A stretch of 64,000 nt of DNA, taken from NCBI GenBank assembly GCA_963774955.1, contig CAVZGV010000004.1, forward strand, positions 296,716-360,715. Reading direction: 5' to 3'. A program made the translations under genes and the position numbers. The stretch is from Candidatus Falkowbacteria bacterium (GTDB lineage: Bacteria; Patescibacteriota; Patescibacteriia; CAIXNZ01). The notes under the pieces were generated by a model, which saw nothing but the letters and a program-made list of their open reading frames with translations, did not search any database and was not told the DNA's origin. Below, one piece after another: positions 1-64,000 of the stretch; positions within the stretch are counted from its first letter, which is position 1, and each line of letters opens with the position of its first letter.

Positions 1-486
1 GCCGATAATTCTGTAGATTTGGTTGCTTTTGGTAAAAATTAATAAAATGTTGATACCAGTTCTGTAAGATTTTTTCTTCTTCATTGTAAGGATTTGCAGT
101 GAATTTCAAAAAAGGCAGAATTTGAGGCCAGTCAGTATTTTGCCACCAGTGTAAGTCTTCCACTAATTTAGCTCCGGTTAGTTGGGTCCAAACTTTTACA
201 TCTTCGGCATCTGCTGGAACCCATGATCGATTGAGTATAAGCTGGTCTAGATGATGTAGTCCCAATTTGTCATACCAAAGATGTACTTGCCATCCCTTAA
301 TAAAAGCATCATCTAAAGATGAAATTAGCCCGGGTGCTATTCTTGTATGGGTCAATTTTCGTTCAAGTCCGGTCAAATATCTTGAATCAGGGTAAATAGT
401 TCCTGACAAGTATCTGGTTAAGTCGCGGGCCTTAACTAGTTCTTTAACACGGAGGGCGAATTGTAAATGGGAGGCTTGAAATGACA
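1..486 (-). CDS. hypothetical protein, N-terminal part; ORF runs off the window edge
   Basis: ATG at 486-484 on the minus strand. My manual translation (MSFQASHLQFALRVKELVKARDLTRYLSG...HLWYDKLGLHHLDQ...) shows no stop before position 1. No family recognised. Confidence 0.4.
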
Positions 487-515
487 TAAGTTATAGAGCT
501 ATTAGCCATTAGCAA

Positions 516-1001
516 TTAGCTATTAGCCAATACTTCGTGTTTTAAATAATTATTATTTTCATCAAAGAAAAATCTATATTTTATTTTTTGGCCGGCCAAA
601 GCGTCCAAGAGCCAGTATTTATCATCAGGCCACATTTGGTCCAAGGGGATTTTATCAATTTCCCACCATTGGGGCCGGCATTCATCAGATTCCTGCATTT
701 TTCCAGAAAAGTCTTTGGTTAAAAAGATATGGCAGACTTGGTTATTTTCAGGCTTATGCGGCCAGATAAATTCAATGTAACCCAGGTTATTTAAATTAAC
801 CGGTTTATAGCCGGTTTCTTCTTCAACTTCGCGCCTGGCCGCCTGTTCCGGATTTTCACCTGGTTTAACTTTGCCTCCCGGGCCGTTCCAGCGGCCAGCG
901 CCAAAACCTTTTTTCTTCATAATTAAAAGCACCTGGCCTTGATCATTAAGTAAGTAACATAAATTAGTTGTATAATTAAAGGTGTAGTGCATATTTGGCA
1001 A
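516..1001 (-). CDS. NUDIX hydrolase
   Basis: Nudix box GKVKPGENPEQAARREVEEETG (GX5EX7REVXEEXG pattern), 161 aa. Confidence 0.8.
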   Translation of the reverse strand: MPNMHYTFNYTTNLCYLLNDQGQVLLIMKKKGFGAGRWNGPGGKVKPGENPEQAARREVEEETGYKPVNLNNLGYIEFIWPHKPENNQVCHIFLTKDFSGKMQESDECRPQWWEIDKIPLDQMWPDDKYWLLDALAGQKIKYRFFFDENNNYLKHEVLANS

Positions 1002-1059
1002 AAGGTTAATTTAGGTATATCATAATATGAATTTCATTAATTGAAAAGGAGGTACGGCT

Positions 1060-1254
1060 ATGGCTAATGCGGGCGAAAAATTGGTGGCAGTGGAATTAGA
1101 GACATTATCCGATGCTGAATTAAAATTAAGGCAGGTATATAGGCAAGCGCAGCAACGGGAATATCCTCGTTGTAGAGTCTTGCTGGAAATAGTCGAGGCC
1201 GATTTAAATGCGATTTCTCTAGAGGCTCAAAAGCGCAACATAGTTCTTTCCTGA
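1060..1254 (+). CDS. small hypothetical protein (64 aa)
   Basis: SD AAAGGAGG 8 nt upstream of the ATG; followed by an intrinsic terminator. Confidence 0.45.
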   Translation: MANAGEKLVAVELETLSDAELKLRQVYRQAQQREYPRCRVLLEIVEADLNAISLEAQKRNIVLS

Positions 1255-1263
1255 ATCATGATC

Positions 1264-1295
1264 AGGAGTCCCGCCCAAGGGGACTCTTTTTATTT
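1264..1295 (+). terminator. rho-independent terminator
   Basis: ggagtcccc / ggggactc stem followed by tttttattt. Confidence 0.6.
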
Positions 1296-1409
1296 ATGTC
1301 ATATAATTTAGCAAACAGCAAATGATTGACAATCATCTAACTTTATGATATATTTATATGTTTGAAGGTAGTTCTTTCGGAACTTAATTTCAAATTCAGG
1401 AGGTAGCTT

Positions 1410-2237
1410 ATGATTAATCAGGCCCGGCTTAAAGAGTTAGAAAGATTGGTTCCCTCTAAGTTTGCCGCAATTGTTTTTGACATTGACGGCACCCTGACTT
1501 ACAACCTGAAAAATTGTCCGGCGGTTCTGGAATCAATGATTCGTCTGGTCAGTCTGAATCTGGTCCAGGTAGTTTTGATAACCGGCCGCCGCAATAAGAC
1601 TGCCGCTATATTTTACGATGAAATCGTAAAATCACCATTGGTTCCCCGGAATGCTCTAAAGAAATTGGATATTTATGTGTCCAATGGCTGTATGGGTTTT
1701 AATGCCTATTCCGGCGTTAGTAACCCTTATTACCTGATTCAGTTTGATGAGCTAGTCATTGCCCAGATCTGGAAATATCTCGCTCAGGATGAGTTTCAAA
1801 ACCGGCCGGAGTTTTTCCTAGAGCTGGTTGAAGATCGCAATAAATTCATCATCAGAGATCTACAGGTTGCACCTCAAAGTTTCTTCTGGGCTTTGCAAAA
1901 AAAAGTTTCTCATGATTTGAAGCGGCTGGGGCTGAAAGTAGAAGTCAAATATTCAGGCAATGCCATCGATATCACCCCTGAAGGTTATCATAAGGGTTTT
2001 GCCCTGGATCATCTGATGAAGCGGCTGCAGCTGACTGATGAACAAATAATTAAGGTCGGGGATAAAGGCGGTCAGGGCGGTAACGACTTCGAGTTGTTAT
2101 GCGGTCGTCACAGTTTCAGTGTCGATCAGTCCGATCCCGATAATCCTAATCAGGTCAATGTCTCAAAACTTTTAGACGAAAAATGTCCCGATGTAACCAA
2201 ATATCTAATTGATATTTTCGTCAAGAAGCTGAGCTAA
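1410..2237 (+). CDS. HAD-superfamily hydrolase (Cof / sucrose-phosphatase-like, subfamily IIB-like)
   Basis: Motif I FDIDGTLT; motif IV GDKGGQGGND; SD AGGAGG; terminator hairpin 2248-2285. Confidence 0.75.
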   Translation: MINQARLKELERLVPSKFAAIVFDIDGTLTYNLKNCPAVLESMIRLVSLNLVQVVLITGRRNKTAAIFYDEIVKSPLVPRNALKKLDIYVSNGCMGFNAYSGVSNPYYLIQFDELVIAQIWKYLAQDEFQNRPEFFLELVEDRNKFIIRDLQVAPQSFFWALQKKVSHDLKRLGLKVEVKYSGNAIDITPEGYHKGFALDHLMKRLQLTDEQIIKVGDKGGQGGNDFELLCGRHSFSVDQSDPDNPNQVNVSKLLDEKCPDVTKYLIDIFVKKLS

Positions 2238-2432
2238 AAAAAATAAAATCGTCCCTCTGTAAACCAGAGAGACGATTTTTTATTTTAGCTGTATTTTTTG
2301 CCTCTGCCTGATGCTTTTTCACGCCATTTCAATTTTGGGCATTTAATACCAGTGGAAATTTTTTTGCCTTTAGCCATATGTTTATATAGGTTATTTGAAC
2401 CACGAAATTAATACGTAAAAACTCCGGGTTAT

Positions 2433-2846
2433 TTATTGATTAATTTTATTTAAATCGTTGTTAATGATGGTGGGTTGGGATAACTTGACCTCCAGGCTGT
2501 ATCTTAGAATTTTTTCATCGGGTAGGTCATTTAAGATAAATATTTTTTTATCCAAGTATCTAGCCACGGCAATTTCCATTAAGGACGAACCTCCGATGTA
2601 ACCGGCAATGTTGTTTTTAGGGAAATTTAAAACTAAAATAGCATCACTGGCTTGAATTTTTTTAAAATGATCTCGCATGACATCATTAGCCAGGCAAAAT
2701 TCCAGATCTTCATTAAGACCATCCTGGGTCGTACATTGTTGGGTGGTGATCGGAATTTCAACTTCGTGCCCCTGGCTTTCAAGTTGTTTTTGGATGTCCA
2801 GCATTTCTTTGGCAAAAGCCATACTGCCGCAAATTGTGATTTTCAT
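2433..2846 (-). CDS. nucleoside 2-deoxyribosyltransferase-like protein (flavodoxin-like fold)
   Basis: MKITICGSMAF... and ...ASDAILVLNF...GYIGGSSLMEIAVARYLDKKIFIL resemble the PF05014 pattern. Weak. Confidence 0.4.
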   Translation of the reverse strand: MKITICGSMAFAKEMLDIQKQLESQGHEVEIPITTQQCTTQDGLNEDLEFCLANDVMRDHFKKIQASDAILVLNFPKNNIAGYIGGSSLMEIAVARYLDKKIFILNDLPDEKILRYSLEVKLSQPTIINNDLNKINQ

Positions 2847-2889
2847 ATTGTTACGAATCTACGAATTAGCTACAAATCTACTAAGTATA

Positions 2890-3639
2890 TTAATTTTTGA
2901 TTGCTTTTAGAATGAATGATATGGGGCAATCAGCATCATCTTTGAAGCGAGGAGCGGATTGTAATAGTTTCTTATTGATTTGCGGCTCGTAAATTTGTTC
3001 CAGATTAAAGCCTGTGTCCTTCAGGGCTTTTGTATAATCTGCAATTGTTCGGTTGTAATGCGGAGCTTTGATTATTTTGTGTGTTTCCAGCCCCAGAATA
3101 AAATTGCTTTTTCGGCTATCAAAATAATCTCTGGGTGGAATAATTTTTCTGGATTTTTGGCCGGTCAGTTTGGCTTGCAGATATTTTTTAAAGGTAAAGG
3201 CCGGGTGAACAATAGCAATTATGTAGACTCCATTTTTTTTAAGCAAACGATAGGTTTCTTGAATTGCCAGTTGAAAGTTCTGAATTTCTGATAAAACCAT
3301 GCTGGAAGTGACAATGCCAATCGAGTTAGATTTAAGCTTGATTTTTTTATTCAAATCAGCTTGAAAAAATTTTAATTTGCTGTTGCAACTTGGCAGATTG
3401 TTTTTCGCGCATTGCAGATTACCCTGAAAATAATCTAATAAGATTAATTCTTTAGGCTGAGAGCGAGCCATTTTTTTGGCTAAATGGCCATTACCGCAGC
3501 CCTGCTCTAAAATGATTTTATTTTTAACAGGCTGACACAGCTTTAAAATTAGGGGGTCAATTACAAATTTCTTATAAGGCTCCCCTTGACCCTGATTCCT
3601 TCGATTCCAAATTATGGCTTTGTGATCTTTTATTTCCAT
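2890..3639 (-). CDS. class I SAM-dependent methyltransferase
   Basis: Motif I LEQGCGNGHLA; 249 aa. Confidence 0.7.
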   Translation of the reverse strand: MEIKDHKAIIWNRRNQGQGEPYKKFVIDPLILKLCQPVKNKIILEQGCGNGHLAKKMARSQPKELILLDYFQGNLQCAKNNLPSCNSKLKFFQADLNKKIKLKSNSIGIVTSSMVLSEIQNFQLAIQETYRLLKKNGVYIIAIVHPAFTFKKYLQAKLTGQKSRKIIPPRDYFDSRKSNFILGLETHKIIKAPHYNRTIADYTKALKDTGFNLEQIYEPQINKKLLQSAPRFKDDADCPISFILKAIKN

Positions 3640-3640
3640 G

Positions 3641-3713
3641 TGACCCGGCCGGGGCTCGAACCCGGGACCCGCTGCTTAAGAGGCAGCTGCTCTACCAACT
3701 GAGCTACCGAGTC
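3641..3713 (-). tRNA. tRNA-Lys(CTT)
   Basis: Reverse complement reads GACTCGGTAGCTCAGTTGGTAGAGCAGCTGCCTCTTAAGCAGCGGGTCCCGGGTTCGAGCCCCGGCCGGGTCA. It has a 7 bp acceptor stem, a T-arm GGTTCGAGCC and anticodon loop CTCTTAA. No encoded CCA. Confidence 0.85.
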
Positions 3714-4007
3714 GTGTTGTGTTTTAAGTTACTCTTTCAATTTAAATTACTAGCGAAGTTGGTAGGCCGACCCTTCCAACCTTCTATTTTGCAACTGCCC
3801 GCCCGCCATAGCACGAAGTGCGAAGTCGGGAGCTACCGAGTCCAGATAAAAGTATACGTATTAGCATCATTAAACATTTTAAGACTACCCTAAGATATAA
3901 AAATGTTTTAAAAGTGTTATCACCTAAACTTTTATCTGGACGAGTCATAGCACACGGCAGGATTTGCCCGCCATGGGCGGGTCCGCCTCTGGCGGAAACC
4001 CACTTTA

Positions 4008-4082
4008 TGCACGCGGCAGGATTTGAACCCACGACCCCCTGGTCCGAAGCCAGGTGCTCTATCCAGCTGAGCTACGCGTGCC
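4008..4082 (-). tRNA. tRNA-Arg(TCG)
   Basis: Reverse complement reads GGCACGCGTAGCTCAGCTGGATAGAGCACCTGGCTTCGGACCAGGGGGTCGTGGGTTCAAATCCTGCCGCGTGCA. Anticodon loop CTTCGGA. Confidence 0.85.
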
Positions 4083-4255
4083 TCTAATAATTTAAAACTA
4101 ATAACTCAAAAGTCAAAAGTTCGTAATCATTTTAAATTTAAAAGCTCTAAGCTCAAAGCTCCGAGCAAAGAGCTTAATCTTATCTTAGCAGAATTTCATT
4201 ATTTAGTCAATGTTAAGAACTCGCCATTTATTGGCGATTTTGTTATAATTATCGC

Positions 4256-4795
4256 ATGATTATACTTCAAGCCTTGTATTTCCTTTTGCCGGCTTATTGC
4301 GCCAATATGGCGCCGGTTTTTGCAGCTAAGATTTTTGGTAATAAATATAGTACACCGCTTGATTTTGGCTATCAGTATCAGGGTAAGGATCTTTTAGGTA
4401 AAAACAAGACTTGGCGGGGGTTATTTTCCGGGATCATTGTTGGCATTTTTATAGTATCTCTGCAGGGATATTTATATCAGTTCGGATTTTTTAAAAAAAT
4501 CAGTATTATTAATTATGAAGCCATTGAGGCCATGGTCTACGGATTTTTATTCGGTTTTGGGGTCATCTTGGCTGATGCTATTAAAAGTTATTTTAAAAGA
4601 AGAAAAAACCTGAAGCCGGGTGCCAGGTGGTTTCCCTGGGATCAGCTGGATTTTGTCGGCGGTTTGATACTTATCTTGTTTGTTTTTTTACCGCCCTGGT
4701 ATATTTTTGTTTTAGGTTTAGTTATTTCTCCATTTTTACCCTTAGCCGCTAATTGGCTCGGATATAAATTAAAAATTAAAAAAGTAGCCTGGTAA
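4256..4795 (+). CDS. CDP-archaeol synthase (CarS, DUF46)-like CTP-transferase membrane protein
   Basis: 179 aa, multi-TM, GKNKTWRG motif typical of the CarS family. The -10 box TATAAT ends about 7 nt before the ATG, suggesting a leaderless mRNA. Confidence 0.5.
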   Translation: MIILQALYFLLPAYCANMAPVFAAKIFGNKYSTPLDFGYQYQGKDLLGKNKTWRGLFSGIIVGIFIVSLQGYLYQFGFFKKISIINYEAIEAMVYGFLFGFGVILADAIKSYFKRRKNLKPGARWFPWDQLDFVGGLILILFVFLPPWYIFVLGLVISPFLPLAANWLGYKLKIKKVAW

Positions 4796-4796
4796 T

Positions 4797-5420
4797 ATGA
4801 TTTTAGCAGCCTGGTATGAAAAATATAAAAAGTTTTCCATTAGTTTTCGGGCTCAATACTTTAAGCCCGTTTTAAAATTACTGGCTGGTTTGAAAATTAC
4901 TCCCAACCAAATTACGACTTTCCGTCTTATCTTTATTTTGCCAATAGTCTATTACTTTGCCACGGAAAATTTATGGGGGGTTTTTGTTTTTTATCTTCTG
5001 TTTTGGCTGTTTGATCTTGTTGACGGCGCTCTGGCTCGATATTTAAATCAAACCAATGACAAGGGCCGGTTTTTGGATACGTTGGTTGATAACTTTATGT
5101 ACGGAGTTTTAATGGTCGGCCTGATTCATTTACAGGTTGCCTGGATATCACTTTTGGCTATAAATATTGTTTTAGAATATATTGTCCAAATTCTGGCCAT
5201 GATTGTCCGTCAGCCTGAAATTAAAAGTGATTGGCTTTTTAAGGCCGAAGCCAACTTGCCTTATTTTAAATCAGTCAGTCATCTTGGCTTGTTTATGTAT
5301 CTGTTCGGTCTGAATTTTTTAAATTTTATTTATTATTTTTTAAATCTGGCCTTGCTCGGTTTGGCCGGATATTTTTATCTGCAGCTTAAAAATAAAGATT
5401 TAAATATTAACTCCAAGTAA
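4797..5420 (+). CDS. CDP-alcohol phosphatidyltransferase family protein
   Basis: Signature DGALARYLNQTNDKGRFLDTLVD matches D-G-x2-A-R-x8-G-x3-D-x3-D. Multi-TM. Translationally coupled to the upstream gene (TAATATG). Confidence 0.8.
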   Translation: MILAAWYEKYKKFSISFRAQYFKPVLKLLAGLKITPNQITTFRLIFILPIVYYFATENLWGVFVFYLLFWLFDLVDGALARYLNQTNDKGRFLDTLVDNFMYGVLMVGLIHLQVAWISLLAINIVLEYIVQILAMIVRQPEIKSDWLFKAEANLPYFKSVSHLGLFMYLFGLNFLNFIYYFLNLALLGLAGYFYLQLKNKDLNINSK

Positions 5421-5984
5421 ATGCTGGTTATTAGCATAGTCACTTTAATTAAATTATTTTTACTTCTTTTGGCCTTTCTGCTTTTAGGAACTGTCGGCTT
5501 TATTATGGGCAGTTTCCGAAACAAAGTGCCTTTTGTGCCCACGCCCAGGAGAATTATCAGAATTATGGTGGCCATGGCTGGTATTTTGCCCAATGAGAGA
5601 ATTTGCGATTTGGGGTCAGGGACCGGCAGGATACTTTTTTCAGTGGTTAGAAAAAACAAGCAAAATTTAGTGGTAGGCTTTGAAAAATCTTTTACTTTAA
5701 GGCTGGTCAGTAAGTTTTGGCTGGCTATACGGCCATGGCTGAAAAAAAGAGTCCGGATAGTTAATGCGAATTTTTTCAATCTTGACCTTTTTGAGTACGA
5801 CGTTATTTTTTGTTTTTTAACACCTGACGCCATGAGAATCTTAGCCCCGAAATTCCAGACTCTCAAGCCGGGCAGCCGTTTAATTTCCTATATGTTTCCT
5901 CTGGAAGAAACGCAGAATTTTCAGGAAGTCATAGAACATGTGGGCGATAAAGATAGCATTTACTATTATAAGAAGGTCTCATAA
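5421..5984 (+). CDS. SAM-dependent methyltransferase with N-terminal TM helix
   Basis: Motif I ICDLGSGTGRILF. Abuts the preceding stop (TAAATG). Confidence 0.65.
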   Translation: MLVISIVTLIKLFLLLLAFLLLGTVGFIMGSFRNKVPFVPTPRRIIRIMVAMAGILPNERICDLGSGTGRILFSVVRKNKQNLVVGFEKSFTLRLVSKFWLAIRPWLKKRVRIVNANFFNLDLFEYDVIFCFLTPDAMRILAPKFQTLKPGSRLISYMFPLEETQNFQEVIEHVGDKDSIYYYKKVS

Positions 5985-6075
5985 TAAATAAAGAATGAAG
6001 TCGGCTATATACTAATAACTAATAACTTATAACTAAGAACTAAAAACTTAGGAAGATTAATTTAATAGAATTAAT

Positions 6076-6855
6076 ATGCTAGTCAAACAATTACAACAAA
6101 TCGGCTTGACCGAAAAAGAGGCCAAAGTTTATGTCGGGGTCTTGGAGCTGGGGGAGGCGACTGCCCAAGAGGTGGCCCAAAAGACCGGCTTAAACCGGGC
6201 CACAACATATGTAACCTTGGAGTCTCTGCTGGCACAGCATCTGGTTAATCGGGTCGACAAACAGAAAAAAACTCTTTTTACCATTGAGCATCCTTTGCAG
6301 ATTTTGGATTTGTTGCATAAAGAAAAACAGGACGTGGAAATCCGCATTAATCTGGCCAAGGCCTTAATGCCTGAACTGGAAATGCTGGAAAAAGTAACCG
6401 GCGAAAGCGCCAAAGTCAGATTTTTTGAAGGTAAAGAAGGCCTTATGATGATGCAAAAAGATTTTGTGCGCAGTAATCCAAAATTTACAGATGAGATTTT
6501 TAATTTAAATCTTGCTTTAAAGCATTTTCCCGTTTCAGACCATGACCATCGGCAAATTATTAGAAAGAAACAAAAAGCCGGTAGAATGTTATTAATATAT
6601 AATCCCAAAATTCCAATTCCTTATTTTCCGCCATTCCCTGGAAAGGAGTTAAGATATTTACCTGAAAATAAAAATTTATTTCAAGCAGATATTGTTTTTT
6701 ATAATGATAAAGCAGCCATTTGTTCAGTTGAGGGTAAATTAATGGGTATTATCTTACAAAATAGAGCTATTATAGATGGTTTGAGATTTTTATTTGAATT
6801 GGCTTGGCAGGGTTCAGAAAAATACATGAAAGTTTCGGAAAATAAAAAACCCTAA
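6076..6855 (+). CDS. TrmB-family HTH transcriptional regulator
   Basis: N-terminal LTEKEAKVYVGVLELGEATAQEVAQKTGLNRATTYVTLESL is a TrmB-type wHTH. Confidence 0.7.
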   Translation: MLVKQLQQIGLTEKEAKVYVGVLELGEATAQEVAQKTGLNRATTYVTLESLLAQHLVNRVDKQKKTLFTIEHPLQILDLLHKEKQDVEIRINLAKALMPELEMLEKVTGESAKVRFFEGKEGLMMMQKDFVRSNPKFTDEIFNLNLALKHFPVSDHDHRQIIRKKQKAGRMLLIYNPKIPIPYFPPFPGKELRYLPENKNLFQADIVFYNDKAAICSVEGKLMGIILQNRAIIDGLRFLFELAWQGSEKYMKVSENKKP

Positions 6856-7514
6856 TATGGGGACATATTAAGGTTTTAGGAAGGCGCCAAAGTGTTTTGG
6901 CTCCTTTTATTTTCGCAATTATCAAAGCCGGCAATGACCAGCTCAGTTCGCTGTCAGGAAGAGATTCGTGGTAGCGAATGATAGGAGAAATAGGTTCCAA
7001 TAATTTTCCAGGGGTAAGCACATCCCTATAAAATTATTTGGACTGATTATAGCCTAGCGGCTTGGTTAAGCTTTCGGACTAAAAAGACATAATTCTGGCA
7101 AATATCCAGCATGTTCGCTGATGTCGGTGTGCTTCATCTTTGTGCGCAGGCTGAATTCATAAATATCCTGATTCTGTCCTGAAAAAGTTTTTTGATTCTG
7201 GCAGAAATTCAGTTGTCATACAATGGTAGCTAACCGCCACCAGGACAATGCGCAATCGGGCGTAAGAGCCAGCGTTTAAAAACATTAACGCTGTCTAAGT
7301 TATTAATCAACTTTCCCCTGAGAGCCATGGCTATAACTCTGATCTTTTCCTACATAGGAAAAGGGTTATAGATCGACATCGGCCCTGTTGTTGACTAATC
7401 ATTTTTTTTCTCCTTTCACTGTTTGATTTCATGTTAATGAACGATCAGGTTGATACTTATAGTATAGCAAATATTTGTCAAATTTAGATGTGGATAAAAG
7501 CGCCCTGGATATCT

Positions 7515-7546
7515 CTTTGTCAGTCAGCGGTTAATTTGCTATAATA
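7515..7546 (+). promoter_or_regulatory. sigma70-like promoter upstream of hsp20 (TTGTCA ... TGCTATAAT)
   Basis: -35 TTGTCA and extended -10 TGCTATAAT. The spacer is about 19 nt, slightly long. Confidence 0.4.
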
Positions 7547-7574
7547 GAATCAGTAAATATAGACATTTTATACT

Positions 7575-8054
7575 ATGGACGAGCAAACGCCCGTGTTTTT
7601 TACGAGTTTCGATGAATTAAAGGACAATTTGGAAAACGGTCATGGCGCTGACCGCTCTCTTTTGAGTTTTGACGGGCAGTCTTTGAAAAACAGGGACCAG
7701 GAAAATTGGTTTAACGAAGATTTTGAGGGAGAATTATCCGTCGATGTTTATCAAAGCGGAAATACTATTATTGTTAAATCCACGATTGCCGGAGTCAAGC
7801 CGGAAGACCTGGAAATTTATGTCCATAATGATTTGTTAACCATCAGAGGTAAAAGGGAAAGTGAAAGTGAAGAGGACGGTTCTGATTATTTTTTTAAAGA
7901 ATGCTACTGGGGCGGTTTTTCCCGCTCAATTATTCTGCCCGTGGAAGTCCAGGTTGATAAGATTGAAGCGACTTTAAAACATGGCATTTTAAAAATTGTG
8001 CTGCCGATTTCTCAAAAATCAAAATTAATTAATGTCCAGGTTCGCCAGGATTAA
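7575..8054 (+). CDS. Hsp20/alpha-crystallin family small heat-shock protein
   Basis: Alpha-crystallin domain (VDVYQSGNTIIVKSTIAGVKPEDLEIYVHNDLLTIRGKRE ... ATLKHGILKIVLP). Confidence 0.85.
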   Translation: MDEQTPVFFTSFDELKDNLENGHGADRSLLSFDGQSLKNRDQENWFNEDFEGELSVDVYQSGNTIIVKSTIAGVKPEDLEIYVHNDLLTIRGKRESESEEDGSDYFFKECYWGGFSRSIILPVEVQVDKIEATLKHGILKIVLPISQKSKLINVQVRQD

Positions 8055-8056
8055 GT

Positions 8057-8290
8057 ATGGCGCAAATATTTGTCACCATTGACCGTTTTGAGGGGGAAAA
8101 GGCTGTCATCATTTTAGATGATACTCAGACCTTGGTTGTAGCTAAAAAAGTTTTACCGCAAAATAGTAAAGAAGGCGATATTATAGAACTCAATTTTTCT
8201 GTTAGTCACTCACAAACAACGGCTGTCCGAAATTCCGCCGCAAAATTATTAAAAAAAATAATAAATCGCCAAGGCCATGAAAATACTTGA
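8057..8290 (+). CDS. DUF3006-like small protein
   Basis: MAQIFVTIDRFEGEKAVIILDD...LPQNSKEGDIIEL pattern. Its end overlaps the vanW-like start by 14 nt. Confidence 0.4.
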   Translation: MAQIFVTIDRFEGEKAVIILDDTQTLVVAKKVLPQNSKEGDIIELNFSVSHSQTTAVRNSAAKLLKKIINRQGHENT

Positions 8291-10223
8291 AATTTTAGGC
8301 ATTCAAAAAAAAGAGGAAAAACCCCAGAAAAGGTTAATGCTTGAGTTAACCGTTTTTTTTATTTTGCTGATCCTAATTATTTTGATCGCTACCCCGGTTA
8401 TTGCTTATGAAAAGTTATATAAGGATAAAATCTATTCCGGTGTTTATATTGACGGGATAAATATAGGTGGCCTGGAAAAAAATCAGGCCATTGATGAAGT
8501 AAACCGAAATTACGATAATATCAGAAATAACGGCTTGAGTTTTACTTTTAACAATCAAAATTTTAATCTGCCGATTACCGCTGTTTCACCGACTGATCCT
8601 GACTTGGCTTTTGAAGTTTTTCGCTTTAAGGTGGATGAAATGGTGGATAAGGCTTATTTGTATGGGCGGTCAGGTCGTTGGGATGAGAAATTTAGCCAGC
8701 AGTTGGTGGCCTTATTAAATGGGGCCGAGCTTCCTTTGGAGTATGATTTAAATAATGATGAGCTGATAAAATCCCTGATGGGGCGGTTCAGCCAATTTGA
8801 AAATCCTGCTCAGGATGCCAAAATTACCTTTGGTGATAATGGGGAAATTAAAATTTTACCGGATAATGACGGATTTGTCATCGATTACAACCAGGCAATT
8901 ACTGACTTGAAAAACAATTTTAATCTGATAGCTATTAACAGTATTCAATTGAAAACCAAGCCGGGCCTTGCCCAGGTGCGTAAGGCTGATGCTGAGAAAT
9001 TATTACCGAAGATTAAAGACATTATCGACAGGGAAAAGTTTGTTTTAAAATATCAGCCTTTAACCGACGATGATAAGATTTGGGAAATTAAAAACTCAGA
9101 ATACAGGAATTGGTTGGGTTTTGCCAAGGCCAATGATCAGATTAATGTTGTTTTTGAGGCAAATTTAATCAACGGTAAATTAGATGCTATCGCTCAGGAA
9201 ATCAATGTCGCGCCGCAAGATGCTAAGTTTCAGATGACCGACGGCAAGGTTACTGAGTTTAAGCCGGCTTTGCCGGGCTTGGAGCTTGATAAGGACGTAA
9301 GTTTGGTTCAGCTTAATCAGGGGTTTATTGCGGACAAAAAAACAGAAATCGAATTGGCAGTCAAGGAATCTGCACCAAATAATAAAACAGAAGATTCTAA
9401 TGACCTGGGTATCAAGGAATTAATCGGCAAAGGGGTTTCAGATTTTGCCGGCAGTCACACCAACAGAATTAAAAATATTAAAAATGCCGTCGAGCATCTG
9501 AATGGCTTGATTATTCCGCCGGGAGAATTTTCAACCGTTGACGCAATTGGTGAAGTTAATGCGGCTACTGGTTATTTTCAGGAATACGTGATTAAAGGTG
9601 ACCGGACCATACCCGAGTACGGTGGCGGTTTATGTCAGATAGGGACGACTATGTTTAGAGTAGCTTTATATAGCGGGTTACCAATTACAGAAAGAAGACC
9701 CCACTCATATATTGTTTCTTATTACAAACCAATCGGTATGGACTCGACAATTTATGGGCCGCATCCGGACTTGAAATTTTTAAATGATACTGGCCACAAC
9801 CTTTTATTACAGATAAAAATTGAAGGCACAGAATTAACTTTTGAATTTTGGGGCACTAGTGACGGTCGTAAAGTGGAAATCACTGATCCCGAGTTATATA
9901 ATTGGACCGGTATACCCGCTGACAGGCTGATTGAAAATCCGGCATTAAAGCCCGGTGAAAAGAAGAAAATGGAAACCGGACGTCGTGGCGCTGATTCCCA
10001 TTTTTATCGTTATTTGACCTTACCTAACGGTGAGAAAAAAGAAGAAATTTTCCGCAGTCATTATGTGGCCTGGCCAAATATTTATGAAGTCGGGATTACA
10101 CCCAAACCAGAAGAGCCGCCTGTAGAAACTGGTACTTCAGAGCCTAGTACTTCAGACAGTGCTTCTGCCGGCCAAAGCGGCACAGCCAATACAAATACCA
10201 ATACAAATACCAACTCTCAATAA
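8277..10223 (+). CDS. VanW-family protein (N-terminal TM, PG-binding-like region, VanW domain), low-complexity TN-repeat tail
   Basis: VanW core YGGGLCQIGTTMFRVALYSGLPITERRPHSY; C-terminal TNTNTNTNS. Confidence 0.75.
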   Translation: MKILEILGIQKKEEKPQKRLMLELTVFFILLILIILIATPVIAYEKLYKDKIYSGVYIDGINIGGLEKNQAIDEVNRNYDNIRNNGLSFTFNNQNFNLPITAVSPTDPDLAFEVFRFKVDEMVDKAYLYGRSGRWDEKFSQQLVALLNGAELPLEYDLNNDELIKSLMGRFSQFENPAQDAKITFGDNGEIKILPDNDGFVIDYNQAITDLKNNFNLIAINSIQLKTKPGLAQVRKADAEKLLPKIKDIIDREKFVLKYQPLTDDDKIWEIKNSEYRNWLGFAKANDQINVVFEANLINGKLDAIAQEINVAPQDAKFQMTDGKVTEFKPALPGLELDKDVSLVQLNQGFIADKKTEIELAVKESAPNNKTEDSNDLGIKELIGKGVSDFAGSHTNRIKNIKNAVEHLNGLIIPPGEFSTVDAIGEVNAATGYFQEYVIKGDRTIPEYGGGLCQIGTTMFRVALYSGLPITERRPHSYIVSYYKPIGMDSTIYGPHPDLKFLNDTGHNLLLQIKIEGTELTFEFWGTSDGRKVEITDPELYNWTGIPADRLIENPALKPGEKKKMETGRRGADSHFYRYLTLPNGEKKEEIFRSHYVAWPNIYEVGITPKPEEPPVETGTSEPSTSDSASAGQSGTANTNTNTNTNSQ

Positions 10224-10312
10224 GATCAATGAAAAAAGACAAACCGTCATTCAAAACGGAGTGAAGAATCCAGGACTTCATGGATTCCACGCTGCGCTCT
10301 GAATGGGTATAA

Positions 10313-11365
10313 GGGGTCCAAACTGGTTGGTGAATTAATGATTTTTGAAATGAATATACCAGCTAATGTAATTGTTTCTGTTATCTTTGCTTAATCCTGA
10401 ATGCTGGCGATACAATCTTTTTAAACGAGAAAAATATCCTTCAAGTTTATTCGTTGATTTGGCGATATTCGGATTATCTAAATAATGGAACATGTCGGGC
10501 AAGGCATGAATTACTAAGCTTCTAGTTCTTTGCAAATCACTAAAGACTTTGTGGTTACAGTCGAGTCTTGAAACCGCTTTGCCGAATTTTCTTTCCCACT
10601 TATGAAAATCTGAAATAAATTTATGTTTTTCCGGATAATTGTTAATGTTTGTTACCGCCAGTAATATCTTGCGTAATTGTATCGATGGCTCCAGTTTAGG
10701 ACGCATTCTTAACCAAGATAATCCCTGCCTCTGGATATGAACGATACAGCGCTGTATTACGATATTCGGCCATGCGTCCTTTAAGGCTCTAATTACGCTA
10801 GTATTACCGTCAATTGTAATGGCTGTAGGCTTGATTCCTTTATCTGACAGCTCCTTGAACAGCTCAAGGGCGGCAAAGTAATTTTCACGCCTTAAATACC
10901 TATTTGTGATGATTTGGCCATTGGCATTATTCATTGCCAGCATTAAGCAATTCATGCGGTGGAAATATGTACCATCAAAAAGCAGATATTTTATTCCGGT
11001 TTGTACGTTTAAAGGGCTCGGTAATTTTGCGAGCCAATAACTGATTATTCCCTTAATTGTTTTCCTGCTGTGGTGGCTAATTCCCGAAATTTGCCTGACT
11101 GAATATCCTTCGGCTATCCATAATTTAAACCATTTAAGTTGGCGGTTCAATTTATTCTTTGCATTGCGGAAAACAAACAGTCGATTGCACTTCCCGCACT
11201 TGAATCTTTGCCGTCCGCAATCATTTTGGCCATAAAAAATTACATTATTAGAGGAGCAATCTGGACAAGTTTTTTTTCATAATATTGAACCAGTTTAATA
11301 TTAAGTATCAATTTTAATCTAACCTTAACAGAAATTTTGTCTTTTCACCAACCAGTTTGGGTACC
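10313..11365 (-). mobile_element. IS1595-family (ISXO2-like) insertion sequence, about 1.05 kb
   Basis: Terminal inverted repeats: ccaaactggttggtgaa at 10318-10334 pairs with ttcaccaaccagtttgg at 11344-11360, a 17/17 match. They flank a single DDE transposase gene. Confidence 0.65.
10335..11150 (-). CDS. IS1595/ISXO2-like DDE transposase
   Basis: Motifs LFDGTYF, ITIDGNTSV, QRCIVHIQRQ and STNKLEGYFSRLKR match H...TNxxEgfwsxLKR. An in-frame upstream extension to about 11240 with no ATG encodes a Cys-rich zinc ribbon (DCGRQRFKCGKCNRLF), so the real N-terminus is probably upstream of the annotated M. Confidence 0.65.
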   Translation of the reverse strand: MNRQLKWFKLWIAEGYSVRQISGISHHSRKTIKGIISYWLAKLPSPLNVQTGIKYLLFDGTYFHRMNCLMLAMNNANGQIITNRYLRRENYFAALELFKELSDKGIKPTAITIDGNTSVIRALKDAWPNIVIQRCIVHIQRQGLSWLRMRPKLEPSIQLRKILLAVTNINNYPEKHKFISDFHKWERKFGKAVSRLDCNHKVFSDLQRTRSLVIHALPDMFHYLDNPNIAKSTNKLEGYFSRLKRLYRQHSGLSKDNRNNYISWYIHFKNH

Positions 11366-11470
11366 ATTTACCCTGAATGACAACCTGACGGTTTGTCTTT
11401 TTTTGTTTATTGACATATTTAATTTTTATGCTAAGCTGGAGTCAAACATTGAACAAAGGAGGAACGAATC

Positions 11471-11779
11471 ATGGCCCACAATGTCAGTAAGACAATTCTT
11501 CATGAAGCCAAAAGCCCTCAGGAACTGCTGGAGTTCCTGGCCGAGCACGCTGCCCGGTATCAGGCGGAAACGGAAATCGAGCATCCCGCCTATCAACTGC
11601 AATTGCTGATTGAGTTTCATGAAAAAACCGGCTACTGGATCCTTTATTCCCAGCGGGTCTTGAAGCCAGACTTCGGCGGCCAGGTCTATCAGGAGCAGAC
11701 AAGGGAACACCTGTTCGCCGTCCACGAAGCTTCAGTCAAACGCGGCCAGGATATGGCCAAAGTTCCGGACACTCTCTAA
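11471..11779 (+). CDS. hypothetical protein (102 aa), GC-rich coding sequence
   Basis: SD CAAAGGAGGA; strong terminator 11798-11830 (gcccccg / cgggggc + T-run). Codon usage is GC-biased relative to the neighbours. Confidence 0.5.
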   Translation: MAHNVSKTILHEAKSPQELLEFLAEHAARYQAETEIEHPAYQLQLLIEFHEKTGYWILYSQRVLKPDFGGQVYQEQTREHLFAVHEASVKRGQDMAKVPDTL

Positions 11780-11831
11780 CCAGAATCACAAAAATCACAG
11801 CCCCCGGGTTTTTTCTCGGGGGCTTTTTTAT

Positions 11832-12602
11832 TTATTTTTTATACTCTTTCGACCCCAGCCACAAGCCTTCAAACATGGCTTTAAAGAAGTCATTGATTTC
11901 CTTGGACTGAATCAGGATGGCTGAGAGTTCATCCAGGGAGGAGATTATGGCGACTTTATCGTCAAAGATGATCATGACTGATTGGAAATGGCCTTGCATA
12001 ATTTCAGGCAAATAGCGGGGATTGCGGTCTTTGATTTCTTCGGGTGTCAGGCTGCGGCGGCCGGGGTTGTTTTCCCAAAGCGAGCGGGCCGTGATCTGGC
12101 GGGTTTGACGGGTTTGGATGAAATAGTCCGCGTATTTTTTATCAAATTCCGAAAAGAAATTTTTATTGGGCGCGATAATATCCCAGTGCCGGGATTTGCA
12201 ATATAAGGCCTGTTCCACCACCAGCTTAATGCCGCTGATGCCTTCATAATGTAAAACATTAGCCTGGCCTAATTGCCGGGCATTTTTGGGTTGCAGCAAG
12301 GGCAGGACCTGGTCCAGTTCTTTTTGCTGGTCCTGCAAGACCTGAATCTGGCTGGTAATCAGGCGTTTGATGTCTTTGGGCTCGGTCATGATAAAAGCCA
12401 GACGGTTGGCCGTGCCTTTATTGGCGACCAGGCCTTTGTGCATTAGAGTGTTTAAAGCGTGGTAAATAGTAGTGCGCTTAATACCCGTGATTTTTTCCAG
12501 TTCCTTGACCCCGATACTGGGAAAATCCAAGCCGGCCAAGTAAATCGTGGTTTCAGTGGCGGTTAAGCCAAGGCTTTTTAAGATAGTCGTTATTTGATCC
12601 AT
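11832..12602 (-). CDS. TrmB-family HTH transcriptional regulator (second paralog)
   Basis: N-terminal LGLTATETTIYLAGLDFPSIGVKELEKITGIKRTTIYHALNTLMHKGLV. Confidence 0.7.
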   Translation of the reverse strand: MDQITTILKSLGLTATETTIYLAGLDFPSIGVKELEKITGIKRTTIYHALNTLMHKGLVANKGTANRLAFIMTEPKDIKRLITSQIQVLQDQQKELDQVLPLLQPKNARQLGQANVLHYEGISGIKLVVEQALYCKSRHWDIIAPNKNFFSEFDKKYADYFIQTRQTRQITARSLWENNPGRRSLTPEEIKDRNPRYLPEIMQGHFQSVMIIFDDKVAIISSLDELSAILIQSKEINDFFKAMFEGLWLGSKEYKK

Positions 12603-12861
12603 ATACTTAAATTTAGCTCATATATTTATTTTTGTCAATGATATGTTGAAAATTAAAATTGCTAATTTTAGCATAAAATAATCTTTGTCATTCAATGGTT
12701 ATAAACACGTATTGTAAGCAGGTCAGGGATTTTATATATTTTAAGCAGTAAAACTGGAACCTTGACAATTCAACCCAATACGCCTATGCTTAGAAGAATA
12801 TTAAATTGTTTGAAGGCCCGCCTTCGCTCCTACGGAGCTTCGGCGGGCAAGGAGGAAATCA

Positions 12862-13739
12862 TGAAGAAAATCGACTTTCACGCCCATACTTCGGATCATA
12901 AGCTTTGGGGTCTGCACACGCAGACTGCCACGATTTCTGATTTGGTGAAACTGGCCGCCAAATACGATTTGCATAAAATCGTTTTGCTGGCCACATATTT
13001 TCCCTTCAAAGGCAGCGGTCTAAAAAATCAAGAATTGTTGGAACGTATTACTGGTAATCCGCTTTTCTGCATGTTCGGCAGTTTGGATGTTCAAAATAAT
13101 TTTGAACAGGGTTTGCAGGAATTGCGGGAACTGGCAGCGCAAGGGAAAATCTGCGGGCTTAAATTGTATCCTGGCTATCAGGTTTTTTCTCCATCTGACC
13201 CGAAAGTTTTTCCGGTCTATGAACTGGCCAGGGAGTTTGATTTGCCGGTCATGTTTCATGGCGGCGAACTGCATCATTGTTGCCAAAAGGAAGATCGGCA
13301 AAAAGGTCTTTTCCGTTGCGGCCAGGCTTGCAAGATTGATCAGTTGGGACATTTGTCTCAGCCGCAATCTTTTGAGGGCGCGATTAAAAATTTTCCGTCA
13401 GTCAATTTCATCATCAGCCATCTGGCTAATCCCTATTTTGATGACCTAAGGCGGTTGATGAACCTTTACCCTAATATCTTCACGGACATATCCGGCCAGT
13501 TTTTGTCAGGCACTGACGAAGCCAGTTCGGCTTATCAGCAAATGGTGGTCGGTGAAATTAATAAATTTCTGCAAGTGTCCAATGGCCCTGACAGGTTATT
13601 GTTCGGCACTGATTGGCCCATCCAATCATATGACGACTCAATCAGACTGATTGAGTCGCTTAACCTCAGTGCAGCGGACCAAAATAAAATTTATTTTGCC
13701 AATGCTGCCAAACTTCTTAAACAAGCCCTCCTTCGCTAA
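12862..13739 (+). CDS. amidohydrolase-2 / TIM-barrel metal-dependent hydrolase family protein
   Basis: MKKIDFHAHT start preceded by GGAGG. The six-frame ORF starts at 12762, but that upstream part translates a conserved hairpin repeat. Confidence 0.65.
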
Positions 13740-13768
13740 AGCTACGGAGGGCAAAGGGAGGATTAGTC

Positions 13769-14432
13769 ATGAACAAAAAAGTATTGGTCACAGCAGGCTC
13801 GACCAGGGTTAGGATTGATCAGGTTCGGGTAATTTCCAATATCTTTAAAGGCACAACCGGTACGCAAATCGCCGCTTACTTTCAGAGATCAGGGCGATAG
13901 CGTAACTTTAATCACTTCCAACCCCAAACTGGCGGCGACTTTAAAGGTCTCTAAAGTTGATGATTATCGCACCTTTGATGAACTGGCTGACCTGATGGAA
14001 TCTTATATCACTGAACGTGATTTTGATGTCATCATTCACTCAGCTGCAGTCAGTGATTACAAAGTTACCGGCCTCTTTACCCGTGAATTTCCTGAAGGGG
14101 AACTTATCAGCGTGGATAATTCCGCCAAAGTTTCTTCTGCTCATGAGGAGTTATTTCTCAAGCTGTCACCGACTTCCAAACTTATTGATCAGATCCGTCA
14201 GCCCTGGAATTTTCAGGGCGTGCTGGTCAAATTCAAACTGCAGGTCGGCATGACCGACTGGAATCTGATTGATCTGGCCAGAGATAGCCTGCACTATTCC
14301 CATGCCGATCTTATCGTGGCCAATTGCCTGGAATGGGCTCGGGAATATGCTTATATCCTGGATAAAAAAAACAACGTCAAACAAGTAGACCGCGCTGATT
14401 TGGCGGCTGAGCTGTACAGGAGGACCAGATGA
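13769..14432 (+). pseudogene. coaB: phosphopantothenate-cysteine ligase CoaB (DFP domain), interrupted by a +1 frameshift near 13895
   Basis: Frame 1 reads MNKKVLVTAGSTRVRIDQVRVISNIFKGTTGTQIAAYFQRSGR* and stops at 13898-13900. Frame 2 continues DSVTLITSNPKLAAT...DVIIHSAAVSDYKV. CoaB homology is continuous across the two frames. Confidence 0.6.
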
Positions 14433-16183
14433 AAATTTTGCTGGGTGTAACATCTAGCGTGGCTGCCAAGCTGACTCCCAAACTGGTTAAGCTTTTGCTT
14501 AAACAGGGCCATATGGTTCAGGTGGTGGCCACGGAAAAATCTTTGTATTTCTGGCAACAGGAACAGCTGGAAATTCCGGTGGTGACTGAAGCTGATGAAT
14601 GGCCGGGTACTCAGTATGATCAGGACGCTCCCATTGCTCACATTGCTTTGCGGGAATGGGCTGATTTGATGCTGATTGCTCCGCTGACTGCCAATACTCT
14701 GGCCAAAATGGCCAATGGTCTGTGTGACAATTTGCTGTCCAGTATTGTCCGCTCCTGGGATCCACAAAAACCAGTCGTGATCGCGCCGGCCATGAACACT
14801 AAAATGTGGGAGCATCCGCTGACAGCTGAACAGCTGAAAAAGCTGGGTGAGTGGTATCCGCTTTCCGTTGTCCAGCCGATTGCTAAAAAATTAGCTTGCG
14901 GTGATTACGGACTTGGCGCCATGGCTGATTTGGACACGATCGTTCAGACAGTACAGGACGTCATCAATTCACTAAAGCAAAAAAAACAAGAACCCAAGAG
15001 CCCCAAAAAAATCACGGTCATCGGCGGTCCCATCAGCCAGGCCATTGATCCGGTGCTGAACCTTGTGCCGAGTGGCAGAGGTGAGCTGGCACATAAGATT
15101 GCCCTGGAATTTGAGCGACAATTTACTGATGTTGATCGCCTGGGTAATTTTGAGCAGAGCAAAAAGTGCGACTACGTTGATCTGGAGCAGGAAGTCATTA
15201 ATCTCAAGAGCGACGTGGTAATTTTCCTGCCCCATATTGCCAATGTCCTGGTGGACAAGCAGGCGACCAAGATTCGGGTGGCTGAAGGCGAGGAATCTGG
15301 TATCAAAGTTATCAGCGCGCCCAAGCTGGTCAATCTGGTCAAACAGTTTCATCCTGAAGTTCTGCTGGTTCCGTTCAAACTTGCAGAACAGGATATGGGC
15401 AAGGCGAAAATCGTTAAATGGATGTTGGAAGCCCATGCGGCTCTGGCGGTTTATTCCCGGCTGGGCAATTCCAAGTCATTCTGGATCATTGATGCTCTGG
15501 GAAATGAAACGCCCGTGGCCAAAGCTGATTTACCGGTTGAACTGGTTGCTCAGGTCCAAAAATATCTGCAGGCCATCAGACGCCGCAGTGTAAAAAAAGG
15601 CGAAGCCGTGCCACCGGTACCGCATCTTGAGGACTGGGTGAATTTTTCCCGGCAGATGCAGCCGGCTTTTAGCCAGATCATGGAACGAAATGTGGCTACT
15701 GGTCGCTGGCCAGGAAATTTTTCTTTCCGTTGCACGCACGGCTTTATGTCTGAACGTTGCGAGCAGGGCTTTGTCATCACCAAACGCAACGTGGCCAAAA
15801 GCGGTTTACAGCCTGATGACTTTGTCTTGGTCAATTTGGAACTGGAAGACGAGCAATTGTCTTATCAGGCTAAAGGCGAAGCCAAGCCCAGCATTGACGC
15901 GCCGATTCACCGTTTGATTTACGAAAAATTAAGTTGGGTCAAAAGCATTGTCCATGGCCATTTGCACATTGTTCTACCTCCGGAAGCTGATGTCATGCTC
16001 GAACAATGGCCTTGCGGTGCGGAAAACGAAGCCATCGAGCTTCTGGAAATCGCGCCACAGGAAAAAAGTCCTTTGTGGGTAGTTAATGTTACCGGCCACG
16101 GTTTCATTGCCCTCATCGGTGATGAAGATCCGTCTGCTTCTTTGGAGGAGCTAAGCCGGCTTGATTACAAAGTTACCTATTAA
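14429..16183 (+). CDS. fusion protein: phosphopantothenoylcysteine decarboxylase flavoprotein (CoaC) + CoaB-like domain + class II aldolase/adducin-like domain
   Basis: N-terminal flavoprotein (LLGVTSSVAAKL...PAMNTKMWEHP). Middle VIGGPISQAIDPVLNLVPSGRGELAHKIA matches the CoaB signature. C-terminal ITKRNVAKSGLQPDDFVLVNLE...KPSIDAPIHRLIY is aldolase class II-like. Confidence 0.65.
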   Translation: MKILLGVTSSVAAKLTPKLVKLLLKQGHMVQVVATEKSLYFWQQEQLEIPVVTEADEWPGTQYDQDAPIAHIALREWADLMLIAPLTANTLAKMANGLCDNLLSSIVRSWDPQKPVVIAPAMNTKMWEHPLTAEQLKKLGEWYPLSVVQPIAKKLACGDYGLGAMADLDTIVQTVQDVINSLKQKKQEPKSPKKITVIGGPISQAIDPVLNLVPSGRGELAHKIALEFERQFTDVDRLGNFEQSKKCDYVDLEQEVINLKSDVVIFLPHIANVLVDKQATKIRVAEGEESGIKVISAPKLVNLVKQFHPEVLLVPFKLAEQDMGKAKIVKWMLEAHAALAVYSRLGNSKSFWIIDALGNETPVAKADLPVELVAQVQKYLQAIRRRSVKKGEAVPPVPHLEDWVNFSRQMQPAFSQIMERNVATGRWPGNFSFRCTHGFMSERCEQGFVITKRNVAKSGLQPDDFVLVNLELEDEQLSYQAKGEAKPSIDAPIHRLIYEKLSWVKSIVHGHLHIVLPPEADVMLEQWPCGAENEAIELLEIAPQEKSPLWVVNVTGHGFIALIGDEDPSASLEELSRLDYKVTY

Positions 16184-16188
16184 CAACA

Positions 16189-16218
16189 AAGCCGTTCCGC
16201 GTTGCGGAACGGCTTTTT
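16189..16218 (+). terminator. rho-independent terminator
   Basis: gccgttccgc gtt gcggaacggc followed by ttttt. Confidence 0.6.
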
Positions 16219-16339
16219 AAAATTGCCGAAAACGGCAACGTTTACATAAAGTAGAGACGAGGTTAACCGCGTCTCTACCGTCCATTTACATAAAATACAG
16301 CCGTTTTCGTGGTTCCGGTCGGTTTTTTTACGCTAACTA

Positions 16340-16369
16340 TTGACAAAAAGTTTTAAATGTGCTATTATA
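16340..16369 (+). promoter_or_regulatory. consensus sigma70 promoter (TTGACA-18-TATTAT), promoter module copy 1
   Basis: ctaactattgacaaaaagt...gctattat; a near-identical copy is at 16791-16819. Confidence 0.55.
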
Positions 16370-16427
16370 TAGATACAAAAATAAGCGTCTGAACTTTTAA
16401 CTGCAACCTTTTCAAAGGAGGATACAT

Positions 16428-16697
16428 ATGTATACTCAGAGCAACTCGCAGACTTACGAACCCCCGACCATGCCCGGCAACTGGGAGCCGGAGGACCTCG
16501 CGCTGATGGATGCCGAGGAAGCTTCCTTTCCCTGCGATGAAGACGAAGCAGAATATGAAGAGGAAGAGCGTCAGGCCTTGGAGCGGCAGCGCCTGGAGGC
16601 CATCTACCAGGAGGATATCCTGGAGGCCTTCGCAGACCGCGATTGGCAGCATCAGTTGAGTGTGGCGTTTCTCGCCTCCCTCGACCCAGCGTACTAA
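16428..16697 (+). CDS. highly acidic small hypothetical protein (89 aa), GC-rich
   Basis: SD CAAAGGAGGA; D/E-rich; terminator 16711-16745. Confidence 0.5.
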   Translation: MYTQSNSQTYEPPTMPGNWEPEDLALMDAEEASFPCDEDEAEYEEEERQALERQRLEAIYQEDILEAFADRDWQHQLSVAFLASLDPAY

Positions 16698-16790
16698 AAA
16701 AATACCCTCACACCCCGGGAGACTTTTATCCCGGGTTTTTTATTTGTAAGCCATTTTCAGCGTTTATTTGAGGTTATTTCCCCCTAACTA

Positions 16791-16819
16791 TTGACAAAAA
16801 GTGAAATATATGCTATTAT
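16791..16819 (+). promoter_or_regulatory. consensus sigma70 promoter, promoter module copy 2
   Basis: ctaactattgacaaaaagt-N9-tgctattat, identical core to copy 1. Confidence 0.55.
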
Positions 16820-16876
16820 GTAATGATGTGTCTTTTTTAGGATTGATTGTTTTTACCACTATAACCAAGGAGGAAT

Positions 16877-17617
16877 GTGATGTCGAGTACTGAGGATAAT
16901 GGTGTTAAAGTGGAAACTACGGACAATGTTCATCATCATTTCGAAGATCCGCTGGGAGTTTTCGACGGCTATGGCGAATACGACGATCGTTATTTTGATG
17001 AAGAAGAAGACTGGTGCGATGAGGAGGATCGTCCACGGGAAGAAGATTCTATGGGGATTTTCGCCGGCTACGGCGAATTCGACGATCATTACTTTGCCGA
17101 GCCGCCCATGTGCAAATGGGAAGACGGCGACGATTTCCGTGACGAATGGCTGTACGGCGACGACTTTCCCACCCCGGCCAGATTTGCGGGCCTTGAAGTT
17201 CCTCCTCCCAAAACACGGTGTACCATCAACTTTGCGGAGGAGATAAAGACATCGCGAAATCGCCTTTGGCGAAAGCGTTGCCTCGGCAAGAATCCGAGGT
17301 ACAAATGCAAGCGCCAGGGCAAGCGGTTTTCCACCATCCTGCATGCTCATGTTGAGCTGACTCGGGAGGAGTGGTTCCTCTATGACCAGATGAACGCGCA
17401 GGAGCAGTCCTTCAGGGATCGAATGGAGGACGAGAATGAGAGCTTCGACGAGGACATGAGGAGTCTCAACCAAGATCTGGCCACCATTCAGCAGATGATA
17501 GCTGAAATGTGGGCAGACCGTATTCCCCGCTGGTTGATCGAGCTCCAGACCGAAATCGAGATCAAGATGTACGAGCGTCAACAGGAGTTCAATGAGCGGT
17601 ACCAAATGGCCGCCTAA
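16877..17617 (+). CDS. acidic hypothetical protein (246 aa) with an internal duplicated GxFxGYGE(Y/F)DDxYF motif, basic Cys-containing middle and coiled-coil C-terminus
   Basis: SD CCAAGGAGGA; GC-rich codon usage; terminator 17632-17665 (cccccggg / ccggggg). Confidence 0.55.
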   Translation: MMSSTEDNGVKVETTDNVHHHFEDPLGVFDGYGEYDDRYFDEEEDWCDEEDRPREEDSMGIFAGYGEFDDHYFAEPPMCKWEDGDDFRDEWLYGDDFPTPARFAGLEVPPPKTRCTINFAEEIKTSRNRLWRKRCLGKNPRYKCKRQGKRFSTILHAHVELTREEWFLYDQMNAQEQSFRDRMEDENESFDEDMRSLNQDLATIQQMIAEMWADRIPRWLIELQTEIEIKMYERQQEFNERYQMAA

Positions 17618-18316
17618 AAGCAACAACCTAACACCCCCGGGACTTTTACCGGGGGATTTTTTTATACAAAAAAACACCCCGTCAAACGAAGTGTCTTCAT
17701 CTATGCCGCTACGCGGCACTTTCCAAAATCTGCAGACAAGAATATCTGAAGAAGGAATAATCTAGCCGGAGCCGGATTGAAACCTTTTTCGGACACCCAT
17801 GCTTATCGTGCCTGCAGATTTTGAAAAACAATTTGATTAAATTGCTTCCCCAAAGTCGCCCAAAATGATGGTCATGCTGTTTTCAGGGGGAATAGAAACA
17901 GCTCTAACCGCCAATTGGACGATACTTAAACTTATCATAATACGGAAAACTTGTCAAGAGAATGACAAGTTTTCTATGTTTTTGGCTTATTTTAGAGGAA
18001 TTTTGTTTATTATTCTATTATCTGGAATTATGTTGTTTTTAAGCTAAATCTTGAATAAATCTGCCAGTCGGCTTCTTACTTTTTATAACTAAAAAGTAAG
18101 CAAAAAGTTTTGGGGGTGCTCAATGCGCTAGTGCATATGGTTAGTACGTGGTTTTGATAATGACGCTTAGTTCGCACCCCCAAACCCCCGGGGAGGGGTG
18201 AAAAACGTTTTGAGTAATAAGTTTAAGATTACTTTATGATTTTGTCTACCAGCCCATATTTAACTGCCTCTTTCCACCTTCGCTCCTGCTGGAGCTTCGG
18301 TGGATTTCGGTTTACA

Positions 18317-18922
18317 TTATTTAATAATCTTATCCACTAATCCGTATTTAACTGCCTCTTCAGCACTCATAAAAAAGTCCCGATCAGTGTCTTTTTCTAT
18401 TTTGTTAATCGGTTGGCCTGTATGATTAGCTAAAATAATGTTTAATTTGTCTTTAATTTTTAGGATATGTTCAGCTCGGATTCTAATATCAGAGGCCTGA
18501 CCTTCGGCTCCACCCATGACCTGATGGATCATGACTTCGGCATTAGGCAAAATAAGTCTTTTGCCTTTGGCTCCGCTAGCTAAAAGGACTGCACCCATTG
18601 AGGCGGCAATACCCAAGCAAATAGTAGAGACATCCGCTTTAACAAATTGCATGGTGTCATATATAGCTAAGCCCGCTGTCACTGACCCGCCCGGTGAATT
18701 GATATATAATTTAATATCTTTTTTCGAATCTTCACTGTCCAAAAAAAGCATTTGGGCAATAACGGTATTGGCCACGGCATCGTTAATCGGGGAACCCAGA
18801 AAAATAATTCGTTCTTTTAATAAGCGTGAATAAATATCATAAGCTCGTTCGCCCATGGATGATTTTTCGACTACGGTTGGGATTAAATAATCTTGAGTTT
18901 CGTTATTTTTTGATTTAGGCAT
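18317..18922 (-). CDS. clpP: ATP-dependent Clp protease proteolytic subunit
   Basis: Full-length ClpP homology (catalytic Ser in GIAASMG, His in MIHQ). Confidence 0.9.
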
Positions 18923-19055
18923 AGAATTTTGAAGGGTAAGAAGGGCGAAGAAGGGTAAGAGGAGAAAGAAGGGTCTACACTTCTTACTCTTCTTACTCTT
19001 TTTACTCTTCTTTCTCCTTTTTAGTTATTAATTTTAAAGTTATAGTTTTGAGTTT

Positions 19056-20066
19056 TTAGATTTGAGCTTTAAGTTTATCAATTATAGCATTTATAATGTA
19101 ATTTTTCCAATCGGTATTAGCGCCCATAATTTTTCGTTCAAGCTTGAAGCCCGCCGCTTTTTTATGGCCACCGCCGCCAAACAGGCCGGCAATTTGAGAA
19201 ACATCAAGATGATCTTTGGTTGTCCGCAAACTGCCTTTAATCGTCTGCTGATCACGTTCGGTCAAAACAGCAATAAAATCAATATCTTCCAGGGTCGATA
19301 GGAAATTAGATAAGCCGTCGCTGGCCTCATCTGCTGTCATTTGATATTCAATTAAATCAGCTTGAGCAATGACTGTATAGACGAAGTTGAATTCCTGATT
19401 GAATTCCAGCTGAGAAAAAACCTTGCCCCAAAGCTTCAGACTGAGCAAGTTTTTATTTTGACTGATGCTGCTGATGATTTGGTTGGATTTGGCGCCATAA
19501 TTAAGAAGTTTCGAGGCAATTTCCAGACTGTCTTGGGTGGTAGCGCCATTAGTAAAATTCATGGTATCAGTAATAATTCCGGTCATCAGACTGGTGGCCA
19601 TAAATTTATCAATTTCCATTTTGTTAAGTGTGAAAAGTTTGTAAAAAATTTCACAGGTGGAGGAAGCACTGGGAATAACCAGGTTTAGATGACCATAGTT
19701 ATCGTTGGTCTGATGATGGTCAATATTGATTATCTTGAGCCGGTCTTTTTGTTTGAGTAACTCCTGGCTAATGCCTGTTCTGGCAATAGTGCCACAATCA
19801 ATGATTATAACCAAGTCATGGTCAGCCAAATTAATCTGCTGATAATCGGTTATCAGGTTTTCAATTTTGGCCAGATAGTTAAAGTATTCCGGCGGTTTGT
19901 CTACACAGAAATGTTTATGAGGTTTATTGTTTTTATTAAAATAATGAGCCAGAGCTAAAGATGCACCGAGGGTGTCACCATCGGGCTTTTCATGCGAAAT
20001 CAGCAGGGGATGATTGGCATTCTGGATAGCATTCAGTATTTTCGGAGCTGTTTGTCGGTAAATCAT
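19056..20066 (-). CDS. nrnA: DHH/DHHA1 phosphoesterase (NrnA-like oligoribonuclease / pAp phosphatase)
   Basis: DHH motifs HEKPDGDTLGAS, IIIDCG, NIDHHQTN; DHHA1 GGGHKKAAG. Confidence 0.8.
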   Translation of the reverse strand: MIYRQTAPKILNAIQNANHPLLISHEKPDGDTLGASLALAHYFNKNNKPHKHFCVDKPPEYFNYLAKIENLITDYQQINLADHDLVIIIDCGTIARTGISQELLKQKDRLKIINIDHHQTNDNYGHLNLVIPSASSTCEIFYKLFTLNKMEIDKFMATSLMTGIITDTMNFTNGATTQDSLEIASKLLNYGAKSNQIISSISQNKNLLSLKLWGKVFSQLEFNQEFNFVYTVIAQADLIEYQMTADEASDGLSNFLSTLEDIDFIAVLTERDQQTIKGSLRTTKDHLDVSQIAGLFGGGGHKKAAGFKLERKIMGANTDWKNYIINAIIDKLKAQI

Positions 20067-20116
20067 CTTTATTTCGTATGGTTAATTAGATGTGATAAGC
20101 GGGATTTTTAAAGGTA

Positions 20117-20455
20117 TCATTCCTGTCGAATTTCGTCAAGAATTTGATCAATTTGATTGGCATATATCTCCTGATCGTCCATTAAAAAATGGAAATTAGG
20201 AATAATTTTTGTTTCCAATTCCGCCTTGAGTAATTCGTATAAATGTCGGCGATTTTTTCTTAAAAGTTCCAAAACTGTGCCGCGCAACTTGTCAGGTAGA
20301 ATAGTGACATAGATTTTGGCGTTTTTCATATCAGGCGTGGTTTCCACTCGGGTTATAGTTACCAGGCTATTTGCAGGCAGTTCAATATCTTTAATGATAA
20401 AGCGGCCCAATTCTTGTTTGACTAGTTCGTTAATGCGTTCAATGCGTTGAGACAT
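20117..20455 (-). CDS. rbfA: ribosome-binding factor A
   Basis: Typical RbfA sequence and length (112 aa). Confidence 0.8.
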   Translation of the reverse strand: MSQRIERINELVKQELGRFIIKDIELPANSLVTITRVETTPDMKNAKIYVTILPDKLRGTVLELLRKNRRHLYELLKAELETKIIPNFHFLMDDQEIYANQIDQILDEIRQE

Positions 20456-20992
20456 AAGTATTTTTGGTTAGTGATTTATTGGTGAATGGGTTAGGATGCT
20501 GGTTTGGTGAATAGTATAGAGTGTAAAGTGTATGAACCTTAACACCTGGCACATAACACCATCCTAACTTCTTTACCTATTCACATTTCACCTGTGGATG
20601 GTGAGTAGGTTGGGATTTTAGTGGAGAGTGTATTGTACTAGGCGATTTTACCTTAACACTAAACATGACAGACTATATTTGCCTCCTTGCTTATACACTT
20701 TTGATTGCTATGAATTTGGCTAATGTTAGGGTCTTTTAATAACTAACGATTTAACCTTACATATATAGACTATCTGAAATCAGGCTTCTTGGCAACCTGT
20801 GTGGGTAATATGTGAATAAACTTAGCCATTTTCTCTTGACAACCCCCAAAGGTTTTGGTAATATTAATATCACCAGAGAGTTCCCGCTATAAATCTAAAA
20901 AAATAAGTTGCAAAATAGTGGGCTTTATTTTTACTTCTTAATTTTATAATTTTTAATAAAACTCGTCTAATAAGTGAGACGAGGTATTTTTT

Positions 20993-23900
20993 ATGTCTAG
21001 CAAAAAAAATAATACTCAAATTCAACCGGGGAATCAAACAAAGCTTGAAAAAAGAAAATTTTTCAGTAAAGAGCATGAGGCCATGGACGTGCCTGATTTG
21101 GTTGAGGTTCAAAAAAATTCTTATAACTGGTTTATAAGGGAAGGTTTGCGTGAGCTTTTTGATGAAATAACTCCGATTAAGGATTTTGGCGGACGTAATC
21201 TGGAATTAGCCTTTAAAGATTATTATCTGGATGAACCGAAGTTTGATGAAAAAACTTCCCGGGCTAAAAACATTACTTATGAAGCTTCTTTGCGAATTAA
21301 AGCTGTTTTGTCCAATAAAAAGGATGATGTGCACAAAGAACAGGAAATTTATCTGGGTGATTTTCCGGTCATGACCGATCGCGGCACTTTTATTATCAAC
21401 GGCATTGAAAGGACAGTCATTTCTCAGATTATCAGATCTGCCGGTGTTTTCTTTACCTCTAATTATACCAGAGGTAAAAGATATTACGGAGCCAAAATAA
21501 TTCCAAATCGCGGTGCTTGGCTGGAAATCGAAACTGATGCCAATAATATTTTATGGGTCAAAATTGACCGTAAAAGAAAAGTTGCCTTAACTTCGTTATT
21601 GCGTGCTTTTGGTTATTCTTCAAGCGAAGAAATTTTAGAATTATTTAAGGACGCTGACAGCAACCCCAGTGTAAAATATATTCAAAATACTTTAGCCAAA
21701 GATATTGCCAAGAATATGGATGAAGGTTTGATTGAAGTCTATAAGAGAATCAGACCAGGCGATATGGCCACTGCAGATAATGCCAAGTCCCTGATTTATT
21801 CGATGTTTTTCCGTTTTGAACGTTATGATCTGGGCAAGGTTGGACGCTATAAGATTAATCAGCGTTTCAATTTAGATTTGGCCAATATACCGGATAACAG
21901 GATTTTACGTAAAGAAGATTTATTGGAAATTATTAAGGAAATTATCCGCTTAAATATTACCCAGGTTGATTCAGACGATGTTGATCATTTATCCAACCGT
22001 CGAATCAGGTCCGTAGGCGAATTGATTCAGAATCGTTTTCGTATTGGCTTGGCTCGTATGGAAAGAATTGTCAGGGATAAAATGAGTACGGTTGATATTG
22101 AATCAATGTCTCCCAGTAAATTAGTTAATGCCAAACCGGTCATGGGTGTGGTTAAAGAATTTTTCATGTCGTCCCAATTATCGCAGTTTATGGATCAGGT
22201 AAATCCATTAGCGGAATTGGAACATAAACGCAGAATTTCAGCTATGGGCCCGGGCGGTTTATCCAGAGAACGCGCCGGGTTTGAAGTTCGTGATGTGCAC
22301 ACTACTCACTATGGCAGAATTTGTCCGATTTCTACCCCAGAAGGTCCTAATATCGGTTTAGTCGGTCAGTTATCAAGCTTTGCCAAAGTCAATGAATACG
22401 GTTTTATCGAAACTCCTTATCGTGTCGTAGAAAGAATTGCCTTGGAAGATATTAAGGATCCGGAAACAAATAAAGTAGCTATTAAAAAGGGACAAAAAGT
22501 ACCCAAGGAAATCATAGATAAACTAAGAAATAAAAACGTGGGTTTTAGCGTTAAATCCAGAGTAACAGATGATGTGGTATATTTAAACGCCTTGGCCGAA
22601 GAAAGGTCTGTAACTACTGCGGCTACGACACCGCTTGATGAGTCCGGTCATTTTATAAAACCAAAGGCCGAAGTCAGAAAATTCGGCAAACCCGATTTTA
22701 CTCCTGTCAGCCAGGTTGATTATATGGATGTAGCTTCCAATCAGATTGTCAGTATTTCCACCTCTTGTATTCCGTTTCTGGAGCATGATGATGCTGTTAG
22801 AGCTTTGATGGGCACTAATATGCAACGTCAGGCAGTTCCTTGTATTCGACCTGTCCCGCCATTAGTGGGGACTGGCATGGAAAGTATGGCGGCTTTATAT
22901 TCAGGCTACTTAGCTATAAGCAAAGCAGACGGCAAGGTTGTTAATGTTGACGGCAGTGGCATTGAAGTTTTAGAGGATAAAGGCGATTTGAAATTTTATG
23001 ATTTAAATAAATTTGAGAGATCCAACGCTTCAACCTGCATCAACCAACATCCGACAGTCCAAAAAGATGAACGAGTTAAAAAAGGACAGATAATGTCTGA
23101 TGGCCCTTCAATTGCTGAAGCGGAATTAGCCTTGGGGCAGAATGTTTTAGTGGCTTTTATGGCTTGGGGCGGTTATAACTATGAAGATGCGGTTATTATC
23201 AATGAACGGGTGGTTCAAAAAGATTATTTTACTTCTATTCATATTGAAAATTATCAGGTGGAAGTTCGTGAAACCAAGCTGGGGTCTGAAGTCGTAACTT
23301 CTGATATACCCAATATTGCCGAAGAAAAATTAAAAAATTTAGATGAAAACGGTATTGTCCGAATCGGAGCTGAAGTTTCTTCAGGCGATATTTTGGTGGG
23401 TAAAATTACGCCCAAAGGTGAAACAGAGCTTTCAGCTGAAGAAAAATTATTGAGAGCGATTTTCGGTGAAAAAGCCCGTGATGTGCGCGATAGTTCATTA
23501 TATTTGGAACACGGCGATCACGGCAAAGTTATTGATATTAAAATTTTCACTCAAGAACACGGCGATAAATTATCTCCGGGCGTAACTCAAATGGTTCAGG
23601 TGGCTGTAGCTGATTTGAGAAAAATTCAGGTTGGCGATAAAATCGCCGGCCGTCACGGTAACAAAGGTATTGTTTCTAATGTTGTGCCGGCTGAAGATAT
23701 GCCATTTTTAGCCGATGGTACTCCCATTGATTTTATCTTGAGTCCGTTGGGGGTGATCTCTCGTATGAATTTGGGACAGATATTAGAAACTCATTTAGGC
23801 TTGGCTGTTCAAAAATTAGGGTTTAAAGTCGCCACGCCGGTTTTTTATGGAGTGAGTGAGGAAAAAATAAAAGAATTATTAACCCAAGCCGGGTTTCCGG

Positions 23901-24370
23901 AAAATGGCAAGCTGACATTATATGACGGACGTACCGGTGAACCTTTCGGTAACAAGGTGACTGTCGGTTATAAATATATTTTGAAATTGAATCATATGGT
24001 GGAAGATAAGATCCATCAAAGGTCTATCGGCCCCTACTCATTGATTACCCAACAGCCTTTGGGCGGTAAAGCGCAATTCGGCGGTCAGAGATTCGGTGAA
24101 ATGGAAGTTTGGGCCCTGGAAGGTTATGGCGCGGCGCATACTTTGCAGGAAATTTTAACGATTAAGTCAGATGATGTGCCTGGTCGCGCCAAAGCGTATG
24201 AGTCCATTATTAAAGGTGAACCTATCAGAAAATTAAATATTCCCGAGTCATTCAATGTTTTGGTCCGTGAACTTAAGGGTCTTTGTTTGGATGTGGAATT
24301 ATTGGACGGAAAAAATGTAATTGATGATTCAACTAAGGAAGATCCCAAGAAAATCAGGGAAAAACAATAA
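20993..24370 (+). CDS. rpoB: DNA-directed RNA polymerase subunit beta
   Basis: 1125 aa with conserved RpoB blocks (e.g. GDKIAGRHGNKG, NMQRQAVP). Confidence 0.95.
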   Translation: MSSKKNNTQIQPGNQTKLEKRKFFSKEHEAMDVPDLVEVQKNSYNWFIREGLRELFDEITPIKDFGGRNLELAFKDYYLDEPKFDEKTSRAKNITYEASLRIKAVLSNKKDDVHKEQEIYLGDFPVMTDRGTFIINGIERTVISQIIRSAGVFFTSNYTRGKRYYGAKIIPNRGAWLEIETDANNILWVKIDRKRKVALTSLLRAFGYSSSEEILELFKDADSNPSVKYIQNTLAKDIAKNMDEGLIEVYKRIRPGDMATADNAKSLIYSMFFRFERYDLGKVGRYKINQRFNLDLANIPDNRILRKEDLLEIIKEIIRLNITQVDSDDVDHLSNRRIRSVGELIQNRFRIGLARMERIVRDKMSTVDIESMSPSKLVNAKPVMGVVKEFFMSSQLSQFMDQVNPLAELEHKRRISAMGPGGLSRERAGFEVRDVHTTHYGRICPISTPEGPNIGLVGQLSSFAKVNEYGFIETPYRVVERIALEDIKDPETNKVAIKKGQKVPKEIIDKLRNKNVGFSVKSRVTDDVVYLNALAEERSVTTAATTPLDESGHFIKPKAEVRKFGKPDFTPVSQVDYMDVASNQIVSISTSCIPFLEHDDAVRALMGTNMQRQAVPCIRPVPPLVGTGMESMAALYSGYLAISKADGKVVNVDGSGIEVLEDKGDLKFYDLNKFERSNASTCINQHPTVQKDERVKKGQIMSDGPSIAEAELALGQNVLVAFMAWGGYNYEDAVIINERVVQKDYFTSIHIENYQVEVRETKLGSEVVTSDIPNIAEEKLKNLDENGIVRIGAEVSSGDILVGKITPKGETELSAEEKLLRAIFGEKARDVRDSSLYLEHGDHGKVIDIKIFTQEHGDKLSPGVTQMVQVAVADLRKIQVGDKIAGRHGNKGIVSNVVPAEDMPFLADGTPIDFILSPLGVISRMNLGQILETHLGLAVQKLGFKVATPVFYGVSEEKIKELLTQAGFPENGKLTLYDGRTGEPFGNKVTVGYKYILKLNHMVEDKIHQRSIGPYSLITQQPLGGKAQFGGQRFGEMEVWALEGYGAAHTLQEILTIKSDDVPGRAKAYESIIKGEPIRKLNIPESFNVLVRELKGLCLDVELLDGKNVIDDSTKEDPKKIREKQ

Positions 24371-24407
24371 TTCATTTATTTTTTCATTTAATATTAAATA
24401 GTTTTAT

Positions 24408-27400
24408 ATGATTTTCAACCAAACCAAGCCATTAGAATTTGACGGCATCAGGCTCAAGCTGGCTTCTCCTGACGTGATTAGAATTTGGTCACACGGCGAA
24501 GTAACTAAGCCGGAGACGATTAATTATCGGACTCAAAAACCTGAAAAAGACGGGTTATTCTGCGAGAAAATTTTCGGACCATCAAAAGATTGGGAATGCT
24601 ATTGCGGTAAATATAAAAAGATCAGGTATAAGGGGATTATTTGCGATAAGTGCGGAGTAGAAGTTACCCATTCCATGGTCAGACGCGAACGCATGGGGCA
24701 TATAGAATTATGTTCGCCAGTTTCGCATATTTGGTTTTTGCGCGGCGTGCCTTCCCGTTTAGGATTAGTCTTGGATATTTCAGTCCAAAGTCTGGAAAAG
24801 GTCATTTATTTTGCGAGTTTCGTAATTACTTCTGTTAATCAGGACCTGAAAAATCAGGCCATGGAACAGCTGAAGGAAGAATACAAAAATAAGAAGAAAC
24901 AAATAGAGGCTAATTTCAAAAACCGGGTTAATCAGATTAAAACCAATAAAGATCTCAAGGAAAAGGAACAGGACAAAAAGATCATTGAATTGAATAAAGA
25001 AAGAGATTTGGAATCAGCTGAATTCGAAAAAGAATATGTTAAAACCGAGACGGACTTAAAGGAGCTCAAAGTAAAAAAAATTATTTCAGAAGATCAATAT
25101 CAGGATTTATCTCTTAAATTCGGCCATCTTTTTGAAGTGGCTATTGGCGCTGAAGCAGTCAGGAAATTGCTGGAAGTGATTGATTTGGAAAAAACTATAA
25201 AAAGTTTAGACGCCGAATTGGAAGAGGCGATCGGCACAAAAAAAGAAAGAGCTGTTAAACGTATTAAATTAATCAAGAATCTGGTTAAAAATAAAATCAG
25301 ACCTGAATGGATGATCTTGAATATGATTCCGGTTATCCCGCCTGATTTAAGACCGATGGTTCCTTTGGATGGCGGTCGTTTTGCCACTTCTGATTTGAAT
25401 GATTTGTATCGCCGGGTTATTAATAGGAACAACCGTTTGAAAAAATTAAAGGAACTCAACGCTCCGGAAGTTATTATCCGCAATGAGAAAAGAATGCTTC
25501 AGGAAGCTGTCGATGCTCTCTTGGATAATAGCGCCAGACATTCAAAGACAACTACGGCTTCAACCGGCCAAAAACGCCAGTTAAAATCAATTGCTGATAT
25601 TTTAAAAGGCAAGCAAGGTCGCTTTAGACAGAATTTACTGGGTAAACGTACTGATTATTCTGGCCGCAGCGTTATTGTTGTCGGTCCAAATTTAAAACTT
25701 GGCCAATGTGGCTTGCCTAAACGTATGGCGCTGGAATTATTCAAACCGTTTGTAATCAGTCAGCTTATTAAACGTGAATTTGTCCATAATATCAGAAGTG
25801 CCAATAGGTTTATTGAAAGCAACCGTCCTGAAATTTGGGATATTCTGGAAGAAATAGTTAAAGACGCCCATGTCTTATTGAATCGCGCGCCGACTTTGCA
25901 TCGCTTGGGCATCCAAGCCTTTAAACCAACTTTGATTGAGGGTAAAGCTATTCAATTACATCCTTTGGTTTGCGCTGCCTTTAATGCTGACTTTGACGGT
26001 GATCAAATGGCAGTTCATGTGCCTTTAACAGACCAAGCAAAAAATGAAGCCAAGGAATTGATGCTTTCTTCCAAGAATTTATTAAAGCCGGCAACCGGCA
26101 ATCCAATCGCTACTCCAAGAATGGATATGGTCTGGGGTTGTTATTATATAACGGAATTAAAAAAGTTAAGGGAAAATCTCAGATCTTTTGGCTCATTTGA
26201 AGAAGCAGTCTTGGCTTATAATTCAAAAATTATTACTGTTTCTGAAGAAATCGAAGCGCGTGATATTTTGCCAGGTAAAAAGAAGCCGGAAAGAATTATT
26301 ACTAATGTCGGACGCATCTTATTCAACCGTTTATTACCTCCAGAACTCGGGTTTTTCAATGAACAAGTTACCAGCAAAAATCTGGGTGATTTAATTAAAT
26401 TTTCCCTGGAAATAGTGGGTAAGGATAGAACTGCAAAATTACTTGATGACATTAAAGACCTTGGCTTTAAGTTTTTAACTTTAAGCGGTTATTCCTGGGG
26501 TATGGAGGATTTGCCGGAATTGCCTGGTAAACAGATACTAGTAGATGCTGGGGATGTGCAGATTGATGAGGTTAATGATCAATTTCAACAAGGTTTACTG
26601 ACCAAAAGTGAGCGTCATTCTAAGATCATTGAAATTTGGACCGCGGTTAAGGATAAAATCGTACAATTAGGTAAGGATTCATTGAGTAAAGAAGGTCCTG
26701 TTTTTTCCATGGTTACTTCCGGTGCTCGCGGATCCTGGACCCAGGTGACTCAGATGGTGGGTATGAAAGGCTTAGTATCCAATCCCGCAGGTGAAATTAT
26801 TGAATTGCCTGTCAAAGCCAGCTTCAAAGAAGGGTTTGATGTTTTGGAATATTTTATTTCTACTCATGGTTCCAGAAAAGGCTTATCAGATACTGCTTTG
26901 AGAACCGCTAATGCCGGTTATTTAACCCGACGTTTAGTTGATGTGTCTCAGGACGTAGTCGTTCGGGAGGAAGATTGCGGTGATAAAAAAGGCATGCTTT
27001 ATACTAAAAAAGACAGCGATGAAATCGGAGTTAATATCATGGAGCGCGTCTGGGGCAGAGTCAGTCTGGAAAAAATCACTGATCCAAAAACAAACGAAGT
27101 AATCGTTGATAAAGATCAATTAATTACTGAGGCAGTGGTGCGTAAATTACTACCTTTAGATTTGGAACAGATTACTGTCCGCTCGGTTCTGACCTGTAAA
27201 ATGACCAAAGGACTATGCACCAAATGTTATGGCTACGATCTCGGTTATAATGAAATGGTTAAATTAGGCGTAGCCGTCGGTATTATCGCGGCTCAAAGTA
27301 TTGGTGAACCAGGCACTCAGCTGACGATGAGAACTTTCCATACCGGTGGTGTGGCTGGTACTGATATCACTCAAGGTTTACCTCGGGTGGAAGAACTTTT

Positions 27401-28295
27401 TGAAGCTCGTCCGCCTAAGCGTAAAGCTATATTGGCCGAAGAAGACGGCCTGGCTTCTATTTCTGATGCGCCCAAGAAAATTGAAGATGCCAAGGGCCGG
27501 GTTATATTTAGCTCCACCCATGGCCAAAAGATATTGAAGATAAAATTTGATGATGTGGAAGATGATTCATATTCCTTTAAAGGTCAAGCTCCGACCTTAA
27601 AAGTTAAAGAAGGGGACAAGGTCGTTAAAGATGAAGTTTTGTTTAAATTAGGTAAAACAGAAATGAAAGTTAAACGAGATGGCGTAGTTAAGATTACTGA
27701 AAAAACCGTAAAAGTAGTCTGTAATGTTGAAAAGGAAAAAGAATATCTCATCCCCTCAGGCTATCGTTTATGGATCAATGACGGAGATTTTGTAAAAAAA
27801 GGCGATCAACTGACAGAAGGCAGTTTGGATTTACATCAATTATATAAACTTAAAGGACGCGATGAAGTCAAGCGTTATGTGGTTAAAGAAATTCAGTATA
27901 TTTATGCTTCCCAAGGCCAGCGTTTAAATGAAAAGCATATTGAAGTTATTATTAAACAGTTGTTTAGCCGTGTCTTAATTAAAGATGCCGGTGATACCAA
28001 TTTATTGCCTGGCGAAATAGTGGAAAAAGCTGAAATGGATGAAGCTAATATAGAGATTGATAAAACCAAGGGCAAACAGGCCACTTCTGAAGAATTATTC
28101 CTGGGCATTACCAAAGTCTCATTGACTACCCGCAGTTTCTTGTCTGCCGCTTCTTTCCAGGAAACATCACGTGTCTTGATCAATGCGGCCTTGACCGGCA
28201 AGATTGATAAACTGGAAGGCTTGAAAGAAAATGTGATTATTGGCCGCTTGATTCCGGCCGGCACCGGCTTTAGGAAGAAAAGTAAAGATGAGTAA
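24408..28295 (+). CDS. rpoC: DNA-directed RNA polymerase subunit beta'
   Basis: 1295 aa with NADFDGDQMAVHVP and zinc-binding cysteines. Confidence 0.95.
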   Translation: MIFNQTKPLEFDGIRLKLASPDVIRIWSHGEVTKPETINYRTQKPEKDGLFCEKIFGPSKDWECYCGKYKKIRYKGIICDKCGVEVTHSMVRRERMGHIELCSPVSHIWFLRGVPSRLGLVLDISVQSLEKVIYFASFVITSVNQDLKNQAMEQLKEEYKNKKKQIEANFKNRVNQIKTNKDLKEKEQDKKIIELNKERDLESAEFEKEYVKTETDLKELKVKKIISEDQYQDLSLKFGHLFEVAIGAEAVRKLLEVIDLEKTIKSLDAELEEAIGTKKERAVKRIKLIKNLVKNKIRPEWMILNMIPVIPPDLRPMVPLDGGRFATSDLNDLYRRVINRNNRLKKLKELNAPEVIIRNEKRMLQEAVDALLDNSARHSKTTTASTGQKRQLKSIADILKGKQGRFRQNLLGKRTDYSGRSVIVVGPNLKLGQCGLPKRMALELFKPFVISQLIKREFVHNIRSANRFIESNRPEIWDILEEIVKDAHVLLNRAPTLHRLGIQAFKPTLIEGKAIQLHPLVCAAFNADFDGDQMAVHVPLTDQAKNEAKELMLSSKNLLKPATGNPIATPRMDMVWGCYYITELKKLRENLRSFGSFEEAVLAYNSKIITVSEEIEARDILPGKKKPERIITNVGRILFNRLLPPELGFFNEQVTSKNLGDLIKFSLEIVGKDRTAKLLDDIKDLGFKFLTLSGYSWGMEDLPELPGKQILVDAGDVQIDEVNDQFQQGLLTKSERHSKIIEIWTAVKDKIVQLGKDSLSKEGPVFSMVTSGARGSWTQVTQMVGMKGLVSNPAGEIIELPVKASFKEGFDVLEYFISTHGSRKGLSDTALRTANAGYLTRRLVDVSQDVVVREEDCGDKKGMLYTKKDSDEIGVNIMERVWGRVSLEKITDPKTNEVIVDKDQLITEAVVRKLLPLDLEQITVRSVLTCKMTKGLCTKCYGYDLGYNEMVKLGVAVGIIAAQSIGEPGTQLTMRTFHTGGVAGTDITQGLPRVEELFEARPPKRKAILAEEDGLASISDAPKKIEDAKGRVIFSSTHGQKILKIKFDDVEDDSYSFKGQAPTLKVKEGDKVVKDEVLFKLGKTEMKVKRDGVVKITEKTVKVVCNVEKEKEYLIPSGYRLWINDGDFVKKGDQLTEGSLDLHQLYKLKGRDEVKRYVVKEIQYIYASQGQRLNEKHIEVIIKQLFSRVLIKDAGDTNLLPGEIVEKAEMDEANIEIDKTKGKQATSEELFLGITKVSLTTRSFLSAASFQETSRVLINAALTGKIDKLEGLKENVIIGRLIPAGTGFRKKSKDE

Positions 28296-28325
28296 GCAGG
28301 ATTTAAAGAACAATACAATTAAATA

Positions 28326-28361
28326 GAAAAAACACCTCTCGGAAACGGGGGTGTTTTTTTT
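28326..28361 (+). terminator. rho-independent terminator of rpoC (copy 1 of a duplicated roughly 35 bp sequence)
   Basis: aaaaaacacctctcggaaacgggggtgtttttttt. Confidence 0.7.
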
Positions 28362-28493
28362 GTATTAATTTTTATGATGATTTTATAAAAATTTCATCTG
28401 TTTGCGGTATAATTAAGTCAAATTATGGCTTTACTGCCGCCTGCGCTTAAGTTATAATTAGTACAGGTATGCTTAATTATTTTTTAAAGTTTT

Positions 28494-28769
28494 ATGACTC
28501 TCAAATCCGCGCATTTTTCTCAAAAACTGACAATCACCTTGTTAGTTTTTTTATTTATCTTTTCCCAGCCTGGCATTTTGCTGGCGGCCGAAGAAGCTGT
28601 AAATGACAATACCGTTTCGGTTAACACGACCGAATCCCCGGCCGAACCGGCCACTGACACTTCAGCTCAGCCGGCTGTAACTCCTGAAACACCGACAGCC
28701 CAGACGGTTCAGATCAGGCTACGGCTGATGCGGTCAAAGCTGACACGGAAACGCCAGATCAAGGCATGA
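28494..28769 (+). CDS. signal-peptide-bearing N-terminal segment, probably the true N-terminus of the giant RHS protein separated by a frameshift
   Basis: Signal peptide MTLKSAHFSQKLTITLLVFLFIFSQPGILLAAEE plus a PT-rich linker. The last 20 residues (RLRLMRSKLTRKRQIKA) look out of frame. The giant ORF frame upstream of its ATG reads linker-like sequence (DGSDQATADAVKADTETPDQG). Confidence 0.4.
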   Translation: MTLKSAHFSQKLTITLLVFLFIFSQPGILLAAEEAVNDNTVSVNTTESPAEPATDTSAQPAVTPETPTAQTVQIRLRLMRSKLTRKRQIKA

Positions 28770-31700
28770 ATACTTTAGACAGTTCCGGAGGAGAGGTGTA
28801 CGGAGACGTCTCCAATATTACTGATTCGCCCAAAACCAATAAATCAAATTTGGAAGTTGATCAGAACTCTGGTGCCTTATTATATAAATACCCGATACAA
28901 GTTCCTCCGGGCAGAAACGGCCTGCAACCTGACTTGGCTTTGAGTTACAATAGTCAGGATTTAAAATACGACAGTGAATTCGGTTATGGCTGGGGTATAA
29001 CTATTCCATACATTGAAAGGTTGCTTAAAAAAGGTATTGATAAGGCGTATACTGAAAATTATTTTACATCGTCTTTGAGCGGAGAATTGGAAGATGTTAG
29101 TTTGAGCGATGGGCATCACGGCACTTATGGCGCTAAAGTTGATAGCGGAGATTTTCTTAAATACGAGTTTAATACCAGTAACTATTGGTTGGTAACCGAT
29201 AAAAAGGGGACTGTGTACAAATTTGGATACAATGCTTCAGCTCGCCAGAATGATCCTAGTGACAGCTCACATGTGTTTAAATGGATGTTGGAGGAAGTCC
29301 GCGATACCAATAATAATTACATTAAATATGAGTATTATAAAGATAATGGTCAGATTTATCCCTCGGCGATAAAATATACCGGCTATAATACGACTGACGG
29401 AATTTTCGAAATAGATTTTTTAAGAGAAAGCCGGAGCAATGACTACGTTTCTTATAAAGAGGGTTTTGAAGCAACAACTGGTTATAGGATTTATGAAATC
29501 CAGGCCAAAGTTAGTGGGACATGGGCTAGAAAATATGAGCTGGACTATACGGCATCAAGTGAAAATGATTGGCAGGAATTATTAACTTCTATAACTGAAA
29601 GTGGCAATGACGGTAGTCAGACAATCAGTTTACCAGTTACTACGTTTACTTACCAAACGAATGGAGGATACGTTTTTTATACTCAGGATCAGAATGTTGA
29701 TTTTCCAACTAAAGCATATAATGCGATGTGGAACGGTCATGCCAGCAACGGCACTTTTTCAACTGATGCAAATGGCGACGGCCTATCCGATATTGTCCAA
29801 TATAAAGTAGGTTATACAAACTGCCAATATTCTTTAAGCAGAAGTTTTTTAAGTAACGGGAACGGTTGGGATGAATCAAGTGAATGGACTTCATTTAATT
29901 TAGCTAAAGAACAATATTGCCATAGTAATGGAGATTTTAGCGTATATTTAAGACCTGCGATTTTTATCGATATAAACGGAGATGGTTTATCTGATTTTGT
30001 GAAAAGTGGAATTAGATTAAATAACTCTGCTAATCAAGACTATGTAAGTATCAGCTGGAATATTCCCTTATCATTAACCGATGCCAATGGCTATGGAATT
30101 CAAGACTACGTTCATCTTGGAGATTTTAACGGCGACGGACTAGTTGATTATTTTGCTAAATATTACATAAATGGAAATTGGCATATGGATATTATGCCCA
30201 ATTTAGGTAATGGCTGGTATGTTGATAATACTTGGAGTTTCCCAAGTTATCTGAGCGATGGCATAATTTATAATCACGGCATTAAATTCGCGGATATTAA
30301 CGGTGATAGCCTGGACGATATATTGGTATCGCAGAATGATGACCAATACGGGACAATAAGAAAAGTATATTTAAACACCGGTGCCAAAAGTTGGGCGGAA
30401 ACAACTGATTTTACAATTTCTAGCAGCCTTGTTTTTTTTATCAGGCATACAAATCCCGATCAAAATATGGTTATGCCTATAGAATTTAATGATCTAAACA
30501 AGGACGGTTTAACTGATGTTATTTATGACGAGAGTGTTTATATAAATGACGGTTCGACCTTTATTGATACTACTGATATTACCTCTTTTTATAGCCCTTA
30601 TTTTGGTCAAATCTCCGGCCGAAATTTCATGGAAATAAACGGAGATGGTATGCCCGATTATTCCATATCCTCCAAGTCAGGCATTGATGAATCATATTGG
30701 GTCGGTTCCCAATATGAAAATTCAGAAGATTTAAGTAGTATTTCTAAATCGGTGTATATTAATCAAAAAAAGCCTTCGGGATTATTGATAGGTGTTGAAA
30801 ATTCCAAAGGCGGGTCAATGGAAGTTACTTACAAAGGTTCGGGTGAATACAAAGGTAGTAATGATAATTTACTAAATCCGCATTTGCCGGTGATTGTCCA
30901 GACCGTCTCCCAGATCACCTACAATGACGGCCTAAATAATTCATGGTCGGAAAATTACCAGTACGCCAACGGTGAATACTATTTTTCTGACTACCTGAAT
31001 CGCAAGCTGGCGGGATTTGGTTTGGTGACAAAGACTGATGCGGGAGGGAATGTTACGAAGTCATATTTTCATCAGGGGAATACTACTGACTCAAGTCATG
31101 GCGAATATTCTGATGATGTTTCCAAGATCGGCAAGGTTTATCGCGCAGAAGTTTATGATGACTCGGATAACTTATATTCAAAGTCCATTAATAAATGGGA
31201 AAATTATGATTTGGGGAATGACAGGGATTTTGTGAAGTTAACGCAAACGATTAGTTTTAGTTATGACGGTAATACAAGTCATAAGGACAAGGCTGAAACT
31301 TACACTTATGACAATGCGACCGGCAATTTGACGCAGAAAGTTACCTGGGGCGAGGTGACGGGTTCGGATAACGGCACGTACACGGACACCGGAACGGATA
31401 AATTTACGACTGATATAGACTATGCGGCCACTACGGGTAGCGCAGTCATTGGCTTGCCAAGCCAGGAGACGACTGAAGATCAAAGCAGTAATAAAGTTAA
31501 GGAAACCAAGTATTATTATGACAGTCTGACTTTGGGCAATGTGGATAAAGGCAATCTGACCAAACAGGAAATGTGGAAATCAGGCACCAGTTATATTGAT
31601 GTTGAAAAGACATATAATTCTTACGGCATAGTTACCCAGGAAAAGGATCCGCGCGATAAGACAACGGATTATACTTATGATTCATATAATTTGTATCCGG

Positions 31701-34700
31701 CGACTGTTACTAATGCGTTAGACCTGGATACTGATTATGAATATGATTATTCTTCAGGCAAGCCGACCCAGGTGACTGATCCTAATGGGCGGGTGTTTCA
31801 GACAGTTTATGATGCCCTGGACAGGGTAAAACAGGAAAAACAGCCGGATTTAACCACGCCGAGTACTTTGGTGGTTAAAACTGAATATACATACACTGAT
31901 AATACCGTACCGAGCAAAGTTCAGCAGACAAATAATCTGGATTCTTCAACGAGTTTTGATATTTATACTTATCTTGACGGTTTTGGACGAAAAATTCAGG
32001 AAAGAAAAGAGGCCGAGGCTTCAAATACATTTAGTGTCAAAGATTTTGCTTACAATGACCTTGGCCTGGTGGACAGGGAATCTTTGCCGTACTTTTCGAC
32101 CGGCACATCCAGAACAACCGCCACCACTGATAATTCGCTTTATACCAGTTACACTTATGATCCTTTGCAAAGAGTCGCCACCTCAACTAATGCAGTTGGC
32201 ACCACCACGAATACTTATGACGACTGGAAACTGACCATTACTGACGCGGAAAGCAATGTTAAGGATTTGTACAAAGATGCTTATGATAATTTAGTCCAGG
32301 TTGATGAACATAATGACTCAAGTACCTATACCACGACTTACGGGTATAATGGTCTGGGAAATTTATTAAATATTACTGATTCTCAGGATAATGTCAGGAA
32401 TTTTACTTATGACGGACTTGGCCGCAGATTAACAGCCGAGGATTTGCATGATCCTGAAGACGAATATTTTGGCGAGTGGACGTATGGTTATGATGATTCA
32501 GGTAATTTAACTTCCAGAACTGACCCCAATTCCCAGACAGTAAACTGGACTTATGATGATTTGAACCGCGTTTTGACTGAGGATTACACGGGTCAAAGCG
32601 GAACCGAAGTGGCTTATGTTTATGACACTGGAACGGACGGAATTGGCAGGCTTTATACGGCCACAACACCTGACGTGGTTACGACTCATACTTACAATCC
32701 GCTGGGCGGAGTGAAAACTGAAAATAAATACATTGATTCAACCAATTATCTGACCGAGTTTGCTTATGACCGCCAGGGAAACCAGACCTTGATTACTTAT
32801 CCGAGCGAAGATGAAGTTAAATACGAATACAACACGGCCGGGCTTTTGGAAAAGATTCAAAATAAACCAGCCGGTGAACAGTCTTTTACAGACCTGGTCA
32901 GCGATTATGATTATTCGCCTTTGGAGCAGGTAACTTATCAGGAAGACGCCAATGGCGTTAAAACCTTTAATACTTATGACGAGCAAAAATTGTACCGCCT
33001 AAAAGAGAAAATCACAGCCAGTCCGGATGAAGGTGATTATGGTGAAGGGATGTTTAATATGGCAATGGCTGTCCCGAGCGCAGGTGTCATTCAGAGCGGT
33101 AGCGAAGAATCCATTGCCCCCGCCACAACCGGAATCCTTTCAGCGCTCGGCGTTACTGCGGATTCGCCGTTGACGAGCGCAGGTGTCATTCAGAGCGATA
33201 GCGTGGAATCCATTGCCCCCGCCACAACCGGAATCCTTTCAGCGCTCGGCGTTACTGCGGATTCTCCCTTAACCCCGCTCATAAACAGTGTAACCATGGC
33301 TACGGAAAGTTTAGGTCTGGTTAAGGATCCTCAAATAGAACCGTTACCGGTTAAGCCTGGGGAAAAAGTCCAGCGGGATTTCCTCGGCCGGCCGGTTGAT
33401 TATTCCAATTATCCCAAAGATACCACGGTTTACATTAAAACAGATCCAAACGCCAAATCTCAGGAATTGCCTAAAGAAGCGATTGAAGCCTATGATAAAG
33501 CGGCTGCCAAGCCTCAACCCGAGCCTGAATTAAAGACTTTATTGCCCCAGGAGGCTGTTGATTATTACAACAGTCAGGCTCAAACATCACCAGGCGACGG
33601 CTCCATGATGCTTTTGGAAAGCGTTAATCCACCTAATCCGTCAACGAATTTACAAACTGAAAATTTATGGAAAAGCGACAATATAATCTACAATTCCGGT
33701 TTTGAAGACGGATTTGCATACTGGCAGTGGCAAAATAAGCAGGGCGATACGCATACGGAAGATTGCACAGTTTCCTACAGCGGTTCCTGTTCGGAAAAAG
33801 TTACCATTGCCACTTCAGGTAATTTTTGGGAAACCCAAGTTTACCAGGTTTTAAGGCTGGATGAGAATATTAATTACAAACTGCGTTTTAAGGCCAAAGC
33901 TTCAACAGCCATCACATTTAGCCTGGAAGCCGTGCAAAACCACACGCCATTCAATGACCTGGGCTTGTGGAAAGGGGATTTAAGCATTGGCACTGACTGG
34001 CAGGAATACGAATATACTTTTACTGCTTTGGCAAGCGATCAGGACGCCAGAGTAACCTTTTATCTGGGCGCCAATGCGGCAGATTACTGGTTTGACGATA
34101 TTGAACTCATACCCGATGCTCTCAATATGCTGAAAAATACCAGTTTTGAAAACAATCTTGATAATTGGGAATTTTATGATTACAACAGCACCAGCGAAAA
34201 TACCCGAGACTGCGCAGAAGCGTCTGACGGCGACTGCAATAACAAGGTGGAAAATATGCAGAGCGGTGAATGGTGGCAGGTTTCCCTTAACCAGCCGATT
34301 TCAGTGGTGGCTGACCAGACCTATATTCTGACGTTTTACGCTCATTCCAATTACGATACTCGAATAGCCAAGGTGGCAATCGCCAAGAATTACAGTCCCT
34401 GGACTGATTTGACCGCCATTGCCGAATTTCACACCAACTGGAACGGCGGTTTTGCCAAATACCAGATTGAGCTGACCCCGAACGCCACTGAAAGCAACGC
34501 CCGCCTGATCTTTTATCTGGGCGATGATCAGGGCTGGATTAAGCTGGACAGTCTGCGCTTATGGCCTCAGCAGGCGACTAAGGTTTCAGATTCAACCCCT
34601 GAATTCTCCGCGATTTATGATGATCCGGATTCCGGGGATTATGCAACAGATTACCAGATACAATTAATCAAATATGATGGGAACTGGTCGAACCCCATCT

Positions 34701-36454
34701 GGGATAGTGGGAAGACATCGTTTAATTCTAACGTTTTAGAAGGTAACAGGACTGAAGACATTATTTATGACGGCGACGCCTTGCCTTTGGACGGCATGAA
34801 ATACAAGTGGCGCATCAAGTTATGGGACGAGTCGGATAATGAGGGTGTCTGGACTAATGGCGAGGACTTTTTCATTATGAATGGCAAGCGGATTCAGGAT
34901 TTAAGTTACACCTACGATGATGTGGGCAATATTACGCAGATTATTGACGAGTCTGAAACCAACACGAAGAAAGCCGCCAACTACGCTTATGATGATTTAT
35001 ATCGCTTAACATTGGCCACAATTACGGATTCCGCGACTGATGAGGATTACACTCAGACGTACACTTATGATTCATTAGGTAATTTTACAGACAGGTCAGA
35101 TGTCGGGGATTATGATTATGACGGCAATACCGGGACAAGTTATGCCAATCCGCATGCGGTTACCAGCGTACAGAATGACGCAGTAGCCATAAACTATGAT
35201 CATAATGGTAATTTAACCAGTGAGATTTTAAGCCAGTATCAATGGACGATCTTTGAGGCGGAGTGGGATTACAATAACCGGATGATAAGTTCAGGAGGCT
35301 GGTCAGCAGAAACCGTGTACAGCTATGATCACAGCGGGCAGAGGATTGTGAAGGACACCGGCGATGAATATAGCGGTATTACTACTATTTATGCGAACAA
35401 GTACTACAACGAGCGGACGAACAAGGAAACGTCGGAATTGACCAAGACATTGAATATTTATGACAATAAAGGGAATTTAGTTGCTACGGGCGAAGAAGTC
35501 GGAGAAACTAGTAATATTTATTACGTAAATGGTGACCATTTGGGAAGTTCCAGCGTTATGACGACTGATACAGGGGACATGGAACAGGTGGTTGACTATT
35601 TTCCGTATGGAAATATGCGGTTTAATGAGCAGAGAGTACAAAATGAAAGCTATGATCAGAAGGAAAAATTTTCCGGAAAAATTTTCGATCAGGATGCAGC
35701 TGGGTTGTCATATTTCGGAACCAGGTACTATTCTGGTGAAGCAGGGAAGTTTATTAGTGAGGATCCTGTGTTTTTAGCAGTTGGTGATAATGAAAATATA
35801 AAAAGGTTAGCAAGAATTGAATTACAGCAGTATTTATCCAATCCGCAGATAATGAATAGTTATTCATATTCCTATAACAATCCTTTGATTTATAAGGATG
35901 GTGATGGTAACTTTGCATTTTTGATCCCCATTGCTGCTTATGCAGTCGCTACTGCACCAGTATGGGTACCAGCAGTAATTACCTGGTCTGCCGCCACTAC
36001 TTTAGCCATTAGCACACCACTTGTCGGGGGACAAATATATTCATATGCTAAAGGAGATAATGCAACTGGGAATCAGATGGGTGATGTCGCGATGGGGGTT
36101 ATGGGGATTGAGGCAGGTGTAGCTGGCGGTATTATGTCCATAGATAAAATGTTGAGTTCATCTTATAATAAGCCGGCAAATAGAACAAAATCTAACAGTA
36201 AATCAGCCCCCCTTTTTTCAAGTCATGCACAAATGCGTATGGAGCAAAGAGGAATTTCGATAGATCAAGTTAAGAATGTAATGGAAAATAATAAACCATT
36301 TAATTATTATCACGAAAATAATTGGAAAACTGGGTATTATGATCAATCTAGTAAAGTATTCGTCGCACAAGCAAATGAAAGTGGGCAGGTCATAACCGTA
36401 ATAAACGATGTAAGTCCGCAATATATTAGTAATTTACAATCACTAAAACCATGA
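28766..36454 (+). CDS. giant TcB/TcC-like RHS-repeat polymorphic toxin (2562 aa): SpvB N-domain, FG-GAP repeats, RHS/YD repeats, 2 CBM4/9-like modules, RHS core, DUF4258-like C-terminal toxin
   Basis: SpvB-like LYKYPIQVPPGRNGLQPDLALSYNSQ...GYGWG. Six DxNGDGxxD FG-GAP repeats. Many YD repeats. NSGFEDG...W CBM-like modules. RHS core YYVNGDHLGSSSVMTTD...DYFPYGN...RYYSGEAGKFISEDP. C-terminal HAQMRMEQRGISIDQVKNV... resembles DUF4258. Confidence 0.85.
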   Translation: MNTLDSSGGEVYGDVSNITDSPKTNKSNLEVDQNSGALLYKYPIQVPPGRNGLQPDLALSYNSQDLKYDSEFGYGWGITIPYIERLLKKGIDKAYTENYFTSSLSGELEDVSLSDGHHGTYGAKVDSGDFLKYEFNTSNYWLVTDKKGTVYKFGYNASARQNDPSDSSHVFKWMLEEVRDTNNNYIKYEYYKDNGQIYPSAIKYTGYNTTDGIFEIDFLRESRSNDYVSYKEGFEATTGYRIYEIQAKVSGTWARKYELDYTASSENDWQELLTSITESGNDGSQTISLPVTTFTYQTNGGYVFYTQDQNVDFPTKAYNAMWNGHASNGTFSTDANGDGLSDIVQYKVGYTNCQYSLSRSFLSNGNGWDESSEWTSFNLAKEQYCHSNGDFSVYLRPAIFIDINGDGLSDFVKSGIRLNNSANQDYVSISWNIPLSLTDANGYGIQDYVHLGDFNGDGLVDYFAKYYINGNWHMDIMPNLGNGWYVDNTWSFPSYLSDGIIYNHGIKFADINGDSLDDILVSQNDDQYGTIRKVYLNTGAKSWAETTDFTISSSLVFFIRHTNPDQNMVMPIEFNDLNKDGLTDVIYDESVYINDGSTFIDTTDITSFYSPYFGQISGRNFMEINGDGMPDYSISSKSGIDESYWVGSQYENSEDLSSISKSVYINQKKPSGLLIGVENSKGGSMEVTYKGSGEYKGSNDNLLNPHLPVIVQTVSQITYNDGLNNSWSENYQYANGEYYFSDYLNRKLAGFGLVTKTDAGGNVTKSYFHQGNTTDSSHGEYSDDVSKIGKVYRAEVYDDSDNLYSKSINKWENYDLGNDRDFVKLTQTISFSYDGNTSHKDKAETYTYDNATGNLTQKVTWGEVTGSDNGTYTDTGTDKFTTDIDYAATTGSAVIGLPSQETTEDQSSNKVKETKYYYDSLTLGNVDKGNLTKQEMWKSGTSYIDVEKTYNSYGIVTQEKDPRDKTTDYTYDSYNLYPATVTNALDLDTDYEYDYSSGKPTQVTDPNGRVFQTVYDALDRVKQEKQPDLTTPSTLVVKTEYTYTDNTVPSKVQQTNNLDSSTSFDIYTYLDGFGRKIQERKEAEASNTFSVKDFAYNDLGLVDRESLPYFSTGTSRTTATTDNSLYTSYTYDPLQRVATSTNAVGTTTNTYDDWKLTITDAESNVKDLYKDAYDNLVQVDEHNDSSTYTTTYGYNGLGNLLNITDSQDNVRNFTYDGLGRRLTAEDLHDPEDEYFGEWTYGYDDSGNLTSRTDPNSQTVNWTYDDLNRVLTEDYTGQSGTEVAYVYDTGTDGIGRLYTATTPDVVTTHTYNPLGGVKTENKYIDSTNYLTEFAYDRQGNQTLITYPSEDEVKYEYNTAGLLEKIQNKPAGEQSFTDLVSDYDYSPLEQVTYQEDANGVKTFNTYDEQKLYRLKEKITASPDEGDYGEGMFNMAMAVPSAGVIQSGSEESIAPATTGILSALGVTADSPLTSAGVIQSDSVESIAPATTGILSALGVTADSPLTPLINSVTMATESLGLVKDPQIEPLPVKPGEKVQRDFLGRPVDYSNYPKDTTVYIKTDPNAKSQELPKEAIEAYDKAAAKPQPEPELKTLLPQEAVDYYNSQAQTSPGDGSMMLLESVNPPNPSTNLQTENLWKSDNIIYNSGFEDGFAYWQWQNKQGDTHTEDCTVSYSGSCSEKVTIATSGNFWETQVYQVLRLDENINYKLRFKAKASTAITFSLEAVQNHTPFNDLGLWKGDLSIGTDWQEYEYTFTALASDQDARVTFYLGANAADYWFDDIELIPDALNMLKNTSFENNLDNWEFYDYNSTSENTRDCAEASDGDCNNKVENMQSGEWWQVSLNQPISVVADQTYILTFYAHSNYDTRIAKVAIAKNYSPWTDLTAIAEFHTNWNGGFAKYQIELTPNATESNARLIFYLGDDQGWIKLDSLRLWPQQATKVSDSTPEFSAIYDDPDSGDYATDYQIQLIKYDGNWSNPIWDSGKTSFNSNVLEGNRTEDIIYDGDALPLDGMKYKWRIKLWDESDNEGVWTNGEDFFIMNGKRIQDLSYTYDDVGNITQIIDESETNTKKAANYAYDDLYRLTLATITDSATDEDYTQTYTYDSLGNFTDRSDVGDYDYDGNTGTSYANPHAVTSVQNDAVAINYDHNGNLTSEILSQYQWTIFEAEWDYNNRMISSGGWSAETVYSYDHSGQRIVKDTGDEYSGITTIYANKYYNERTNKETSELTKTLNIYDNKGNLVATGEEVGETSNIYYVNGDHLGSSSVMTTDTGDMEQVVDYFPYGNMRFNEQRVQNESYDQKEKFSGKIFDQDAAGLSYFGTRYYSGEAGKFISEDPVFLAVGDNENIKRLARIELQQYLSNPQIMNSYSYSYNNPLIYKDGDGNFAFLIPIAAYAVATAPVWVPAVITWSAATTLAISTPLVGGQIYSYAKGDNATGNQMGDVAMGVMGIEAGVAGGIMSIDKMLSSSYNKPANRTKSNSKSAPLFSSHAQMRMEQRGISIDQVKNVMENNKPFNYYHENNWKTGYYDQSSKVFVAQANESGQVITVINDVSPQYISNLQSLKP

Positions 36455-36681
36455 AAATCACTTATGACAAATCTATAGATGCGGTATACATATATTTAAT
36501 TCCTAATCAAAGAATCCACCCGGGATGGTCTAAAAAAACTTATCCTTGTGACCCCAAAGAAGTAAATGGCATGATTAATTTAGACTTTGATAATAAAGGT
36601 AGGCTGGGTGGGATTGAAATAATTGGAGCTAGTCAAAAATTACCAAAAGAAATTATCGATTCAGCTGAAGTTATTGGTTAG
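36451..36681 (+). CDS. DUF2283-like immunity/antitoxin protein (cognate to the DUF4258 toxin tip)
   Basis: MKITYDKSIDAVYIYL...INLDFDNKGRLGGIEIIGAS matches the DUF2283 pattern. ATGA overlap with the toxin stop. Confidence 0.6.
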   Translation: MKITYDKSIDAVYIYLIPNQRIHPGWSKKTYPCDPKEVNGMINLDFDNKGRLGGIEIIGASQKLPKEIIDSAEVIG

Positions 36682-36789
36682 TCCACAGTAATCGGTTTAG
36701 TTTTCATAAATACTGATAAATAGAGTTGTTCAAAATAGAATGAGTAAATAGCTAAGTTCTTTTAAAACTTAACAATTTAATTAATTTAA

Positions 36790-38605
36790 CCAATTACAAT
36801 TAATCAAATATGACGGGGCGTGGTCGAACCCTGTTTGGGACTCTGGCAAAACAAGTTTTACAAGTTCAGTTTTAGAAGGCGATAGGACGGAGGATATTGC
36901 GTATGACGGCGATGCATTGCCTTTGGACGGCATGAGGTACAATTGGAGGATTAAGCTGTGGGACGAATCTGATAATGAGGGCGAGTGGACCAATGGCGAA
37001 GATTTTTTCATCATGCAGGGCAAGAGAATTCAGGATTTGAGTTATACTTACGATGACGTAGGGAATATAATGCGAATAGATGACCAATCGGAGACAAATA
37101 CCAGGAAAACCGCTGAATACGAATATGACGAATTATATCGCTTAACCAGCGCCACAATTACCGATTCCGCCACTGAAGAAGATTACACGCAGACTTATAC
37201 GTATGACAGCTTGGGCAACTTTACTAATCGTTCCGATGTCGGTGATTATGAGTATGAGGGCAATCAGGGAACCAACTATGCCAATCCGCATGCGGTTACC
37301 AGCGTACAGAATGATGCAGTGGTCATAAACTATGACCATAATGGCAATCTGTTGTCAGAAATTATTTCTGGGTATAACTGGACAATATTTGAAGCCGGGT
37401 GGGATTATAATAACCGGATGATAACAAGCGGAGGTTGGTCAGCAGAAACCTTGTACCGCTATGATCACAGCGGGCAGAGGATTCTAAAGGATACCGGCGA
37501 TGAATATAGCGGCATTACGTCCATTTATGCTAATCAGTACTACAACGAGCGGACAAATAAGGAAACATCGGAATTGACCAAGACATTGAATGTGTATGAC
37601 AACAAAGGTAATTTAGTCGCCACCGCAGAAGAAGCCGGTGAGACAAATAATCTTTACTATGTGAATGGTGATCATTTGGGAAGTTCCAGCGTGATGACGA
37701 CTGACGAGGGTGAGCAAGAGCAGGTGGTTGATTATTTCCCGTTTGGGAATATGCGGTTTAATGAGCAGAGGATACAAAATGAAAGCTATGATCAGAAGGA
37801 AAAATTTTCCGGAAAAATTTTCGATCAGGATGCCGCGGGGTTAAGTTACTTTGGGGCGAGATACTATTCGGGGGAGGCCGGGAAGTTCATTAGTCAGGAC
37901 CCTGTATTTTTAGCAGTTGGGGATGGTGAAGGTTATAAGAAATTGACTAATTTTAAATTTGAACTTTATCTTTCCAATCCCCAATTACAAAATTCCTATG
38001 CGTATGCAGCTGATAATCCTTTAAAATTTATTGATACAAAAGGCAATATTGCTGAAACAGTCTGGGATGCCGGATGTGTAGCATTTGACATTGGTAGCTA
38101 CTTCCATAATGAGTTGAAAGCTGTTGGTGCTTTATTCCGAGGCGATCTTAGTGGCGCGGTCAATCATACAAACGAAGCAATGGGCTTTCTGTTAAATCTC
38201 GGAGTAGATACTGGGTCTGCTATGATCCCTTTTGTTCCCGCTGGGTTATCGCATGTTGATGATGCGGCTAAAGCGACATCATTAGTTAGACAGAACTGGG
38301 CTAAGGGTATGCAGTTTGAGAATAAAGTCTTGAATTTATTGGGAGAATCTAAAAACACTCAAAAGATTTCTACTCAATTTGGTAATGTGATACCTGATAT
38401 TTATAATAAGGCAGGAAATATTATTGGTGAGATAAAAAATACTGCGTATGCATCCCTAACAAATCAATTTAAGGGTATTTTAGAAATGGTAGAAAAAGGG
38501 AAATCCCAATTTACATTATATGTAAATCAAAATACTAAAATTTCTGGGCCGTTACAAAAAGCGATAGATACCATTAAAGGAACAGTACAAAGAATAACTC
38601 ATTGA
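36790..38605 (+). CDS. orphan RHS-core cassette with alternative C-terminal toxin (PD-(D/E)xK nuclease-like); longest ATG-ORF is 36917..38605
   Basis: About 90% identical to the giant gene's 3' region from the junction caattaatcaaatatgacgggg onward. The tail diverges after NPLKFIDTKGN, with IPDIY...GEIK suggesting a REase fold. Confidence 0.65.
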
Positions 38606-38632
38606 ACTTTAAAAATTTGATATTTTAAATAT

Positions 38633-39592
38633 ATGAAATTTATTGTGTTAAATATATATACCTTAATTGATATTAGAAAGGAGGAAATCGCTAAAAAGTT
38701 TTACAAATTAATTGTTAAATATGGTTATACGCCTGACAAAATTGGCATTGTTGAACCTTTGAAGAAGACATTTAATGTAAGTAATTTGGCTGATACTATA
38801 AATATGTGGATGCATACAGATTCTGAAAAATATCATACCTTTAGTGGTACTGTTATACTATTAAAGAAAAAACCTCGGATTTTATTCATGGCTCATTGGA
38901 TTAAGGGAAAGAATGCGGAATTCAATTGGGTATCAATAGATATTTCTGAAAGATTTTTAGCTAATGGCACGGAACTGAATAAATTTATTAAATTTATTAA
39001 TGAAATGTATAAATTATTCAATCCAATATTAATATATAGTAGCCATGATGATGTTAAAGAACAACAAATTAGAATAGTTACTGTTGATGAACGTGGTTGG
39101 GAGAGCTCAAGAATAACAGGTACGATAATTGAATGTATCCCTGGTATTTTCTGGTTGAATTATTTCGGGCCAGTTTTTGTGGATTTTGTAGGCCGCGATA
39201 AATTTAAAAATGCACCTTGCTATAAAAAGGAAGAAATGCCCGATGGGGGATATATGCTAATGACGGCAGAGGATCCATTTAATCCAAATGACCAAATGAA
39301 AAGAAAAGCGGAACAGGATTTAAAGGAATATTTTGGGTTAGAGTATTTTGGCAACCCAAAACAGCCTGGCAAAAAATGCAAAATGCCCGATTTTGACTTT
39401 AGTGATCTTAGAGGCGATTATAAAGAATTAACTCCTGAAGAAGAAAAGAACCAAATTTTAGAGCATTTTAAGAAAACAGGGCTTGAATTGGTTGAAGAGG
39501 AAGGCGATGGCACTTTAGTCTTTAGGAGTAAAAGAGGCAAACACGATATCGTAAAATTTAAAAAAGGAAGTATTGATTATTTTAAAAAGTAA
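38633..39592 (+). CDS. hypothetical protein, putative immunity protein for the preceding orphan toxin
   Basis: Position immediately 3' of the toxin module. 319 aa, no recognisable domain. Confidence 0.4.
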   Translation: MKFIVLNIYTLIDIRKEEIAKKFYKLIVKYGYTPDKIGIVEPLKKTFNVSNLADTINMWMHTDSEKYHTFSGTVILLKKKPRILFMAHWIKGKNAEFNWVSIDISERFLANGTELNKFIKFINEMYKLFNPILIYSSHDDVKEQQIRIVTVDERGWESSRITGTIIECIPGIFWLNYFGPVFVDFVGRDKFKNAPCYKKEEMPDGGYMLMTAEDPFNPNDQMKRKAEQDLKEYFGLEYFGNPKQPGKKCKMPDFDFSDLRGDYKELTPEEEKNQILEHFKKTGLELVEEEGDGTLVFRSKRGKHDIVKFKKGSIDYFKK

Positions 39593-39598
39593 CAAAAT

Positions 39599-42500
39599 AT
39601 GTCTAAACTCAAAATTTGGTTGGGTACCATTTTATTTGCCATAAGTAGCATCCCGAATATTTCTTTGGCAAATATTTCTGATGGGCAAATCAATCTTGAT
39701 AAAACTGATTTTTTTGAAATCGGGTATGTTTTTGCTGGAAACGAGCCAATAGCATTAGTTCTATCAGAGAAGAAGGATGCGGAATTTAAACAACTAATAG
39801 TCCTTCCAGAACAAAAGGTTCAGCACGACTTTCTCGGACGTCCTGTTGATTACCAGAATTACCCCCAGGACAAAACAGTGTATCTGAAAGCTGATCCTAA
39901 TGTTAAGCCCCAAGCCTTGCCCAAAGAGGCGATTGAGTCGTTTGATAAGGCGAGCGAGAAATGGAACCAAAAGCCGGAGTTAAAGACATTGTTGCCCCAG
40001 GAGGCTGTTGATTATATGTCCAAGCAGGAAACAGCCAAGGGTATGAATATGCTGCTTTCAGGTACTCCGCCTAATCCGTCCACTAATTTGAATTCCAATG
40101 ATTTATGGCTGAGTCAAAATTTAATCACCAATCCGGGCTTTGAAGACGGGTTTAATAACTGGAGCTGGCAGAATAAACAGGGGGACACGCACCAGGAAGA
40201 CTGCACGGTTTCATACAGTGGCAGTTGTTCGGAAAAGGTTTCAGTTGCCTCAGCCGGTAATTTCTGGGAAACCCAGGTCTTTCAGGTTTTAAGATTAGAT
40301 CAGAATACGGATTATAAACTGCGCTTTAAGCTTAAGGCGTCAACAAGCGCAAGTTTTTCACTGGAAGCGGTGCAAAACCACACGCCGTTTAATAACTTGG
40401 GCTTATGGAAATACCAGCTGACCGCAAGTACTGACTGGCAGGAATACGAATTTTATTTTAGCGGACTGGCAACTGATCAGGATGCCAGACTGACCTTTTA
40501 TTTGGGTGAAAGCGCCGCTGATTATTGGTTTGACGACATAGAATTGATTCCTGACAATTTTAACCGCCTGAAAAACCCGAGTTTTGAAAATGGTACTACG
40601 AGCTGGGATTTTTACATCTACTCTCAGGGACAGGGCACTTTAAGCACCGATACAGGCGCCATGCCTGACGGCAATACAGCCGCCAAAATAGACTTTACCG
40701 GGGCAGGAGAAAACTGGGAAGTCAATCTGGCCCAGGGAATAGGGGCAGTAAGTTCGGCTAAGACTTATGCGGTTACCTTTTACGCCCGTTCTTTTTATCA
40801 GAACCGGCTGGCTTATGTGGCTCTGGCGCAGAATTATAGTCCCTGGTCAGATTTGACTGATGAGGTAGAATTTACAGCTACGCCTGACTGGCAAAAGTAT
40901 GAAATAGATTTTACTCCAAGTTCTTCGGATTCCAATGCCCGGGTAATTTTCCTGCTGGGTACTGACACGATCAGCATTGAGTTTGACGACATTCATGTCT
41001 TTGAAAAACAGGTGACCAGGTTTGACACTGAACCCACTTTTAGCGCGATTTACGATGATCCGGATTCAGGGGATTATGCAGAATATTACCAAGTTCAAAT
41101 AATAAAGTATGACGGGGCCTGGTCGAACCCCGTCTGGGACTCTGGCAAAACAAGTTTTACAAGTTCAGTTTTAGAAGGCGATAGGACGGAGGATATTGCG
41201 TATGACGGCGATGCCTTGCCTTTGGACGGTATGAAGTACAACTGGAGGATAAAGTTATGGGACGAATCTAATAATGAAGGCGCCTGGACTAATGGCGAAG
41301 ATTTTTTCATCATGAATGGCAAGAGGATTCAGGACTTGTCTTATTCGTATGACAACGTTGGCAACATTGCCCAGATAATTGATCAATCGGAGACAAATAC
41401 CAGAAAAACCGCTGAATTACGAATATGACGAATTGTATCGCCTAACGTTCGGCTACGATTAGCGGACAGCTGCGACAAATGAGGATTACACTCAGACATA
41501 TACTTATGATTCTTTGGGTAACACTACTAGATCAGGTCTGATGTAGGCGATTACGATTATGAAGGCAATACAGGTTCAAATTACGCCAATCCGCATGCGG
41601 TAACCAGCGTACAGAATGACGCAGTGGTAATAAACTATGACCAAAATGGAAATCTGATCGACGAAGTTTTAAGCCAGTATCAATGGACTATTTTTGAGGC
41701 GGAGTGGGATTATAATAACCGGATGATAACAAGCGGAGGTTGGTCAGCAGAAACCTTGTACCTCTATGATCATAGCGGGCAGAGGATTCTAAAGGATACC
41801 GGCGATGAATATAGCGGCATTACGTCCATTTACGCTAATCAGTACTACAACGAGCGGACAAACAAGGAAACCTCGGAATTGACCAAGACATTGAATGTGT
41901 ATGACAACAAAGGTAATTTAGTTGCCACCGCAGAAGAAGCCGGCGAGACAAATAATCTTTACTATGTGAATGGTGATCATTTGGGAAGTTCCAGCGTGAT
42001 GACGACTGACGAGGGTGAGCAAGAGCAGGTGGTTGATTATTTCCCGTTTGGGAATATGCGGTTTAATGAAAGAAGCGATGCGGAGAATTGGTCCTTTGAC
42101 GAAAAGAAAAAGTTCACGGGGCATGAGTATGACGCGGACGCCGCTGGCCTTACTTATATGGGAGCACGCTATTATAGTGGAGAGGCGGGTAAATTCATAA
42201 GTCAGGATCCATTATTTTGGATTGTTGGTGATAAAGACTATAATGATATGTGGAGAGAAAAATTATTTTCCCCGCAGTCGTTAAATTCATATTCTTACGG
42301 TCTAAATAATCCGATGATATATTTAGATCCAACGGGTTTAGATAGTGATGTATTTTACACAAAACCTTTCTCATCTCAGGCATCAGCTGAACAAAGTAGA
42401 TTATCTTCAGCATATGGAGAACCAGTGTATATGCATGAAGTTTCAACTGTTAATCAATTTACATCTGCCTGGAATGGTATGGGTAAAAATGGTTCAGATA

Positions 42501-42955
42501 TAGATGAGGTTACTATTCTGTCGCATAGTGATGCGAATAATATTTACTTGAATGGAGATAAAGAAAAACTTACCACAACACCAAATATGTTTAATGTAGA
42601 TCCCAAAACCCTAGGAACCTCAATTGATTCATTAAGTAAAAAAGATATCGGTCAGATAAATTTATATACATGCGAAGGGGGTAATATAAGCCACGCCACG
42701 AATTTAGCCAAAGCCTTTGCTACTTCACAGCAAACTACTGTGATGGGTTTTGATGGTAGATTATCTTTTGTTCCATTTTTAGGAAGTCCCATGTTTTCAC
42801 TTCGAGGGCAATTAAAACATTACAATGAATACGGCAGAGCTCCGTTAGGTTGGGTTACTTACAGTAAAAATGGAAGCTATAGTGTCGGAAATGATTCACA
42901 GCGTCCGCCTTATATTTATAAGTGGATAGGTTATTTTGCTGGTTTTAATAATTAA
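39599..42955 (+). pseudogene. second secreted RHS-like toxin gene (signal peptide + CBM-like modules + RHS core + distinct C-terminal toxin), disrupted by indels around 41400-41620
   Basis: ORFs 39599..41428 and 41624..42955 are colinear with giant protein residues about 1530-2400. Region 41400-41620 has scrambled/indel versions of sequence that is intact at 46908-46990. Canonical NPMIYLDPTGL precedes the toxin tip. Confidence 0.6.
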
Positions 42956-42967
42956 TTAGATATATAT

Positions 42968-43522
42968 ATGGATAATTTAGTCATAAATTTTATATTTTTA
43001 TCAGTGCCTTTATTTGTTTCTGTTTTTATTGTCCTACTAATCTTTACTTTAAGGACATTGAGACAGAAACGAAACATTTATCAAGGTAATATGAAAATGA
43101 AAATTGGGTTGCTTGTTATTATTATAATAATACTAGTTATCCCTTTCCTATATAGTTATTTTGACGGTTTATCGTTAAGGCTGGAATATCTAGGCATGAA
43201 TAAACTAGGTACGGAAAGTCCTAATATGAATTATGGTGATTGGGGTTTTATAAGATCCGAAGAAGAACAAAAAAATATAGAAAATAAATTAGATATTAAT
43301 TTGACCTACGATATAAATTACTCGAAGGAAATGGAACTTGTAAGTTACGGTAGAAAAATTTATAAAATAAATTATAGTTTGTTCTCCAGGTGGTTCAATA
43401 ATAATTTGCCGGTTACAATATTTGCCGACAATAAGAACGAATCGGATAGTATTTTTATTTATAAGGTTGATGATAACTTCTCACCTAGTGAACAGGGCAG
43501 TAGTTATCGAATTAACAGATAG
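42968..43522 (+). CDS. hypothetical membrane-anchored protein (immunity candidate)
   Basis: N-terminal TM segments; AT-rich; located after the toxin tip. Confidence 0.35.
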   Translation: MDNLVINFIFLSVPLFVSVFIVLLIFTLRTLRQKRNIYQGNMKMKIGLLVIIIIILVIPFLYSYFDGLSLRLEYLGMNKLGTESPNMNYGDWGFIRSEEEQKNIENKLDINLTYDINYSKEMELVSYGRKIYKINYSLFSRWFNNNLPVTIFADNKNESDSIFIYKVDDNFSPSEQGSSYRINR

Positions 43523-43569
43523 AGCTTTATTACTCGGTTGTATCAAATAATAATTGTATATATAAAATT

Positions 43570-43920
43570 ATGTTCGACAAAACAAAACAATTCTTCGTTA
43601 ATTTAAAAAGGCCTTATCGTTATTTAGTCTTTATTTTGAGTTATTTCCTGTTGAATCTAATATTATTGATTTTGGCAATTTATATTAAGAGCTTATCCTC
43701 ATCTTTATATGAGATTGTATTCATCTTTTACTTTTTCGCATTATTGTTGATTGTTGCAGCTGTTTTGGGATGGGGATATGTTTTAATGTCGTTATCCAAG
43801 GAAATAAAAGATATGACATTCTTTGCATTAACTATAATCTTAGCGGTTATTTTTTTCATAATTTGGCCTATGATTTTATATTACTTATCGGTTTATGGCT
43901 GGGATGTGTTAAGTGGATAG
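43570..43920 (+). CDS. small multi-TM membrane protein (immunity candidate)
   Basis: Roughly four predicted TM helices in 116 aa. Confidence 0.4.
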   Translation: MFDKTKQFFVNLKRPYRYLVFILSYFLLNLILLILAIYIKSLSSSLYEIVFIFYFFALLLIVAAVLGWGYVLMSLSKEIKDMTFFALTIILAVIFFIIWPMILYYLSVYGWDVLSG

Positions 43921-43953
43921 AAATATTTTAAGAATAATTAATAAAAAAATGAG

Positions 43954-44352
43954 ATGAGGTTTTTTATGTCCGGAGAAGTAAGTGGCGAAGCTCACGAAAA
44001 ATTCAGAGTATTAATGCTCGAAATTGAAAAACAAATTAAAAGTTTGATGAATATTAATGATTATGGGGATGCAGTTTCTGAGATTGCCATAATACCTACT
44101 ATATTTTCCGCTGAATTTTTAACAGCTTTGCCCTATAAAGAACGCAAGCGATTTTCACCTAAAACGAAAGTAGGTGAGTTTAGATTAAGGATAGATTACG
44201 ATAAATTTGTTAAGGCAAACGAAGATAGTAAACGTAGATTAATAGTGCAAAATATTATTGATTCAATCAGGATTCTAAAAACAAAAGTTAAAAAAGGATT
44301 TGATGGCGACAAATTGGAAAAAGATATTAGAGAATTATTCAAAATAGAATAG
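43954..44352 (+). CDS. hypothetical protein (immunity candidate)
   Basis: 132 aa, SD-like GAGATGAGG upstream. No domain recognised. Confidence 0.4.
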   Translation: MRFFMSGEVSGEAHEKFRVLMLEIEKQIKSLMNINDYGDAVSEIAIIPTIFSAEFLTALPYKERKRFSPKTKVGEFRLRIDYDKFVKANEDSKRRLIVQNIIDSIRILKTKVKKGFDGDKLEKDIRELFKIE

Positions 44353-44394
44353 ACGGATAATTCGGTTCTTTTAAAATTAAATAAATTAATTAAT

Positions 44395-46220
44395 ATTACC
44401 AAGTTCAAATAATAAAGTATGACGGGGCGTGGTCGAACCCTGTTTGGGACTCTGGCAAAACAAGTTTTACAAGTTCAGTTTTAGAAGGCGATAGGACGGA
44501 GGATATTGCGTATGACGGCGATGCCTTGCCTTTGGACGGTATGAAGTACAACTGGAGGATAAAGTTATGGGACGAATCTAATAATGAAGGCGCCTGGACT
44601 AATGGCGAAGATTTTTTCATCATGAATGGCAAGAGGATTCAGGACTTGTCTTATTCGTATGACAACGTTGGCAACATTGCCCAGATAATTGATCAATCGG
44701 AGACAAATACCAGAAAAACAGCCGAATACGAATATGACGAATTATATCGCCTAATTTCAGCGACAATTACGGATTCCGCCACAGAAGAGGATTACACCCA
44801 GACCTATACTTATGATTCTTTGGGTAACACTACTTATCGTTCTGATGTAGGCGATTATGATTATGAGGGCAATACAGGTTCAAATTACGCCAATCCGCAT
44901 GCGGTAACTAGCGTACAGAATGACGCAGTGGTAATAAACTATGACCAAAATGGAAATCTGACCGACGAAGTTTTAAGCCAGTATCAATGGACTATTTTTG
45001 AGGCGGGGTGGGATTATAATAACCGAATGGCGACATCAGGAGGTTGGTCGGATTCTGCTGTTTATAAATATGACCATAGCGGACAACGAATATGGCAGGA
45101 GACCGGAGGCCAGTATTATGGCGTAAAAACAATTTACCCGAATAAATACTATAATGAAAGGACGGATAAGTTTCTGGCTGAGACTGTTGACACCTTGCAA
45201 ATATATGATAATAAAGGGCAGTTAATAGCTACCGGGGAGGAAAACGGAGAAACTTCAAATATTTACTTTGTCCATAATGATCATCTAGGTTCTTCCAGTG
45301 TAATGACAAAAAGTGACGGGAATGTTGAGCAGGTAATCGATTACTACCCGTTTGGTGATATCAGATTCAACGAAAGAAGTGATCCTGATAATAATTCCTT
45401 TGACGAGCGCGTCAAGCATTCTAACCATTTGTACGATGACAATACGTCATTAACATACATGGGGGCTAGGTATTACACAGGAGCCGGGGGAAAATTTGCG
45501 AGTCAAGATGAGGCATATTTAGCTGTTGGTAGTAGTCAATTAAGGGATCTAACTAATAGAAGTTTAAGCGAATATTTAGGCGATCCTCAGAATTTAAATT
45601 CTTATACTTACGCACGAAACAATCCTATAATAAATATTGACCCCACTGGCAATTTTTGGTGGTATGGATTTTATAATTGGAGCGGATATAATGGTTTCAG
45701 TGGTTTCATGATGAAGGCGGGGGAAGTTTTAGGCGGTCATAATCGAGCGATGAATGTAATTCAGCAGAATCAAACTATAATAAATGAAACAAGCGATAAA
45801 TATGGGGTTAATCCCAATTTAACCAACGCAATTATTTATGAAGAGCAGTCTCATCTAACTCCAGATGAAGTTGTGGGAAGAGAGCAACTATTGCCTGATG
45901 TAGGGAGTGGTGGCGTGGGTGTAATGCAAGTAAGTGCAAAAGTCGGTGAAGAATTTGGGTATAGTAAAAGTGATTTAGCTCGCGATCCGGTTAAGAATAT
46001 AAATGCGGGAATTCAGAATTTATCTAAAGAGCAGAATGTATCTAATTCAGCAGCAGTTACAGCAAGTAAATATAATAATAGCCAAGCTACTAATATTACA
46101 AATTATGGATTAAGAGTAGAAGCTCAATTAAACAATCCCAGTTATAACCGCAATATTATAACTGATGTTAAGAATTCGGTTTCAGCGATTAAATCACTGT
46201 ATAATTTAATAAGTAAATAA
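44395..46220 (+). CDS. orphan RHS-core cassette with lytic transglycosylase (SLT)-like C-terminal toxin; longest ATG-ORF is 44526..46220
   Basis: Homology to the giant gene starts at ccaagttcaaataataaagtatgacgggg. The tail after NPIINIDPTGN contains IYEEQSHL...GSGGVGVMQVS, an SLT-like catalytic-Glu context. Confidence 0.6.
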
Positions 46221-46221
46221 T

Positions 46222-46563
46222 ATGACTAATAAAAATTCGAAGTTATTTATTATTACAATAGTTACGTTAATTCTTTGGATATTGCCTTTCGTTATTTATT
46301 TCTTTGAGAAAAGTATGGGCTTTTTATCTGATCAGAAAAGTTGGTATGAATTAGGAATAAATCATGGGCCTTGGAGAGGGAGGATAGAAAGTATAATTTT
46401 ATTTTATCCACTTATAGTAGTGGCAATTACTACTCTAATTCTTGCCACACTTCAGATAGTAAGGAAAAATTTTAAGATTTTTGTTTTACTCTTCCTTTTG
46501 TTTATTGTTCAGCTATTATTAATTTTTATCCAAGTATACTTTTTAATTTGGATGATTGATTAA
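46222..46563 (+). CDS. small 3-TM membrane protein (immunity candidate for the SLT-like toxin)
   Basis: ATG overlaps the toxin stop (TAATATG). Confidence 0.4.
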   Translation: MTNKNSKLFIITIVTLILWILPFVIYFFEKSMGFLSDQKSWYELGINHGPWRGRIESIILFYPLIVVAITTLILATLQIVRKNFKIFVLLFLLFIVQLLLIFIQVYFLIWMID

Positions 46564-46569
46564 ATTAAG

Positions 46570-47655
46570 ATGTTTATAAATACCAAATATTACCAAGTTC
46601 AAATAATAAAGTATGACGGGGCCTGGTCGAACCCCGTCTGGGACTCTGGCAAAACAAGTTTTACAAGTTCAGTTTTAGAAGGCGATAGGACGGAGGATAT
46701 TGCGTATGACGGCGATGCCTTGCCTTTGGACGGTATGAAGTACAACTGGAGGATAAAGTTATGGGACGAATCTAATAATGAAGGCGCCTGGACTAATGGC
46801 GAAGATTTTTTCATCATGAATGGCAAGAGGATTCAGGACTTGTCTTATTCGTATGACAACGTTGGCAACATTGCCCAGATAATTGATCAATCGGAGACAA
46901 ATACCAGAAAAACCGCTGAATACGAATATGACGAATTATATCGCCTAACGTCCGCCACGATTACGGACAGCGCCACTGAAGAGGATTACACCCAGACATA
47001 TACTTATGATTCATTGGGCAACACTACTTATCGTTCTGATGTAGGCGATTATGATTACGAGGGCAATACAGGTTCAAATTATGCCAATCCGCATGCGGTT
47101 ACCAGCGTACAGAATGACGCAGTGGTCATAAATTATGACCAAAATGGAAATCTGACCGACGAAGTTTTAAGCCAGTATCAATGGACTATTTTTGAGGCGG
47201 GGTGGGATTATAATAATAGGATGATAACAAGCGGAGGCTGGTCTGCAGATACCGTGTACAGCTATGATTACAGCGGGCAGAGAGTCTTTATGGAAACCGG
47301 TGATGAGTATTCGGGCAAGGTCAATATTTATGCTAATAAGTACTATAGTGAAACAACTGACAAGGAAGCATCGGAACTTACCAAGACTCTGTACGTCTAT
47401 GATAATAAAGGCAATTTAGCGGCCACCGGGGAAGAAAAAGGAGAAACCAGCAATCTTTACTTTGTCAGTGGAGATCATTTAAGTTCGTCCAGTGTCATGA
47501 CAACGGATCAAGGCGAAATAGAGGAAGTGATTGATTATTATCCTTACGGCAATTTGAGGTTTAATGAAAGAAGCGATGCGGAGAATGGGTCCTTTGATGA
47601 AAAGAAAAAGTTTTTGGAAAGATTAATTATTCTTAATATATTAATTAATAATTAA
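46570..47655 (+). pseudogene. truncated orphan RHS-core cassette (no toxin tip)
   Basis: Colinear with the other cassettes but ends ...NERSDAENGSFDEKKKF then junk. Confidence 0.55.
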
Positions 47656-47667
47656 CTTTTCAAAAAT

Positions 47668-48285
47668 ATGAAATTTTATTACATTTTTGAGCAAGAAGAA
47701 GATTTGAAATATGTTCCTTTAGTGAGTAATAAATATACAGTTTACGGGTTGAAAGATTATGAACTTGAGGAAGGCAAATTTATTAAGAGATGGGATAACC
47801 GAAATGTGTTGTATTATGACAAAGAAGGTATTTGCGAGGATTTTTTATCAAACACGCTATTTGCTCCGGTTATTTCCCAAAGAATTAAAGATATTCTTGA
47901 AAAAGAGCTAGGGATAAAAGGTATTCAATTTTTTCCTATATCTATTAAGCACACCAAGAGTGATAAGGTTGTGTATGGTTATTATGTTATGAACGTTACA
48001 AATTTAGTTAGAGATGCCCTTGATAGGGAAAAATCTATATTTAGTGTTACGGAGTTACCAAAACTGAATATCAGATCAGAAACTGTGATGTTTTATACGT
48101 TAGATGTAGATAGGTTAAGGGGACAAGACGTTTTTCGTGTGGGAGATGGTAGATTATTTGTATCTGAAAGAGTAAAGGATGCATTTGATAAATCTGGTGT
48201 GACGGGCATAGCTTATGGAGGGACTTGGCTATCCGGTGATAAAAATAGACCTTGGGAGAAAAAGAAGTTAAAATATAACTTATGA
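47668..48285 (+). CDS. hypothetical protein (possible orphan immunity gene)
   Basis: 205 aa; no recognisable domain. Confidence 0.35.
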   Translation: MKFYYIFEQEEDLKYVPLVSNKYTVYGLKDYELEEGKFIKRWDNRNVLYYDKEGICEDFLSNTLFAPVISQRIKDILEKELGIKGIQFFPISIKHTKSDKVVYGYYVMNVTNLVRDALDREKSIFSVTELPKLNIRSETVMFYTLDVDRLRGQDVFRVGDGRLFVSERVKDAFDKSGVTGIAYGGTWLSGDKNRPWEKKKLKYNL

Positions 48286-48289
48286 GATA

Positions 48290-48485
48290 TTGTTTTATAC
48301 AATTAATCAAATATGATGGGACCTGGTCGAACCCCATCTGGGACTCTGGCAAAACAAGTTTTACAAGTTCAGTTTTAGAAGGCAACAGGACTGAAGACAT
48401 TATTAAAAATAGGAAAACCCCCGGCTTTAGCCGGGGAGACTTGAAAAGCTTTGAGCGTTCCTTTGGGGCGCGTATATTTGCTTAA
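48290..48485 (+). pseudogene. remnant of a further RHS cassette junction (about 110 bp of homology) ending in a terminator hairpin
   Basis: caattaatcaaatatgatgggacctggtcgaacccc...gttttagaaggcaacaggactgaagacattatt, then cccccggctttagccgggg. Confidence 0.5.
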
Positions 48486-48537
48486 ATTAAAAAAATCGGC
48501 TATAATATTGATATAATACAAAATTTAACCTAAATAT

Positions 48538-48822
48538 ATGTCTAAAATAAACTTAGAATTTAAATTACCCGTGTCTTTTTTGCGTGAAGGAAATAAGTAC
48601 ATCGCTTATACTCCTGCGCTAGATTTATCTACTTCCGGCAAAACTTATAAAGAAACAAAAAAAAGATTTGAAGAAATTTCGCAGATTTTTTTTGAGGAAC
48701 TAATAAAAGAGGGTACTGTAGATAGCGTTTTGACTGATTTAGGCTGGAAAAGGGTTCGGTCCAGATGGAATCCGCCGGTTTTAATTTCCCAAGAATCCCA
48801 GCTAATTAAAATGGCTGCCTAG
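48538..48822 (+). CDS. hicB: HicB-like antitoxin (UPF0150/DUF1902-like)
   Basis: KYIAYTPALDLSTSGKTYKETKKRFEE pattern; adjacent to HicA. Confidence 0.5.
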   Translation: MSKINLEFKLPVSFLREGNKYIAYTPALDLSTSGKTYKETKKRFEEISQIFFEELIKEGTVDSVLTDLGWKRVRSRWNPPVLISQESQLIKMAA

Positions 48823-48827
48823 TTTAT

Positions 48828-49058
48828 ATGCCTCATTTAACTCCTATCGCCTGGAAGAAATTTGAAAAATTTTTATTATTTGTAGGCTGTAATTTTACAA
48901 GGGAAAAGGGCGACCATCGGGTATATTGGCGCGAAGGACTGAAAAGACCTGTAGTTATTCCGCGAAGCGGGGATTTACCAATTTTTATCATAAGAAATAA
49001 TTTAAGAGTATTGGGAATTAGTCCAGATGAATACATTGAAATATTGAAACAGGTATAA
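48828..49058 (+). CDS. hicA: HicA-like mRNA interferase toxin (YcfA family)
   Basis: REKGDHRVYWREGLKRPVVIPRSGDLPIFIIRNNLRVLGISPDEY matches the GSH...P.h PF07927 pattern. Confidence 0.6.
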   Translation: MPHLTPIAWKKFEKFLLFVGCNFTREKGDHRVYWREGLKRPVVIPRSGDLPIFIIRNNLRVLGISPDEYIEILKQV

Positions 49059-49145
49059 GAAAAACCGCTCATGATATGGGGCGGTTTTTTTGTTCGAAAT
49101 ATAGTATAATTTCTTCAGGCTTGATGAGCGAAAGGAAATTATATC

Positions 49146-49544
49146 ATGCATGATTATCAAAGCTTATCTCATTCAAAATGGGACTGCAAATATCATTTGG
49201 TTTTTATTCCCCAGGGTCGGCGAAAAATACTTTTCGGCAAAATAAGAAAGTACTTGGGTAATATTTTCCACGAACTGGCAAAGTATAAAAGTTGCACAAT
49301 TTTAGAAGGACATTTTATGTTGGATCATGTTCATATGTGCATTCAGATACCGCCCAAATTTTCCGTGGCTTCAATCGTGGGCTATCTCAAGGGTAAAAGC
49401 GCCATCATGATCGCCAGGCAGTTTGGCGGCAAAGAAAGAAATTTTAACGGCGAACATTTTTGGGCGCGCGGTTATGCTGTTTCAACCGTGGGATTTGAAG
49501 TTAATCGGATTAGGCAATATATTAGGGAGCAGGATTTGCATTAA
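49146..49544 (+). CDS. tnpA: IS200/IS605-family TnpA (Y1 transposase)
   Basis: YHLVFIPQGRRKIL, HVHMCIQIPPK (HuH) and GYAVSTVG (catalytic Y); 132 aa. Confidence 0.8.
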   Translation: MHDYQSLSHSKWDCKYHLVFIPQGRRKILFGKIRKYLGNIFHELAKYKSCTILEGHFMLDHVHMCIQIPPKFSVASIVGYLKGKSAIMIARQFGGKERNFNGEHFWARGYAVSTVGFEVNRIRQYIREQDLH

Positions 49545-49628
49545 CTAATTATAAATGATACTCATCAGGCATATAAAAGAAAAAGCGTTTAGATATAAAG
49601 GTGAAAAATTACTTTTTAATATAGATAT

Positions 49629-49666
49629 AAAAAACACCTCTCGGAAACGGGGGGCGTTTTTTTTTA
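49629..49666 (+). terminator. rho-independent terminator (copy 2 of the duplicated rpoC-terminator sequence)
   Basis: aaaaaacacctctcggaaacggggggcgttttttttt; 34/35 identical to 28326-28361. Confidence 0.65.
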
Positions 49667-49898
49667 AGTCTAAAGTATAAAGTCTAAGATCTAAAGTAGG
49701 TATAGTTGAATTAGTTATTTCTAAAATTAGCCTTTAGCCTTGTTTGGTTTATTTTGGTCAAATCAGGCTGACAAATACAGGGATACATTCTTGGTATTTA
49801 TCTAATATTAGCTAAAATGTAATCTGGGGGTATTGACAAGTCTCTTTAGATATGATATAGTGGCAAATCACGCTGAAAAAAGCTATTAGGCGTCCTCC

Positions 49899-49928
49899 TT
49901 GACAAATTGTCAAAAGTGTGCTATACTA
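49899..49928 (+). promoter_or_regulatory. consensus sigma70 promoter (TTGACA-18-TATACT) with TTGACAATTGTCAA palindrome; a second one at 49833-49861 (TTGACA-17-TATAGT)
   Basis: Direct sequence reading; both point into the GC-rich island. Confidence 0.5.
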
Positions 49929-50247
49929 ATAAATCATGAAATTTGAAAAATAAACACTTTAGTGACCAGCAATATGGGGGTAGTAGTGCATTAGGTCAGT
50001 AGAGTTTTCCGGCTCAGCTAGAAAACTTCTACGCCTGGTGTTTAACTGATAAGGCTCTGTCCTATATCAGTCGTCTCGCTTCGCGGGACAACACCTCCAT
50101 ATTCTTGGTCATTAAAATAGTTCGAGCTTCTAACAAAGGGCACAGAGTTCCATTTAAATTTAAAATGTACTTTTTAAACAGCGGGACTTCTTAAGCCCTT
50201 TGTCAGGATCTTGAACGCTTTGTCTAACTGCAAGAAAGGAGAAAAGA

Positions 50248-50409
50248 ATGAAACCGGAAATAAACAAGACGAATAAGAAACCCATGGCCTGGATCATGCG
50301 CGTTCGTGACGAAGTCGTGGCGCAGGTGCCCCTGGGAGTGGCTCGCCACTACCAGAAGATCGGTACGGCGATGATCATCGCCTTTTGCGTCAACGGCAAG
50401 ATCCACTAA
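50248..50409 (+). CDS. small GC-rich ORF (53 aa)
   Basis: SD AAAGGAGAAAAG. MKPEINKTNKKPMAWIMRVRDEVVAQVPLGVARHYQKIGTAMIIAFCVNGKIH. Confidence 0.3.
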   Translation: MKPEINKTNKKPMAWIMRVRDEVVAQVPLGVARHYQKIGTAMIIAFCVNGKIH

Positions 50410-50588
50410 GCCGAGATCCACAGCACGAGGGACTGTCAAAAGTCCCTACTTCACCCCAAGACGGGATAGTCTCGCGTAGATTATTTTGTCTTGAGGCGAG
50501 GTCTTAAGTGATCTTTCAAAATTGTTGGTGGAGAAATCCACGCCTATCAGGGAGCAATTCCTGATATACAAAAAAGGAGGAGACGCCC

Positions 50589-51413
50589 ATGACCGAACCC
50601 AATACCGCGACCGATACGACCGCGACCGAACCCGTGATCGAACCCACCGCCGGCGAGCAGGTTTTCACCTGCGCCTGTTGCGGGCACGAAGCCACGGCCG
50701 AAGACGGCGTCGTGACCAGCATGGTCAACGGTCGGTCCAAGATTACCGACGCGACCATGTGGGCCGCGGCCGGCCAAGTCGGATCCGAAACCACGCTCGA
50801 GGTCTTCTGCAAGAAATGCGTGACCGAAGGCGAGGAAGACGGACAGGTGTTCTTCCCGTTGAAGAACGCCCTGGCCTACGCCGACCGCGTCAAACGGCAC
50901 TTTCCCAAGCGCGAGCGACTGCTCGAGTCGGCGAGAGAGCCGGAGATGCGGGAGTCCAGGCCCGAGATGGTCTGCAAAAACTGCGGCAAGCGCCACGGCC
51001 AGATCGACAACTACCGCGGCGACGTGACCATCATCCGCAAGGCTCTGCGAATCGACTTCCAAAAGAAGCCCTTCATCGCCGAGTTCCTCTGCGGAGAGTG
51101 TCTGGCCAAGCTCGGTCTGCTGCCCAAGAAGAACGCCGATGGCAGCTTCACGCAGCCGCAGGGCCTCTTCCCCCCGTGGAAGACGCTGACGATGGCCAAG
51201 GCCGCCGAAGCTGAGCGTCTCGAGCGTATCGCTCGAAACGATGAGGCCAGGCAGCGGAAAGCCGCACAGCGCCAGCGGGAAGACGAGATCCGTCAGCAGG
51301 CGCTGGCTCCCAAGCCCAGCCCCCAGACCAGGGTCTTCTATCGACCCGCGGGCAAGCCCGGCACCGGCAGCATGAGCCATCACGCCAACCGTAAGGCCGG
51401 CAACGGCAATTAA
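50589..51413 (+). CDS. GC-rich (about 63%) Cys-rich hypothetical protein with two CxxC...CxxC zinc-ribbon-like modules and a charged coiled-coil tail
   Basis: SD AAAGGAGGAG 8 nt upstream. Modules FTCACCGHE...FCKKCV and VCKNCGKRHG...LCGECL. Confidence 0.5.
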   Translation: MTEPNTATDTTATEPVIEPTAGEQVFTCACCGHEATAEDGVVTSMVNGRSKITDATMWAAAGQVGSETTLEVFCKKCVTEGEEDGQVFFPLKNALAYADRVKRHFPKRERLLESAREPEMRESRPEMVCKNCGKRHGQIDNYRGDVTIIRKALRIDFQKKPFIAEFLCGECLAKLGLLPKKNADGSFTQPQGLFPPWKTLTMAKAAEAERLERIARNDEARQRKAAQRQREDEIRQQALAPKPSPQTRVFYRPAGKPGTGSMSHHANRKAGNGN

Positions 51414-51414
51414 C

Positions 51415-51672
51415 AAATCTTAGCTTTCGCTAAGTTGGGACAAATGGTTGTTTTGACAACCCCCCGGTCCTGTTAAACGATGGGTTTGGAAAACGTTCCT
51501 AATATCCACAGGATAACTGAGGATAGCGAGGAACAATTGGAGAGGATCCAATCTGCCAAAGCAATGATGGTCAAAGACCATATCATTCCTTAAGCAGACA
51601 TCCCCTCGGGTAGAGACCAAACGTCCTGCCCAACCCTTTGAGCCCATAAAGCAATTTGTGGTTTCAAACAGG
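51415..51672 (+). repeat. roughly 250 bp structured repeat element, copy 1 (starts right after the stop codon)
   Basis: Aligns with 51850-52094 (aaatcttag..ctaag hairpin, ggYtgttttgacaRcc hairpin, caattggagaggatccaatc, ccRtaaagYaatttgYggttt). Confidence 0.55.
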
Positions 51673-51707
51673 TTAATAAAAAACAATAATCCCCAGCCAA
51701 GGAGAAA

Positions 51708-51848
51708 ATGATGCCCAAGTTTCTGCAGGTCATGTTGGCGAATATTCCTTTCCTCGAAGGCAATCAGCCCGACGGTCGCATCCGGCACTATATCTTCCCG
51801 GACGGCCATGTCCTCGAGATCAACCTGGACGCGCTCCCGGCTCTCTGA
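51708..51848 (+). CDS. small GC-rich ORF (46 aa)
   Basis: SD CAAGGAGAAAATG. MMPKFLQVMLANIPFLEGNQPDGRIRHYIFPDGHVLEINLDALPAL. Confidence 0.3.
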   Translation: MMPKFLQVMLANIPFLEGNQPDGRIRHYIFPDGHVLEINLDALPAL

Positions 51849-51849
51849 A

Positions 51850-52094
51850 AAAATCTTAGGCACACTGCTAAGTTTGGGCAAATGGCTGTTTTGACAGCCA
51901 ACCCGGCCCAGTAAAACGAGGGGTATCAACGCGCTCCATTATTTCCGCCTAAGAATTAGGAAATGATCAGGAGCAAATTGGAGAGGATCCAATCCTGTTG
52001 CGGCAAAGCGCTAAAACAGGAAAATATCCTGGGGCGAAACCTTGTTTCGCCCGACTTTCTGAGACCGTAAAGTAATTTGCGGTTTGAGAAAGGG
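51850..52094 (+). repeat. roughly 250 bp structured repeat element, copy 2
   Basis: See copy 1. Compensatory changes in two hairpins (ggttgt/acaacc versus ggctgt/acagcc). Confidence 0.55.
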
Positions 52095-53364
52095 AAAGGT
52101 CAAAAGTTGCATACAACTTTGACACCTTATCTTAGAACGGAAAGCTTGCTAAAGTAATTAAATGCTGATTCAGCAGCCAAACAAGTTTGCGTTCTTAGAT
52201 AAGGAAGTATTTTGAAAATATTTTAAAAGGAGGAAACGTGAACCGGAAGGCTTTTTTCCGCGCCAAAAGCAGGGGACCGCCCTGAAATTAGTCCGAGGAG
52301 ACAGTATAAAACTCCCGGTCATCGCCGAAAAGGAGCCAAAATGCGCTGGAAACTCAAGTTGACCGCGGGGACCTGAGACCCCGAGTACACTCAGGTACTG
52401 TTTAAGAGCAATCTTAGGCAGTAAGGTAATGTAGTCGCGTCAGCACAGATTGGCGGGAATCGCCCACCCTGGGCAAATCCGGATTTGGACGCGGCGTTTT
52501 ACCTCGCCGGATCACCTCAAGCTCCACAGGAGGGAAAACATGACCTTCCACAGCGGTTTCACCTAGGTACACATTAACAGACAGAACCTGACTGAACACC
52601 GACATGATCTTTTTTTCGTCCGTAATACTGTTGTCTGCCGGCAAAGGTTGTCGGAGCATTAGGCGGCAGTCCCTGCCAGGTTTGACCCCCGGTCTCGGGC
52701 CTCTTCGCCCAGCAGTCAAACCGGCTCATCGTCATCATCCCCAGGAGGGTGCCCATGAGACGACTTCACGGACGGGGTTCCTGGATCCCCTGAATTCAAA
52801 TACCAGGATCAGTCTCTGCGCTCCCAAAAAGGAGCAAGAACCAGACCTCCTAAGGGTCACTGTTCCGTTCGACTTTTCATACCCGACAAAAATTTGCAGC
52901 ACTTACTCTTAAAAAGGGTTACGGCCGCGACATAAATCCATGTGGTATACCACTAGTGATCTTGTACGCGATTGCCAATGCCCAAAAAGTAATAATCAGA
53001 GAAGTATGCAAAAGCTTTTGCGGGTTCCGTTGCTTGAACACGCCGGCCTTGGCACCGATATTTCGGTAGCTACTACCGGCACGGACTCGCGCGAGTATGG
53101 TGGCTATCCGGCCCCCTCCACGCTGCGATTGCCCATCGTAGCGTTCCTCTCATCGCCGGAAGAATGGCCACGGCGGGGACCGGGGCGAGGATCCCTCGCT
53201 CCGGCCCCGCACCCCAATCGCAGGCGAAAAAAATCGGACCAAAATCGGACAAGATCGGACAATGACAAGGAGAAGGACAAATGAAACGAAGTTACCGTCG
53301 CCCCAGTTATTGCTGACCCCGACACCGGCTTCGGCCCCGGGTTGCCTCTGTACCCTAAACAGAG

Positions 53365-53397
53365 GGCGCCAAGCTCACAGCTTGGCGTATTTTTTTT
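53365..53397 (+). terminator. rho-independent terminator closing the GC-rich island
   Basis: gcgccaagct caca agcttggcg followed by tattttttttt. Confidence 0.65.
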
Positions 53398-53630
53398 GGT
53401 GAAAAAGTGTTAGGGTAAGGATGCTAGTTAAGTGAATAGTGAAAAGTGTGGATGGTTAATTCTATACACTTTAAACACTCAATACCTTACTATCTACTAG
53501 ATTCATTGACGATTCACCAGGAATAAAAAAACAGCCTAATAATCAGACCGAGTGAAACGAGGGAAATAGATTCTTCGCTTCGCTCTGAATGACTACTAGG
53601 CTGTTTTATATGTGGGTAGTAGTTTATCAA

Positions 53631-53942
53631 TTAAGCTTCAGGAGTAACAGCTGCTGGTTCAGATTTACCTTTGAGAGCATCTTTTAACGCCTTGCCTGAT
53701 TTGAATTTAGGGATAATTACTTCAGGAATATCAATCTTTTCACTGGGTTTTTGAGGATTAACACCTTTGCGTGCATGTCTGGTTTTGGCTGAAAAGGTAC
53801 CAAATCCCGTCAAGACGACTTCTTCGCCTTTTTGTAATGATTCAGTAATGGAATTCAGCATGGTTTCCAAAACTTCTTCAATTTGTTTTTTTGTTAATTT
53901 TGTTTTTGAGGCCACGACCTCAATTAAAGCGGCTTTGTTCAT
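53631..53942 (-). CDS. hup: DNA-binding protein HU
   Basis: MNKAALIEVVASKTKLTKKQ...GFGTFSAKTRHARKGVNPQ; 103 aa. Confidence 0.9.
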   Translation of the reverse strand: MNKAALIEVVASKTKLTKKQIEEVLETMLNSITESLQKGEEVVLTGFGTFSAKTRHARKGVNPQKPSEKIDIPEVIIPKFKSGKALKDALKGKSEPAAVTPEA

Positions 53943-54062
53943 ATAATAGATTTTAGAGCTTAGATTTTTCCGCCAGAGGCGGATCCGCCTTTGGCGGAAG
54001 AGTATAGTTAATTATTAAAATTTAGCCAATGTTACCTTAAATACATTATATACCATGTCAAA

Positions 54063-54866
54063 TTAGATAGCAACATCTATCCACACCCTCTCAATTTTAA
54101 CAGCTTTTTGGGTTTTGGGGTTAATTTCCAAATAAACTCCGTTGATTTGACAGATTCCGCTTTCCGGAATCTCTCCCGGGTCATTAACTTGGCTTAAAAA
54201 GTTCTTTATAATGATTCTTTTATCCAGACCAATGACAGAATCTTTGGCGCCGGTCATACCAACGTCGGAAATGTAGGCAGTGCCTTGTTCTAGAATTTGT
54301 TCATCGGCTGTTTGGACGTGCGTATGGCTGCCGATAAAGGCGGAAATGCGACCGTCGAGATAAAAACCCAACGCCCTTTTTTCACTGGTAGCTTCGGCAT
54401 GGAAATCAACAATAATGGCAGCTAAATTTTCATGTTTATGTTTTTGTAAAATTTCATCAACAGCGCGGAAAGGATCATCAAAATCTTCTCGGAAAAAGAC
54501 GCGGCCGACTAAATTTATAATTAAAACAGATTTTAAACCTACTGAAATTACTTTATCACCGCTGCCTGGTGTTCCTTTGGGATAATTAGCCGGTCTAACT
54601 AAGGGAAAGTCTGCTTTATTCAAGAGGATATAGGCATCTTTTTTGTCCCAGACATGATTGCCGGAAGTAAAAAAATCAATGCCCGCGGACATCATTTCCT
54701 TGGTGGTTGTTTCGGTTAAACCTTTGCCGTGAGACAGATTTTCACCATTGGCAATGACTAAATCAGGCTCATATTTTTTTTTGAGCTTGGGCAGACCGGC
54801 AATCACTGCCTGACGCCCGATTTTGCCGAAGATATCGCCGAGGAATAATATTTTTAGGTTAGACAT
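54063..54866 (-). CDS. ymdB: YmdB-like metallophosphoesterase (2',3'-cNMP phosphodiesterase family, TIGR00282)
   Basis: MSNLKILFLGDIFGKIGR...ANGENLSHGKG; conserved synteny with rny. Confidence 0.8.
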   Translation of the reverse strand: MSNLKILFLGDIFGKIGRQAVIAGLPKLKKKYEPDLVIANGENLSHGKGLTETTTKEMMSAGIDFFTSGNHVWDKKDAYILLNKADFPLVRPANYPKGTPGSGDKVISVGLKSVLIINLVGRVFFREDFDDPFRAVDEILQKHKHENLAAIIVDFHAEATSEKRALGFYLDGRISAFIGSHTHVQTADEQILEQGTAYISDVGMTGAKDSVIGLDKRIIIKNFLSQVNDPGEIPESGICQINGVYLEINPKTQKAVKIERVWIDVAI

Positions 54867-54880
54867 TGTCGGATAGATTA

Positions 54881-55255
54881 TTAATTGTCAGGGAAACGCT
54901 TCTTTATAGTGTCCATCATTTGGGTTATTATCTGCTCATTGGAGCTAGTAATTTTTGGTTCATTTTCGACCCTATCAAAATCAGGCAATACGCCATCAGT
55001 GTCTTCAATAATTTGACCGTCTTTCCTAACGATTAGAGTTTTTCTTGCATACTTGCGATCGCGCAAAAACAAGCCAAGAGAAACGGAACTTTTTTCCGGC
55101 TCAAAAATTATTAGATCCAGCTCATTACCATCAATTGTAATCGGCATGGCGTTTTCCGCTCCAGATAAACCTTCTGGAAATCTTGTTGCCAGCCAATGGT
55201 AATAACCCTCAAATTTGTTAGGTTGTTGATTAAGCTCAAGGCTTTTTTCTGGCAT
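54881..55255 (-). CDS. hypothetical protein (124 aa) inserted between rny and ymdB
   Basis: ORF with a 14 nt gap to ymdB; no domain recognised. Confidence 0.4.
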   Translation of the reverse strand: MPEKSLELNQQPNKFEGYYHWLATRFPEGLSGAENAMPITIDGNELDLIIFEPEKSSVSLGLFLRDRKYARKTLIVRKDGQIIEDTDGVLPDFDRVENEPKITSSNEQIITQMMDTIKKRFPDN

Positions 55256-55362
55256 ATTTTTTGTATTACGTTATTCGGTAACGTTTTGCGTTTCGTTATA
55301 CGTCACGTTATACGTCAAATGATAAACGTAGCGATTGTCGATACCGTAATACGAGACACGAA

Positions 55363-56886
55363 TTAGCGAGCGTACTCAGTCACTCTCATTTCACGAATGA
55401 CATTAACTTTTATTTCACCGGGATATTTCAAATCTTCCTCGATTTTACGAGCAATGCTTTGGGCCAGTTTGGCAGCTTCCAGATCATTAATCTGATCAGG
55501 CATAACAAAGACGCGGATTTCGCGGCCGGCCTGAATTGCATATGATTTGGAAACTCCAGGGAAGGTGTTAGCCACATTTTCCAGTTCTTCCAATCTTTGT
55601 AAATATCTTTCATAGGTATCTTTGCGGGCTCCTGGTCTGGCGCCGGAAATGGCATCAGCCACTTTAACAATAATGCCTTCCAGGGTTTTGGGATTATCTT
55701 CATGATGGGCAATACAAATGTAGGCAATTTCTTCGGGCACATTAAATTTCCTCATAATGTCATGGCCGATTTCCGGATGACCGCCTTTGACTTCATGGTC
55801 AACGGCTTTACCAATATCATGAAAAAGTCCGCCTTTTTTACAGATAGTTACATCAGCATGGAGTTCCTCAGCCAATAAGCCTGATAAATGAGCGACTTCT
55901 AAGGAATGTAATAAGACATTGTGGCCGTAGCTGGTTCTAAATTTTAAACGTCCCAGAATTTGGACCAGTTTAGGATCAATGCCGGTAATACCCATTTCAA
56001 AAACAGAATCTTCGCCGGCTTTTTTAATTTCCACGGCTAATTCTTTTTTCGCATTTTCAATCGCTTCTTCTATTTTGGTCGGATGAATACGGCCGTCTAA
56101 AATTAAAGCCTGTAAAGCGCGTTTGGCAACTTGGCGGCGAATTGGTGAAAAGCCGGAAATAGTAATAGCCATAGGCGTATCGTCAACTACGATTTCTACG
56201 CCGGTTAATTGTTCAATGGCGCGGATATTTCTGCCTTCACGTCCGATAATTCTGCCTTTCATTTCATCGCTAGGCAGATCAACAGTAGAGGTGGTGATTT
56301 CCTGAGCATGGGAAATAGAACAGCGTTGAATAGCTAAAGCCAGAATATCTCGGGCTTTTTTGTCCAGTTCATCCTGTCCTTCGGCCTGGACTTTTTTAAA
56401 TCTGGCCAAAATATCTTCTTTAATCATTTTTTCAGTATTATCCAAGAGCACTTTAGCGGCTTCGTCCTTGGTCATTTTGGCGATTTTTTCAAGTTTTTCC
56501 AGCTGTTCTTCTCTGACTTTATTTATTTTTTCTTTGACTTCTTCAACCTCCTTGGCGCGATCAAGCAGTCGTTGCTGCTTATTTTCCAAATCTAAAAGCT
56601 TTTGGTCAAAAACGCTTTCGCGTTTTTCCAGTCTTTGTTGAAGATAACTTAATTCCTTGCGCCTTTGCTGTTCTTCACGTTTTGCATCGTCAATAATCGC
56701 CAAGGCTCTATCCTTGGCCTGTAAAAGCAATTCTTTTTGTTTGTTTTTAGCTTCGGTAATCAGGTTTTCAGCTTTGGCTTCTGCGCCTTCTATTTCTCTT
56801 TTACCGATAAATTTCCTGATAAAATATCCGGCAGCAAAACCAAGAACAATGATCACTGCCGAGACAATAAAAATAAGGGGATCCAT
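55363..56886 (-). CDS. rny: ribonuclease Y
   Basis: N-terminal TM, coiled coil, KH domain (GRIIGREGRNIRAIEQLTG), HD domain (HSLEVAHL...HDIGK). Confidence 0.9.
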   Translation of the reverse strand: MDPLIFIVSAVIIVLGFAAGYFIRKFIGKREIEGAEAKAENLITEAKNKQKELLLQAKDRALAIIDDAKREEQQRRKELSYLQQRLEKRESVFDQKLLDLENKQQRLLDRAKEVEEVKEKINKVREEQLEKLEKIAKMTKDEAAKVLLDNTEKMIKEDILARFKKVQAEGQDELDKKARDILALAIQRCSISHAQEITTSTVDLPSDEMKGRIIGREGRNIRAIEQLTGVEIVVDDTPMAITISGFSPIRRQVAKRALQALILDGRIHPTKIEEAIENAKKELAVEIKKAGEDSVFEMGITGIDPKLVQILGRLKFRTSYGHNVLLHSLEVAHLSGLLAEELHADVTICKKGGLFHDIGKAVDHEVKGGHPEIGHDIMRKFNVPEEIAYICIAHHEDNPKTLEGIIVKVADAISGARPGARKDTYERYLQRLEELENVANTFPGVSKSYAIQAGREIRVFVMPDQINDLEAAKLAQSIARKIEEDLKYPGEIKVNVIREMRVTEYAR

Positions 56887-57322
56887 AAGTTTTCCTATGT
56901 TAGAAATAGAGTCCGTATTGTCGTAAAGGAACTAAAAAATTAAACCCGTTGGGCTTTGAGAAAAAGAATGAAGTCTTTTTGTGTGGTATATGAGAACATG
57001 AGTAAAATTTGTCTAAGATTCGGATTTAATTAGATGTTATTGTTTTTTTACTAAATAACTGAAAACTCTATTTGCTTATTGATTTAGTATTTTTATCTTA
57101 GCATAATTATTTATTTTTAGCAAGTTAAAGCCTTAAAATTGACTTTTTTCATTTAATTACGTATATTTAATTAGTAAAAGGATGACAAGTCCTTATTTTT
57201 AGTAGTATTAGGTGTTGAGGTTAAGAAGTTAGTTAAGTGTTTAGTGTATGGTGTAAAGTTTTAAGATACACTAATCACCTTAAATAAAACCTACATCTTT
57301 ACCCATTCACTATCCACTAAAT

Positions 57323-59323
57323 ATGAATGTCTCCGAATTAGCGCGAAAACTTAAAGTCAACAGCACAGAACTTTTGGATATATTGCCGGAGTTTGGTTTT
57401 GATATTGGTAAACGAGCGATTAAGGTGGATGAAAAAGTGGCGCAAAAAATCATAAAACTGGGCGCTAAAATCCAGGATCGGCTTATTTCCCTGCAAAAAG
57501 AAAAAATAGCCAGCTTGGAAAAGTTAACTGCGGTTGCGACTGAACCAATAGAACAAAAGGAAATTCAAATACCCCCGGTGATTACCGTGAGGGAATTAGC
57601 TCAGGTTATAAATCGGCCAATCAGTGAGGTTCTTAAACAATTAATGAAAAATGGAGTTTTGGCCTCTTTAAACGAGAGGATTGATTTTGAAACCGCCGCT
57701 ATTATGGCTGATGAATTTGGCCTTAAAATTATTCCAGCCGAAGCTCCGGAAACTCAGCAATTGCAGGACGTGGGTTCAAGAATAAAGGAGGTTTTGGCTC
57801 AAGAAACAAAGAGTCAGCTAAAAGTACGCCCGCCGGTAGTGGTTGTTATGGGTCATGTTGACCATGGCAAGACAAAATTATTAGATACGATAAGAAAAAC
57901 AAATATTATTGATACTGAAGCCGGTGGTATTACCCAGCATATTGGCGCATATCAGGTGACTAAAAAAGGCAAGGTAATTACTTTTATTGATACTCCCGGC
58001 CATGAGGCCTTTACGGCCATGCGCGCCCGCGGCGCCAAAGTGGCGGATATTGCTATTTTAGTTGTGGCTGCCAATGACAGTGTTAAACCTCAGACAGTGG
58101 AGGCGATTAAGATAATCCAGCAAGAACAGCTGCCTCTGATTGTGGCGATTAATAAAATAGATTTGCCTGAAGCTGATATTGAAAAAGTAAAAAAGGATTT
58201 AAGCTCTTTAAATCTGATACCTGAAGATTGGGGCGGTAAAACCATTTGTCAGCCTATTTCCGCCAAGGGTAATATCGGTATCGATGATTTATTGGATACC
58301 ATTATTTTAATTGCGGAAATGGAAAAAGATAAAATCTTGGCTAATCCTCAGGGTGCGGCTATTGGGACAATTATTGAAGCTCATGTTGATAAAGGGGAAG
58401 GTCCTGTCGCCACTGTCTTAATCCAGAACGGTACCTTGAAAGTCGGAGATAATTTATGTATTAATAACAACTTTTTTGGTAAAGCGCGGGCGCTTAAAGA
58501 TTTCTTGAATCATGAAGTCAAAGAAGTGATTCCGGCTATGCCTGTTAAAATAATCGGTTTAAAATATGCCCCGAAGGTCGGAGATTTGGTGGAAGTTACC
58601 TGTGAAATTGAACGCCGACATAAGAAGGTAAAGGAACACGAATTAACCAAAGATAGCCAGCAACTTACTCGGGTTACTCAACAAATAGAAGAAGGTAAGG
58701 ATGAAAGTGTCAAGAAATTAAATTTGGTTATCAGGGCTGATGTCCTCGGTTCTTTGGAGGCAATTGCCGAGTCATTGGAGAAGATCGATTCTCGGGAAGT
58801 TAAAGCCAGTATACTTTCTAAAGGTTTGGGTAATATCACTGCTGCAGATATTGATTTGGCGGCTTCAAGCAATGCAATAATTTTAGGCTTTAAATCTAAG
58901 GCTGCTCCGGCAGTCGCAGATGTGGCCAGAGAAAAAAAGGTGGAGATAACATATTATGAGATTATTTATAAATTGATTGAGGAGGTCAAAGGCAAAATGT
59001 CAGCCTTACTTGAGCCGGAAATTATCAGAAAGGTTTTAGGCCAGGGTGAAGTTTTGGCCATATTCAAATCTGAGCCCAAAAAGGCAATCATTGGCGTTAA
59101 AATTTTAAGCGGGAAAATCAACAAAGGCATTAAAGTAGATATTTTTCACAAAAAAGAACTGGTTGATACGGCTGAAATTGAAGAACTTAAAATCGGCAAA
59201 GAAAAAGTAGCAGAAGTGGCTGAAGGACAGGATTGCGGGGTCAGTCTGCTAACTAAACAAGAAATTCAAGTTGGAGATAGTTTGGAATTTTATATAGAAG
59301 AAAATATTATTAAAAAATTATAA
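57323..59323 (+). CDS. infB: translation initiation factor IF-2 (short form, 666 aa)
   Basis: G-domain [17 protein letters not shown] and DTPGHEAF; C-terminal IF2 domains. Confidence 0.9.
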
Positions 59324-59366
59324 TAAAAAATGGCGACTCCTCGTTAAGGAGCCGCCGGTTTAAAAG

Positions 59367-59666
59367 TTACGGGCTATCCTGGTTAAAATAGTTTTTGCTG
59401 CCTGTTATAAGGGAAATTGTCCTGGCGAATCTACCGGGGCCGAAGATCAAAATCAACCAGATACCGAGGCAGAAACCTAGGAAGACAAGCAGACGCCAGA
59501 CCACGTACCAGTATACAGCTCCGAAATGGAGAAGTCCCCAGCCGATAAAGAATGCCGGGATCCCGAGAACGAGGCATAATAAGGTTTTTCGGCCTTCCAC
59601 CCGGATGAGAATCCAGATGATTATAAACATGGCAACAAAAATTAGTGCGATCAGACCATTTTCCAT
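59367..59666 (-). CDS. small membrane protein (3 TM), hypothetical
   Basis: Hydrophobic 99 aa ORF; SD GAGGGT upstream. Confidence 0.4.
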   Translation of the reverse strand: MENGLIALIFVAMFIIIWILIRVEGRKTLLCLVLGIPAFFIGWGLLHFGAVYWYVVWRLLVFLGFCLGIWLILIFGPGRFARTISLITGSKNYFNQDSP

Positions 59667-59776
59667 GGTACCCTCCTTTTCTTATGGTTAATATGCGGTT
59701 GTTTGGTCAATCTGACTATTTAAATTATAGCATAAATTAAATATTTTGTCAATATTAACGATTAAATTTACTATCT

Positions 59777-60097
59777 ATGGAAATAAAGCTAAATTTAGCT
59801 AATTTTGATCAAGAAGTTTTAAAAAGTAAAGACCTGGTACTGGTTGATTTTTGGGCTGAATGGTGCGGCCCTTGTAAGATGATGGGGCCGGTCCTCGAAG
59901 AATTAGCTAAGGAAATTGAAGGTAAAGGCATTAAAATTGCCAAATGTAATGTTGATGAAAATAATGAGTTGGCGCAAAAGTACGAGATTATGTCTATCCC
60001 GGCATTTAAAGTTTTTAAAGGCGGTAATATCGTTGATGAGTGGGTGGGAGCTCAGCCAAAGGATGCAATAAAACAGAGACTTGAAAAACTATTATAA
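59777..60097 (+). CDS. trxA: thioredoxin
   Basis: WCGPC active site; 106 aa. Confidence 0.85.
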   Translation: MEIKLNLANFDQEVLKSKDLVLVDFWAEWCGPCKMMGPVLEELAKEIEGKGIKIAKCNVDENNELAQKYEIMSIPAFKVFKGGNIVDEWVGAQPKDAIKQRLEKLL

Positions 60098-60216
60098 TTT
60101 ATATAAGTCTAAAGGTTAAAGTATGAAGGCTAAAGTTAGGAATATTTTATATTTGAATCATACATAAAAATTCCAAAACTAAGACTTTAGACTTTTTACT
60201 TTTGACTTAAATCTTT

Positions 60217-61176
60217 ATGTCTGAAAATATTCACGATCTCATTATAATCGGAGGCGGACCAGCCGGACTTACTGCCGGAATTTATGCCTCGCGTCGCAAC
60301 CTGAAAAATTTAATAATCACCAAGGACATTGGCGGTCAGGCTTCAACCACCAATTACGTGGAAAATTATCCCGGCTATGACAAGGTCGGCGGTTTTGAAT
60401 TAATGCAAAAATTTCAAAATCAGGCTGAAAGTTTTGGCAGTCAGTTTAAATATGAGGAAGTTGCTAAAGTTGAAAAAAATGACAATAAATTTTTAATTGA
60501 GACTGTTAGCGGTAATAAATATCAGGCCCTGGCTTTGATTCTGACCTTTGGTAAAACGCCCAGTAATTTAAATGTACCGGGTGAAAAAGAATTTACCGGC
60601 AAGGGCGTGGCTTATTGCGCGACTTGCGACGGTCCGTTATATAAAAATAAAACTGTGGCCGTAATTGGTGGCGGCAATGCAGCTTTGGAGTCAGCAGATT
60701 ATCTGGCGCAAATTTGCACTAAGGTTTATCTGATTCATCGCCGGGCTGAATTTCGCGGTGAAGAAATGCTGGTTGATAAAGTTAAGGCCGTTAAAAACGT
60801 GGAAATTATTTTAAATCAGGTAGTTAATAGTATTAGCGGCGAAAAATTTGTTAAAGGCCTGGAGATTGAAGATGTTAAGACGAAAGAAAAAAGGAAAATT
60901 GATTTGGATGGTATTTTTATTGAAATCGGGCACACTGTTAATGCCGCTCCGATCAGGGAACTGGTTAAAATCAATGAGAATAATGAAATTATTGTTGATC
61001 TGGACGGCCAAACCAGCGAAGCTGGAATTTTTGCTGCCGGCGATGTGACCAATATTAAATATAAACAAATCGTAATCTCAGCCGGTGATGGCGCTAAGGC
61101 GGCTTTATCAGCTTATAAATACATTTCGCAGCTTAAAGGTTTGAAAGAGCCGGTTTTTGACTGGGGCAAGAAATAG
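60217..61176 (+). CDS. trxB: thioredoxin-disulfide reductase
   Basis: GGGPAG FAD motif, CATC redox motif, GGGNAA NADPH motif. Confidence 0.9.
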   Translation: MSENIHDLIIIGGGPAGLTAGIYASRRNLKNLIITKDIGGQASTTNYVENYPGYDKVGGFELMQKFQNQAESFGSQFKYEEVAKVEKNDNKFLIETVSGNKYQALALILTFGKTPSNLNVPGEKEFTGKGVAYCATCDGPLYKNKTVAVIGGGNAALESADYLAQICTKVYLIHRRAEFRGEEMLVDKVKAVKNVEIILNQVVNSISGEKFVKGLEIEDVKTKEKRKIDLDGIFIEIGHTVNAAPIRELVKINENNEIIVDLDGQTSEAGIFAAGDVTNIKYKQIVISAGDGAKAALSAYKYISQLKGLKEPVFDWGKK

Positions 61177-61334
61177 CTTAAAACTCACAACTAAGAATTC
61201 AGAACTAAAACTAAGAACTTATAACGATGATTTAGAAATAGCAGACCTAAGTATGGGGTCGGAAAGGGCAGTTGTGTCCTTTTTTGTTTTATTATAAAAT
61301 AGGATTAAGTAATTAGTAATAGGCAGAAAGGTAT

Positions 61335-61733
61335 ATGGACAAAGAAAAAATGCAAGAATTTATTAATAAGGATTTTGTTTACGCGGTAGTTGGGGCGACT
61401 CAAAATCAGGACAAGTATGGATATAAGGTTTTGCTTGATTTAAAAAATAAAGGCTATAAAGTCGTGCCTATTAATCCTAAATATAATGAAGTGGCGGGTT
61501 TAACCTGTTATCCTGATTTGATTTCTATGGAAGAAAGGCCGGACGTAGTTGTTTTGGTCTTGGGCGAAGAAAATTCCAAAAAAATTGTACAAAATTGTAT
61601 TGATATGGCCTTAACAAAACTTTGGTTTCAGCCCGGATCTGAATATGATGAGGCTGTGGCTCTCGCCAAGTCAGCCGGTTTAGATATGGTCATCGCTGAA
61701 TGTATTATGGTGGAAACAGATCAAGAAGTTTAA
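61335..61733 (+). CDS. CoA-binding domain protein
   Basis: YAVVGATQNQDKYGYKVLLDLKNKGYKVVPINP is a PF13380-type CoA-binding fold. Confidence 0.55.
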   Translation: MDKEKMQEFINKDFVYAVVGATQNQDKYGYKVLLDLKNKGYKVVPINPKYNEVAGLTCYPDLISMEERPDVVVLVLGEENSKKIVQNCIDMALTKLWFQPGSEYDEAVALAKSAGLDMVIAECIMVETDQEV

Positions 61734-61770
61734 CCAACCAGTTGAAGCCTAATTAGAAAGACAGGAGGGA

Positions 61771-62280
61771 ATGATGCATTTATCAGGAAACTGTAGATTT
61801 GAAGACGGCGTGGTACATTTTCCTTCAGGGGAAATAAACCCCAACGCCTGTATCTTGGAGGATTTCAAACCCATTGTCGGTAATGTGCCGGCAGCGGTAA
61901 GCGGGCAGCTTCAAAACCAGGTGGTATTCCGCCATTCATTGGGTAGTCTGAGATTACTTTTCAATCCCGAGGACGAACCAGAAGAAAAATCGCCAGTGGT
62001 CATGTTTCAAATCGAACTGACTCAGCCCATTCATCTGGGCGAACTGCTAAGGCAGTACCAGGCAAAGGCCAAGTTTATGTATGAAGTGGTTGAAGATGAA
62101 AATGGCGAAGAGTTGACGATTCATACTGCAGTCTTCAGTCCGAATTTCGGGGCCCAGTTTGATCCGCAGACCATGATGGTGGATACTCTGATTTTCGTCA
62201 GGTTGGATCATATTTTGGGCTGCAAATGTCAGTCATGTGCCTGGATCAGGCAGGAATTTGGCCTGCCTCATCCGGCCTAA
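61771..62280 (+). CDS. hypothetical protein (169 aa)
   Basis: SD AGGAGGG; terminator 62288-62315 (caccccgcg / cgcggggtg). Confidence 0.45.
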   Translation: MMHLSGNCRFEDGVVHFPSGEINPNACILEDFKPIVGNVPAAVSGQLQNQVVFRHSLGSLRLLFNPEDEPEEKSPVVMFQIELTQPIHLGELLRQYQAKAKFMYEVVEDENGEELTIHTAVFSPNFGAQFDPQTMMVDTLIFVRLDHILGCKCQSCAWIRQEFGLPHPA

Positions 62281-62382
62281 ACAACTTATCACCCCGCGAC
62301 GCGGGGTGATTTTTCTTGCAAAAATATAAGAATTAAAGTAATCTTTATAAAAATTAGCTCAGGGCTGATAAGGAGGAATCAG

Positions 62383-62868
62383 ATGGATTTACCCTATGAA
62401 AAAAGAGGTAAACTTTGTTGGGGCAGTATCAGACTGGAACTCAATAATTGCAGTTTTGGTCAGATTCGGTCAGTCATCAGTATGCCGGATTTTTATCAGG
62501 CGCAAGACTATCAGTATGCACTTTTTGTCGCTGATATTGAATTGGGTGAAATTCAGGTGCTGATAGATATGCTGGATGACCGTTTGCTGCAATTGGAACT
62601 GGAGCTTTTTGAAGATTTGCCCCTCAATCAGGTTATGCTTTTTTTGAAGGAGGAGGGAATAATTTCTGATAGCAATTTCGGTTATGTGGAAGATGAAGGC
62701 GAGATTTACCTGGTTTTCAATCTTCATTTCATGATGAGGCTGACGGCTGATACCAACAAGATTTGTACTTTCGTTTTCTACAATTCTGATTTTATGCGTC
62801 AGAATGAAGATGAGTTTGCGGTGAAAATCAGGACAGCTGCCAAACAAAAAAAACAGGATTTAAATTAA
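62383..62868 (+). CDS. acidic hypothetical protein (161 aa)
   Basis: SD AAGGAGGAATCAGATG; hairpin 62867-62891. Confidence 0.45.
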   Translation: MDLPYEKRGKLCWGSIRLELNNCSFGQIRSVISMPDFYQAQDYQYALFVADIELGEIQVLIDMLDDRLLQLELELFEDLPLNQVMLFLKEEGIISDSNFGYVEDEGEIYLVFNLHFMMRLTADTNKICTFVFYNSDFMRQNEDEFAVKIRTAAKQKKQDLN

Positions 62869-62999
62869 CCCCCGCCTCACGGGGGTTTTAAATTTGAAAA
62901 AAATCTAAATCTAATGTAAGATTAAGTAAATTTAGCATATAGCATATGGCGTATAGCGTATAGCCATTGGCCATAAGCAATAAGCCATAAACAAACATT

Positions 63000-64000
63000 A
63001 TGAAACAATATAATCCATCCGAAATCGAGCCCAAGTGGCAAAAATACTGGGAAGATAAAAAATTAAACCAGGCCGAGGATTTTTCCAAAAAACCCAAGTT
63101 TTATTGTTTGATTGAATTTCCTTATCCTTCAGGCGAAGGTCTGCATTGCGGCCATCCTCGTTCATTTACGGCCCTGGATATTTTGGCGCGCAAACGCCGA
63201 ATGCAGGGTTATAATGTCTTATACCCGATCGGCTGGGACGCTTTTGGCTTGCCGGCTGAAAATTATGCCATCAAAACTCAGACGCATCCGAAAATTTCTA
63301 CGGCCAAAAATATTGCTAATTTCACCCGTCAGATTAAATCGCTCGGACTGTCTTTTGACTGGTCGCGCGAAATAAATACCACTGATCCGGAATATTACAA
63401 ATGGACTCAATGGATTTTTTTGCAGCTTTATAAAAAAAATCTGGCCTATAAATCAAAAATAGATATTAACTGGTGTACCAAGTGCAATATCGGCTTGGCC
63501 AATGAGGAAGTGGTTTTCGGCAAATGCGAACGTTGCGGGGGCGAAGTGATCCGCAAAGAAAGAGAACAGTGGATGCTGAAAATCACAGAGTATGCTGACC
63601 GCCTAATTGCTGATTTGGATACAGTTGACTATCTGGAAAAAATTAAAAAGCAGCAGATTGACTGGATCGGTAAAAGTTATGGCGCCCAGGTTGTTTTTAA
63701 AATTAAAAGTCAAACCATGCTTAAGGGCGAACATATGTATGATTTAGCGGTTTATACTACCAGGCCCGATACGTTATTTGGCTGTACTTATATGTGTGTA
63801 GCGCCGGAGCATGAATTGATTGATAAGTTTGCCGACCAAATTGATAATTATAATGAGGTGTTGGACTACCGTGAGCAAACCAAATGCAAAACTGAATTTG
63901 AAAGATCAAATTTGGAAAAAACCAAAACCGGAGTTGAACTGCACGGCTTGAAAGCGATTAATCCTGTTAATGGTCAGGAAATTCCTATCTTTGCCGCGGA
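63000..64000 (+). CDS. leuS: leucine-tRNA ligase, N-terminal part (continues beyond the window)
   Basis: [22 protein letters not shown]...[23 protein letters not shown] (HIGH-type motif, CP1 zinc-finger cysteines). Confidence 0.85.

Follow-up and report, generated by a model that had tools for sequence, protein, structure and literature searches.

Heptanucleotide tandem arrays in non-coding DNA of Patescibacteria and the probable slippage origin of an array upstream of a TrmB-family regulator gene

Introduction

Heptanucleotides are the commonest long simple sequence repeats (SSRs) with units of 5-11 nt in prokaryotes, and proposals connect them both with polymerase slippage and with the segment of DNA that a polymerase grips (Mrázek, Guo & Shah 2007, as cited in PMC4679880 and PMC4692102). 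That 7-nt tandem repeats are in excess in the non-coding DNA of prokaryotes has been on record since 1990 and 2007. Direct repeats of TAACTGA occur in marine Beggiatoaceae, some Cyanobacteria and Bacteroidetes. They are strongly oriented, and those of the largest class terminate 1 nt before start codons that lack a Shine-Dalgarno (SD) sequence; S1, Csp and CsrA have been proposed as binders, with one CspB protein per heptamer (MacGregor 2015; PMC4679880). A further group comprises the heptamers of the cyanobacterial STRR class and the GGGAATC / GGGGA(T/C)T repeats of Xanthomonas and Nostoc (Rehm 2015; PMC4692102). Our literature search retrieved no paper linking heptamer repeats to Patescibacteria, and the STR survey PMC12699852 mentions neither heptamers nor this phylum.

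Here we analyzed a stretch of 64,000 nt from a Candidatus Falkowbacteria genome (hereafter the window), in which a heptanucleotide array separates a methyltransferase gene from a gene of the TrmB family of regulators:

5421-5984, plus strand: methyltransferase gene upstream of TrmB; the gene order is kept in relatives
5985-6010, plus strand: non-repeat part of the 91-nt spacer, following the methyltransferase stop codon (sequence, alignment)
6011-6052, unstranded: heptanucleotide array of six units (sequence, TRF); an insertion relative to loci L002, L001 and L004, common to L081
6053-6075, plus strand: non-periodic, AT-rich proximal leader of the TrmB gene, which aligns with the leaders of L081 and L002
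6076-6855, plus strand: TrmB-family regulator gene; M1 is invariant in 25 orthologues

The unit TAACTGA itself does not occur at 6011-6052, where the nearest reading is TAACTAA (one mismatch), and 5 of 170 arrays collected from the window and related loci come within one mismatch of it.

Materials and methods

The sample consisted of the 64-kb window and 80 loci around TrmB orthologues from related Patescibacteria, together 1.27 Mb. All protein relatives of TrmB came from Patescibacteria (CPR) MAGs labelled Parcubacteria, Uhrbacteria, Falkowbacteria, Moranbacteria etc. Expected numbers of arrays in spacers were obtained from dinucleotide-preserving shuffles. Genes were called crudely as longest ORFs, so that analyses of the distance to start codons are weak; because the arrays are rich in stop codons, start calls of this kind shorten array-to-start distances. 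A gene was scored as having an SD when some 4-mer of AGGAGGT ended 4-13 nt before its start codon. For the comparison of spacer classes, the data were cleaned by keeping array-bearing loci only and by dropping short ORFs.

Results and discussion

The array in the methyltransferase-TrmB spacer

Read from the sequence, the array consists of the six units ACTAATA, ACTAATA, ACTTATA, ACTAAGA, ACTAAAA and ACTTAGG. TRF reported it as 6011-6048 with period 7 (5.4 copies, 87% matches, score 55) and, in an alternative row, as 6006-6050 with period 21 and the higher score of 69. Both triplets (units 1-3 and units 4-6) close with an ACTT unit and resemble each other, which suggests a higher-order 21-nt duplication of three units. 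The first-pass annotation of this DNA had described nine units that run up to 1 nt before the ATG at 6076. A period-7 array does exist at this place, but it comprises six units. The last three of the nine (agattaa, tttaata and gaattaa at 6053-6075) are non-periodic, successive units agreeing at 1 of 7 positions each and at 3 of 21 in total, which is below random for their composition. Hence, the periodic part stops 23 nt upstream of the ATG and does not abut it. Since M1 is invariant in 25 orthologues, this ATG is the true TrmB start.

Judged by its alignment with relatives, the stretch 6053-6075 is the ancestral AT-rich leader, the counterpart of their short leaders that lack an array. No SD ends 4-13 nt upstream of 6076, and the lone SD-like string in the leader is AGGA at 6050-6053, 22 nt from the ATG. 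The sequence TAGGAAGATT (window 6047-6059; about 100-112 in L081) is common to the window and L081; situated about 22 nt ahead of the TrmB start, it is too distant for a canonical SD. The leader (121 nt) has a predicted minimum free energy of -10.1 kcal/mol (z = -0.65), no better than that of its shuffles. The Rfam search of the window returned two tRNAs only, so the TrmB leader shows neither a match to a known RNA family nor a fold of the kind expected of a structured RNA or riboswitch. Moreover, no promoter-like or terminator-like site was found on the plus strand of the spacer 5985-6075. The most parsimonious assumption is that TrmB is co-transcribed with the genes upstream of it.

Enrichment of period 7 in non-coding DNA

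Period 7 accounted for 15 of the 61 TRF rows of the window, nearly all of them intergenic. Autocorrelation at lag 7 gave z = 6.7 relative to shuffles in the intergenic DNA of the window and no signal in its coding DNA. The spacers of the window contained 9 period-7 arrays versus 0.12 ± 0.32 in dinucleotide shuffles, and those of the window and the 80 loci combined contained 96 versus 2.7 ± 1.6, an approximately 35-fold excess. Periods 8 (26 versus 3.2) and 9 (15 versus 2.6) exceeded expectation 6- to 8-fold, while periods 6 (5 versus 3.0) and 5 (6 versus 1.4) were near background. Exact tandem duplications likewise peaked at k = 7 (87 versus 18 expected), and at this unit length 9 sites with at least three exact copies were found versus 0 expected. 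Exact two-copy duplications showed some excess from k = 4-6 already, with a discrete peak at 7.

Over the entire 1.27 Mb, arrays with at least 2.5 copies numbered 173 for period 7 and 52-60 each for periods 6, 8 and 9. Of the 173, 118 were situated in crudely defined intergenic DNA, which makes up about 14% of the sequence. At least one array was present in 46 of the 80 loci (median 4 copies, 83% match); 100 kb of E. coli K-12 contained one period-7 array. The signal stems from discrete arrays, which cover about 3% of the intergenic bases of the window, and a pervasive period-7 periodicity of intergenic DNA was not seen. The enrichment is real and phylum-wide across the window and the 80 related loci. 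The annotation had seen the 7-nt periodicity again at other starts and ends of genes, its unit sequence changing from place to place, and had named a lack of excess over shuffled controls as the outcome that would speak against its proposal. The autocorrelation, the counts and the peak at k = 7 all bear out a recurrence of period 7 in non-coding DNA, and the 170 arrays comprised 109 distinct canonical heptamers, mostly with one or two G or C each.

That the array at 6011-6052 is a chance low-complexity pattern of AT-rich DNA or an assembly artefact is extremely improbable. The region is indeed AT-rich, and three of the nine units first described are non-periodic, but this reading is refuted by the shuffles (0.12 versus 9 arrays per window), by a homologous array in the independent assembly L081 and by the arrays seen in 46 of the 80 loci, which derive from many assemblies unrelated to each other.

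The density of arrays among the Patescibacteria loci was negatively correlated with GC content (rho = -0.43, p = 4e-4), being greater at lower GC, and increased with the intergenic fraction of a locus. Arrays were entirely lacking from 23 of the 62 loci of at least 10 kb, and the trait is thus patchy within the phylum. This patchiness among close lineages, together with the correlation with GC, provides a tractable comparative set.

Further arrays in the window

Besides the array upstream of TrmB, the following repeats were detected in the window:

497-529, unstranded (spacer on the minus strand): heptamer array AGCCATT, 4.7 copies, in the spacer between a NUDIX gene and the next gene (TRF)
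4084-4120, unstranded: heptamer array CTAATAA / CTCAAAA / GTCAAAA, abutting the 5' end of tRNA-Arg (minus strand) (TRF)
4141-4161, unstranded: heptamer array AAAGCTC, 3 copies, in the divergent spacer between tRNA-Arg and a CarS-like gene (TRF)
18931-19016, unstranded: period-9 inverted pair GAAGGGTAA / TACTCTTCT, a predicted hairpin about 10 nt upstream of clpP (minus strand) (TRF, folding)
19044-19076, unstranded: heptamer array AGTTTTG, 4.7 copies, overlapping the stop codon of a DHH-family gene (minus strand) (TRF)
20927-20957, unstranded: weak heptamer array ATTTTTA upstream of rpoB (TRF)
49666-49741, unstranded: heptamer arrays AAGTCTA, 4.6 copies, and TTAGCCT, 2.1 copies (TRF)
53430-53448, unstranded: short heptamer array AAGTGAA, 2.7 copies (TRF)
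60182-60208, unstranded: heptamer array AGACTTT, 3.9 copies, the reverse complement of the unit at 49666 (TRF)
61189-61219, unstranded: heptamer array AACTAAG, 4.6 copies, of the same unit family as at 6011 (TRF)
62933-62994, unstranded: adjacent arrays TAGCATA, 4.6 copies, and ATAAGCA, 3.1 copies, a weak inverted pair (z = -1.8) (TRF, folding)

Their settings differ. The array at 497-529 is self-complementary (hairpin z = -2.9) and stops 10 nt short of the ATG at 487, and that at 60182-60208 ends 8 nt before the ATG (60217) of a thioredoxin-reductase-like gene, whose leader is unstructured (z = -0.63). The pair at 62933-62994 is flanked by a promoter-like site (62894-62922) on one side and by the leuS ATG at 63000 on the other, the second array ending 5 nt before this ATG. 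The array at 61189-61219 is located just past the stop codon of the thioredoxin-reductase-like gene, and the arrays at 49666-49741 lie downstream of a GC-rich hairpin and T-run, which themselves follow an IS200-like tnpA. The unit family ACTAAnA appears at three or four separate spacers within the 64 kb (6011, 4097, 61183-61221 and, on the minus strand, 19021).

The array at 4084-4120 contains promoter-like hexamers on the minus strand (TTGACT-16/18-TAAATT/AATTAT), directly upstream of tRNA-Arg. A related array with GTCTAAA instead of GTCAAAA units occurs at 7695-7725 of L002, beside a putative tRNA-like sequence, and the two arrays are probably homologous. A DNA-level role would accord with these hexamers: the array upstream of TrmB could then serve as a promoter or UP-like element, play a structural part (three units make 21 bp, or two helical turns) or act as an operator for autoregulation by TrmB. 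The higher TRF score of period 21 than of period 7 for 6006-6050, the arrays upstream of a regulator gene in several lineages and the lack of a strand bias (see below), which fits double-stranded DNA, agree with such a role as well. However, the spacer 5985-6075 has no promoter-like site on the plus strand, and it is absent or tiny in relatives whose genes are evidently co-transcribed. Furthermore, units differ between arrays, which excludes a single sequence-specific binder, and a TrmB operator would be expected in the orthologous leaders but is not conserved there. We therefore rejected the operator and regard a DNA-level element as distinctly unlikely.

Position, orientation and the Shine-Dalgarno question

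Across all loci, arrays were not significantly closer to start codons than to stop codons. In co-directional spacers, the histogram of their relative positions (14/10/6/14/19) gave p of about 0.1 in a chi-square test calculated by hand. Some arrays follow stop codons and one adjoins a tRNA gene. The general tie to start codons that had been proposed is consequently not borne out. A first pass gave 0.22 versus 0.8 arrays per kb for convergent spacers, but after cleaning these spacers held 9 arrays versus 16.6 expected (chi-square p = 0.106). A preference for 5' regions was therefore rejected, the effect of spacer class having fallen to a non-significant trend of depletion. No strand bias relative to transcription was found (A>T in 40 arrays, T>A in 34; p = 0.56). 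A stop trinucleotide within a 7-nt unit passes through each of the three frames in turn, so that arrays might serve as translational insulators; this idea was also rejected, as stops were equally frequent in antisense (sense 53/76, antisense 49/76).

Within the window, an SD was present in 8 of the 45 genes that have no array, leaving 37 (about 82%) SD-less. Most native genes of the window have AT-rich leaders without an SD, whether or not an array is present, and the missing SD of TrmB is accordingly non-specific. The related loci had an SD in 149 of 957 genes lacking an array and in 2 of 39 genes with an array within 40 nt. Array density per locus and SD use were uncorrelated over 62 loci (Spearman rho = -0.015, p = 0.91). 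The suggestion that arrays replace the SD is thus not supported: this genome rarely uses SDs, and SD-independent initiation is the rule.

Even so, the arrays could in principle be initiation elements acting at the RNA level, in analogy to the TAACTGA repeats. They would offer an unstructured, G-poor 5' platform bound in a 7-nt register by S1 or a cold-shock protein and would thereby substitute for the SD. Several arrays end 5-10 nt before verified or plausible starts (60208/60217, 62994/63000, 497/487), leaders with single arrays are unstructured (z about -0.6), a corresponding picture was given by MacGregor (2015; PMC4679880), who considered S1, Csp and CsrA, and rotation of ACTAATA yields TAACTAA, one substitution from TAACTGA. 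Nevertheless, we consider this function unlikely: about 82% of the genes without an array also lack an SD, array density does not follow SD use, the strong orientation of the TAACTGA repeats has no equivalent here, arrays also adjoin a tRNA gene and follow stop codons, and the array at 6011-6052 ends 23 nt from the ATG and is missing from most orthologous leaders. HutP binds UAG-N4-UAG-N4-UAG. Periodic RNA-binding sites of the HutP or TRAP type were rejected, as most units contain no UAG and the units differ between arrays.

The contrasting statement that GC-rich foreign genes in the window carry perfect SDs holds in part. A higher-GC block at 11400-17800 (GC 0.45-0.53) has perfect AGGAGG motifs at the genes starting at 11471 and 14429. 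However, the GC-rich ORFs at 50-53 kb have none, and perfect SDs also precede genes of native GC content at 1410, 59367 (minus strand), 61771 and 62383. The 11400-17800 block also contains a distant TrmB-like paralogue (11832-12602, minus strand), which is 23% identical to the TrmB orthologues of L010 and L020 (BLASTP). The other GC-rich block (49146-53300) begins with a gene for an IS200-like Y1 transposase (49146-49544). Its ORFs reach a GC content of 0.63 versus about 0.39 for the genome, with no clear SDs and no Rfam rRNA match, and on these grounds it is probably foreign DNA.

Between 28766 and 48285, the window contains a 2562-aa ORF followed by repeated modules of ~1 kb, of which five copies with 60-99% identity lie near 34.6, 36.8, 41.1, 44.4 and 46.6 kb. 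Small AT-rich genes come after the modules, among them one for an Imm11 immunity protein (47668-48285). The ORF itself harbors a 99-bp tandem repeat (33075-33264; 1.9 copies, 96% match). This region has the appearance of a polymorphic-toxin locus that carries orphan toxin/immunity cassettes.

History of the array among relatives

The gene order methyltransferase-TrmB is kept in L001-L007. The spacer, 91 nt in the window, measures about 15-45 nt in L001, L002, L004, L005 and L007 and is longer in L003 and L006; none of these seven spacers contains an array. The relatives with the spacers of about 15-45 nt have TrmB identities of 52-66%. In L081, a Logan contig and the closest relative available (TrmB 78% identical), a homologous array of five units (ACTCATA, ACTAAGA, ACTAAGA, ATTAATA and ACGTAGG) precedes the same proximal leader as in the window. 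Comparison of orthologous leaders, which the first-pass annotation had put forward as a check, thus recovers the array in L081 but in none of L001-L007. Its presence in the window and L081 and its lack in the L002-type lineage indicate that the insertion arose after the split from the latter.

The perfect adjacent pair is ACTAATA in the window and ACTAAGA in L081, which points to separate recent duplications of units in the two lineages, i.e., to duplication that would have continued independently. In more distant TrmB leaders, unrelated arrays were found: AATTCAT in L012, ACTACTT touching the ATG in L013 and inverted pairs in L010 and L020. Since they are not homologous, arrays arise repeatedly. 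A MITE or other mobile element was rejected as the source of the insertion, because units differ, no terminal structure is present, and the insertion consists of repeat units and unrelated filler.

By hand count on the alignment, the array together with the proximal leader is ~80% identical between the window and L081, and the proximal leader alone about 81%, whereas third codon positions are 53.5% identical. Constraint on the proximal leader, including the shared TAGGAAGATT, may underlie this difference. For the repeat part, such identity is also expected from homogenization by slippage and from an alignment that is free of register.

Inverted pairs and predicted hairpins

About a quarter of related arrays occur as inverted pairs, which are predicted to form long hairpins with periodic mismatches, and in 20 of the 29 pairs of neighboring arrays the inverted orientation gives the closer match. 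Some spacers contained arrays in every genome examined, namely those between nusB and rnc, upstream of clpP and next to a tRNA. Hairpins with heptamer-array arms are predicted in the nusB-rnc spacers of L003 (3747-3808), L004 (2293-2364), L006 (1015-1073) and L007 (3543-3588), with z of -3.0 to -4.0 and a different unit sequence in each genome. The same spacer in L002 (3681-3947) has a heptamer array and a strong predicted fold (raw free energy, -67.4 kcal/mol). Upstream of clpP, the predicted hairpin has tandem-repeat arms of period 9 in the window (18931-19016; z = -3.4) and consists of a period-7 inverted pair in L002 (16685-16760; z = -4.8). Conservation of position without conservation of sequence, or even of period, suggests that the nusB-rnc and clpP hairpins may be structures which slippage has built and selection has kept.

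The placement of hairpins just 5' of rnc is reminiscent of the way in which E. coli RNase III regulates its own expression. A possible, though rather doubtful, extension is that inverted-pair arrays provide raw material for selected RNA structures, such as autoregulatory or processing sites of RNase III remodelled by slippage, and that single arrays like the one upstream of TrmB would be by-products or precursors. If this applies, these organisms would be a small-genome lineage in which to ask why slippage prefers 7 nt. The position-conserved hairpins with array arms upstream of rnc and clpP are candidates for regulatory RNAs in a phylum whose cis-elements have hardly been characterized by experiment.

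It is very unlikely that the array at 6011-6052 is itself an arm or precursor of such a long imperfect hairpin, acting as an RNA processing or stability site or as a terminator. The preference of adjacent pairs for inverted orientation and the z values at nusB-rnc and clpP (window and L002) agree with structured elements elsewhere, but no complementary array of the TATTAGT type lies near 6011-6052 and the TrmB leader folds no better than its shuffles.

A probable mutational process with a 7-nt preference

The array at 6011-6052 is probably a slippage-made and partly decayed heptanucleotide microsatellite, the outcome of a mutational process with a 7-nt preference and of subsequent decay. Tandem duplication within the methyltransferase-TrmB spacer, presumably by replication slippage, would have created the six ACTAAnA units, and further slippage would keep them similar. 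The short-tandem-duplication process operating in these genomes sharply prefers 7-nt units, and the array lengthens an intercistronic leader which was AT-rich, unstructured and SD-less even before the insertion. The array is probably close to neutral. A mutational process is what the shared period, the unshared sequences, the insertion, the turnover of units, the lack of orientation and the conservation in close relatives only point to. Of the two explanations that the first-pass annotation offered, a shared cis-regulatory function or an unusual mutational process, the evidence thus favors the second.

A pure repair threshold, with loops of at least 7 nt escaping repair, was rejected: it fits the TRF tail from 7 upward but not the spectrum of exact duplications, where the excess at k = 4-6 and the discrete peak at 7 make a threshold model insufficient. 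Several observations weigh against entirely neutral slippage. These are the ~80% identity of array and proximal leader to L081 relative to the 53.5% at third positions, the recurrence of ACTAAnA (11 matches of ACTAANAACTAA in the window with at most one mismatch versus 2.0 expected) and the depletion trend in convergent spacers (9 versus 16.6). Pure neutrality also does not predict the arrays found in every genome at the nusB-rnc, clpP and tRNA sites.

Comparison with known repeat systems

For the TrmB locus itself the consequences are very small: the array is a microsatellite that lengthens a spacer and should not be annotated as a substitute for a ribosome-binding site. Of broader interest is the ~35-fold enrichment of period 7 in Patescibacteria, whose genomes are very small.

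The contingency SSRs by which host-adapted pathogens achieve phase variation are likewise short tandem repeats prone to slippage. However, their units measure 1-5 nt and form long, pure tracts within reading frames or between the hexamers of a promoter, so that expression is switched by copy number, whereas the array at 6011-6052 is degenerate and intercistronic, with no promoter-like site on the plus strand.

The repeats treated by Rehm (2015; PMC4692102) share with the present arrays their intergenic heptamer organization, their variation between close relatives and occasional inverted pairs capable of forming stem-loops. Their units are G-rich and quadruplex-forming, while the units found here are A/T-rich and permit no G4. 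The cyanobacterial STRR class is defined by specific heptamers (three in Calothrix PCC 7601) of heterocystous cyanobacteria, and the present array, with the diverse A/T-rich units around it, belongs to a Parcubacteria-like MAG of the Patescibacteria.

The resemblance to the TAACTGA repeats is closer in some respects. Both are heptamer direct repeats in SD-less leaders of genomes with low SD use, and some arrays in both end a few nt before start codons. TrmB, too, is an SD-less downstream gene, although non-specifically so. The TAACTGA repeats have one dominant, oriented unit, whereas many units without orientation bias or significant start proximity occur here. Forward-oriented repeats ending a few nt from the start would be expected of that type, but the array at 6011-6052 ends 23 nt upstream of the ATG and orientation was balanced overall (40 versus 34 arrays).

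Closest are the long SSRs of Mrázek et al. (2007), as far as they are portrayed in the papers citing them. Common to both are tandem 7-nt units, a mainly intergenic location, over-representation relative to neighboring unit lengths, many different units per genome and the attribution to slippage. Those SSRs were reported from free-living bacteria with large genomes (Burkholderia, Xanthomonas, cyanobacteria and actinobacteria), while the Patescibacteria arrays reside in small AT-rich genomes and are short and degenerate, with medians of 4 copies and 83% match. Long heptanucleotide SSRs run head to tail for at least about three copies, and the array upstream of TrmB does so (5.4 copies at 87% in TRF). 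Period-7 arrays in the sample are predominantly non-coding and exceed both the composition-matched expectation and the neighboring unit lengths, and the array itself turns over between relatives, with six units in the window, five in L081 and none in more distant orthologous spacers. The array at 6011-6052 is therefore an example, from a new lineage, of an already known class of repeats.

Follow-up and report, generated by a model that had tools for sequence, protein, structure and literature searches.

Three GC-rich genes at a variable slot in a Parcubacteria lineage: probable accessory units with host-type expression signals

The genomes of Candidate Phyla Radiation (CPR) bacteria are tiny and full of unannotated genes, and three such genes stand out in a 64,000-nucleotide stretch of DNA from Candidatus Falkowbacteria (the window), where their codons are richer in GC than those of most other genes. 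An earlier note on this DNA described them as foreign orphan genes embedded in identical host-style expression modules and guessed that they encode DNA-mimic or anti-defence proteins. One may ask whether these genes are real, whether they arrived recently and what their products might do. The three genes are:

11471 to 11779, plus strand: ORF1, 102 aa, GC3 0.63, pI 5.75; Shine-Dalgarno sequence (SD) AAAGGAGGA at 11455-11463
16428 to 16697, plus strand: ORF2, 89 aa, GC3 0.72, pI 4.05, net charge -20; SD at 16414-16422
16880 to 17617, plus strand: ORF3, 245 aa, GC3 0.62, pI 4.5, net charge -28; SD at 16867-16874

ORF3 had been started at a GTG at 16877, which gave 246 aa; the start is the ATG at 16880. 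The GC-biased codons are confirmed, as GC3 amounts to 0.62-0.72 in the three genes vs 0.35 in rpoB and 0.37 in rpoC, 0.25-0.47 in most other genes and about 0.37 in the genome. Could they be spurious reading frames in GC-rich non-coding DNA, or conceal a real gene on the opposite strand? Each is indeed covered by a long antisense ORF (11426-11725, 16365-16652 and 16859-17719), yet all of these lie in the codon-for-codon reverse frame, in which a stop needs a sense TTA, CTA or TCA codon; such codons are rare at high GC3, so that long antisense ORFs are an expected by-product. The GC1/GC2/GC3 pattern of ORF1-3 is typical of coding sequence, their expression signals (promoter, ribosome-binding site, terminator) share the plus strand, and conservation is seen in the sense proteins, with pN lower than pS and gaps in frame. 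The strand signals and the sense-protein conservation already contradict the spurious reading, which hardly deserves credence.

The term orphan is too strong, for homologs exist at the same locus in related Parcubacteria (three of ORF3, one of ORF2 and one of ORF1; the related loci carry the prefix L). The ORF1 homolog in L125 (55% identity, E 2e-32) occupies the same place after VanW, and the ORF2 homolog in L123 (pairwise E 5e-13) lies immediately upstream of that of ORF3, whose family counts four members among 1.84 billion representatives, all adjoining clpP. All homologs are chromosomal and sit at the VanW-clpP locus; relatives of ORF1-3 were not found in IMG/VR, INPHARED phages or PLSDB plasmids, which speaks against phage- or plasmid-borne anti-defence genes. 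Searches of Pfam, PHROGs, PADLOC, NCBIfam and PDB sequences gave no matches to any of the three.

All three genes are located in a single variable chromosomal slot, bounded on one side by a VanW-like gene and on the other by a conserved structured RNA gene that adjoins clpP. Besides the genes, the slot and its border include:

10305 to 11373, minus strand: insertion sequence (IS) bounded by terminal inverted repeats of 30 nt; its short transposase gene (10335-11150) is of the Mutator family
11832 to 16183, strand not assigned: operon-bearing accessory block of moderately raised GC
17667 to 17957, minus strand: candidate gene for a conserved structured RNA, about 255 nt long, bounding the slot

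The IS interrupts the terminator hairpin of VanW within its loop (arms at 10225-10249 and 11386-11410), and the element is separate from the ORF1 unit. In the accessory block, a TrmB-like regulator is encoded on the minus strand. Its other members are an Amidohydro_2 gene, a DFP/CoaB-like gene with a frameshift and a gene in which flavoprotein (CoaC-like), DFP-like and class II aldolase parts are fused; L001 and L123 have the block, and L122, L125 and L126 lack it. The candidate RNA gene comes with a promoter (-35 at 17957-17952) and a terminator hairpin (17674-17694) of its own, has no match in Rfam and is neither a tRNA nor a tmRNA.

The comparison, which covers 5-8 related loci, several of them from short contigs, revealed that the slot is filled differently in each relative. 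It is empty in L126 and holds only the ORF1 homolog, directly after VanW, in L125, only the ORF3 homolog in L122, the operon with the ORF3 homolog in L001, and toxin-antitoxin-like genes in L127. In L123 it contains the operon, NYN, the MmeI-like gene, ORF2, ORF3, HTH and a RAYT-like gene; here the MmeI-like restriction-modification gene and the NYN gene are directly beside the ORF2/ORF3 homologs. Taken together, the cargo of the hotspot comprises an MmeI-like restriction-modification gene, an NYN nuclease gene, toxin-antitoxin-like genes, an IS and a gene that resembles REP-associated tyrosine transposases (RAYT-like). These data support the view that ORF1, ORF2 and ORF3 are accessory genes, whose presence and absence differ among close relatives.

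How are such genes expressed? The following signals were located around them:

11410 to 11437, plus strand: predicted ORF1 promoter, TTGACA, a 16-nt spacer with TG extension, TAAGCT
11799 to 11834, plus strand: predicted ORF1 intrinsic terminator, hairpin 11799-11824, AGCCCCCGGG..CGGGGGCT followed by a T-run
16228 to 16308, plus strand: inverted repeat GAAAACGGC...GCCGTTTTC around a hairpin, shortly before the ORF2 promoter
16340 to 16368, plus strand: predicted ORF2 promoter, TTGACA-N14-TGCTATTAT, an ortholog of the ORF2 promoter in L123 and a paralog of that of ORF3
16714 to 16741, plus strand: predicted ORF2 terminator, CCCGGGAGACTTTTATCCCGGG followed by a T-run, hairpin 16714-16735, kept in L123
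16791 to 16819, plus strand: predicted ORF3 promoter, TTGACA-N14-TGCTATTAT, kept in L001, L123 and L122
17634 to 17662, plus strand: predicted ORF3 terminator, CCCCCGGGACTTTTACCGGGGG followed by a T-run, hairpin 17634-17655, kept in L001 and L123

A sigma-70-type extended -10 promoter consists of TTGACA, a 17-nt spacer, TG at -15/-14 and a TATAAT-like hexamer. The ORF2 and ORF3 promoters, with 11 of 12 consensus positions and the TG extension, are predicted to be of this type. The ribosome-binding site AAGGAGG described for all three genes is indeed there (AAGGAGGA, 5-7 nt ahead of each ATG), as are the C/G-run terminators, predicted to be intrinsic (Rho-independent), with a GC-rich hairpin and T-run just past each stop codon. 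The promoters, 5' UTRs and terminators of the units are orthologous across the related loci and the ribosome-binding sites are likewise strongly conserved; an equivalent of the inverted repeat precedes the L001 ORF3 homolog and both L123 genes. These consensus signals support the reading that all three genes are strongly expressed. However, the module is not peculiar to them: the core promoter TTGACA-N14-TGnTATnAT has 8 sites in the window with at most one mismatch, vs 0.19 expected, also upstream of hsp20, rpoB and other genes, and judged by this distribution it is the organism's own consensus promoter. The earlier note had named a promoter module common to ordinary genes as an outcome against its view, and this is in part what was found, because the module is that consensus.

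The modules had also been called identical, which says too much. Between ORF2 and ORF3 similarity extends beyond the consensus (80% identity over 51 nt of promoter region and 77.5% over 49 nt of terminator), but the promoter of ORF1 is alike only at consensus positions and its terminator only 74% similar to that of ORF3. A shared promoter motif does exist, although two nucleotides away from the positions given (16331 and 16786): the 19-mer CTAACTATTGACAAAAAGT has exact copies only at 16333 and 16784, vs 0.03 expected by chance. Despite the alike promoters and terminators, no homology between the coding sequences of ORF2 and ORF3 was detected by profile comparison.

The composition of the genes might be taken for a sign of recent import, as the word foreign had implied. 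The orthologs argue otherwise: although synonymous divergence between the genomes is near saturation, they share the locus, the promoters and terminators and the high GC3. Every ortholog has a GC3 of 0.53-0.72, despite a pS of 0.42-0.78 between genomes. Judged as a recent island, the genes do have atypical composition, but L001, L122, L123 and L125 carry orthologs at the same site, in which no decay of GC3 toward the host value is seen; presence or absence does differ among relatives. Raised GC3 (0.49-0.59) stretches over the whole 11.4-17.7 kb block, the TrmB/amidohydrolase/CoaBC-like operon included; the restriction-modification genes that adjoin the ORF2/ORF3 homologs in L123 have a GC3 of 0.22-0.36. 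GC-rich codon usage would be a trait that the ORF1-3 families maintain, rather than the mark of a recent arrival; the kept GC3 may also stem from transfer, time and again, out of a GC-rich reservoir as yet unseen.

The description of two of the products as extremely acidic applies to ORF2 and ORF3, and ORF1, predicted to adopt a small alpha/beta fold (single-sequence model, pLDDT 67), is not strongly acidic. The charge of ORF3 is distributed in blocks: residues 1-110 are acidic (net -28), carry aromatic repeats and are predicted to be disordered, residues 111-160 form a basic core (net +12) and residues 161-245 a predicted acidic helical hairpin. The duplicated motif FxGYGE(Y/F)DDxYF that had been pointed out is encoded by an internal repeat of 55 nt with 82% identity and 99 nt spacing. 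In the AlphaFold2 model the helices at 162-244 reach a pLDDT of about 90 and residues 1-160 stay below 50, and a Foldseek comparison of the model with the PDB returned no match better than E 0.14. Compared with the L001 ortholog, ORF3 has in-frame indels and a dN/dS of 0.37 overall, 0.21 in the N-terminal half and 0.80 in the C-terminus; dN/dS of ORF2 is about 0.76-0.84, and ORF1 differs from its L125 ortholog by a pN of 0.26 and a pS of 0.78. Relative to L123, the pN of ORF2/ORF3 is 0.36-0.44 vs 0.05-0.12 for neighbours, i.e., the two proteins change 4-8 times faster. Such fast protein evolution in a hotspot setting suggests genetic conflict or host interaction over housekeeping.

The explanation which we consider fairly probable is that ORF1-3 are lineage-restricted accessory genes, carried as self-contained units with host signals at one variable Parcubacteria slot. 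They would be real protein-coding genes confined to a single lineage, each unit combining one gene with a putative extended -10 sigma-70-type promoter, AAGGAGG ribosome-binding site and intrinsic terminator, and related genomes would load the slot with differing subsets of the same cassettes and other accessory cargo. The regulatory shell of the ORF2 and ORF3 units, promoter plus terminator, would have arisen by duplication and would enclose coding sequences that are not related to each other. ORF3 may be an abundant, charge-blocked, largely disordered protein that uses its conserved basic core and its acidic aromatic repeats to bind a partner at a ratio near one to one. This partner would be either nucleic acid or a basic protein that itself binds nucleic acid, and ORF2 may be a hyper-acidic helical companion dispensable to ORF3. 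A binding or decoy role of either protein is what we infer from composition and predicted disorder.

It is unlikely that the three genes are, as the earlier note had it, recent foreign mobile-element genes which encode DNA-mimic, anti-restriction or anti-defence proteins under host promoters. ORF2 and ORF3 are very acidic and evolve fast, the composition of all three is atypical for the genome, and the hotspot elsewhere holds MmeI-like restriction-modification, NYN, toxin-antitoxin-like, IS and RAYT-like genes. DNA mimics that are chromosomal and bind HU also exist, e.g., DMP12 (PMC3643605), and sequence searches miss DNA mimics owing to their divergence (PMC3902945). However, ORF1 lacks such acidity, disorder and not a rigid DNA-like scaffold is predicted for the acidic half of ORF3, and no phage, plasmid or defence relatives appeared in the databases searched (PHROGs and PADLOC included). 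Moreover, the orthologs share locus, regulatory shell and GC3 at near-saturated synonymous divergence, and ORF3 occurs in the slots of the window, L001 and L122, which have no restriction-modification gene. Somewhat less likely still is a new CPR class formed by ORF2, ORF3 and perhaps ORF1, i.e., abundant, fast-evolving, hyper-acidic, largely disordered nucleic-acid mimics or decoys with selected GC-rich codons, exchanged as cassettes at an RNA-marked hotspot. In such a reading they would act against systems of restriction or defence or, during episymbiosis, against DNA-binding proteins of the host; the exchanged cassettes would be promoter-to-terminator units and the marker a new structured RNA.

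As doubtful as that class is the proposal that these are young lineage-restricted genes, weakly constrained and with little or no function, which persist through strong expression signals. Their very narrow taxonomic range, much predicted disorder, presence or absence among close relatives and the high dN/dS of ORF2 and of the ORF3 C-terminus are what such genes would display, but purifying selection is clear on ORF1 and on the N-terminal half and core of ORF3, the expression signals from promoter to terminator are strongly conserved, and GC3 is maintained. A two-protein module (toxin-antitoxin or chaperone-client), in which ORF2, being hyper-acidic, would neutralise the ORF3 basic core, is slightly more doubtful again. 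The two genes are neighbours in the same order in two genomes and have a common regulatory shell, and their charges are complementary (-20 vs +12 for residues 111-160). On the other hand, they are not an operon, because each has its own promoter and terminator; ORF3 itself already includes an acidic region, and no toxin-antitoxin family matches were found in the Pfam and PADLOC searches. A type II toxin-antitoxin pair was rejected, as the predicted signals do not indicate co-transcription and ORF3 occurs without ORF2 in L001 and L122.

With the accessory-gene reading, the locus becomes a defined, comparable hotspot for the turnover of accessory functions between close relatives, and three new small protein families are gained, with conserved strong expression signals and a codon composition that deviates from the genome in a maintained way. 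Should the acidic proteins turn out to be decoys or mimics, they would open a way to study conflict or host interaction in a lineage that is uncultured; otherwise they are a warning that acidic GC-rich genes behind strong promoters are insufficient for an anti-defence call.

Which known systems does the locus resemble? Like genomic and defence-island hotspots at tRNA/tmRNA-type sites, it is a fixed slot with conserved flanks that abuts the 3' end of a structured RNA gene, with genes of atypical base composition and cargo that varies among close relatives (restriction-modification, toxin-antitoxin-like, IS, RAYT-like and small uncharacterised genes). Unlike them, it showed neither an integrase nor att repeats nor any other integration machinery that could be recognised, its cargo is made up of units of one gene, all with a host-consensus promoter and a terminator of their own, and the bounding RNA is neither of the tRNA nor tmRNA type nor matched in Rfam. 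Integron gene cassettes are also compact single-gene units side by side at one chromosomal site, mostly uncharacterised; they are promoterless, attC-ended and located beside an intI/attI platform, whereas promoter and terminator are part of every unit at this locus, where neither intI nor attC was seen. An integron cassette array was rejected on the same signals and on Pfam scans of neighbouring genes, which revealed no integrase. With taxonomically restricted (orphan) genes, ORF1-3 share a very narrow distribution, short length, high predicted disorder and raised dN/dS, but differ from them in strong and conserved regulatory signals, motifs under clear purifying selection and a codon composition held at a non-genomic value. 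Known DNA mimics are proteins that fold so that the charges on their surface are arranged as in DNA. ORF2 and the N-terminal half of ORF3 are, like the mimics Ocr, ArdA, DMP12, DMP19, HI1450 and SAUGI, small and strongly acidic, and ORF2/ORF3 share with such proteins the lack of detectable sequence relatives, apparently strong expression as judged from their signals and, with some of them, chromosomal location, some known mimics being directed at HU (PMC3643605). They depart from the mimics in the predicted disorder of the acidic part of ORF3, its strongly basic core, the non-acidic ORF1 and the absence of phage or plasmid association of ORF1-3 in the databases searched.

Three small genes, ORF1, ORF2 and ORF3, lie in the window, whose GC content is about 38–40%, as follows:

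11471–11779, plus strand: ORF1, GC3 0.63, pI 5.75
16428–16697, plus strand: ORF2, GC3 0.72, pI 4.05, net charge −20
16880–17617, plus strand: ORF3, GC3 0.62, pI 4.5, net charge −28

ORF3 starts with the ATG at 16880, preceded by GGAGG at a distance of 6 nt, and the same arrangement is found in its orthologs. The compositional bias described in the earlier note was borne out, the GC3 of the three genes (0.62–0.72) standing against 0.35 for rpoB and 0.37 for rpoC; strong acidity holds for ORF2 and ORF3 and does not extend to ORF1. GC3 is also raised, to 0.49–0.59, in the 4.4 kb that separate ORF1 from ORF2 (hereafter the operon), which carry a TrmB-like regulator, Amidohydro_2, a DFP/CoaB-like gene with a frameshift, and a gene in which flavoprotein, DFP-like and class II aldolase parts are fused. 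The break in the DFP/CoaB-like gene (13769–14432) leaves two pieces, 13769–13900 and 13995–14432, in different frames, and reflects either a pseudogene or an assembly error; the ortholog in locus L001 (4701–5366, 221 aa) is intact.

The genes had been regarded as orphans, a view that did not hold, since each of them has homologs. The window is syntenic, at 79–87% DNA identity, with a contig of GCA_026395755.1 (Candidatus Parcubacteria, locus L001), and the database record of the three proteins is a single 455-kb contig. When 1.84 billion representatives were searched in full by HMMER, starting from the ORF3 alignment, three relatives of ORF3 emerged, P0007 (L001), P0009 (L122) and P0008 (L123), each with clpP as a neighbor. 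Directly upstream of the ORF3 homolog in L123 lies a homolog of ORF2 (43% identity, pairwise E 5e-13). Four additional loci came from a metagenome scan with a 24-mer out of the conserved intergenic RNA, and one of these, L125, has an ORF1 homolog directly after VanW (55% identity, E 2e-32). The word-indexed protein search had returned one ORF3 homolog and nothing for ORF1 or ORF2, whose homologs came to light through synteny. The ORF3 alignment gave no relatives when run against JGI metagenomes, and there were none in viral contigs and phage and plasmid collections (tblastn of phage and plasmids with ORF1 and ORF3 only).

Contents of the variable slot, bounded by the VanW-like gene and by the candidate structured RNA gene beside clpP, in the window and at the same locus in related genomes and metagenome contigs
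L126: empty
L125: ORF1
L122: ORF3
L001: operon, ORF3
Window: IS, ORF1, operon, ORF2, ORF3
L123: operon; NYN nuclease gene, 930-aa MmeI-like type IIG restriction-modification gene and two unknown genes (4322–8867); ORF2; ORF3; XRE-type HTH gene, then RAYT-like gene (11026–12193; RAYT, REP-associated tyrosine transposase)
L127: three genes (152–1697) resembling, as judged by eye only, a toxin-antitoxin system, one with a hyper-acidic C-terminus

The term "foreign" likewise went too far. Orthologs occupy the same slot, ORF2 and ORF3 have orthologous promoters, 5′ UTRs, ribosome-binding sites and terminators in the carrier genomes, and GC3 amounts to 0.53–0.72 for all three families in every carrier. 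Judged by these comparisons, the genes do not appear to have been recently imported. The restriction-modification and neighboring genes inserted beside the ORF2 and ORF3 homologs in L123 have a GC3 of only 0.22–0.36. Because synonymous sites are near saturation between the carrier genomes, the high GC3 would be a maintained property and not a remnant of import, although repeated acquisition from a GC-rich source not seen here may also account for it. It was considered, too, that ORF1 is cargo of the adjacent IS (10305–11373, 1069 bp), which encodes a short (271 aa) Mutator-family transposase. This was rejected, since the IS has its own 30-nt terminal inverted repeats (10305–10334 and 11344–11373, 83% complementary) and splits, upstream of the ORF1 promoter, the VanW terminator hairpin, in whose loop it is inserted (arms now at 10225–10249 and 11386–11410); the IS beside ORF1 is a separate event.

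Further small ORFs with high GC3 and a strong ribosome-binding site are found at 50248–50409, 50589–51413, 51708–51848 and 59367–59666 (minus strand). The former three, of very high GC3 and with no Pfam match, belong to a second GC-rich block (50200–53400, GC up to 0.54), flanked by genes for an IS200-like Y1 transposase (49146–49544) and a hupA-like HU (53631–53942, minus strand); the ORF at 50589–51413 encodes a Cys-rich protein of 274 aa (GC3 0.83), and a 49-nt direct repeat is located at 51429 and 51867. An ORF of 2562 aa (28766–36454) lies directly 3′ of rpoC.

AAGGAGGA and a hairpin terminator are common to all three genes. The 19-mer CTAACTATTGACAAAAAGT has two exact copies in the window, at 16333 and 16784, and ORF2 and ORF3 are 80% identical across 51 nt of their promoter regions and 77.5% across 49 nt of their terminators. 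The ORF1 promoter agrees with these two at consensus positions only, so that the "identical module" was overstated; its terminator is 74% similar across 46 nt. When up to one mismatch is allowed, the core pattern, TTGACA-N14-TGnTATnAT, has eight sites in the window vs. 0.19 expected by chance, and these include:

7517: upstream of hsp20
20836: upstream of rpoB
59752, minus strand: upstream of a 99-aa membrane-protein gene

The candidate structured RNA beside clpP has a promoter of the same pattern, which is the organism's own consensus. In part, this is the outcome that the earlier note had named as counting against its reading; beyond the consensus there is left only the longer ORF2–ORF3 similarity. 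A scan of the genome collection with the 17-mer AACTATTGACAAAAAGT gave chance matches in at least 119 unrelated genomes, the pattern being too short. The gene of the 99-aa hydrophobic protein (59367–59752, minus strand) is built in the style of ORF1, ORF2 and ORF3: its promoter matches the consensus perfectly (TTGACA-N14-TGCTATAAT), its ribosome-binding site is strong, its GC3 is 0.57, and it has a terminator to itself. The cassette promoters are also closely preceded by a conserved inverted repeat, GAAAACGGC...GCCGTTTTC, around a hairpin:

Window: 16228–16308
L001: about 7150–7250
L123: about 8990–9085 and about 9790–9885

Its inner hairpin sequence in the window differs from those in L001 and L123, and L123 combines two copies with a RAYT-like gene (11633–12193); the element could be REP-like or an operator.

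Substitution patterns show that the three ORFs are real genes and that ORF2 and ORF3 are fast-evolving. ORF3 has a dN/dS of 0.37 against its L001 ortholog (0.21 for residues 1–110, 0.26 for 111–170 and 0.80 for 171–245), whereas neighboring genes show 0.025–0.12 at similar dS; for ORF1 vs. its L125 ortholog pN is 0.26 and pS 0.78. Compared with L123, the protein identity of neighbors is 78–94%, that of ORF3 36% and that of ORF2 44%, and pN reaches 0.36–0.44 for ORF2 and ORF3 vs. 0.05–0.12 for neighbors; the two proteins change 4–8 times faster than their surroundings. Long antisense ORFs were rejected as true genes; according to calculation each of them occupies the codon-for-codon reverse frame, an expected by-product of TTA, CTA and TCA avoidance.

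The internal duplication noticed earlier in ORF3 was confirmed as two 55-nt copies, 82% identical and spaced by 99 nt; another short repeat is translated as WEDGDDF and WLYGDDF. AlphaFold2 gave pLDDT below 50 for residues 1–160 of ORF3 and a confident helical hairpin at 162–244. Between the window and L001, conservation is highest in the acidic N-terminal part, where the aromatic repeats lie. Conserved across the family are F.xL.xPxPK, a run of basic residues (pI 11) and the beginning of the helix (TxxEW). The ORF1 model, a single-sequence prediction of pLDDT 67, is a small alpha-beta-beta-beta-alpha fold with no informative structural neighbor. Searches of Pfam, PHROGs, PADLOC, NCBIfam and PDB sequences returned nothing significant, the weak match of ORF1 to DUF4256 (E 0.015) being below the cut-off. 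The three families are mutually unrelated; the idea that ORF2 arose as a copy of ORF3 and then diverged was rejected (Smith-Waterman z about 3, profile comparison probability 1.3%).

The slot is bounded by a candidate gene of about 255 nt for a new structured RNA (17667–17957, minus strand). This gene is located between the ORF3 terminator and clpP, has a consensus promoter and a terminator of its own, and abuts the slot with its 3′ end. It is 83–97% identical across eight loci, conserved above the flanking genes, and has no Rfam match. The folding energy is −99.2 kcal/mol (z −6.2) for the minus strand vs. −71.9 (z −3.8) for the plus, and of the 94 pairs predicted by RNAalifold, 14 show compensatory changes.

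The earlier reading of the sequence was largely right, apart from the labels discussed. ORF1, ORF2 and ORF3 are each a single-gene unit of its own, equipped with consensus signals, and all three are accessory genes at one hotspot; ORF2 and ORF3 evolve fast yet keep conserved motifs. The units would be highly expressed; ORF3 may bind a nucleic acid or a basic partner at about 1:1 through its charge blocks and short motifs, with ORF2 as a putative dispensable acidic companion, and the role may lie in conflict or in interaction with a host. The proteins may conceivably be DNA mimics like DMP12 or Ocr (PMC3643605, PMC3902945), charge being the one line of positive evidence. The three small families are new, while their kind is familiar: that of genomic-hotspot accessory genes of unknown function.

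Follow-up and report, generated by a model that had tools for sequence, protein, structure and literature searches.

Coenzyme A biosynthesis is seen as a closed pathway of five steps, in which canonical CoaB and CoaC convert 4'-phosphopantothenate and cysteine to 4'-phosphopantetheine. The DNA analysed here (the window, a stretch of 64,000 nucleotides from a Candidatus Falkowbacteria contig) contains a 584-residue reading frame at 14429..16183 on the plus strand, starting with ATG, which is made of a CoaC domain, a CoaB/PPCS-fold domain and a class II aldolase-fold domain. Is this a single protein, and what could it add to the CoA pathway? We found that its last two domains form a family of their own, called X below, and that the fusion points to an extra activity attached to coenzyme A metabolism. 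The CoaC-X fusion occurs in a tiny-genome CPR bacterium, and the other relatives of X are confined to a few bacteria and hundreds of large phages. The features of the locus are collected in Table 1.

Table 1. Features of the locus, in positions of the window.
Feature	Position	Strand	Basis or remark
Higher-GC island: regulator, operon, two small acidic ORFs	11471..17719		Composition profile, per-ORF GC
TrmB-family transcriptional regulator, divergent from operon	11832..12602	-	Pfam TrmB PF01978, E 2.2e-9
Amidohydro_2 metal-dependent TIM-barrel hydrolase/decarboxylase-like, first operon gene	12858..13739	+	Pfam PF04909, E 6.1e-30
Stand-alone streptococcal-type coaB (phosphopantothenate-cysteine ligase), +1 frameshifted	13769..14432	+	NF005231/TIGR02114, translations
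CoaC (PPC decarboxylase, HFCD flavoprotein) domain	14429..14962	+	aa 1-178; PF02441 full profile
CoaB/PPCS-fold domain without the PPCS catalytic Arg, Asn and Asp	14996..15571	+	aa ~190-381
Class II aldolase-fold (AraD-like) domain	15581..16180	+	aa ~385-584
13-bp GC-rich hairpin directly past the stop codon	16188..16216		Terminator-like scan, consensus match only

A genuine fusion of CoaC with a two-domain protein

The reading frame and the three-domain architecture were as the preliminary description had given them. A Pfam search, proposed there as a check, matched Flavoprotein PF02441 to residues 1-178 (E 2.6e-36, profile positions 1-161 of 162) and Aldolase_II PF00596 to residues 413-512 (E 3.9e-12, above the gathering score), but gave no match of DFP PF04127 to the middle part of the protein. 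The NCBIfam model coaBC_dfp aligned with residues 1-323 at 171.9 bits, under its cutoff of 219.7. In the CoaC domain, the motifs AHIAL (with His71), APAMNTKMW and LACGDYGLGAM matched canonical CoaBC proteins column for column. In the work of Kupke and Steinbacher, the CoaC signatures are reportedly the active-site histidine (H-I/V-x-L), the PxMNxxMW motif and the cysteine substrate clamp (ACGDxGxG). The CoaC domain scored under the NCBIfam equivalog cutoffs (132.7 vs 261.4 bits for TIGR02113 and 147.3 vs 219.7 bits for TIGR00521), which reflects a divergent protein, as is usual for CPR bacteria. Its dN/dS of 0.09 against an 87% identical relative indicates purifying selection.

A sequencing or assembly error could have merged separate coaC and X genes into this reading frame, a possibility that the preliminary description had allowed. 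A single indel could suffice, since other CPR clusters (L005) have separate coaC and X genes overlapping by 4 nt, and the adjoining coaB of the window does carry a 1-nt indel. However, the identical fusion was found in a protein of 87% identity from a different sample and assembly (P0002) and in a protein of 50% identity on two contigs from different runs (P0003), and a lysine-rich linker of about 15 residues follows the last CoaC helix. Because the same architecture is present in three divergent proteins on several contigs, the fusion is no assembly artefact, and a join by error is effectively refuted. We conclude that the 584-residue protein is a genuine fusion of a functional-looking PPC decarboxylase (CoaC) with the autonomous two-domain protein X. 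In a neighbour-joining tree (computed without support values), the fused proteins fell in two non-sister lineages. The fusion is a secondary and rare event, with three proteins and probably two origins.

Like the bifunctional CoaBC (Dfp), the 584-residue protein has an N-terminal CoaC followed by a CoaB-fold domain and carries the canonical CoaC motifs. In contrast to Dfp, its CoaB-fold domain has lost the Arg of DPVR, the Asn of I(S/G)N and the Asp of AAVAD, and of the KxKK flap only K-I-R is left; the protein also carries an added class II aldolase-fold domain of about 200 residues, scores under the equivalog cutoff, and has a separate canonical coaB upstream. It had been described as a Dfp that gained an aldolase tail; this view has to be given up, because the CoaB-like and aldolase-like domains exist as a free-standing family to which CoaC was joined secondarily.

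The upstream coaB, reported earlier as frameshifted and overlapping the fusion by 4 nt, was confirmed in both respects. Translation from the ATG at 13769 stops near 13898 (..QRSGR*) and continues in the frame of the ORF 13995..14432, whose 3' end overlaps the start of the fusion (ATGA). DNA alignment with the intact 221-residue coaB of a syntenic relative (L009, 87% identical) placed the frameshift at one extra A at 13888. The CoaB motifs IDQVRVISN and AAVSDY are present, yet the reading frame is broken; the repaired gene had a dN/dS of 0.21. The upstream coaB best matched TIGR02114/NF005231, and the free-standing coaC genes of other CPR clusters best matched TIGR02113, both over the full length and with scores under the equivalog cutoffs. 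In these best matches the CPR genes resemble the streptococcal-type separate coaB and coaC, but their operon also includes an Amidohydro_2 gene and X and comes with a TrmB regulator.

The CoaB-like and aldolase-fold domains of X

The middle domain has the CoaB/PPCS Rossmann-like fold, and the CoaB-like domain of X derives from a CoA-pathway enzyme. In PPCS, conversion of the acyl-CMP intermediate with cysteine depends on the Arg of DPVR, the active site includes the Asn of I(S/G)N (N211 in M. smegmatis), and the Asp of AAVAD (D281) coordinates a cation with the CTP triphosphate (PMC7794376). At these columns the middle domain has Leu210 (DPVL, in the window and in the family consensus), an invariant Pro214 and an invariant Asn272 within (L)PH(I/L)(A/P)N, and the change to Leu, Pro and Asn is found in all or nearly all of the 45 X homologues. 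K281-I-R283 aligns with K-I-K-K of the K-x-K-K triphosphate-binding flap, with K281 invariant and R283 nearly so. As judged from the alignments, the CoaB paralogue of X retains the fold, the glycine-rich loop and the first Lys of this flap. The middle domain had been suspected of being degenerate. It is no working PPC synthetase, as the Arg, Asn and Asp are replaced, but "degenerate" is misleading, since it has invariant polar residues of its own (H269, N272, K281, K299, K305 and K317) and a dN/dS in X of about 0.12 against the 87% relative, indicating purifying selection.

The C-terminal domain belongs to the class II aldolase/AraD superfamily by its fold and its Pfam score, the match covering only profile positions 6-92 of 183. 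The putative metal ligands are D490, H509, H511 and H557, all four invariant in X and at the aligned positions of the phage family. D490, H509 and H511 align with D76, H95 and H97 of AraD, and H557 is assigned by its position in a GHG motif, not from a solved complex. The phosphate-site motifs are G429-N430, T451 and P487-S488, and at both sites the residues do not vary within X and are also conserved in the phage sister family. From this conservation, the C-terminal domain is predicted to retain the full Asp/His3 metal site plus the phosphate site. Its many invariant Arg and Lys residues (R384, R385, R426, R434, R453, K457 and R495) suggest a fit to an anionic, phosphate-rich ligand.

Like AraD and FucA (PF00596), the C-terminal domain has the KPS(S/I)D..H and (V)H.H motifs, with the Asp as in AraD, the GN phosphate loop and the final GHG histidine. 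Unlike them, it matches just the first half of the Pfam profile, has the extra invariant motifs FRCxxGF, WPCGAENE and RRRS, and is always preceded by the CoaB-like domain. The region past HGH is rearranged (WPCGAENE), and, by comparison with E. coli FucA, the "APYATF" stretch of FucA appears to be deleted. The catalytic acid/base of characterised members is D120'/Y229' in AraD and E73/Y113' in FucA. The nearest sequence was L-ribulose-5-phosphate 4-epimerase, and the NCBIfam scores were 18-31 bits against cutoffs of 137-389. In the aldolase-like domain described earlier, the metal and phosphate sites are kept; aldolase activity is unsupported, and the domain scores far under every characterised aldolase, epimerase or dehydratase model.

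Family X in bacteria and its sister family in large phages

The free-standing X proteins (about 45, with about 395 residues and 49-58% identity) come from Patescibacteria, Anaerolineae and Omnitrophota, and X is present in only 7 of 185,579 species genomes. The recognition of X as an autonomous family with a phage sister group is new here. The preliminary description had called the combination an unfamiliar one; in agreement, no description of this three-domain architecture was found in the literature searched, and searches on CoA biosynthesis in CPR/Patescibacteria and on phage PPCS/PPCDC returned nothing relevant.

The CPR order is TrmB, amidohydrolase, coaB, coaC and X, with X last and translationally coupled in a higher-GC operon. 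The order coaB-coaC-X is kept in nine distinct clusters (the window, L005, L007, L009, L018/L105, L019, L101, L102 and L103), mostly with 4-nt overlaps, and five of the nine also have the amidohydrolase. A homologous TrmB regulator flanks the cluster in L005, L007, L009, L018 and L102, and a more distant one in L002, L019 and L103. L124 has the amidohydrolase-coaB-coaC operon without X, the basal CPR operon; since this form exists, X is dispensable for CoaB and CoaC. The amidohydrolase belongs to a large CPR family and, in a PDB comparison, weakly resembles gamma-resorcylate and LigW decarboxylases; its mechanical ORF begins at 12762, and the start in Table 1 is an ATG chosen from the length of its relatives. 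A role as pantolactone hydrolase was considered for it, from weak lactonase and decarboxylase similarities only.

The island has a GC content of 0.45-0.53 against about 0.37-0.41 in the flanks and adjoins a transposase. L009 has the same island at the same site, between a VanW-like gene and clpP. The higher-GC operon was probably horizontally acquired, and the hairpin in Table 1 is likely its end. No riboswitch or other known RNA was found in 10-19 kb of the window at E up to 1, and a motif scan for CoaD (GxFDPxTxGH), the CoaE P-loop and CoaX found none in the 64-kb window of a contig of at least 455 kb. A defence-system reading was dropped, as PADLOC gave no match for X, the amidohydrolase or a 246-residue ORF, and generic HTH matches only for TrmB.

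In about half of the X loci, coaB and coaC are absent from the neighbourhood, among them the loci in Anaerolineales, in Omnitrophota and on two CPR-like contigs. One Anaerolineales genome has three X paralogues near integrases and transposition genes.

The sister family in large phages is diverse, with more than 500 clusters at 50% identity on contigs of 8.7-608 kb, many of them above 100 kb. PHROGs gave just a marginal match to a family of unknown function, a Foldseek search of BFVD gave no match at E <0.001, and the phage architecture had no literature match and no Pfam model for its N-terminal domain. No conserved neighbours of the phage homologues were found, the best neighbour cluster occurring in 11 of 74 loci; the recurring neighbours are of RNA repair, Nudix, NAD and ADP-ribose types and not CoA genes. 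One phage contig encodes an X homologue together with a coaB and coaC pair, the CoaB being 43-51% identical to CPR CoaBs, and large phages also carry the CoaB subtype of the streptococcal-type upstream coaB.

Possible roles of X

It is quite possible, if short of probable, that X serves the 4'-phosphopantetheine branch as an active accessory enzyme that depends on a metal, and is not a sugar aldolase of central metabolism. Its substrate in this branch would be phosphorylated and either derived from pantothenate or linked to a nucleotide; the aldolase-fold domain would bind phosphate and chelate an alpha-hydroxy-carbonyl, and the pseudo-CoaB domain would give nucleotide or substrate binding and dock on the CoaB/CoaC assembly. 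By our own reading of the chemical structures, phosphate and chelating oxygen are spaced in the phosphopantoyl unit as they are in L-ribulose 5-phosphate. X might be placed either before CoaB, in phosphopantothenate supply, or after CoaC, for example in nucleotidyl transfer onto 4'-phosphopantetheine. Speaking for this role are the coaB-coaC-X order of the nine clusters, the two fused lineages, the phage contig with both an X homologue and a coaB and coaC pair, the purifying selection, and the conserved residues of the metal and phosphate sites. Counting against a role in the CoA branch are the X loci without coaB or coaC, the CPR operon that has no X, the frameshifted coaB in the window, and the phage sister family, in which the DPV loop and the whole Lys flap of the CoaB-like domain are absent and whose recurring neighbours are not CoA genes. 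The missing NTP-binding flap of the phage branch and the solo copies of X in hosts with standard genomes both argue against simple replacement of a core step. X was also considered as an analogue of pantothenate kinase or of phosphopantothenate synthetase or as a PPAT-like cytidylyl- or adenylyl-transferase, and the evidence does not discriminate between these. Speculatively, the 3-fold CoaC, 2-fold CoaB-like and 4-fold aldolase-like modules of the fusion could assemble into a cage.

We regard it as unlikely that X is unrelated to CoA chemistry, that is, a phage- or mobile-derived enzyme on a nucleotide or sugar-phosphate (an ADP-ribose-like compound or a pentulose phosphate, for example), with a part in nucleotide metabolism or counter-defence, which travels with coaB-coaC as shared mobile cargo. 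The size of the phage family, which includes Lak megaphages, speaks for such an origin, as do the transposase beside the deviant-GC island and the solo X genes of Anaerolineales, which adjoin integrases, transposition genes or a DNA methylase. The enzymes recurring beside the phage genes (CCA-adding enzyme, RNA ligases, Nudix, NadE, CYTH and ADP-ribosylglycohydrolase), one homologue fused to an inositol-monophosphatase-family domain, and the epimerase as nearest relative of the C-terminal domain would also fit. However, X was fused in frame to CoaC twice, apparently independently, holds a fixed and translationally coupled position in nine clusters, and took its N-terminal domain from a CoA-pathway enzyme; in addition, PADLOC gave no match, and the AraD, FucA and MtnB scores lie far under their cutoffs.

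A non-catalytic role, in which the pseudo-CoaB domain heterodimerises with the stand-alone CoaB or holds a CoaB/CoaC metabolon together, the aldolase-fold domain being a ligand sensor or oligomerisation module, appears quite improbable. The loss of the PPCS Arg, Asn and Asp with retention of the dimer-forming fold and flap would agree with it, and the CoaC fusion mimics the canonical CoaC-CoaB order. In yeast, Cab3, Hal3 and Vhs3 form a PPCDC heterotrimer. In CoaB the flap of the opposing protomer completes the active site, and CoA-pathway enzymes assemble into metabolons (PMC7794376), both in favour of a partner role. A heteromeric PPCS of Plasmodium falciparum (PMC12985681) offers a further precedent and a lead for a docking or partner role, in that a CoA-enzyme paralogue stands beside a canonical copy; X differs in its extra metal-site domain and its occurrence without a neighbouring CoaB. 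Against a mere partner, the metal site, phosphate site and charged residues are conserved in bacteria and phages, which is atypical for a scaffold, X occurs without an adjacent CoaB, and the flap is deleted in the phage branch.

If X is the accessory enzyme that we tentatively prefer, its repeated fusion and coupling to CoaC and CoaB would mark an unrecognised activity of the CoA pathway, built from a neofunctionalised CoaB copy and a metal-dependent aldolase-fold domain. To our knowledge, cofactor supply in CPR bacteria is poorly understood, and X could be a route around a missing step. A wider proposal, which we hold to be somewhat unlikely, is that X and its phage sisters are an unrecognised enzyme family, spread by phages and mobile elements, in which a PPC-synthetase fold put to a new use is combined with an AraD-like metal domain to catalyse a novel reaction on a phosphopantetheine-/CoA-type or related nucleotide-linked metabolite. 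If so, examples would be a non-canonical CoA-pathway step in CPR bacteria or a means by which phages manipulate the CoA or nucleotide pools of the host. A function for the X architecture would also annotate a sizeable block of unknown jumbo-phage proteins. Apart from X, phage modules of the form TANGO2-coaB-coaC were seen, an independent genomic link of TANGO2 to CoA biosynthesis.

Domain architecture and active-site residues of the 584-residue protein

Domain matches and structure models showed that the architecture proposed in the preliminary description, a CoaC flavoprotein followed by a CoaB-like middle domain and a class II aldolase-like C-terminal domain, is correct. Pfam placed Flavoprotein (PF02441, E 2.6e-36) at residues 1-178 and the first half of the Aldolase_II profile (PF00596, E 3.9e-12) at residues 413-512, with no Pfam match at residues ~190-400, and the NCBIfam CoaBC model covered residues 1-323 at 171.9 bits, below its cutoff of 219.7. 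The AlphaFold model of residues 192-584, built with 45 homologues as input, had a pLDDT of 88 and a pTM of 0.85. The full-length model had three folded domains (pLDDT 81.5), with a pTM of 0.61 that leaves their mutual orientation uncertain.

In the CoaC domain, His71 (AHIAL), PAMNTKMW and the LACGDYGLGAM clamp align with canonical CoaBC proteins, and from these motifs the domain looks like a working phosphopantothenoylcysteine decarboxylase. The middle domain matched CoaB domains with 97.9% probability in profile-profile alignment. In this and in a direct alignment, the canonical CoaB motifs DPVR, I(S/G)N, SSGKMG, AAVAD and KIKK read DPVL, LVP, (S/T)G(K/R)G, PH(I/L)(A/P)N and KIR, respectively. 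In CoaB, the Arg of DPVR is critical for conversion of phosphopantothenoyl-CMP with cysteine, the Asn of I(S/G)N is an active-site residue, the Asp of AAVAD coordinates a cation with the CTP triphosphate, and the KxKK flap, contributed by the opposing protomer, binds the triphosphate (PMC7794376). Since these three defining residues (Arg, Asn and Asp) are replaced, the middle domain is not a member of the phosphopantothenoylcysteine synthetases (PPCS). Judged by its residues, it retains some of the elements that bind the triphosphate, and it has invariant polar residues of its own (Q204, D207, H269, N272, K281, K299, K305 and K317).

The C-terminal domain aligns with AraD (KPSIDAPIHR...IVHGHL with KPSSDTPTHR...IVHTHS). 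D490, H509, H511 and H557 are invariant, as are the GN phosphate loop, T451, P487 and S488, features that mark the domain as a metal-site-competent member of the superfamily. The further invariant motifs RRRS, RWPGNFSFRC and WPCGAENE have no counterpart in characterised class II aldolase members. With scores of 18-31 bits against the AraD, FucA and MtnB models (cutoffs 137-389), the domain cannot be recognised as an orthologue of an aldolase, epimerase or dehydratase. Established are the domain architecture, the canonical nature of CoaC, the intact metal site and that the middle domain is no PPCS.

The free-standing family X and its genomic context

Among 5.8 billion proteins searched, three combine the CoaC, CoaB-like and aldolase-like domains: the protein of the window itself, P0002 at 87% identity and P0003 at 50% (on two contigs). 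About 45 proteins of ~395 residues span the CoaB-like and aldolase-like part only (49-58% identity); we call this free-standing unit X. In a neighbour-joining tree without support values, the fused proteins form two lineages that are not each other's sisters, and P0003 pairs with the unfused P0013, so there were probably two separate fusion events. Where the cluster is unfused, coaC and X share 4 nt, and a minor indel would suffice to join them. The CoaC-X fusion is real, and relative to X it is a secondary event. In public databases these proteins are annotated as no more than 'class II aldolase/adducin family protein', the N-domain of X is without a Pfam model, and searches of the available literature found no description of the architecture, which is best filed as a variant of the CoaC-CoaB type of fusion containing a neofunctionalised CoaB paralogue.

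In a survey of 185,579 species genomes, X was present in 7, at 10 loci in total. In CPR hosts (Parcubacteria, Falkowbacteria, Moraniibacteriota and metagenome contigs), nine distinct clusters are arranged in the order TrmB, Amidohydro_2, coaB, coaC and X, with TrmB divergent, or downstream in some, and the Amidohydro_2 gene in five of the nine. This gene belongs to a far bigger CPR family, and in one CPR contig (L124) it precedes coaB-coaC without X. Thus, amidohydrolase-coaB-coaC is the basal form of the operon in CPR, to which X was added at the 3' end. An ADP-ribosylglycohydrolase gene lies directly upstream of that operon (L124 5043-5894) and another ~5.5 kb upstream of coaB-coaC on a phage contig that has an X homologue (L030 9901-10887); the two cases may be coincidental or may reflect an association that recurs.

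X stands alone in Anaerolineales, Omnitrophota (accompanied by a TrmB gene) and two CPR-like contigs, often beside integrases or transposition-type genes. Anaerolineales UBA6055 has three X paralogues in one genome; a DUF7508-domain protein directly precedes two of them (L003 7246-7956; L014 9042-9941), and the two genes may form a mobile module.

Phage relatives and the possible function of X

The fusion protein leads further, to a large and uncharacterised family in phages. From 1.84 billion cluster representatives, an exhaustive profile search recovered only ~2 full-length bacterial X clusters, together with 523 sister-family representatives at E < 1e-10 (~355 aa, matching profile positions ~108-380). 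The sister family aligns with X over its whole length (hhalign, E 2e-63), shares the aldolase-domain motifs GNASFRC, KPSVDTPIQ, HGHVY, PCGAxEE and NLxGHG, and is without the DPV loop and Lys flap. It is phage-encoded: it is present in Prevotella Lak megaphages, in LR756500 and on 76 IMG/VR contigs, many of 100-600 kb, and one locus (L021) has terminase, GIY-YIG endonuclease and ligase genes. These genes have no conserved neighbour; recurring neighbour types, mostly assigned by eye from sequences, with a few confirmed by Pfam, include CCA-adding enzyme, RNA ligases, Nudix, NadE, HD and metallophosphoesterase. BFVD, PADLOC and PHROGs searches gave nothing informative. A phage-branch homologue on a Logan contig (P0175, 592 aa) has a C-terminal inositol-monophosphatase/CysQ-family domain (PF00459, E 6.7e-39), a fusion hinting that the substrate may be a sugar or nucleotide bearing a phosphate.

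On one phage contig (L030/L113), an X homologue occurs together with a coaB+coaC pair, whose CoaB is 43-51% identical to the CPR-cluster CoaBs. Such pairs, matching in subtype those of the CPR operon, occur on eleven IMG/VR phage contigs (L113-L123, 38-459 kb).

The recurring operon, the recurring fusion and the connection to mobile elements and phages are established. We propose that X would be an active metal-dependent enzyme. Its functional coupling to the 4'-phosphopantetheine branch, where it may act either before CoaB or after CoaC, is proposed because of the repeated fusion, a constant gene order in which stop and start codons overlap, and the descent of the N-domain from CoaB. In our reading of the chemical structures, the phosphopantoyl unit would present a phosphate and an alpha-hydroxy-carbonyl spaced as in L-ribulose 5-phosphate, which makes a pantothenate-derived ligand plausible for the AraD-like pocket. 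The many invariant Arg and Lys residues suggest a phosphate-rich, possibly nucleotide-linked substrate. That X instead works independently of CoA is unlikely, but three facts speak for this reading: solo copies sit in genomes of phyla in which complete CoA pathways are expected, X is dispensable in operons of the L124 type, and the NTP-binding elements are lost in the phage branch. It is quite improbable that X is a scaffold or pseudo-enzyme.

Further contexts of coaB and coaC were observed. A TANGO2/NRDE-family gene (PF05742, E 1e-22) lies just upstream of coaB in 5 of the 11 phage contigs (L117 9271-9996, L114, L116, L120 and L121), and in L117 and L120 it is the immediate neighbour. TANGO2 is reported to be an acyl-CoA-binding protein and possible Cys-Ntn hydrolase whose deficiency responds to vitamin B5 (PMC11867700, PMC13044924, bioRxiv 10.1101/2022.11.04.514597), and the phage adjacency would be an independent genomic link of TANGO2 to CoA biosynthesis. 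The closest relatives of the window CoaC domain outside the cluster are ~355-400-aa proteins with a C-terminal extension (L098 5207-7071; L099 5239-7068) that gives a weak Peptidase_M23 signal. They adjoin a DFP/coaB gene, and their operons also encode an AAA_33 P-loop kinase, an NMT1-type binding protein, VWA and OmpA proteins and an ABC transporter; here, too, both the fusion and the setting are unusual for CoaC.

The upstream coaB and the surroundings in the window

Features of the window
Feature	Coordinates	Strand	Length	Remark
648-aa ORF	8277-10223		648 aa	VanW-like by synteny with L009
Mutator-family transposase	10335-11150			PF00872, Pfam E 3.8e-8
coaB, streptococcal-type	start 13769; stop near 13898; continues in frame of ORF 13995..14432			broken frame
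CoaC-X fusion ORF	14429..16183	+	584 aa	
Acidic ORF	16428-16697		89 aa	inside higher-GC island
Acidic ORF	16877-17617		246 aa	inside higher-GC island
286-aa ORF	16859-17719	opposite to 246-aa ORF	286 aa	overlaps 246-aa ORF; probably spurious
2562-aa ORF	28766-36454		2562 aa	
Paralogous ORF pair	36917-38605; 44526-46220		~563 aa	
IS200-type transposase-like ORF	49146-49544			judged by eye
High-GC region	50300-53300		~3 kb	

The 3' part of coaB overlaps the fusion ORF by ATGA. DNA alignment to the syntenic relative L009 (GCA_026395755.1), in which coaB is intact (221 aa), located a single additional A at 13888, which is not part of a homopolymer run. With this base removed, coaB had a dN/dS of 0.21 against L009, and the frameshift is therefore either a recent lesion or an assembly error. 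By comparison, the CoaC domain gave 0.09 and X gave 0.12, and the core genes on either side (clpP, DHH, rbfA and rpoB) gave 0.03-0.12.

The regulator-to-operon block has a GC content of 0.45-0.53 versus ~0.37-0.41 around it, and a strong hairpin follows the stop codon of the fusion ORF. The Mutator-family transposase, which L009 does not have at the matching position, sits between the 648-aa ORF and the TrmB gene, adjoining this block. Each of the two acidic ORFs has a promoter-like site close to the consensus and a hairpin resembling a terminator. Neither matched a Pfam family, and the 246-aa ORF, which is conserved in L009 (56% identity, dN/dS 0.37), also had no match in NCBIfam or PADLOC.

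Elsewhere in the window, the high-GC region (0.50-0.64 versus ~0.35 in its flanks) has an A-over-T skew, no Rfam match even at the E-value cutoff and no ORFs other than implausible ones. The IS200-type ORF lies immediately upstream of the region, which may be inserted foreign DNA or else a non-coding element of large size. The ~563-aa paralogues, with near-identical N-termini (MPLDGM(R/K)YNWRIKLWDES.NEG.WTNGEDFFIM), lie downstream of the 2562-aa ORF among low-GC (0.27-0.33) small ORFs, an arrangement resembling that of a variable locus for the surface or cell envelope.

What the first reader, a model, noticed from the sequence alone, without database searches (positions are those of the whole stretch)
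28326..49666. The island is bracketed by two copies of the same roughly 35 bp terminator sequence
aaaaaacacctctcggaaacgggggtgtttttttt at 28326-28361 and aaaaaacacctctcggaaacggggggcgttttttttt at 49629-49666 are near-identical direct repeats, 21.3 kb apart. They enclose exactly the toxin island plus HicBA and the IS200 TnpA. This is the pattern expected if the island integrated at the rpoC terminator with target duplication, or if it can be lost by homologous recombination between the repeats.
Basis: seen in the sequence. Interest (0 to 1): 0.5.

Follow-up and report, generated by a model that had tools for sequence, protein, structure and literature searches.

The report
Duplicated rpoC terminator flanking a toxin island
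A 21.3 kb Rhs toxin island in an uncultured Patescibacteria genome sits at the rpoC transcription terminator and carries a near-identical copy of that terminator at each edge, a real insertion scar of a familiar kind made by a mechanism I could not establish.

Summary
Two direct copies of one terminator hairpin lie at 28327-28361 and 49629-49665. They share a 25-nt exact core and 41 of 47 aligned positions, with none expected by chance. Nine other terminator-like sites in the window do not resemble them.

The left copy is the native rpoC terminator. Four relatives (RpoC 81-89% identical) carry one orthologous hairpin at that spot, followed by DNA homologous to what follows the right copy here. 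None has an Rhs island there, so 28362-49628 is a lineage-specific insertion bracketed by a duplicated target.

No integrase occurs anywhere in the 64 kb. The IS200 at the right tip is complete and carries hicBA as a passenger. Its family makes no target duplications, and the right copy lies 58 nt beyond its right-end motif.

Two related loci show the same pattern with other lengths: L010, a 14-nt shared terminator arm plus T-run around a 15 kb Rhs island, and L011, a 463-nt duplication around an IS200-tipped insert. Variable, imperfect repeats fit recombination-based insertion-duplication better than a transposase or a fixed att site.

Copy number across the source genome could not be tested. 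This is a new member of a known kind, of moderate interest.

The parts
24408..28295 (+). rpoC (RNA polymerase beta'), the last gene before the left repeat
   Evidence: All five Rpb1 Pfam domains. Homologues named beta' in Patescibacteria/Parcubacteria.
28327..28361 (+). Left repeat copy, the native rpoC intrinsic terminator (A-run, hairpin, T8)
   Evidence: Orthologous hairpins at the same position in L001, L002, L004 and L005, differing by pair-preserving changes in the stem.
28362..49628 (+). Inserted island of 21,267 bp, absent from this site in four relatives
   Evidence: blastn synteny break, flank tests, no Rhs hit in the relatives' rpoC-hup loci.
28494..28769 (+). 91-aa ORF overlapping the start of the Rhs gene; function unknown
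   Evidence: No Pfam hit. Weak sub-threshold NCBIfam hit only.
28766..36454 (+). Main Rhs/YD-repeat toxin gene, 2562 aa (SpvB, FG-GAP, RHS repeats, DUF4258 C-terminus)
   Evidence: Closest homologues are at most 61% identical, all in Patescibacteria-type contigs.
36722..48401 (+). Array of four orphan rhs C-terminal cassettes with immunity genes (Tox-REase-7, Imm44, SLT, Imm11) and a final truncated remnant at 48275-48401
   Evidence: Repeat families D1-D8, Pfam, alignment.
48413..48468 (+). IS200 left end with GC hairpin CCCCCGGCTTTAGCCGGGG, preceded by ...ATAG
   Evidence: Homologous to the conserved left end about 75-100 nt upstream of tnpA in many unrelated IS200 loci. Compensatory G/C to A/T change in L008, L011 and L013.
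48538..49058 (+). hicB (48538-48822) and hicA (48828-49058), passenger genes inside the IS200
   Evidence: HicA_toxin 37.1 bits against a cut-off of 27. They lie between the IS200 left end and tnpA. Homologues of about 75% nt identity lie outside any IS in L010.
49060..49091 (+). Terminator-like hairpin after hicA and upstream of the tnpA promoter
   Evidence: (D16). A counterpart is present in L007 and L008 but not in L011 or L013.
49146..49544 (+). IS200/IS605-family Y1 transposase TnpA, 132 aa
   Evidence: PF01797. NF033573 at 137 bits against a cut-off of 55. Not a REP-associated transposase: 25.9 bits against 80.
49560..49570 (+). IS200 right-end motif ACTCATCAGGC, complementary to the loop GGCTTGATGAG of the hairpin covering the tnpA ribosome-binding site
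   Evidence: Conserved in L007, L008, L013 and in the canonical right end of about 60 family members.
49571..49628 (+). 58-nt AT-rich spacer between the IS200 right-end motif and the right repeat; origin unknown
   Evidence: No significant similarity to the 3' end of rpoC in any genome (p>=0.37).
49629..49665 (+). Right repeat copy: same hairpin with one extra G and a T-to-C change that leave an A.C mismatch in the stem, then T9
49667..49930 (+). Native downstream DNA, including two tandem near-consensus promoters (49833-49861 and 49899-49927)
   Evidence: Homology to L001 and L002 post-terminator DNA. Sequence read. The same promoter pair is present in L001, L004 and L005.

Best explanation
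The repeat is the native rpoC intrinsic terminator, duplicated when a 21.3 kb Rhs toxin island carrying an IS200 at its right tip was inserted immediately beside it.

Shown: the left copy is the orthologue of the single rpoC terminator in relatives. The DNA between the copies is absent from that site in four relatives. The DNA beyond the right copy is the native continuation.

Inferred: the duplication arose by recombination-based insertion-duplication, not by a transposase staggered cut. The most likely route is a single crossover between the chromosomal terminator and a circular or episomal copy of the island that already carried the same terminator. A replication template switch at the hairpin is a possible alternative route.

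Consequences, also inferred: rpoBC still ends at a terminator. Island transcripts are stopped before the strong promoters and structured RNA downstream. The 25-nt identical core gives a substrate for rare precise loss of the island.
For: The repeat is real and not generic.

Empty sites exist in four relatives. L001, L002, L004 and L005 each have one hairpin 15-35 nt after the rpoC stop, with differences from the window that keep the stem paired. For example, L002 ACACTTCTCAGCAATGAGGGGTGT against the window's ACACCTCTCGGAAACGGGGGTGT.

Synteny breaks exactly at the repeats. Only the flank to the right of the right copy is native.

No recombinase is present in the island or elsewhere in the window.

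A homologous island with the same IS200 left junction (...TTATTAAAAATAG|GAAAACC) lies at a different site, before holB, in MAG GCA_026395685.1. That MAG's rpoC site is empty. tnpA is 77% nt identical and rpoBC 77.7%, which fits an old island that was relocated.

Two parallel cases exist. The L010 Rhs island sits at the terminator upstream of mshE, with GGGGGTCTTTTTTT on both sides, and L011 shows the uninterrupted site. L011 has a 463-nt, 95% identical duplication flanking a 1.5 kb IS200-tipped insert.

Repeat lengths of 14, about 40 and 463 nt, all imperfect, argue against a fixed-length target duplication or a fixed att core.
Against: Campbell-type integration needs a circle that already carries the terminator, so the very first insertion is not explained.

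Homology of 25-47 bp is at the lower limit for RecA-dependent recombination (general knowledge).

The right boundary of the insert can only be placed between 49571 and about 49725. The right copy could therefore have arrived with the insert.

The L010 repeat is short and of low complexity. L011 is a single metagenome contig.
Confidence: 0.6

Rival explanations
1. The island is a non-autonomous integrative element. A site-specific recombinase encoded elsewhere in the genome integrates it at an att site overlapping the rpoC terminator, and the 25-nt identical core is the crossover region.
For: An identical core flanked by diverged arms is the classic attL/attR pattern. The target is the 3' end of a conserved gene. 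Empty sites exist in relatives.
Against: No integrase in the island or in the 64 kb window. The related islands at mshE and holB sit at unrelated sequences, and the repeats in L010 and L011 are 14 and 463 nt long. That does not fit one att core.
Confidence: 0.13
2. The right copy belongs to the IS200 right end, as its second subterminal hairpin. TnpA used or targeted the look-alike rpoC terminator, so the similarity reflects transposase recognition or sequence conversion, not target duplication.
For: In about 60 family members the right end reads motif, then hairpin CCACCCGCTCTGCGGGGGGTG, then TCTGACT. The repeat shares CACC...CGGGGGG(T/C)GT with that hairpin (p about 0.006-0.02). In L008 a hairpin plus T-run follows the motif directly. 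The IS200 right end is the island boundary at four different chromosomal sites. The left copy is preceded by ATAG, like the IS200 left end.
Against: The hairpins after the motif are unrelated in sequence and spacing in L008, L011 and the window (0, 27 and 58 nt) and absent in L007 and L013, whereas the left-end hairpin is conserved in the four Patescibacterial elements where it can be read (window, L008, L011, L013). The left copy is clearly the orthologous rpoC terminator. Repeat and left end are not significantly similar (p=0.2). The family inserts without duplication and depends on short single-stranded stretches of about 1.5-2 kb (PMC5027513), which is hard to reconcile with 21 kb. L010 shows the same pattern without any IS200.
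Confidence: 0.12
3. The 35-mer is a multi-copy terminator or REP-like element of this genome, and its presence on both sides of the island is incidental.
For: Terminators in this clade share a generic form: A-run, C/T-rich arm, G-rich arm, T-run. The whole genome could not be searched.
Against: Only two copies in 64 kb and none among 9 other terminator-like sites. No exact core match in 80 fetched metagenome loci, in JGI metagenomes or in IMG/VR, and only one unrelated hit in GTDB representative genomes. The TnpA is IS200-type, not REP-associated. The copies sit exactly at the synteny break.
Confidence: 0.07
4. The island with both repeats is ancestral at this site, and the relatives lost it by recombination between the repeats, which leaves exactly one terminator.
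For: A single terminator is what such a deletion would leave. The island lineage is old.
Against: It needs losses in all four sampled lineages. The relative that still has the homologous island carries it at another locus, with its rpoC site empty. The 25-nt perfect core suggests a duplication younger than the divergence between these species.
Confidence: 0.06
5. Assembly artefact: the island was joined into the rpoC locus through the short repeat.
For: The source is a metagenome-assembled genome.
Against: A 25-37 nt repeat is shorter than a sequencing read and than the larger k-mers used in assembly. Even a false join would require the island to be flanked by this sequence at its true position. 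The contig is 455 kb long.
Confidence: 0.02

Closest known systems
Genomic islands or integrative elements flanked by direct repeats at the 3' end of a conserved gene (att-type; integrase-less cis-mobilizable forms are also described)
   Same: A large accessory island of toxin genes, direct repeats of tens of bp that duplicate the 3' end region of a housekeeping operon, and an empty site in relatives.
   Different: No integrase. The target is an intrinsic terminator, not a tRNA or coding 3' end. Repeat length differs widely between related loci (14, about 40 and 463 nt).
Campbell-type (single-crossover) insertion-duplication
   Same: The insert is flanked by two imperfect copies of the homologous target segment. 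The length of the duplication is set by the homology carried, so it varies (window, L011).
   Different: Known mainly from plasmids and laboratory constructs. No circular intermediate was observed here, and the homology in the window is very short.
IS200/IS605 elements (IS200, IS608, ISDra2)
   Same: A complete IS200 sits at the island tip: Y1 TnpA, the family's conserved left end with its hairpin, a hairpin over the ribosome-binding site, the right-end motif, and a left flank ending in (A/T)TAG.
   Different: It carries hicBA as a passenger. Its canonical second right-end hairpin is missing or replaced. The family makes no target duplication, so it does not explain the repeat.
Rhs / YD-repeat polymorphic toxin loci with orphan cassettes
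   Same: A main rhs gene followed by displaced C-terminal toxin/immunity modules that share the core-end repeat.
   Different: The host is Patescibacteria. The array ends in an IS200 in at least three lineages. The location differs between close relatives.
Elements that target terminators or palindromes (group IIC introns; Tn7 at the glmS terminator; IS elements that insert in REP sequences)
   Same: The insertion lies immediately beside an intrinsic terminator hairpin.
   Different: None of their enzymes or RNAs is present, and they do not duplicate the whole hairpin.

Membership tests
Intrinsic (Rho-independent) terminator | Stable GC-containing hairpin directly followed by a T/U run, downstream of a stop codon on the transcribed strand | tested here: met
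   -21.5 and -18.9 kcal/mol with z = -6.8 and -4.7, followed by T8 and T9. The left copy starts 31 nt after the rpoC stop. Termination activity itself was not measured.
Intrinsic (Rho-independent) terminator | Position conserved in orthologous loci, with changes that preserve the structure | tested here: met
   L001, L002, L004 and L005 each have one hairpin plus T-run at the same place, and the stem differences keep the pairing.
Genomic island with att-type direct repeats | Direct repeats at both boundaries and an empty site with one copy in relatives | tested here: met
   empty sites.
Genomic island with att-type direct repeats | A cognate integrase or recombinase encoded at one end | tested here: not met
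   Pfam scans of the main ORFs of the island and of most of the rest of the window found no tyrosine or serine recombinase. An enzyme acting in trans cannot be excluded.
Transposon target-site duplication | Short fixed-length duplication (2-15 bp), identical copies, terminal inverted repeats, DDE transposase | tested here: not met
   The repeat is 35-47 nt at 41/47 identity. No inverted repeats at the island ends. The only transposase in the island is a Y1 HUH enzyme.
IS200/IS605 insertion sequence (the element at 48413 to about 49585) | Y1 HUH TnpA | tested here: met
   NF033573 equivalog at 137 bits against a cut-off of 55; PF01797.
IS200/IS605 insertion sequence (the element at 48413 to about 49585) | Conserved subterminal hairpin-bearing left and right ends | tested here: inconclusive
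   The left end is clearly homologous to that of many family members. The right-end motif is present, but the canonical second hairpin and the TCTGACT end are not.
IS200/IS605 insertion sequence (the element at 48413 to about 49585) | The left end abuts a specific tetra- or pentanucleotide, with no target duplication | tested here: met
   Left flanks are ATAG (window, L008, L011) and TTAG (L013). The rule is stated in PMC5027513.
REP/BIME-type extragenic palindromes | Many copies per genome and association with a REP-type transposase | tested here: inconclusive
   Two copies in 64 kb. The TnpA scores 25.9 against a cut-off of 80 for the REP-associated model. The genome-wide count was not possible.
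Xer/dif-exploiting integrative elements | Flanking 28-bp dif-like sites at the replication terminus | tested here: not met
   Cumulative GC skew rises across the rpoC-island part of the window without the reversal expected at a terminus. The repeat is a terminator hairpin placed after rpoC. No formal dif model was run.
Rhs polymorphic toxin locus | RHS/YD repeat shell protein with a variable C-terminal toxin, a downstream immunity gene and orphan modules | tested here: met
   RHS_repeat, SpvB, DUF4258, Tox-REase-7, Imm44 and Imm11. Five to six copies of the core-end repeat.

The most novel reading that the evidence does not exclude
Rhs toxin islands of this Patescibacteria clade may move between chromosomal sites by a recombinase-independent (possibly TnpA-assisted) pathway that lands at intrinsic terminators and duplicates all or part of the target. 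In this reading the IS200 right end defines the right edge of the mobile unit. The terminator repeat in this window would be one scar of that pathway, alongside L010 (14 nt) and L011 (463 nt).
Probability: 0.2. Interest if true: 0.65.

Novelty: new member of a known kind. Interest (0 to 1): 0.4.

Why it matters
The repeat dates and delimits a horizontally mobile 21 kb interbacterial-toxin island in a phylum with tiny genomes, where little is known about how accessory DNA moves. It shows that the island was placed so that the essential rpoBC operon and the strongly promoted unit downstream each keep a terminator between themselves and the island. Together with two related loci, it hints that terminators are preferred landing sites and that insertion goes with a variable-length duplication of the target. 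If that pattern holds, it would give a simple sequence signature for finding such islands and their empty sites in metagenomes. The repeat taken alone is an ordinary island-boundary scar.

Tried and rejected
Exact-protein look-ups of the window's RpoC, HU and the 100% identical database entry found no contig.

The 20-nt repeat core gave one unrelated Bacteroidales hit in GTDB representative genomes, none in JGI metagenomes and none in IMG/VR. The IS200 left-end hairpin pattern gave none in IMG/VR.

I could not reach the left end of the homologous island in GCA_026395685.1. Its Rhs protein was not among the returned homologues, and the gene starts about 10,023 nt from tnpA, just beyond the 10 kb flank limit. 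The last look-up (P0129, locus L091) hit an unrelated integrase/Rep context.

I tested whether a remnant of the rpoC 3' end precedes the right copy. It does not (p>=0.37).

I tested whether the repeat resembles the IS200 left end. It does not (p=0.2).

The motif AAGTCTAAAG after the right copy looked island-specific, because it is shared with L008. It turned out to be a generic intergenic motif.

The 'conserved 57-nt motif' first looked like a feature of the Rhs array. It is the IS200 left end.

L011's cargo has no similarity to Rhs. The link between TnpA and Rhs therefore holds for the window, L008 and L013 only.

L007, L008 and L013 contain no detectable flanking duplication within the short stretches available.

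Literature searches on IS200 and terminators, and on Patescibacteria and Rhs, returned nothing specific.
Full report
**1. The observation**

The two quoted sequences are in the window on the + strand, at 28327-28361 and 49629-49665. The copies share a 25-nt exact core, AAAAAACACCTCTCGGAAACGGGGG. That core occurs only twice in the window even with three mismatches allowed, against zero in 100 shuffles.

The similarity extends to 45-47 nt: 87% identity, and 41 of 47 columns with score 65 against a shuffle maximum of 33. The differences lie at the edges. There are three in the roughly 10 nt before the A-run. In the right copy there is also an extra G and a T-to-C change at the base of the 3' arm, which leave an A.C mismatch in the stem.

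Both copies fold as hairpins followed by a T-run. A simple hairpin-plus-T-run scan finds 11 such sites in the window, and only these two resemble each other. The repeat is real, non-random and not this window's generic terminator.

**2. What lies between the copies**

- rpoB (20993-24370) and rpoC (24408-28295) precede the left copy.
- A 91-aa ORF and a 2562-aa Rhs protein (SpvB, FG-GAP, RHS repeats, DUF4258) open the island.
- Four orphan rhs C-terminal cassettes follow, with Tox-REase-7, Imm44, SLT and Imm11, and then a truncated remnant at 48275-48401.
- HicB, HicA and an IS200 TnpA close the island.
- No integrase or other recombinase occurs in the island or elsewhere in the 64 kb.
- The organism belongs to Patescibacteria/Parcubacteria, judging by its RpoC homologues.

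**3. Empty sites in relatives**

The source genome could not be retrieved. Contigs encoding RpoC proteins 81-89% identical could (L001, L002, L004, L005/L006). All have this order: rbfA, DHH, clpP, rpoB, rpoC, a 4-6.7 kb gene-poor stretch, hup, ymdB, rny. None has an Rhs gene there.

blastn shows window 24378-28359 continuous with rpoC plus terminator in L001, and window 49752 onward continuous with the DNA after the terminator in L002. Each relative has one hairpin plus T-run 15-35 nt after the rpoC stop. The stem differences keep the pairing, for example L002 ACACTTCTCAGCAATGAGGGGTGT. The left copy is therefore the native rpoC terminator.

Flank tests gave three results:
- DNA after the left copy (28362-28493) is unrelated to the relatives' post-terminator DNA (p>=0.11).
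- DNA after the right copy (49667-49790) is related to it (p<0.003 against L001 and L002).
- DNA before the right copy (49545-49628) is not a remnant of the rpoC end (p>=0.37).

So 28362-49628 is an insertion, and the terminator is duplicated around it. The right boundary can only be placed between 49571 and about 49725.

**4. The IS200 at the right tip**

The TnpA is an IS200/IS605 equivalog and not a REP-associated transposase. Its closest relatives (78-86% identity) were fetched with their flanks.

A 57-68 nt block at 48400-48467 first looked like part of the Rhs array. It is the family's left end. About 60 unrelated IS200 loci carry GGTAAGCCACTGGTTCGACCAGTGAGACTTGAAAAG[GC]TTTGA[CG]CGTTCC about 75-100 nt upstream of tnpA. 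The Patescibacterial version, GAAAACCCCCGGCTTTAGCCGGGGAGACTTGAAAAGCTTTGAGCGTTCC, differs between loci by a compensatory G/C to A/T change in the hairpin.

The window's element therefore runs from 48413 to about 49585 and carries hicBA as a passenger between the left end and tnpA. L008 carries a 101-aa ORF there, L013 a Panacea-domain pair, and L011 nothing.

The right-end motif ACTCATCAGGC (49560-49570) is conserved. The canonical second hairpin and TCTGACT end seen in other members are not. The right repeat copy starts 58 nt beyond the motif.

**5. The island has changed position**

In MAG GCA_026395685.1 the rpoC site is empty (L004). A homologous Rhs array ending in the same IS200 sits in front of holB (L008). 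It has the same left junction, TTATTAAAAATAG|GAAAACC.

tnpA is 77% nt identical between the two genomes and rpoBC is 77.7%. This fits an island inherited from their common ancestor and later relocated. In L013 an Rhs remnant plus IS200 abuts the ligA promoter. In L007 the IS200 abuts a glyS T-box leader.

The IS200 right end therefore coincides with the island edge at several unrelated sites. That is suggestive but unexplained.

**6. Two parallel insertion-duplications**

L010 holds a 15 kb Rhs island with no IS200. It lies between small zinc-ribbon ORFs and mshE. Its left side has the native hairpin AGACCCTCGGTCGGGGGTCT plus a T-run. Its right side has a hairpin with a different 5' arm but the same GGGGGTCTTTTTTT, followed by the native mshE promoter.

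L011 is the same locus without the Rhs island. It shows a single terminator directly followed by that promoter. L011 also contains a 1.5 kb insert made of a 149-aa extension fused to MshE residues 1-130, a 125-aa membrane ORF, an IS200 and a hairpin. That insert is flanked by a 463-nt, 95% identical duplication of the T-run, the promoter and the first 130 codons of mshE. The right-hand copy continues as an intact mshE.

The three duplications of 14, about 40 and 463 nt are all imperfect and all begin at or in a terminator.

**7. How it most likely arose and works**

A staggered-cut target duplication is unlikely, given the variable lengths, the non-identical copies and the absence of a suitable enzyme. 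IS200/IS605 elements insert 3' of a tetra- or pentanucleotide through single-stranded intermediates limited by the roughly 1.5-2 kb of single-stranded DNA at replication forks (PMC5027513). From general knowledge, they make no duplication. A fixed att core does not fit the three different targets and lengths.

The pattern that fits all three loci is insertion-duplication by recombination. One route is a circle carrying the island plus a piece of right-flank DNA, which crosses over once with the chromosomal copy. The other is a replication template switch at the hairpin. This step is inferred and was not observed, and it leaves the first arrival at each site unexplained.

Functionally, also inferred:
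- The left copy still ends rpoBC transcription.
- The right copy shields the downstream promoters and RNA from island transcription.
- The 25-nt core could support rare precise excision.

**8. Rivals**

- A recombinase acting in trans (0.13).
- The right copy as part of the IS200 right end (0.12). The repeat's G-rich arm resembles the canonical right-end hairpin. However, the hairpins after the motif are unrelated in L008, L011 and the window, and L010 shows the pattern without an IS200.
- A multi-copy terminator family (0.07); not testable genome-wide.
- Ancestral presence with repeated loss (0.06).
- Misassembly (0.02).

**9. Comparison and verdict**

This is a genomic island bounded by a duplicated target, a known kind of feature. 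The less usual aspects are that the target is the rpoC intrinsic terminator, that no recombinase is present, and that related loci show the same signature at other terminators with very different repeat lengths.

I file it as a new member of a known kind, interest 0.4. The more novel reading is a terminator-directed insertion-duplication pathway for Rhs islands in Patescibacteria, possibly involving the IS200. It is not excluded, and I give it a probability of about 0.2.

Noticed in passing
window 49971-50103 (+); also L001 from 14423, L002 from 8161, L004 from 14414, L005 from 14298: A structured RNA of about 135 nt lies just downstream of two tandem near-consensus promoters (49833-49861 and 49899-49927) and is conserved after the rpoC terminator in all five genomes. 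RNAalifold predicts a closing stem (AUAUGGGGGU/ACCUCCAUAU) plus three hairpins: 51 pairs, 13 of them with compensatory double changes among only 5 sequences. No Rfam family matches it, even at E<=10.
   Followed up: partly
window 49667-53630; equivalent stretches in L001, L002, L004, L005: The 4-6.7 kb between rpoC and hup is GC-rich (0.44-0.52, against 0.38-0.41 for rpoC) and gene-poor in all five genomes. Its ORFs have no Pfam or NCBIfam hits, and the 274-aa ORF at 50589-51413 is only 40% identical to its one detectable counterpart, in L002. Short conserved blocks recur within it, for example 50448-50505 and 52124-52218. Its nature is unknown.
   Followed up: partly
window 10335-18200: A second lineage-specific insertion lies between vanW (8277-10223) and clpP (18317-18922, minus strand), which are adjacent in L005 (L004 has one extra ORF between them). 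It contains a fragment of an IS256/Mutator-family transposase (10335-11150, minus strand), a TrmB regulator, an amidohydrolase and DFP/flavoprotein-aldolase genes. GC reaches 0.50.
   Followed up: partly
window 48413 to about 49585; L008, L013, L011: The IS200 carries passenger genes between its left end and tnpA: hicBA here, a 101-aa ORF in L008, a SocA/Panacea-domain protein plus a 138-aa ORF in L013, and nothing in L011. In L010 the hicBA homologues (about 75% nt identity) lie outside any IS, on the other side of the Rhs island.
   Followed up: yes
window 49118-49128 and 49560-49570; same in L007, L008, L013 and about 60 other IS200 loci: The loop of the hairpin that covers the tnpA ribosome-binding site (GGCTTGATGAG) is complementary to the right-end motif (ACTCATCAAGCC) across the whole family. 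This suggests a conserved pairing between the 5' and 3' ends of the transcript or of the single-stranded element.
   Followed up: no
L011 1199-2038: An in-frame fusion joins the first 130 residues of the pilus ATPase MshE to an unrelated 149-aa C-terminal extension. It is followed by a small membrane ORF and the IS200, while an intact mshE is restored downstream by the 463-nt duplication.
   Followed up: partly
window 49666-49700, 60105, 60194; L004 4656-4709; L007 802; L008 3465: Degenerate intergenic repeats of the type AAGTCTAAAG/GAAGGCCGAAGG and TTAGCCTTTAGCC recur in spacers after terminators and before promoters in these genomes. Their role is unknown.
   Followed up: no
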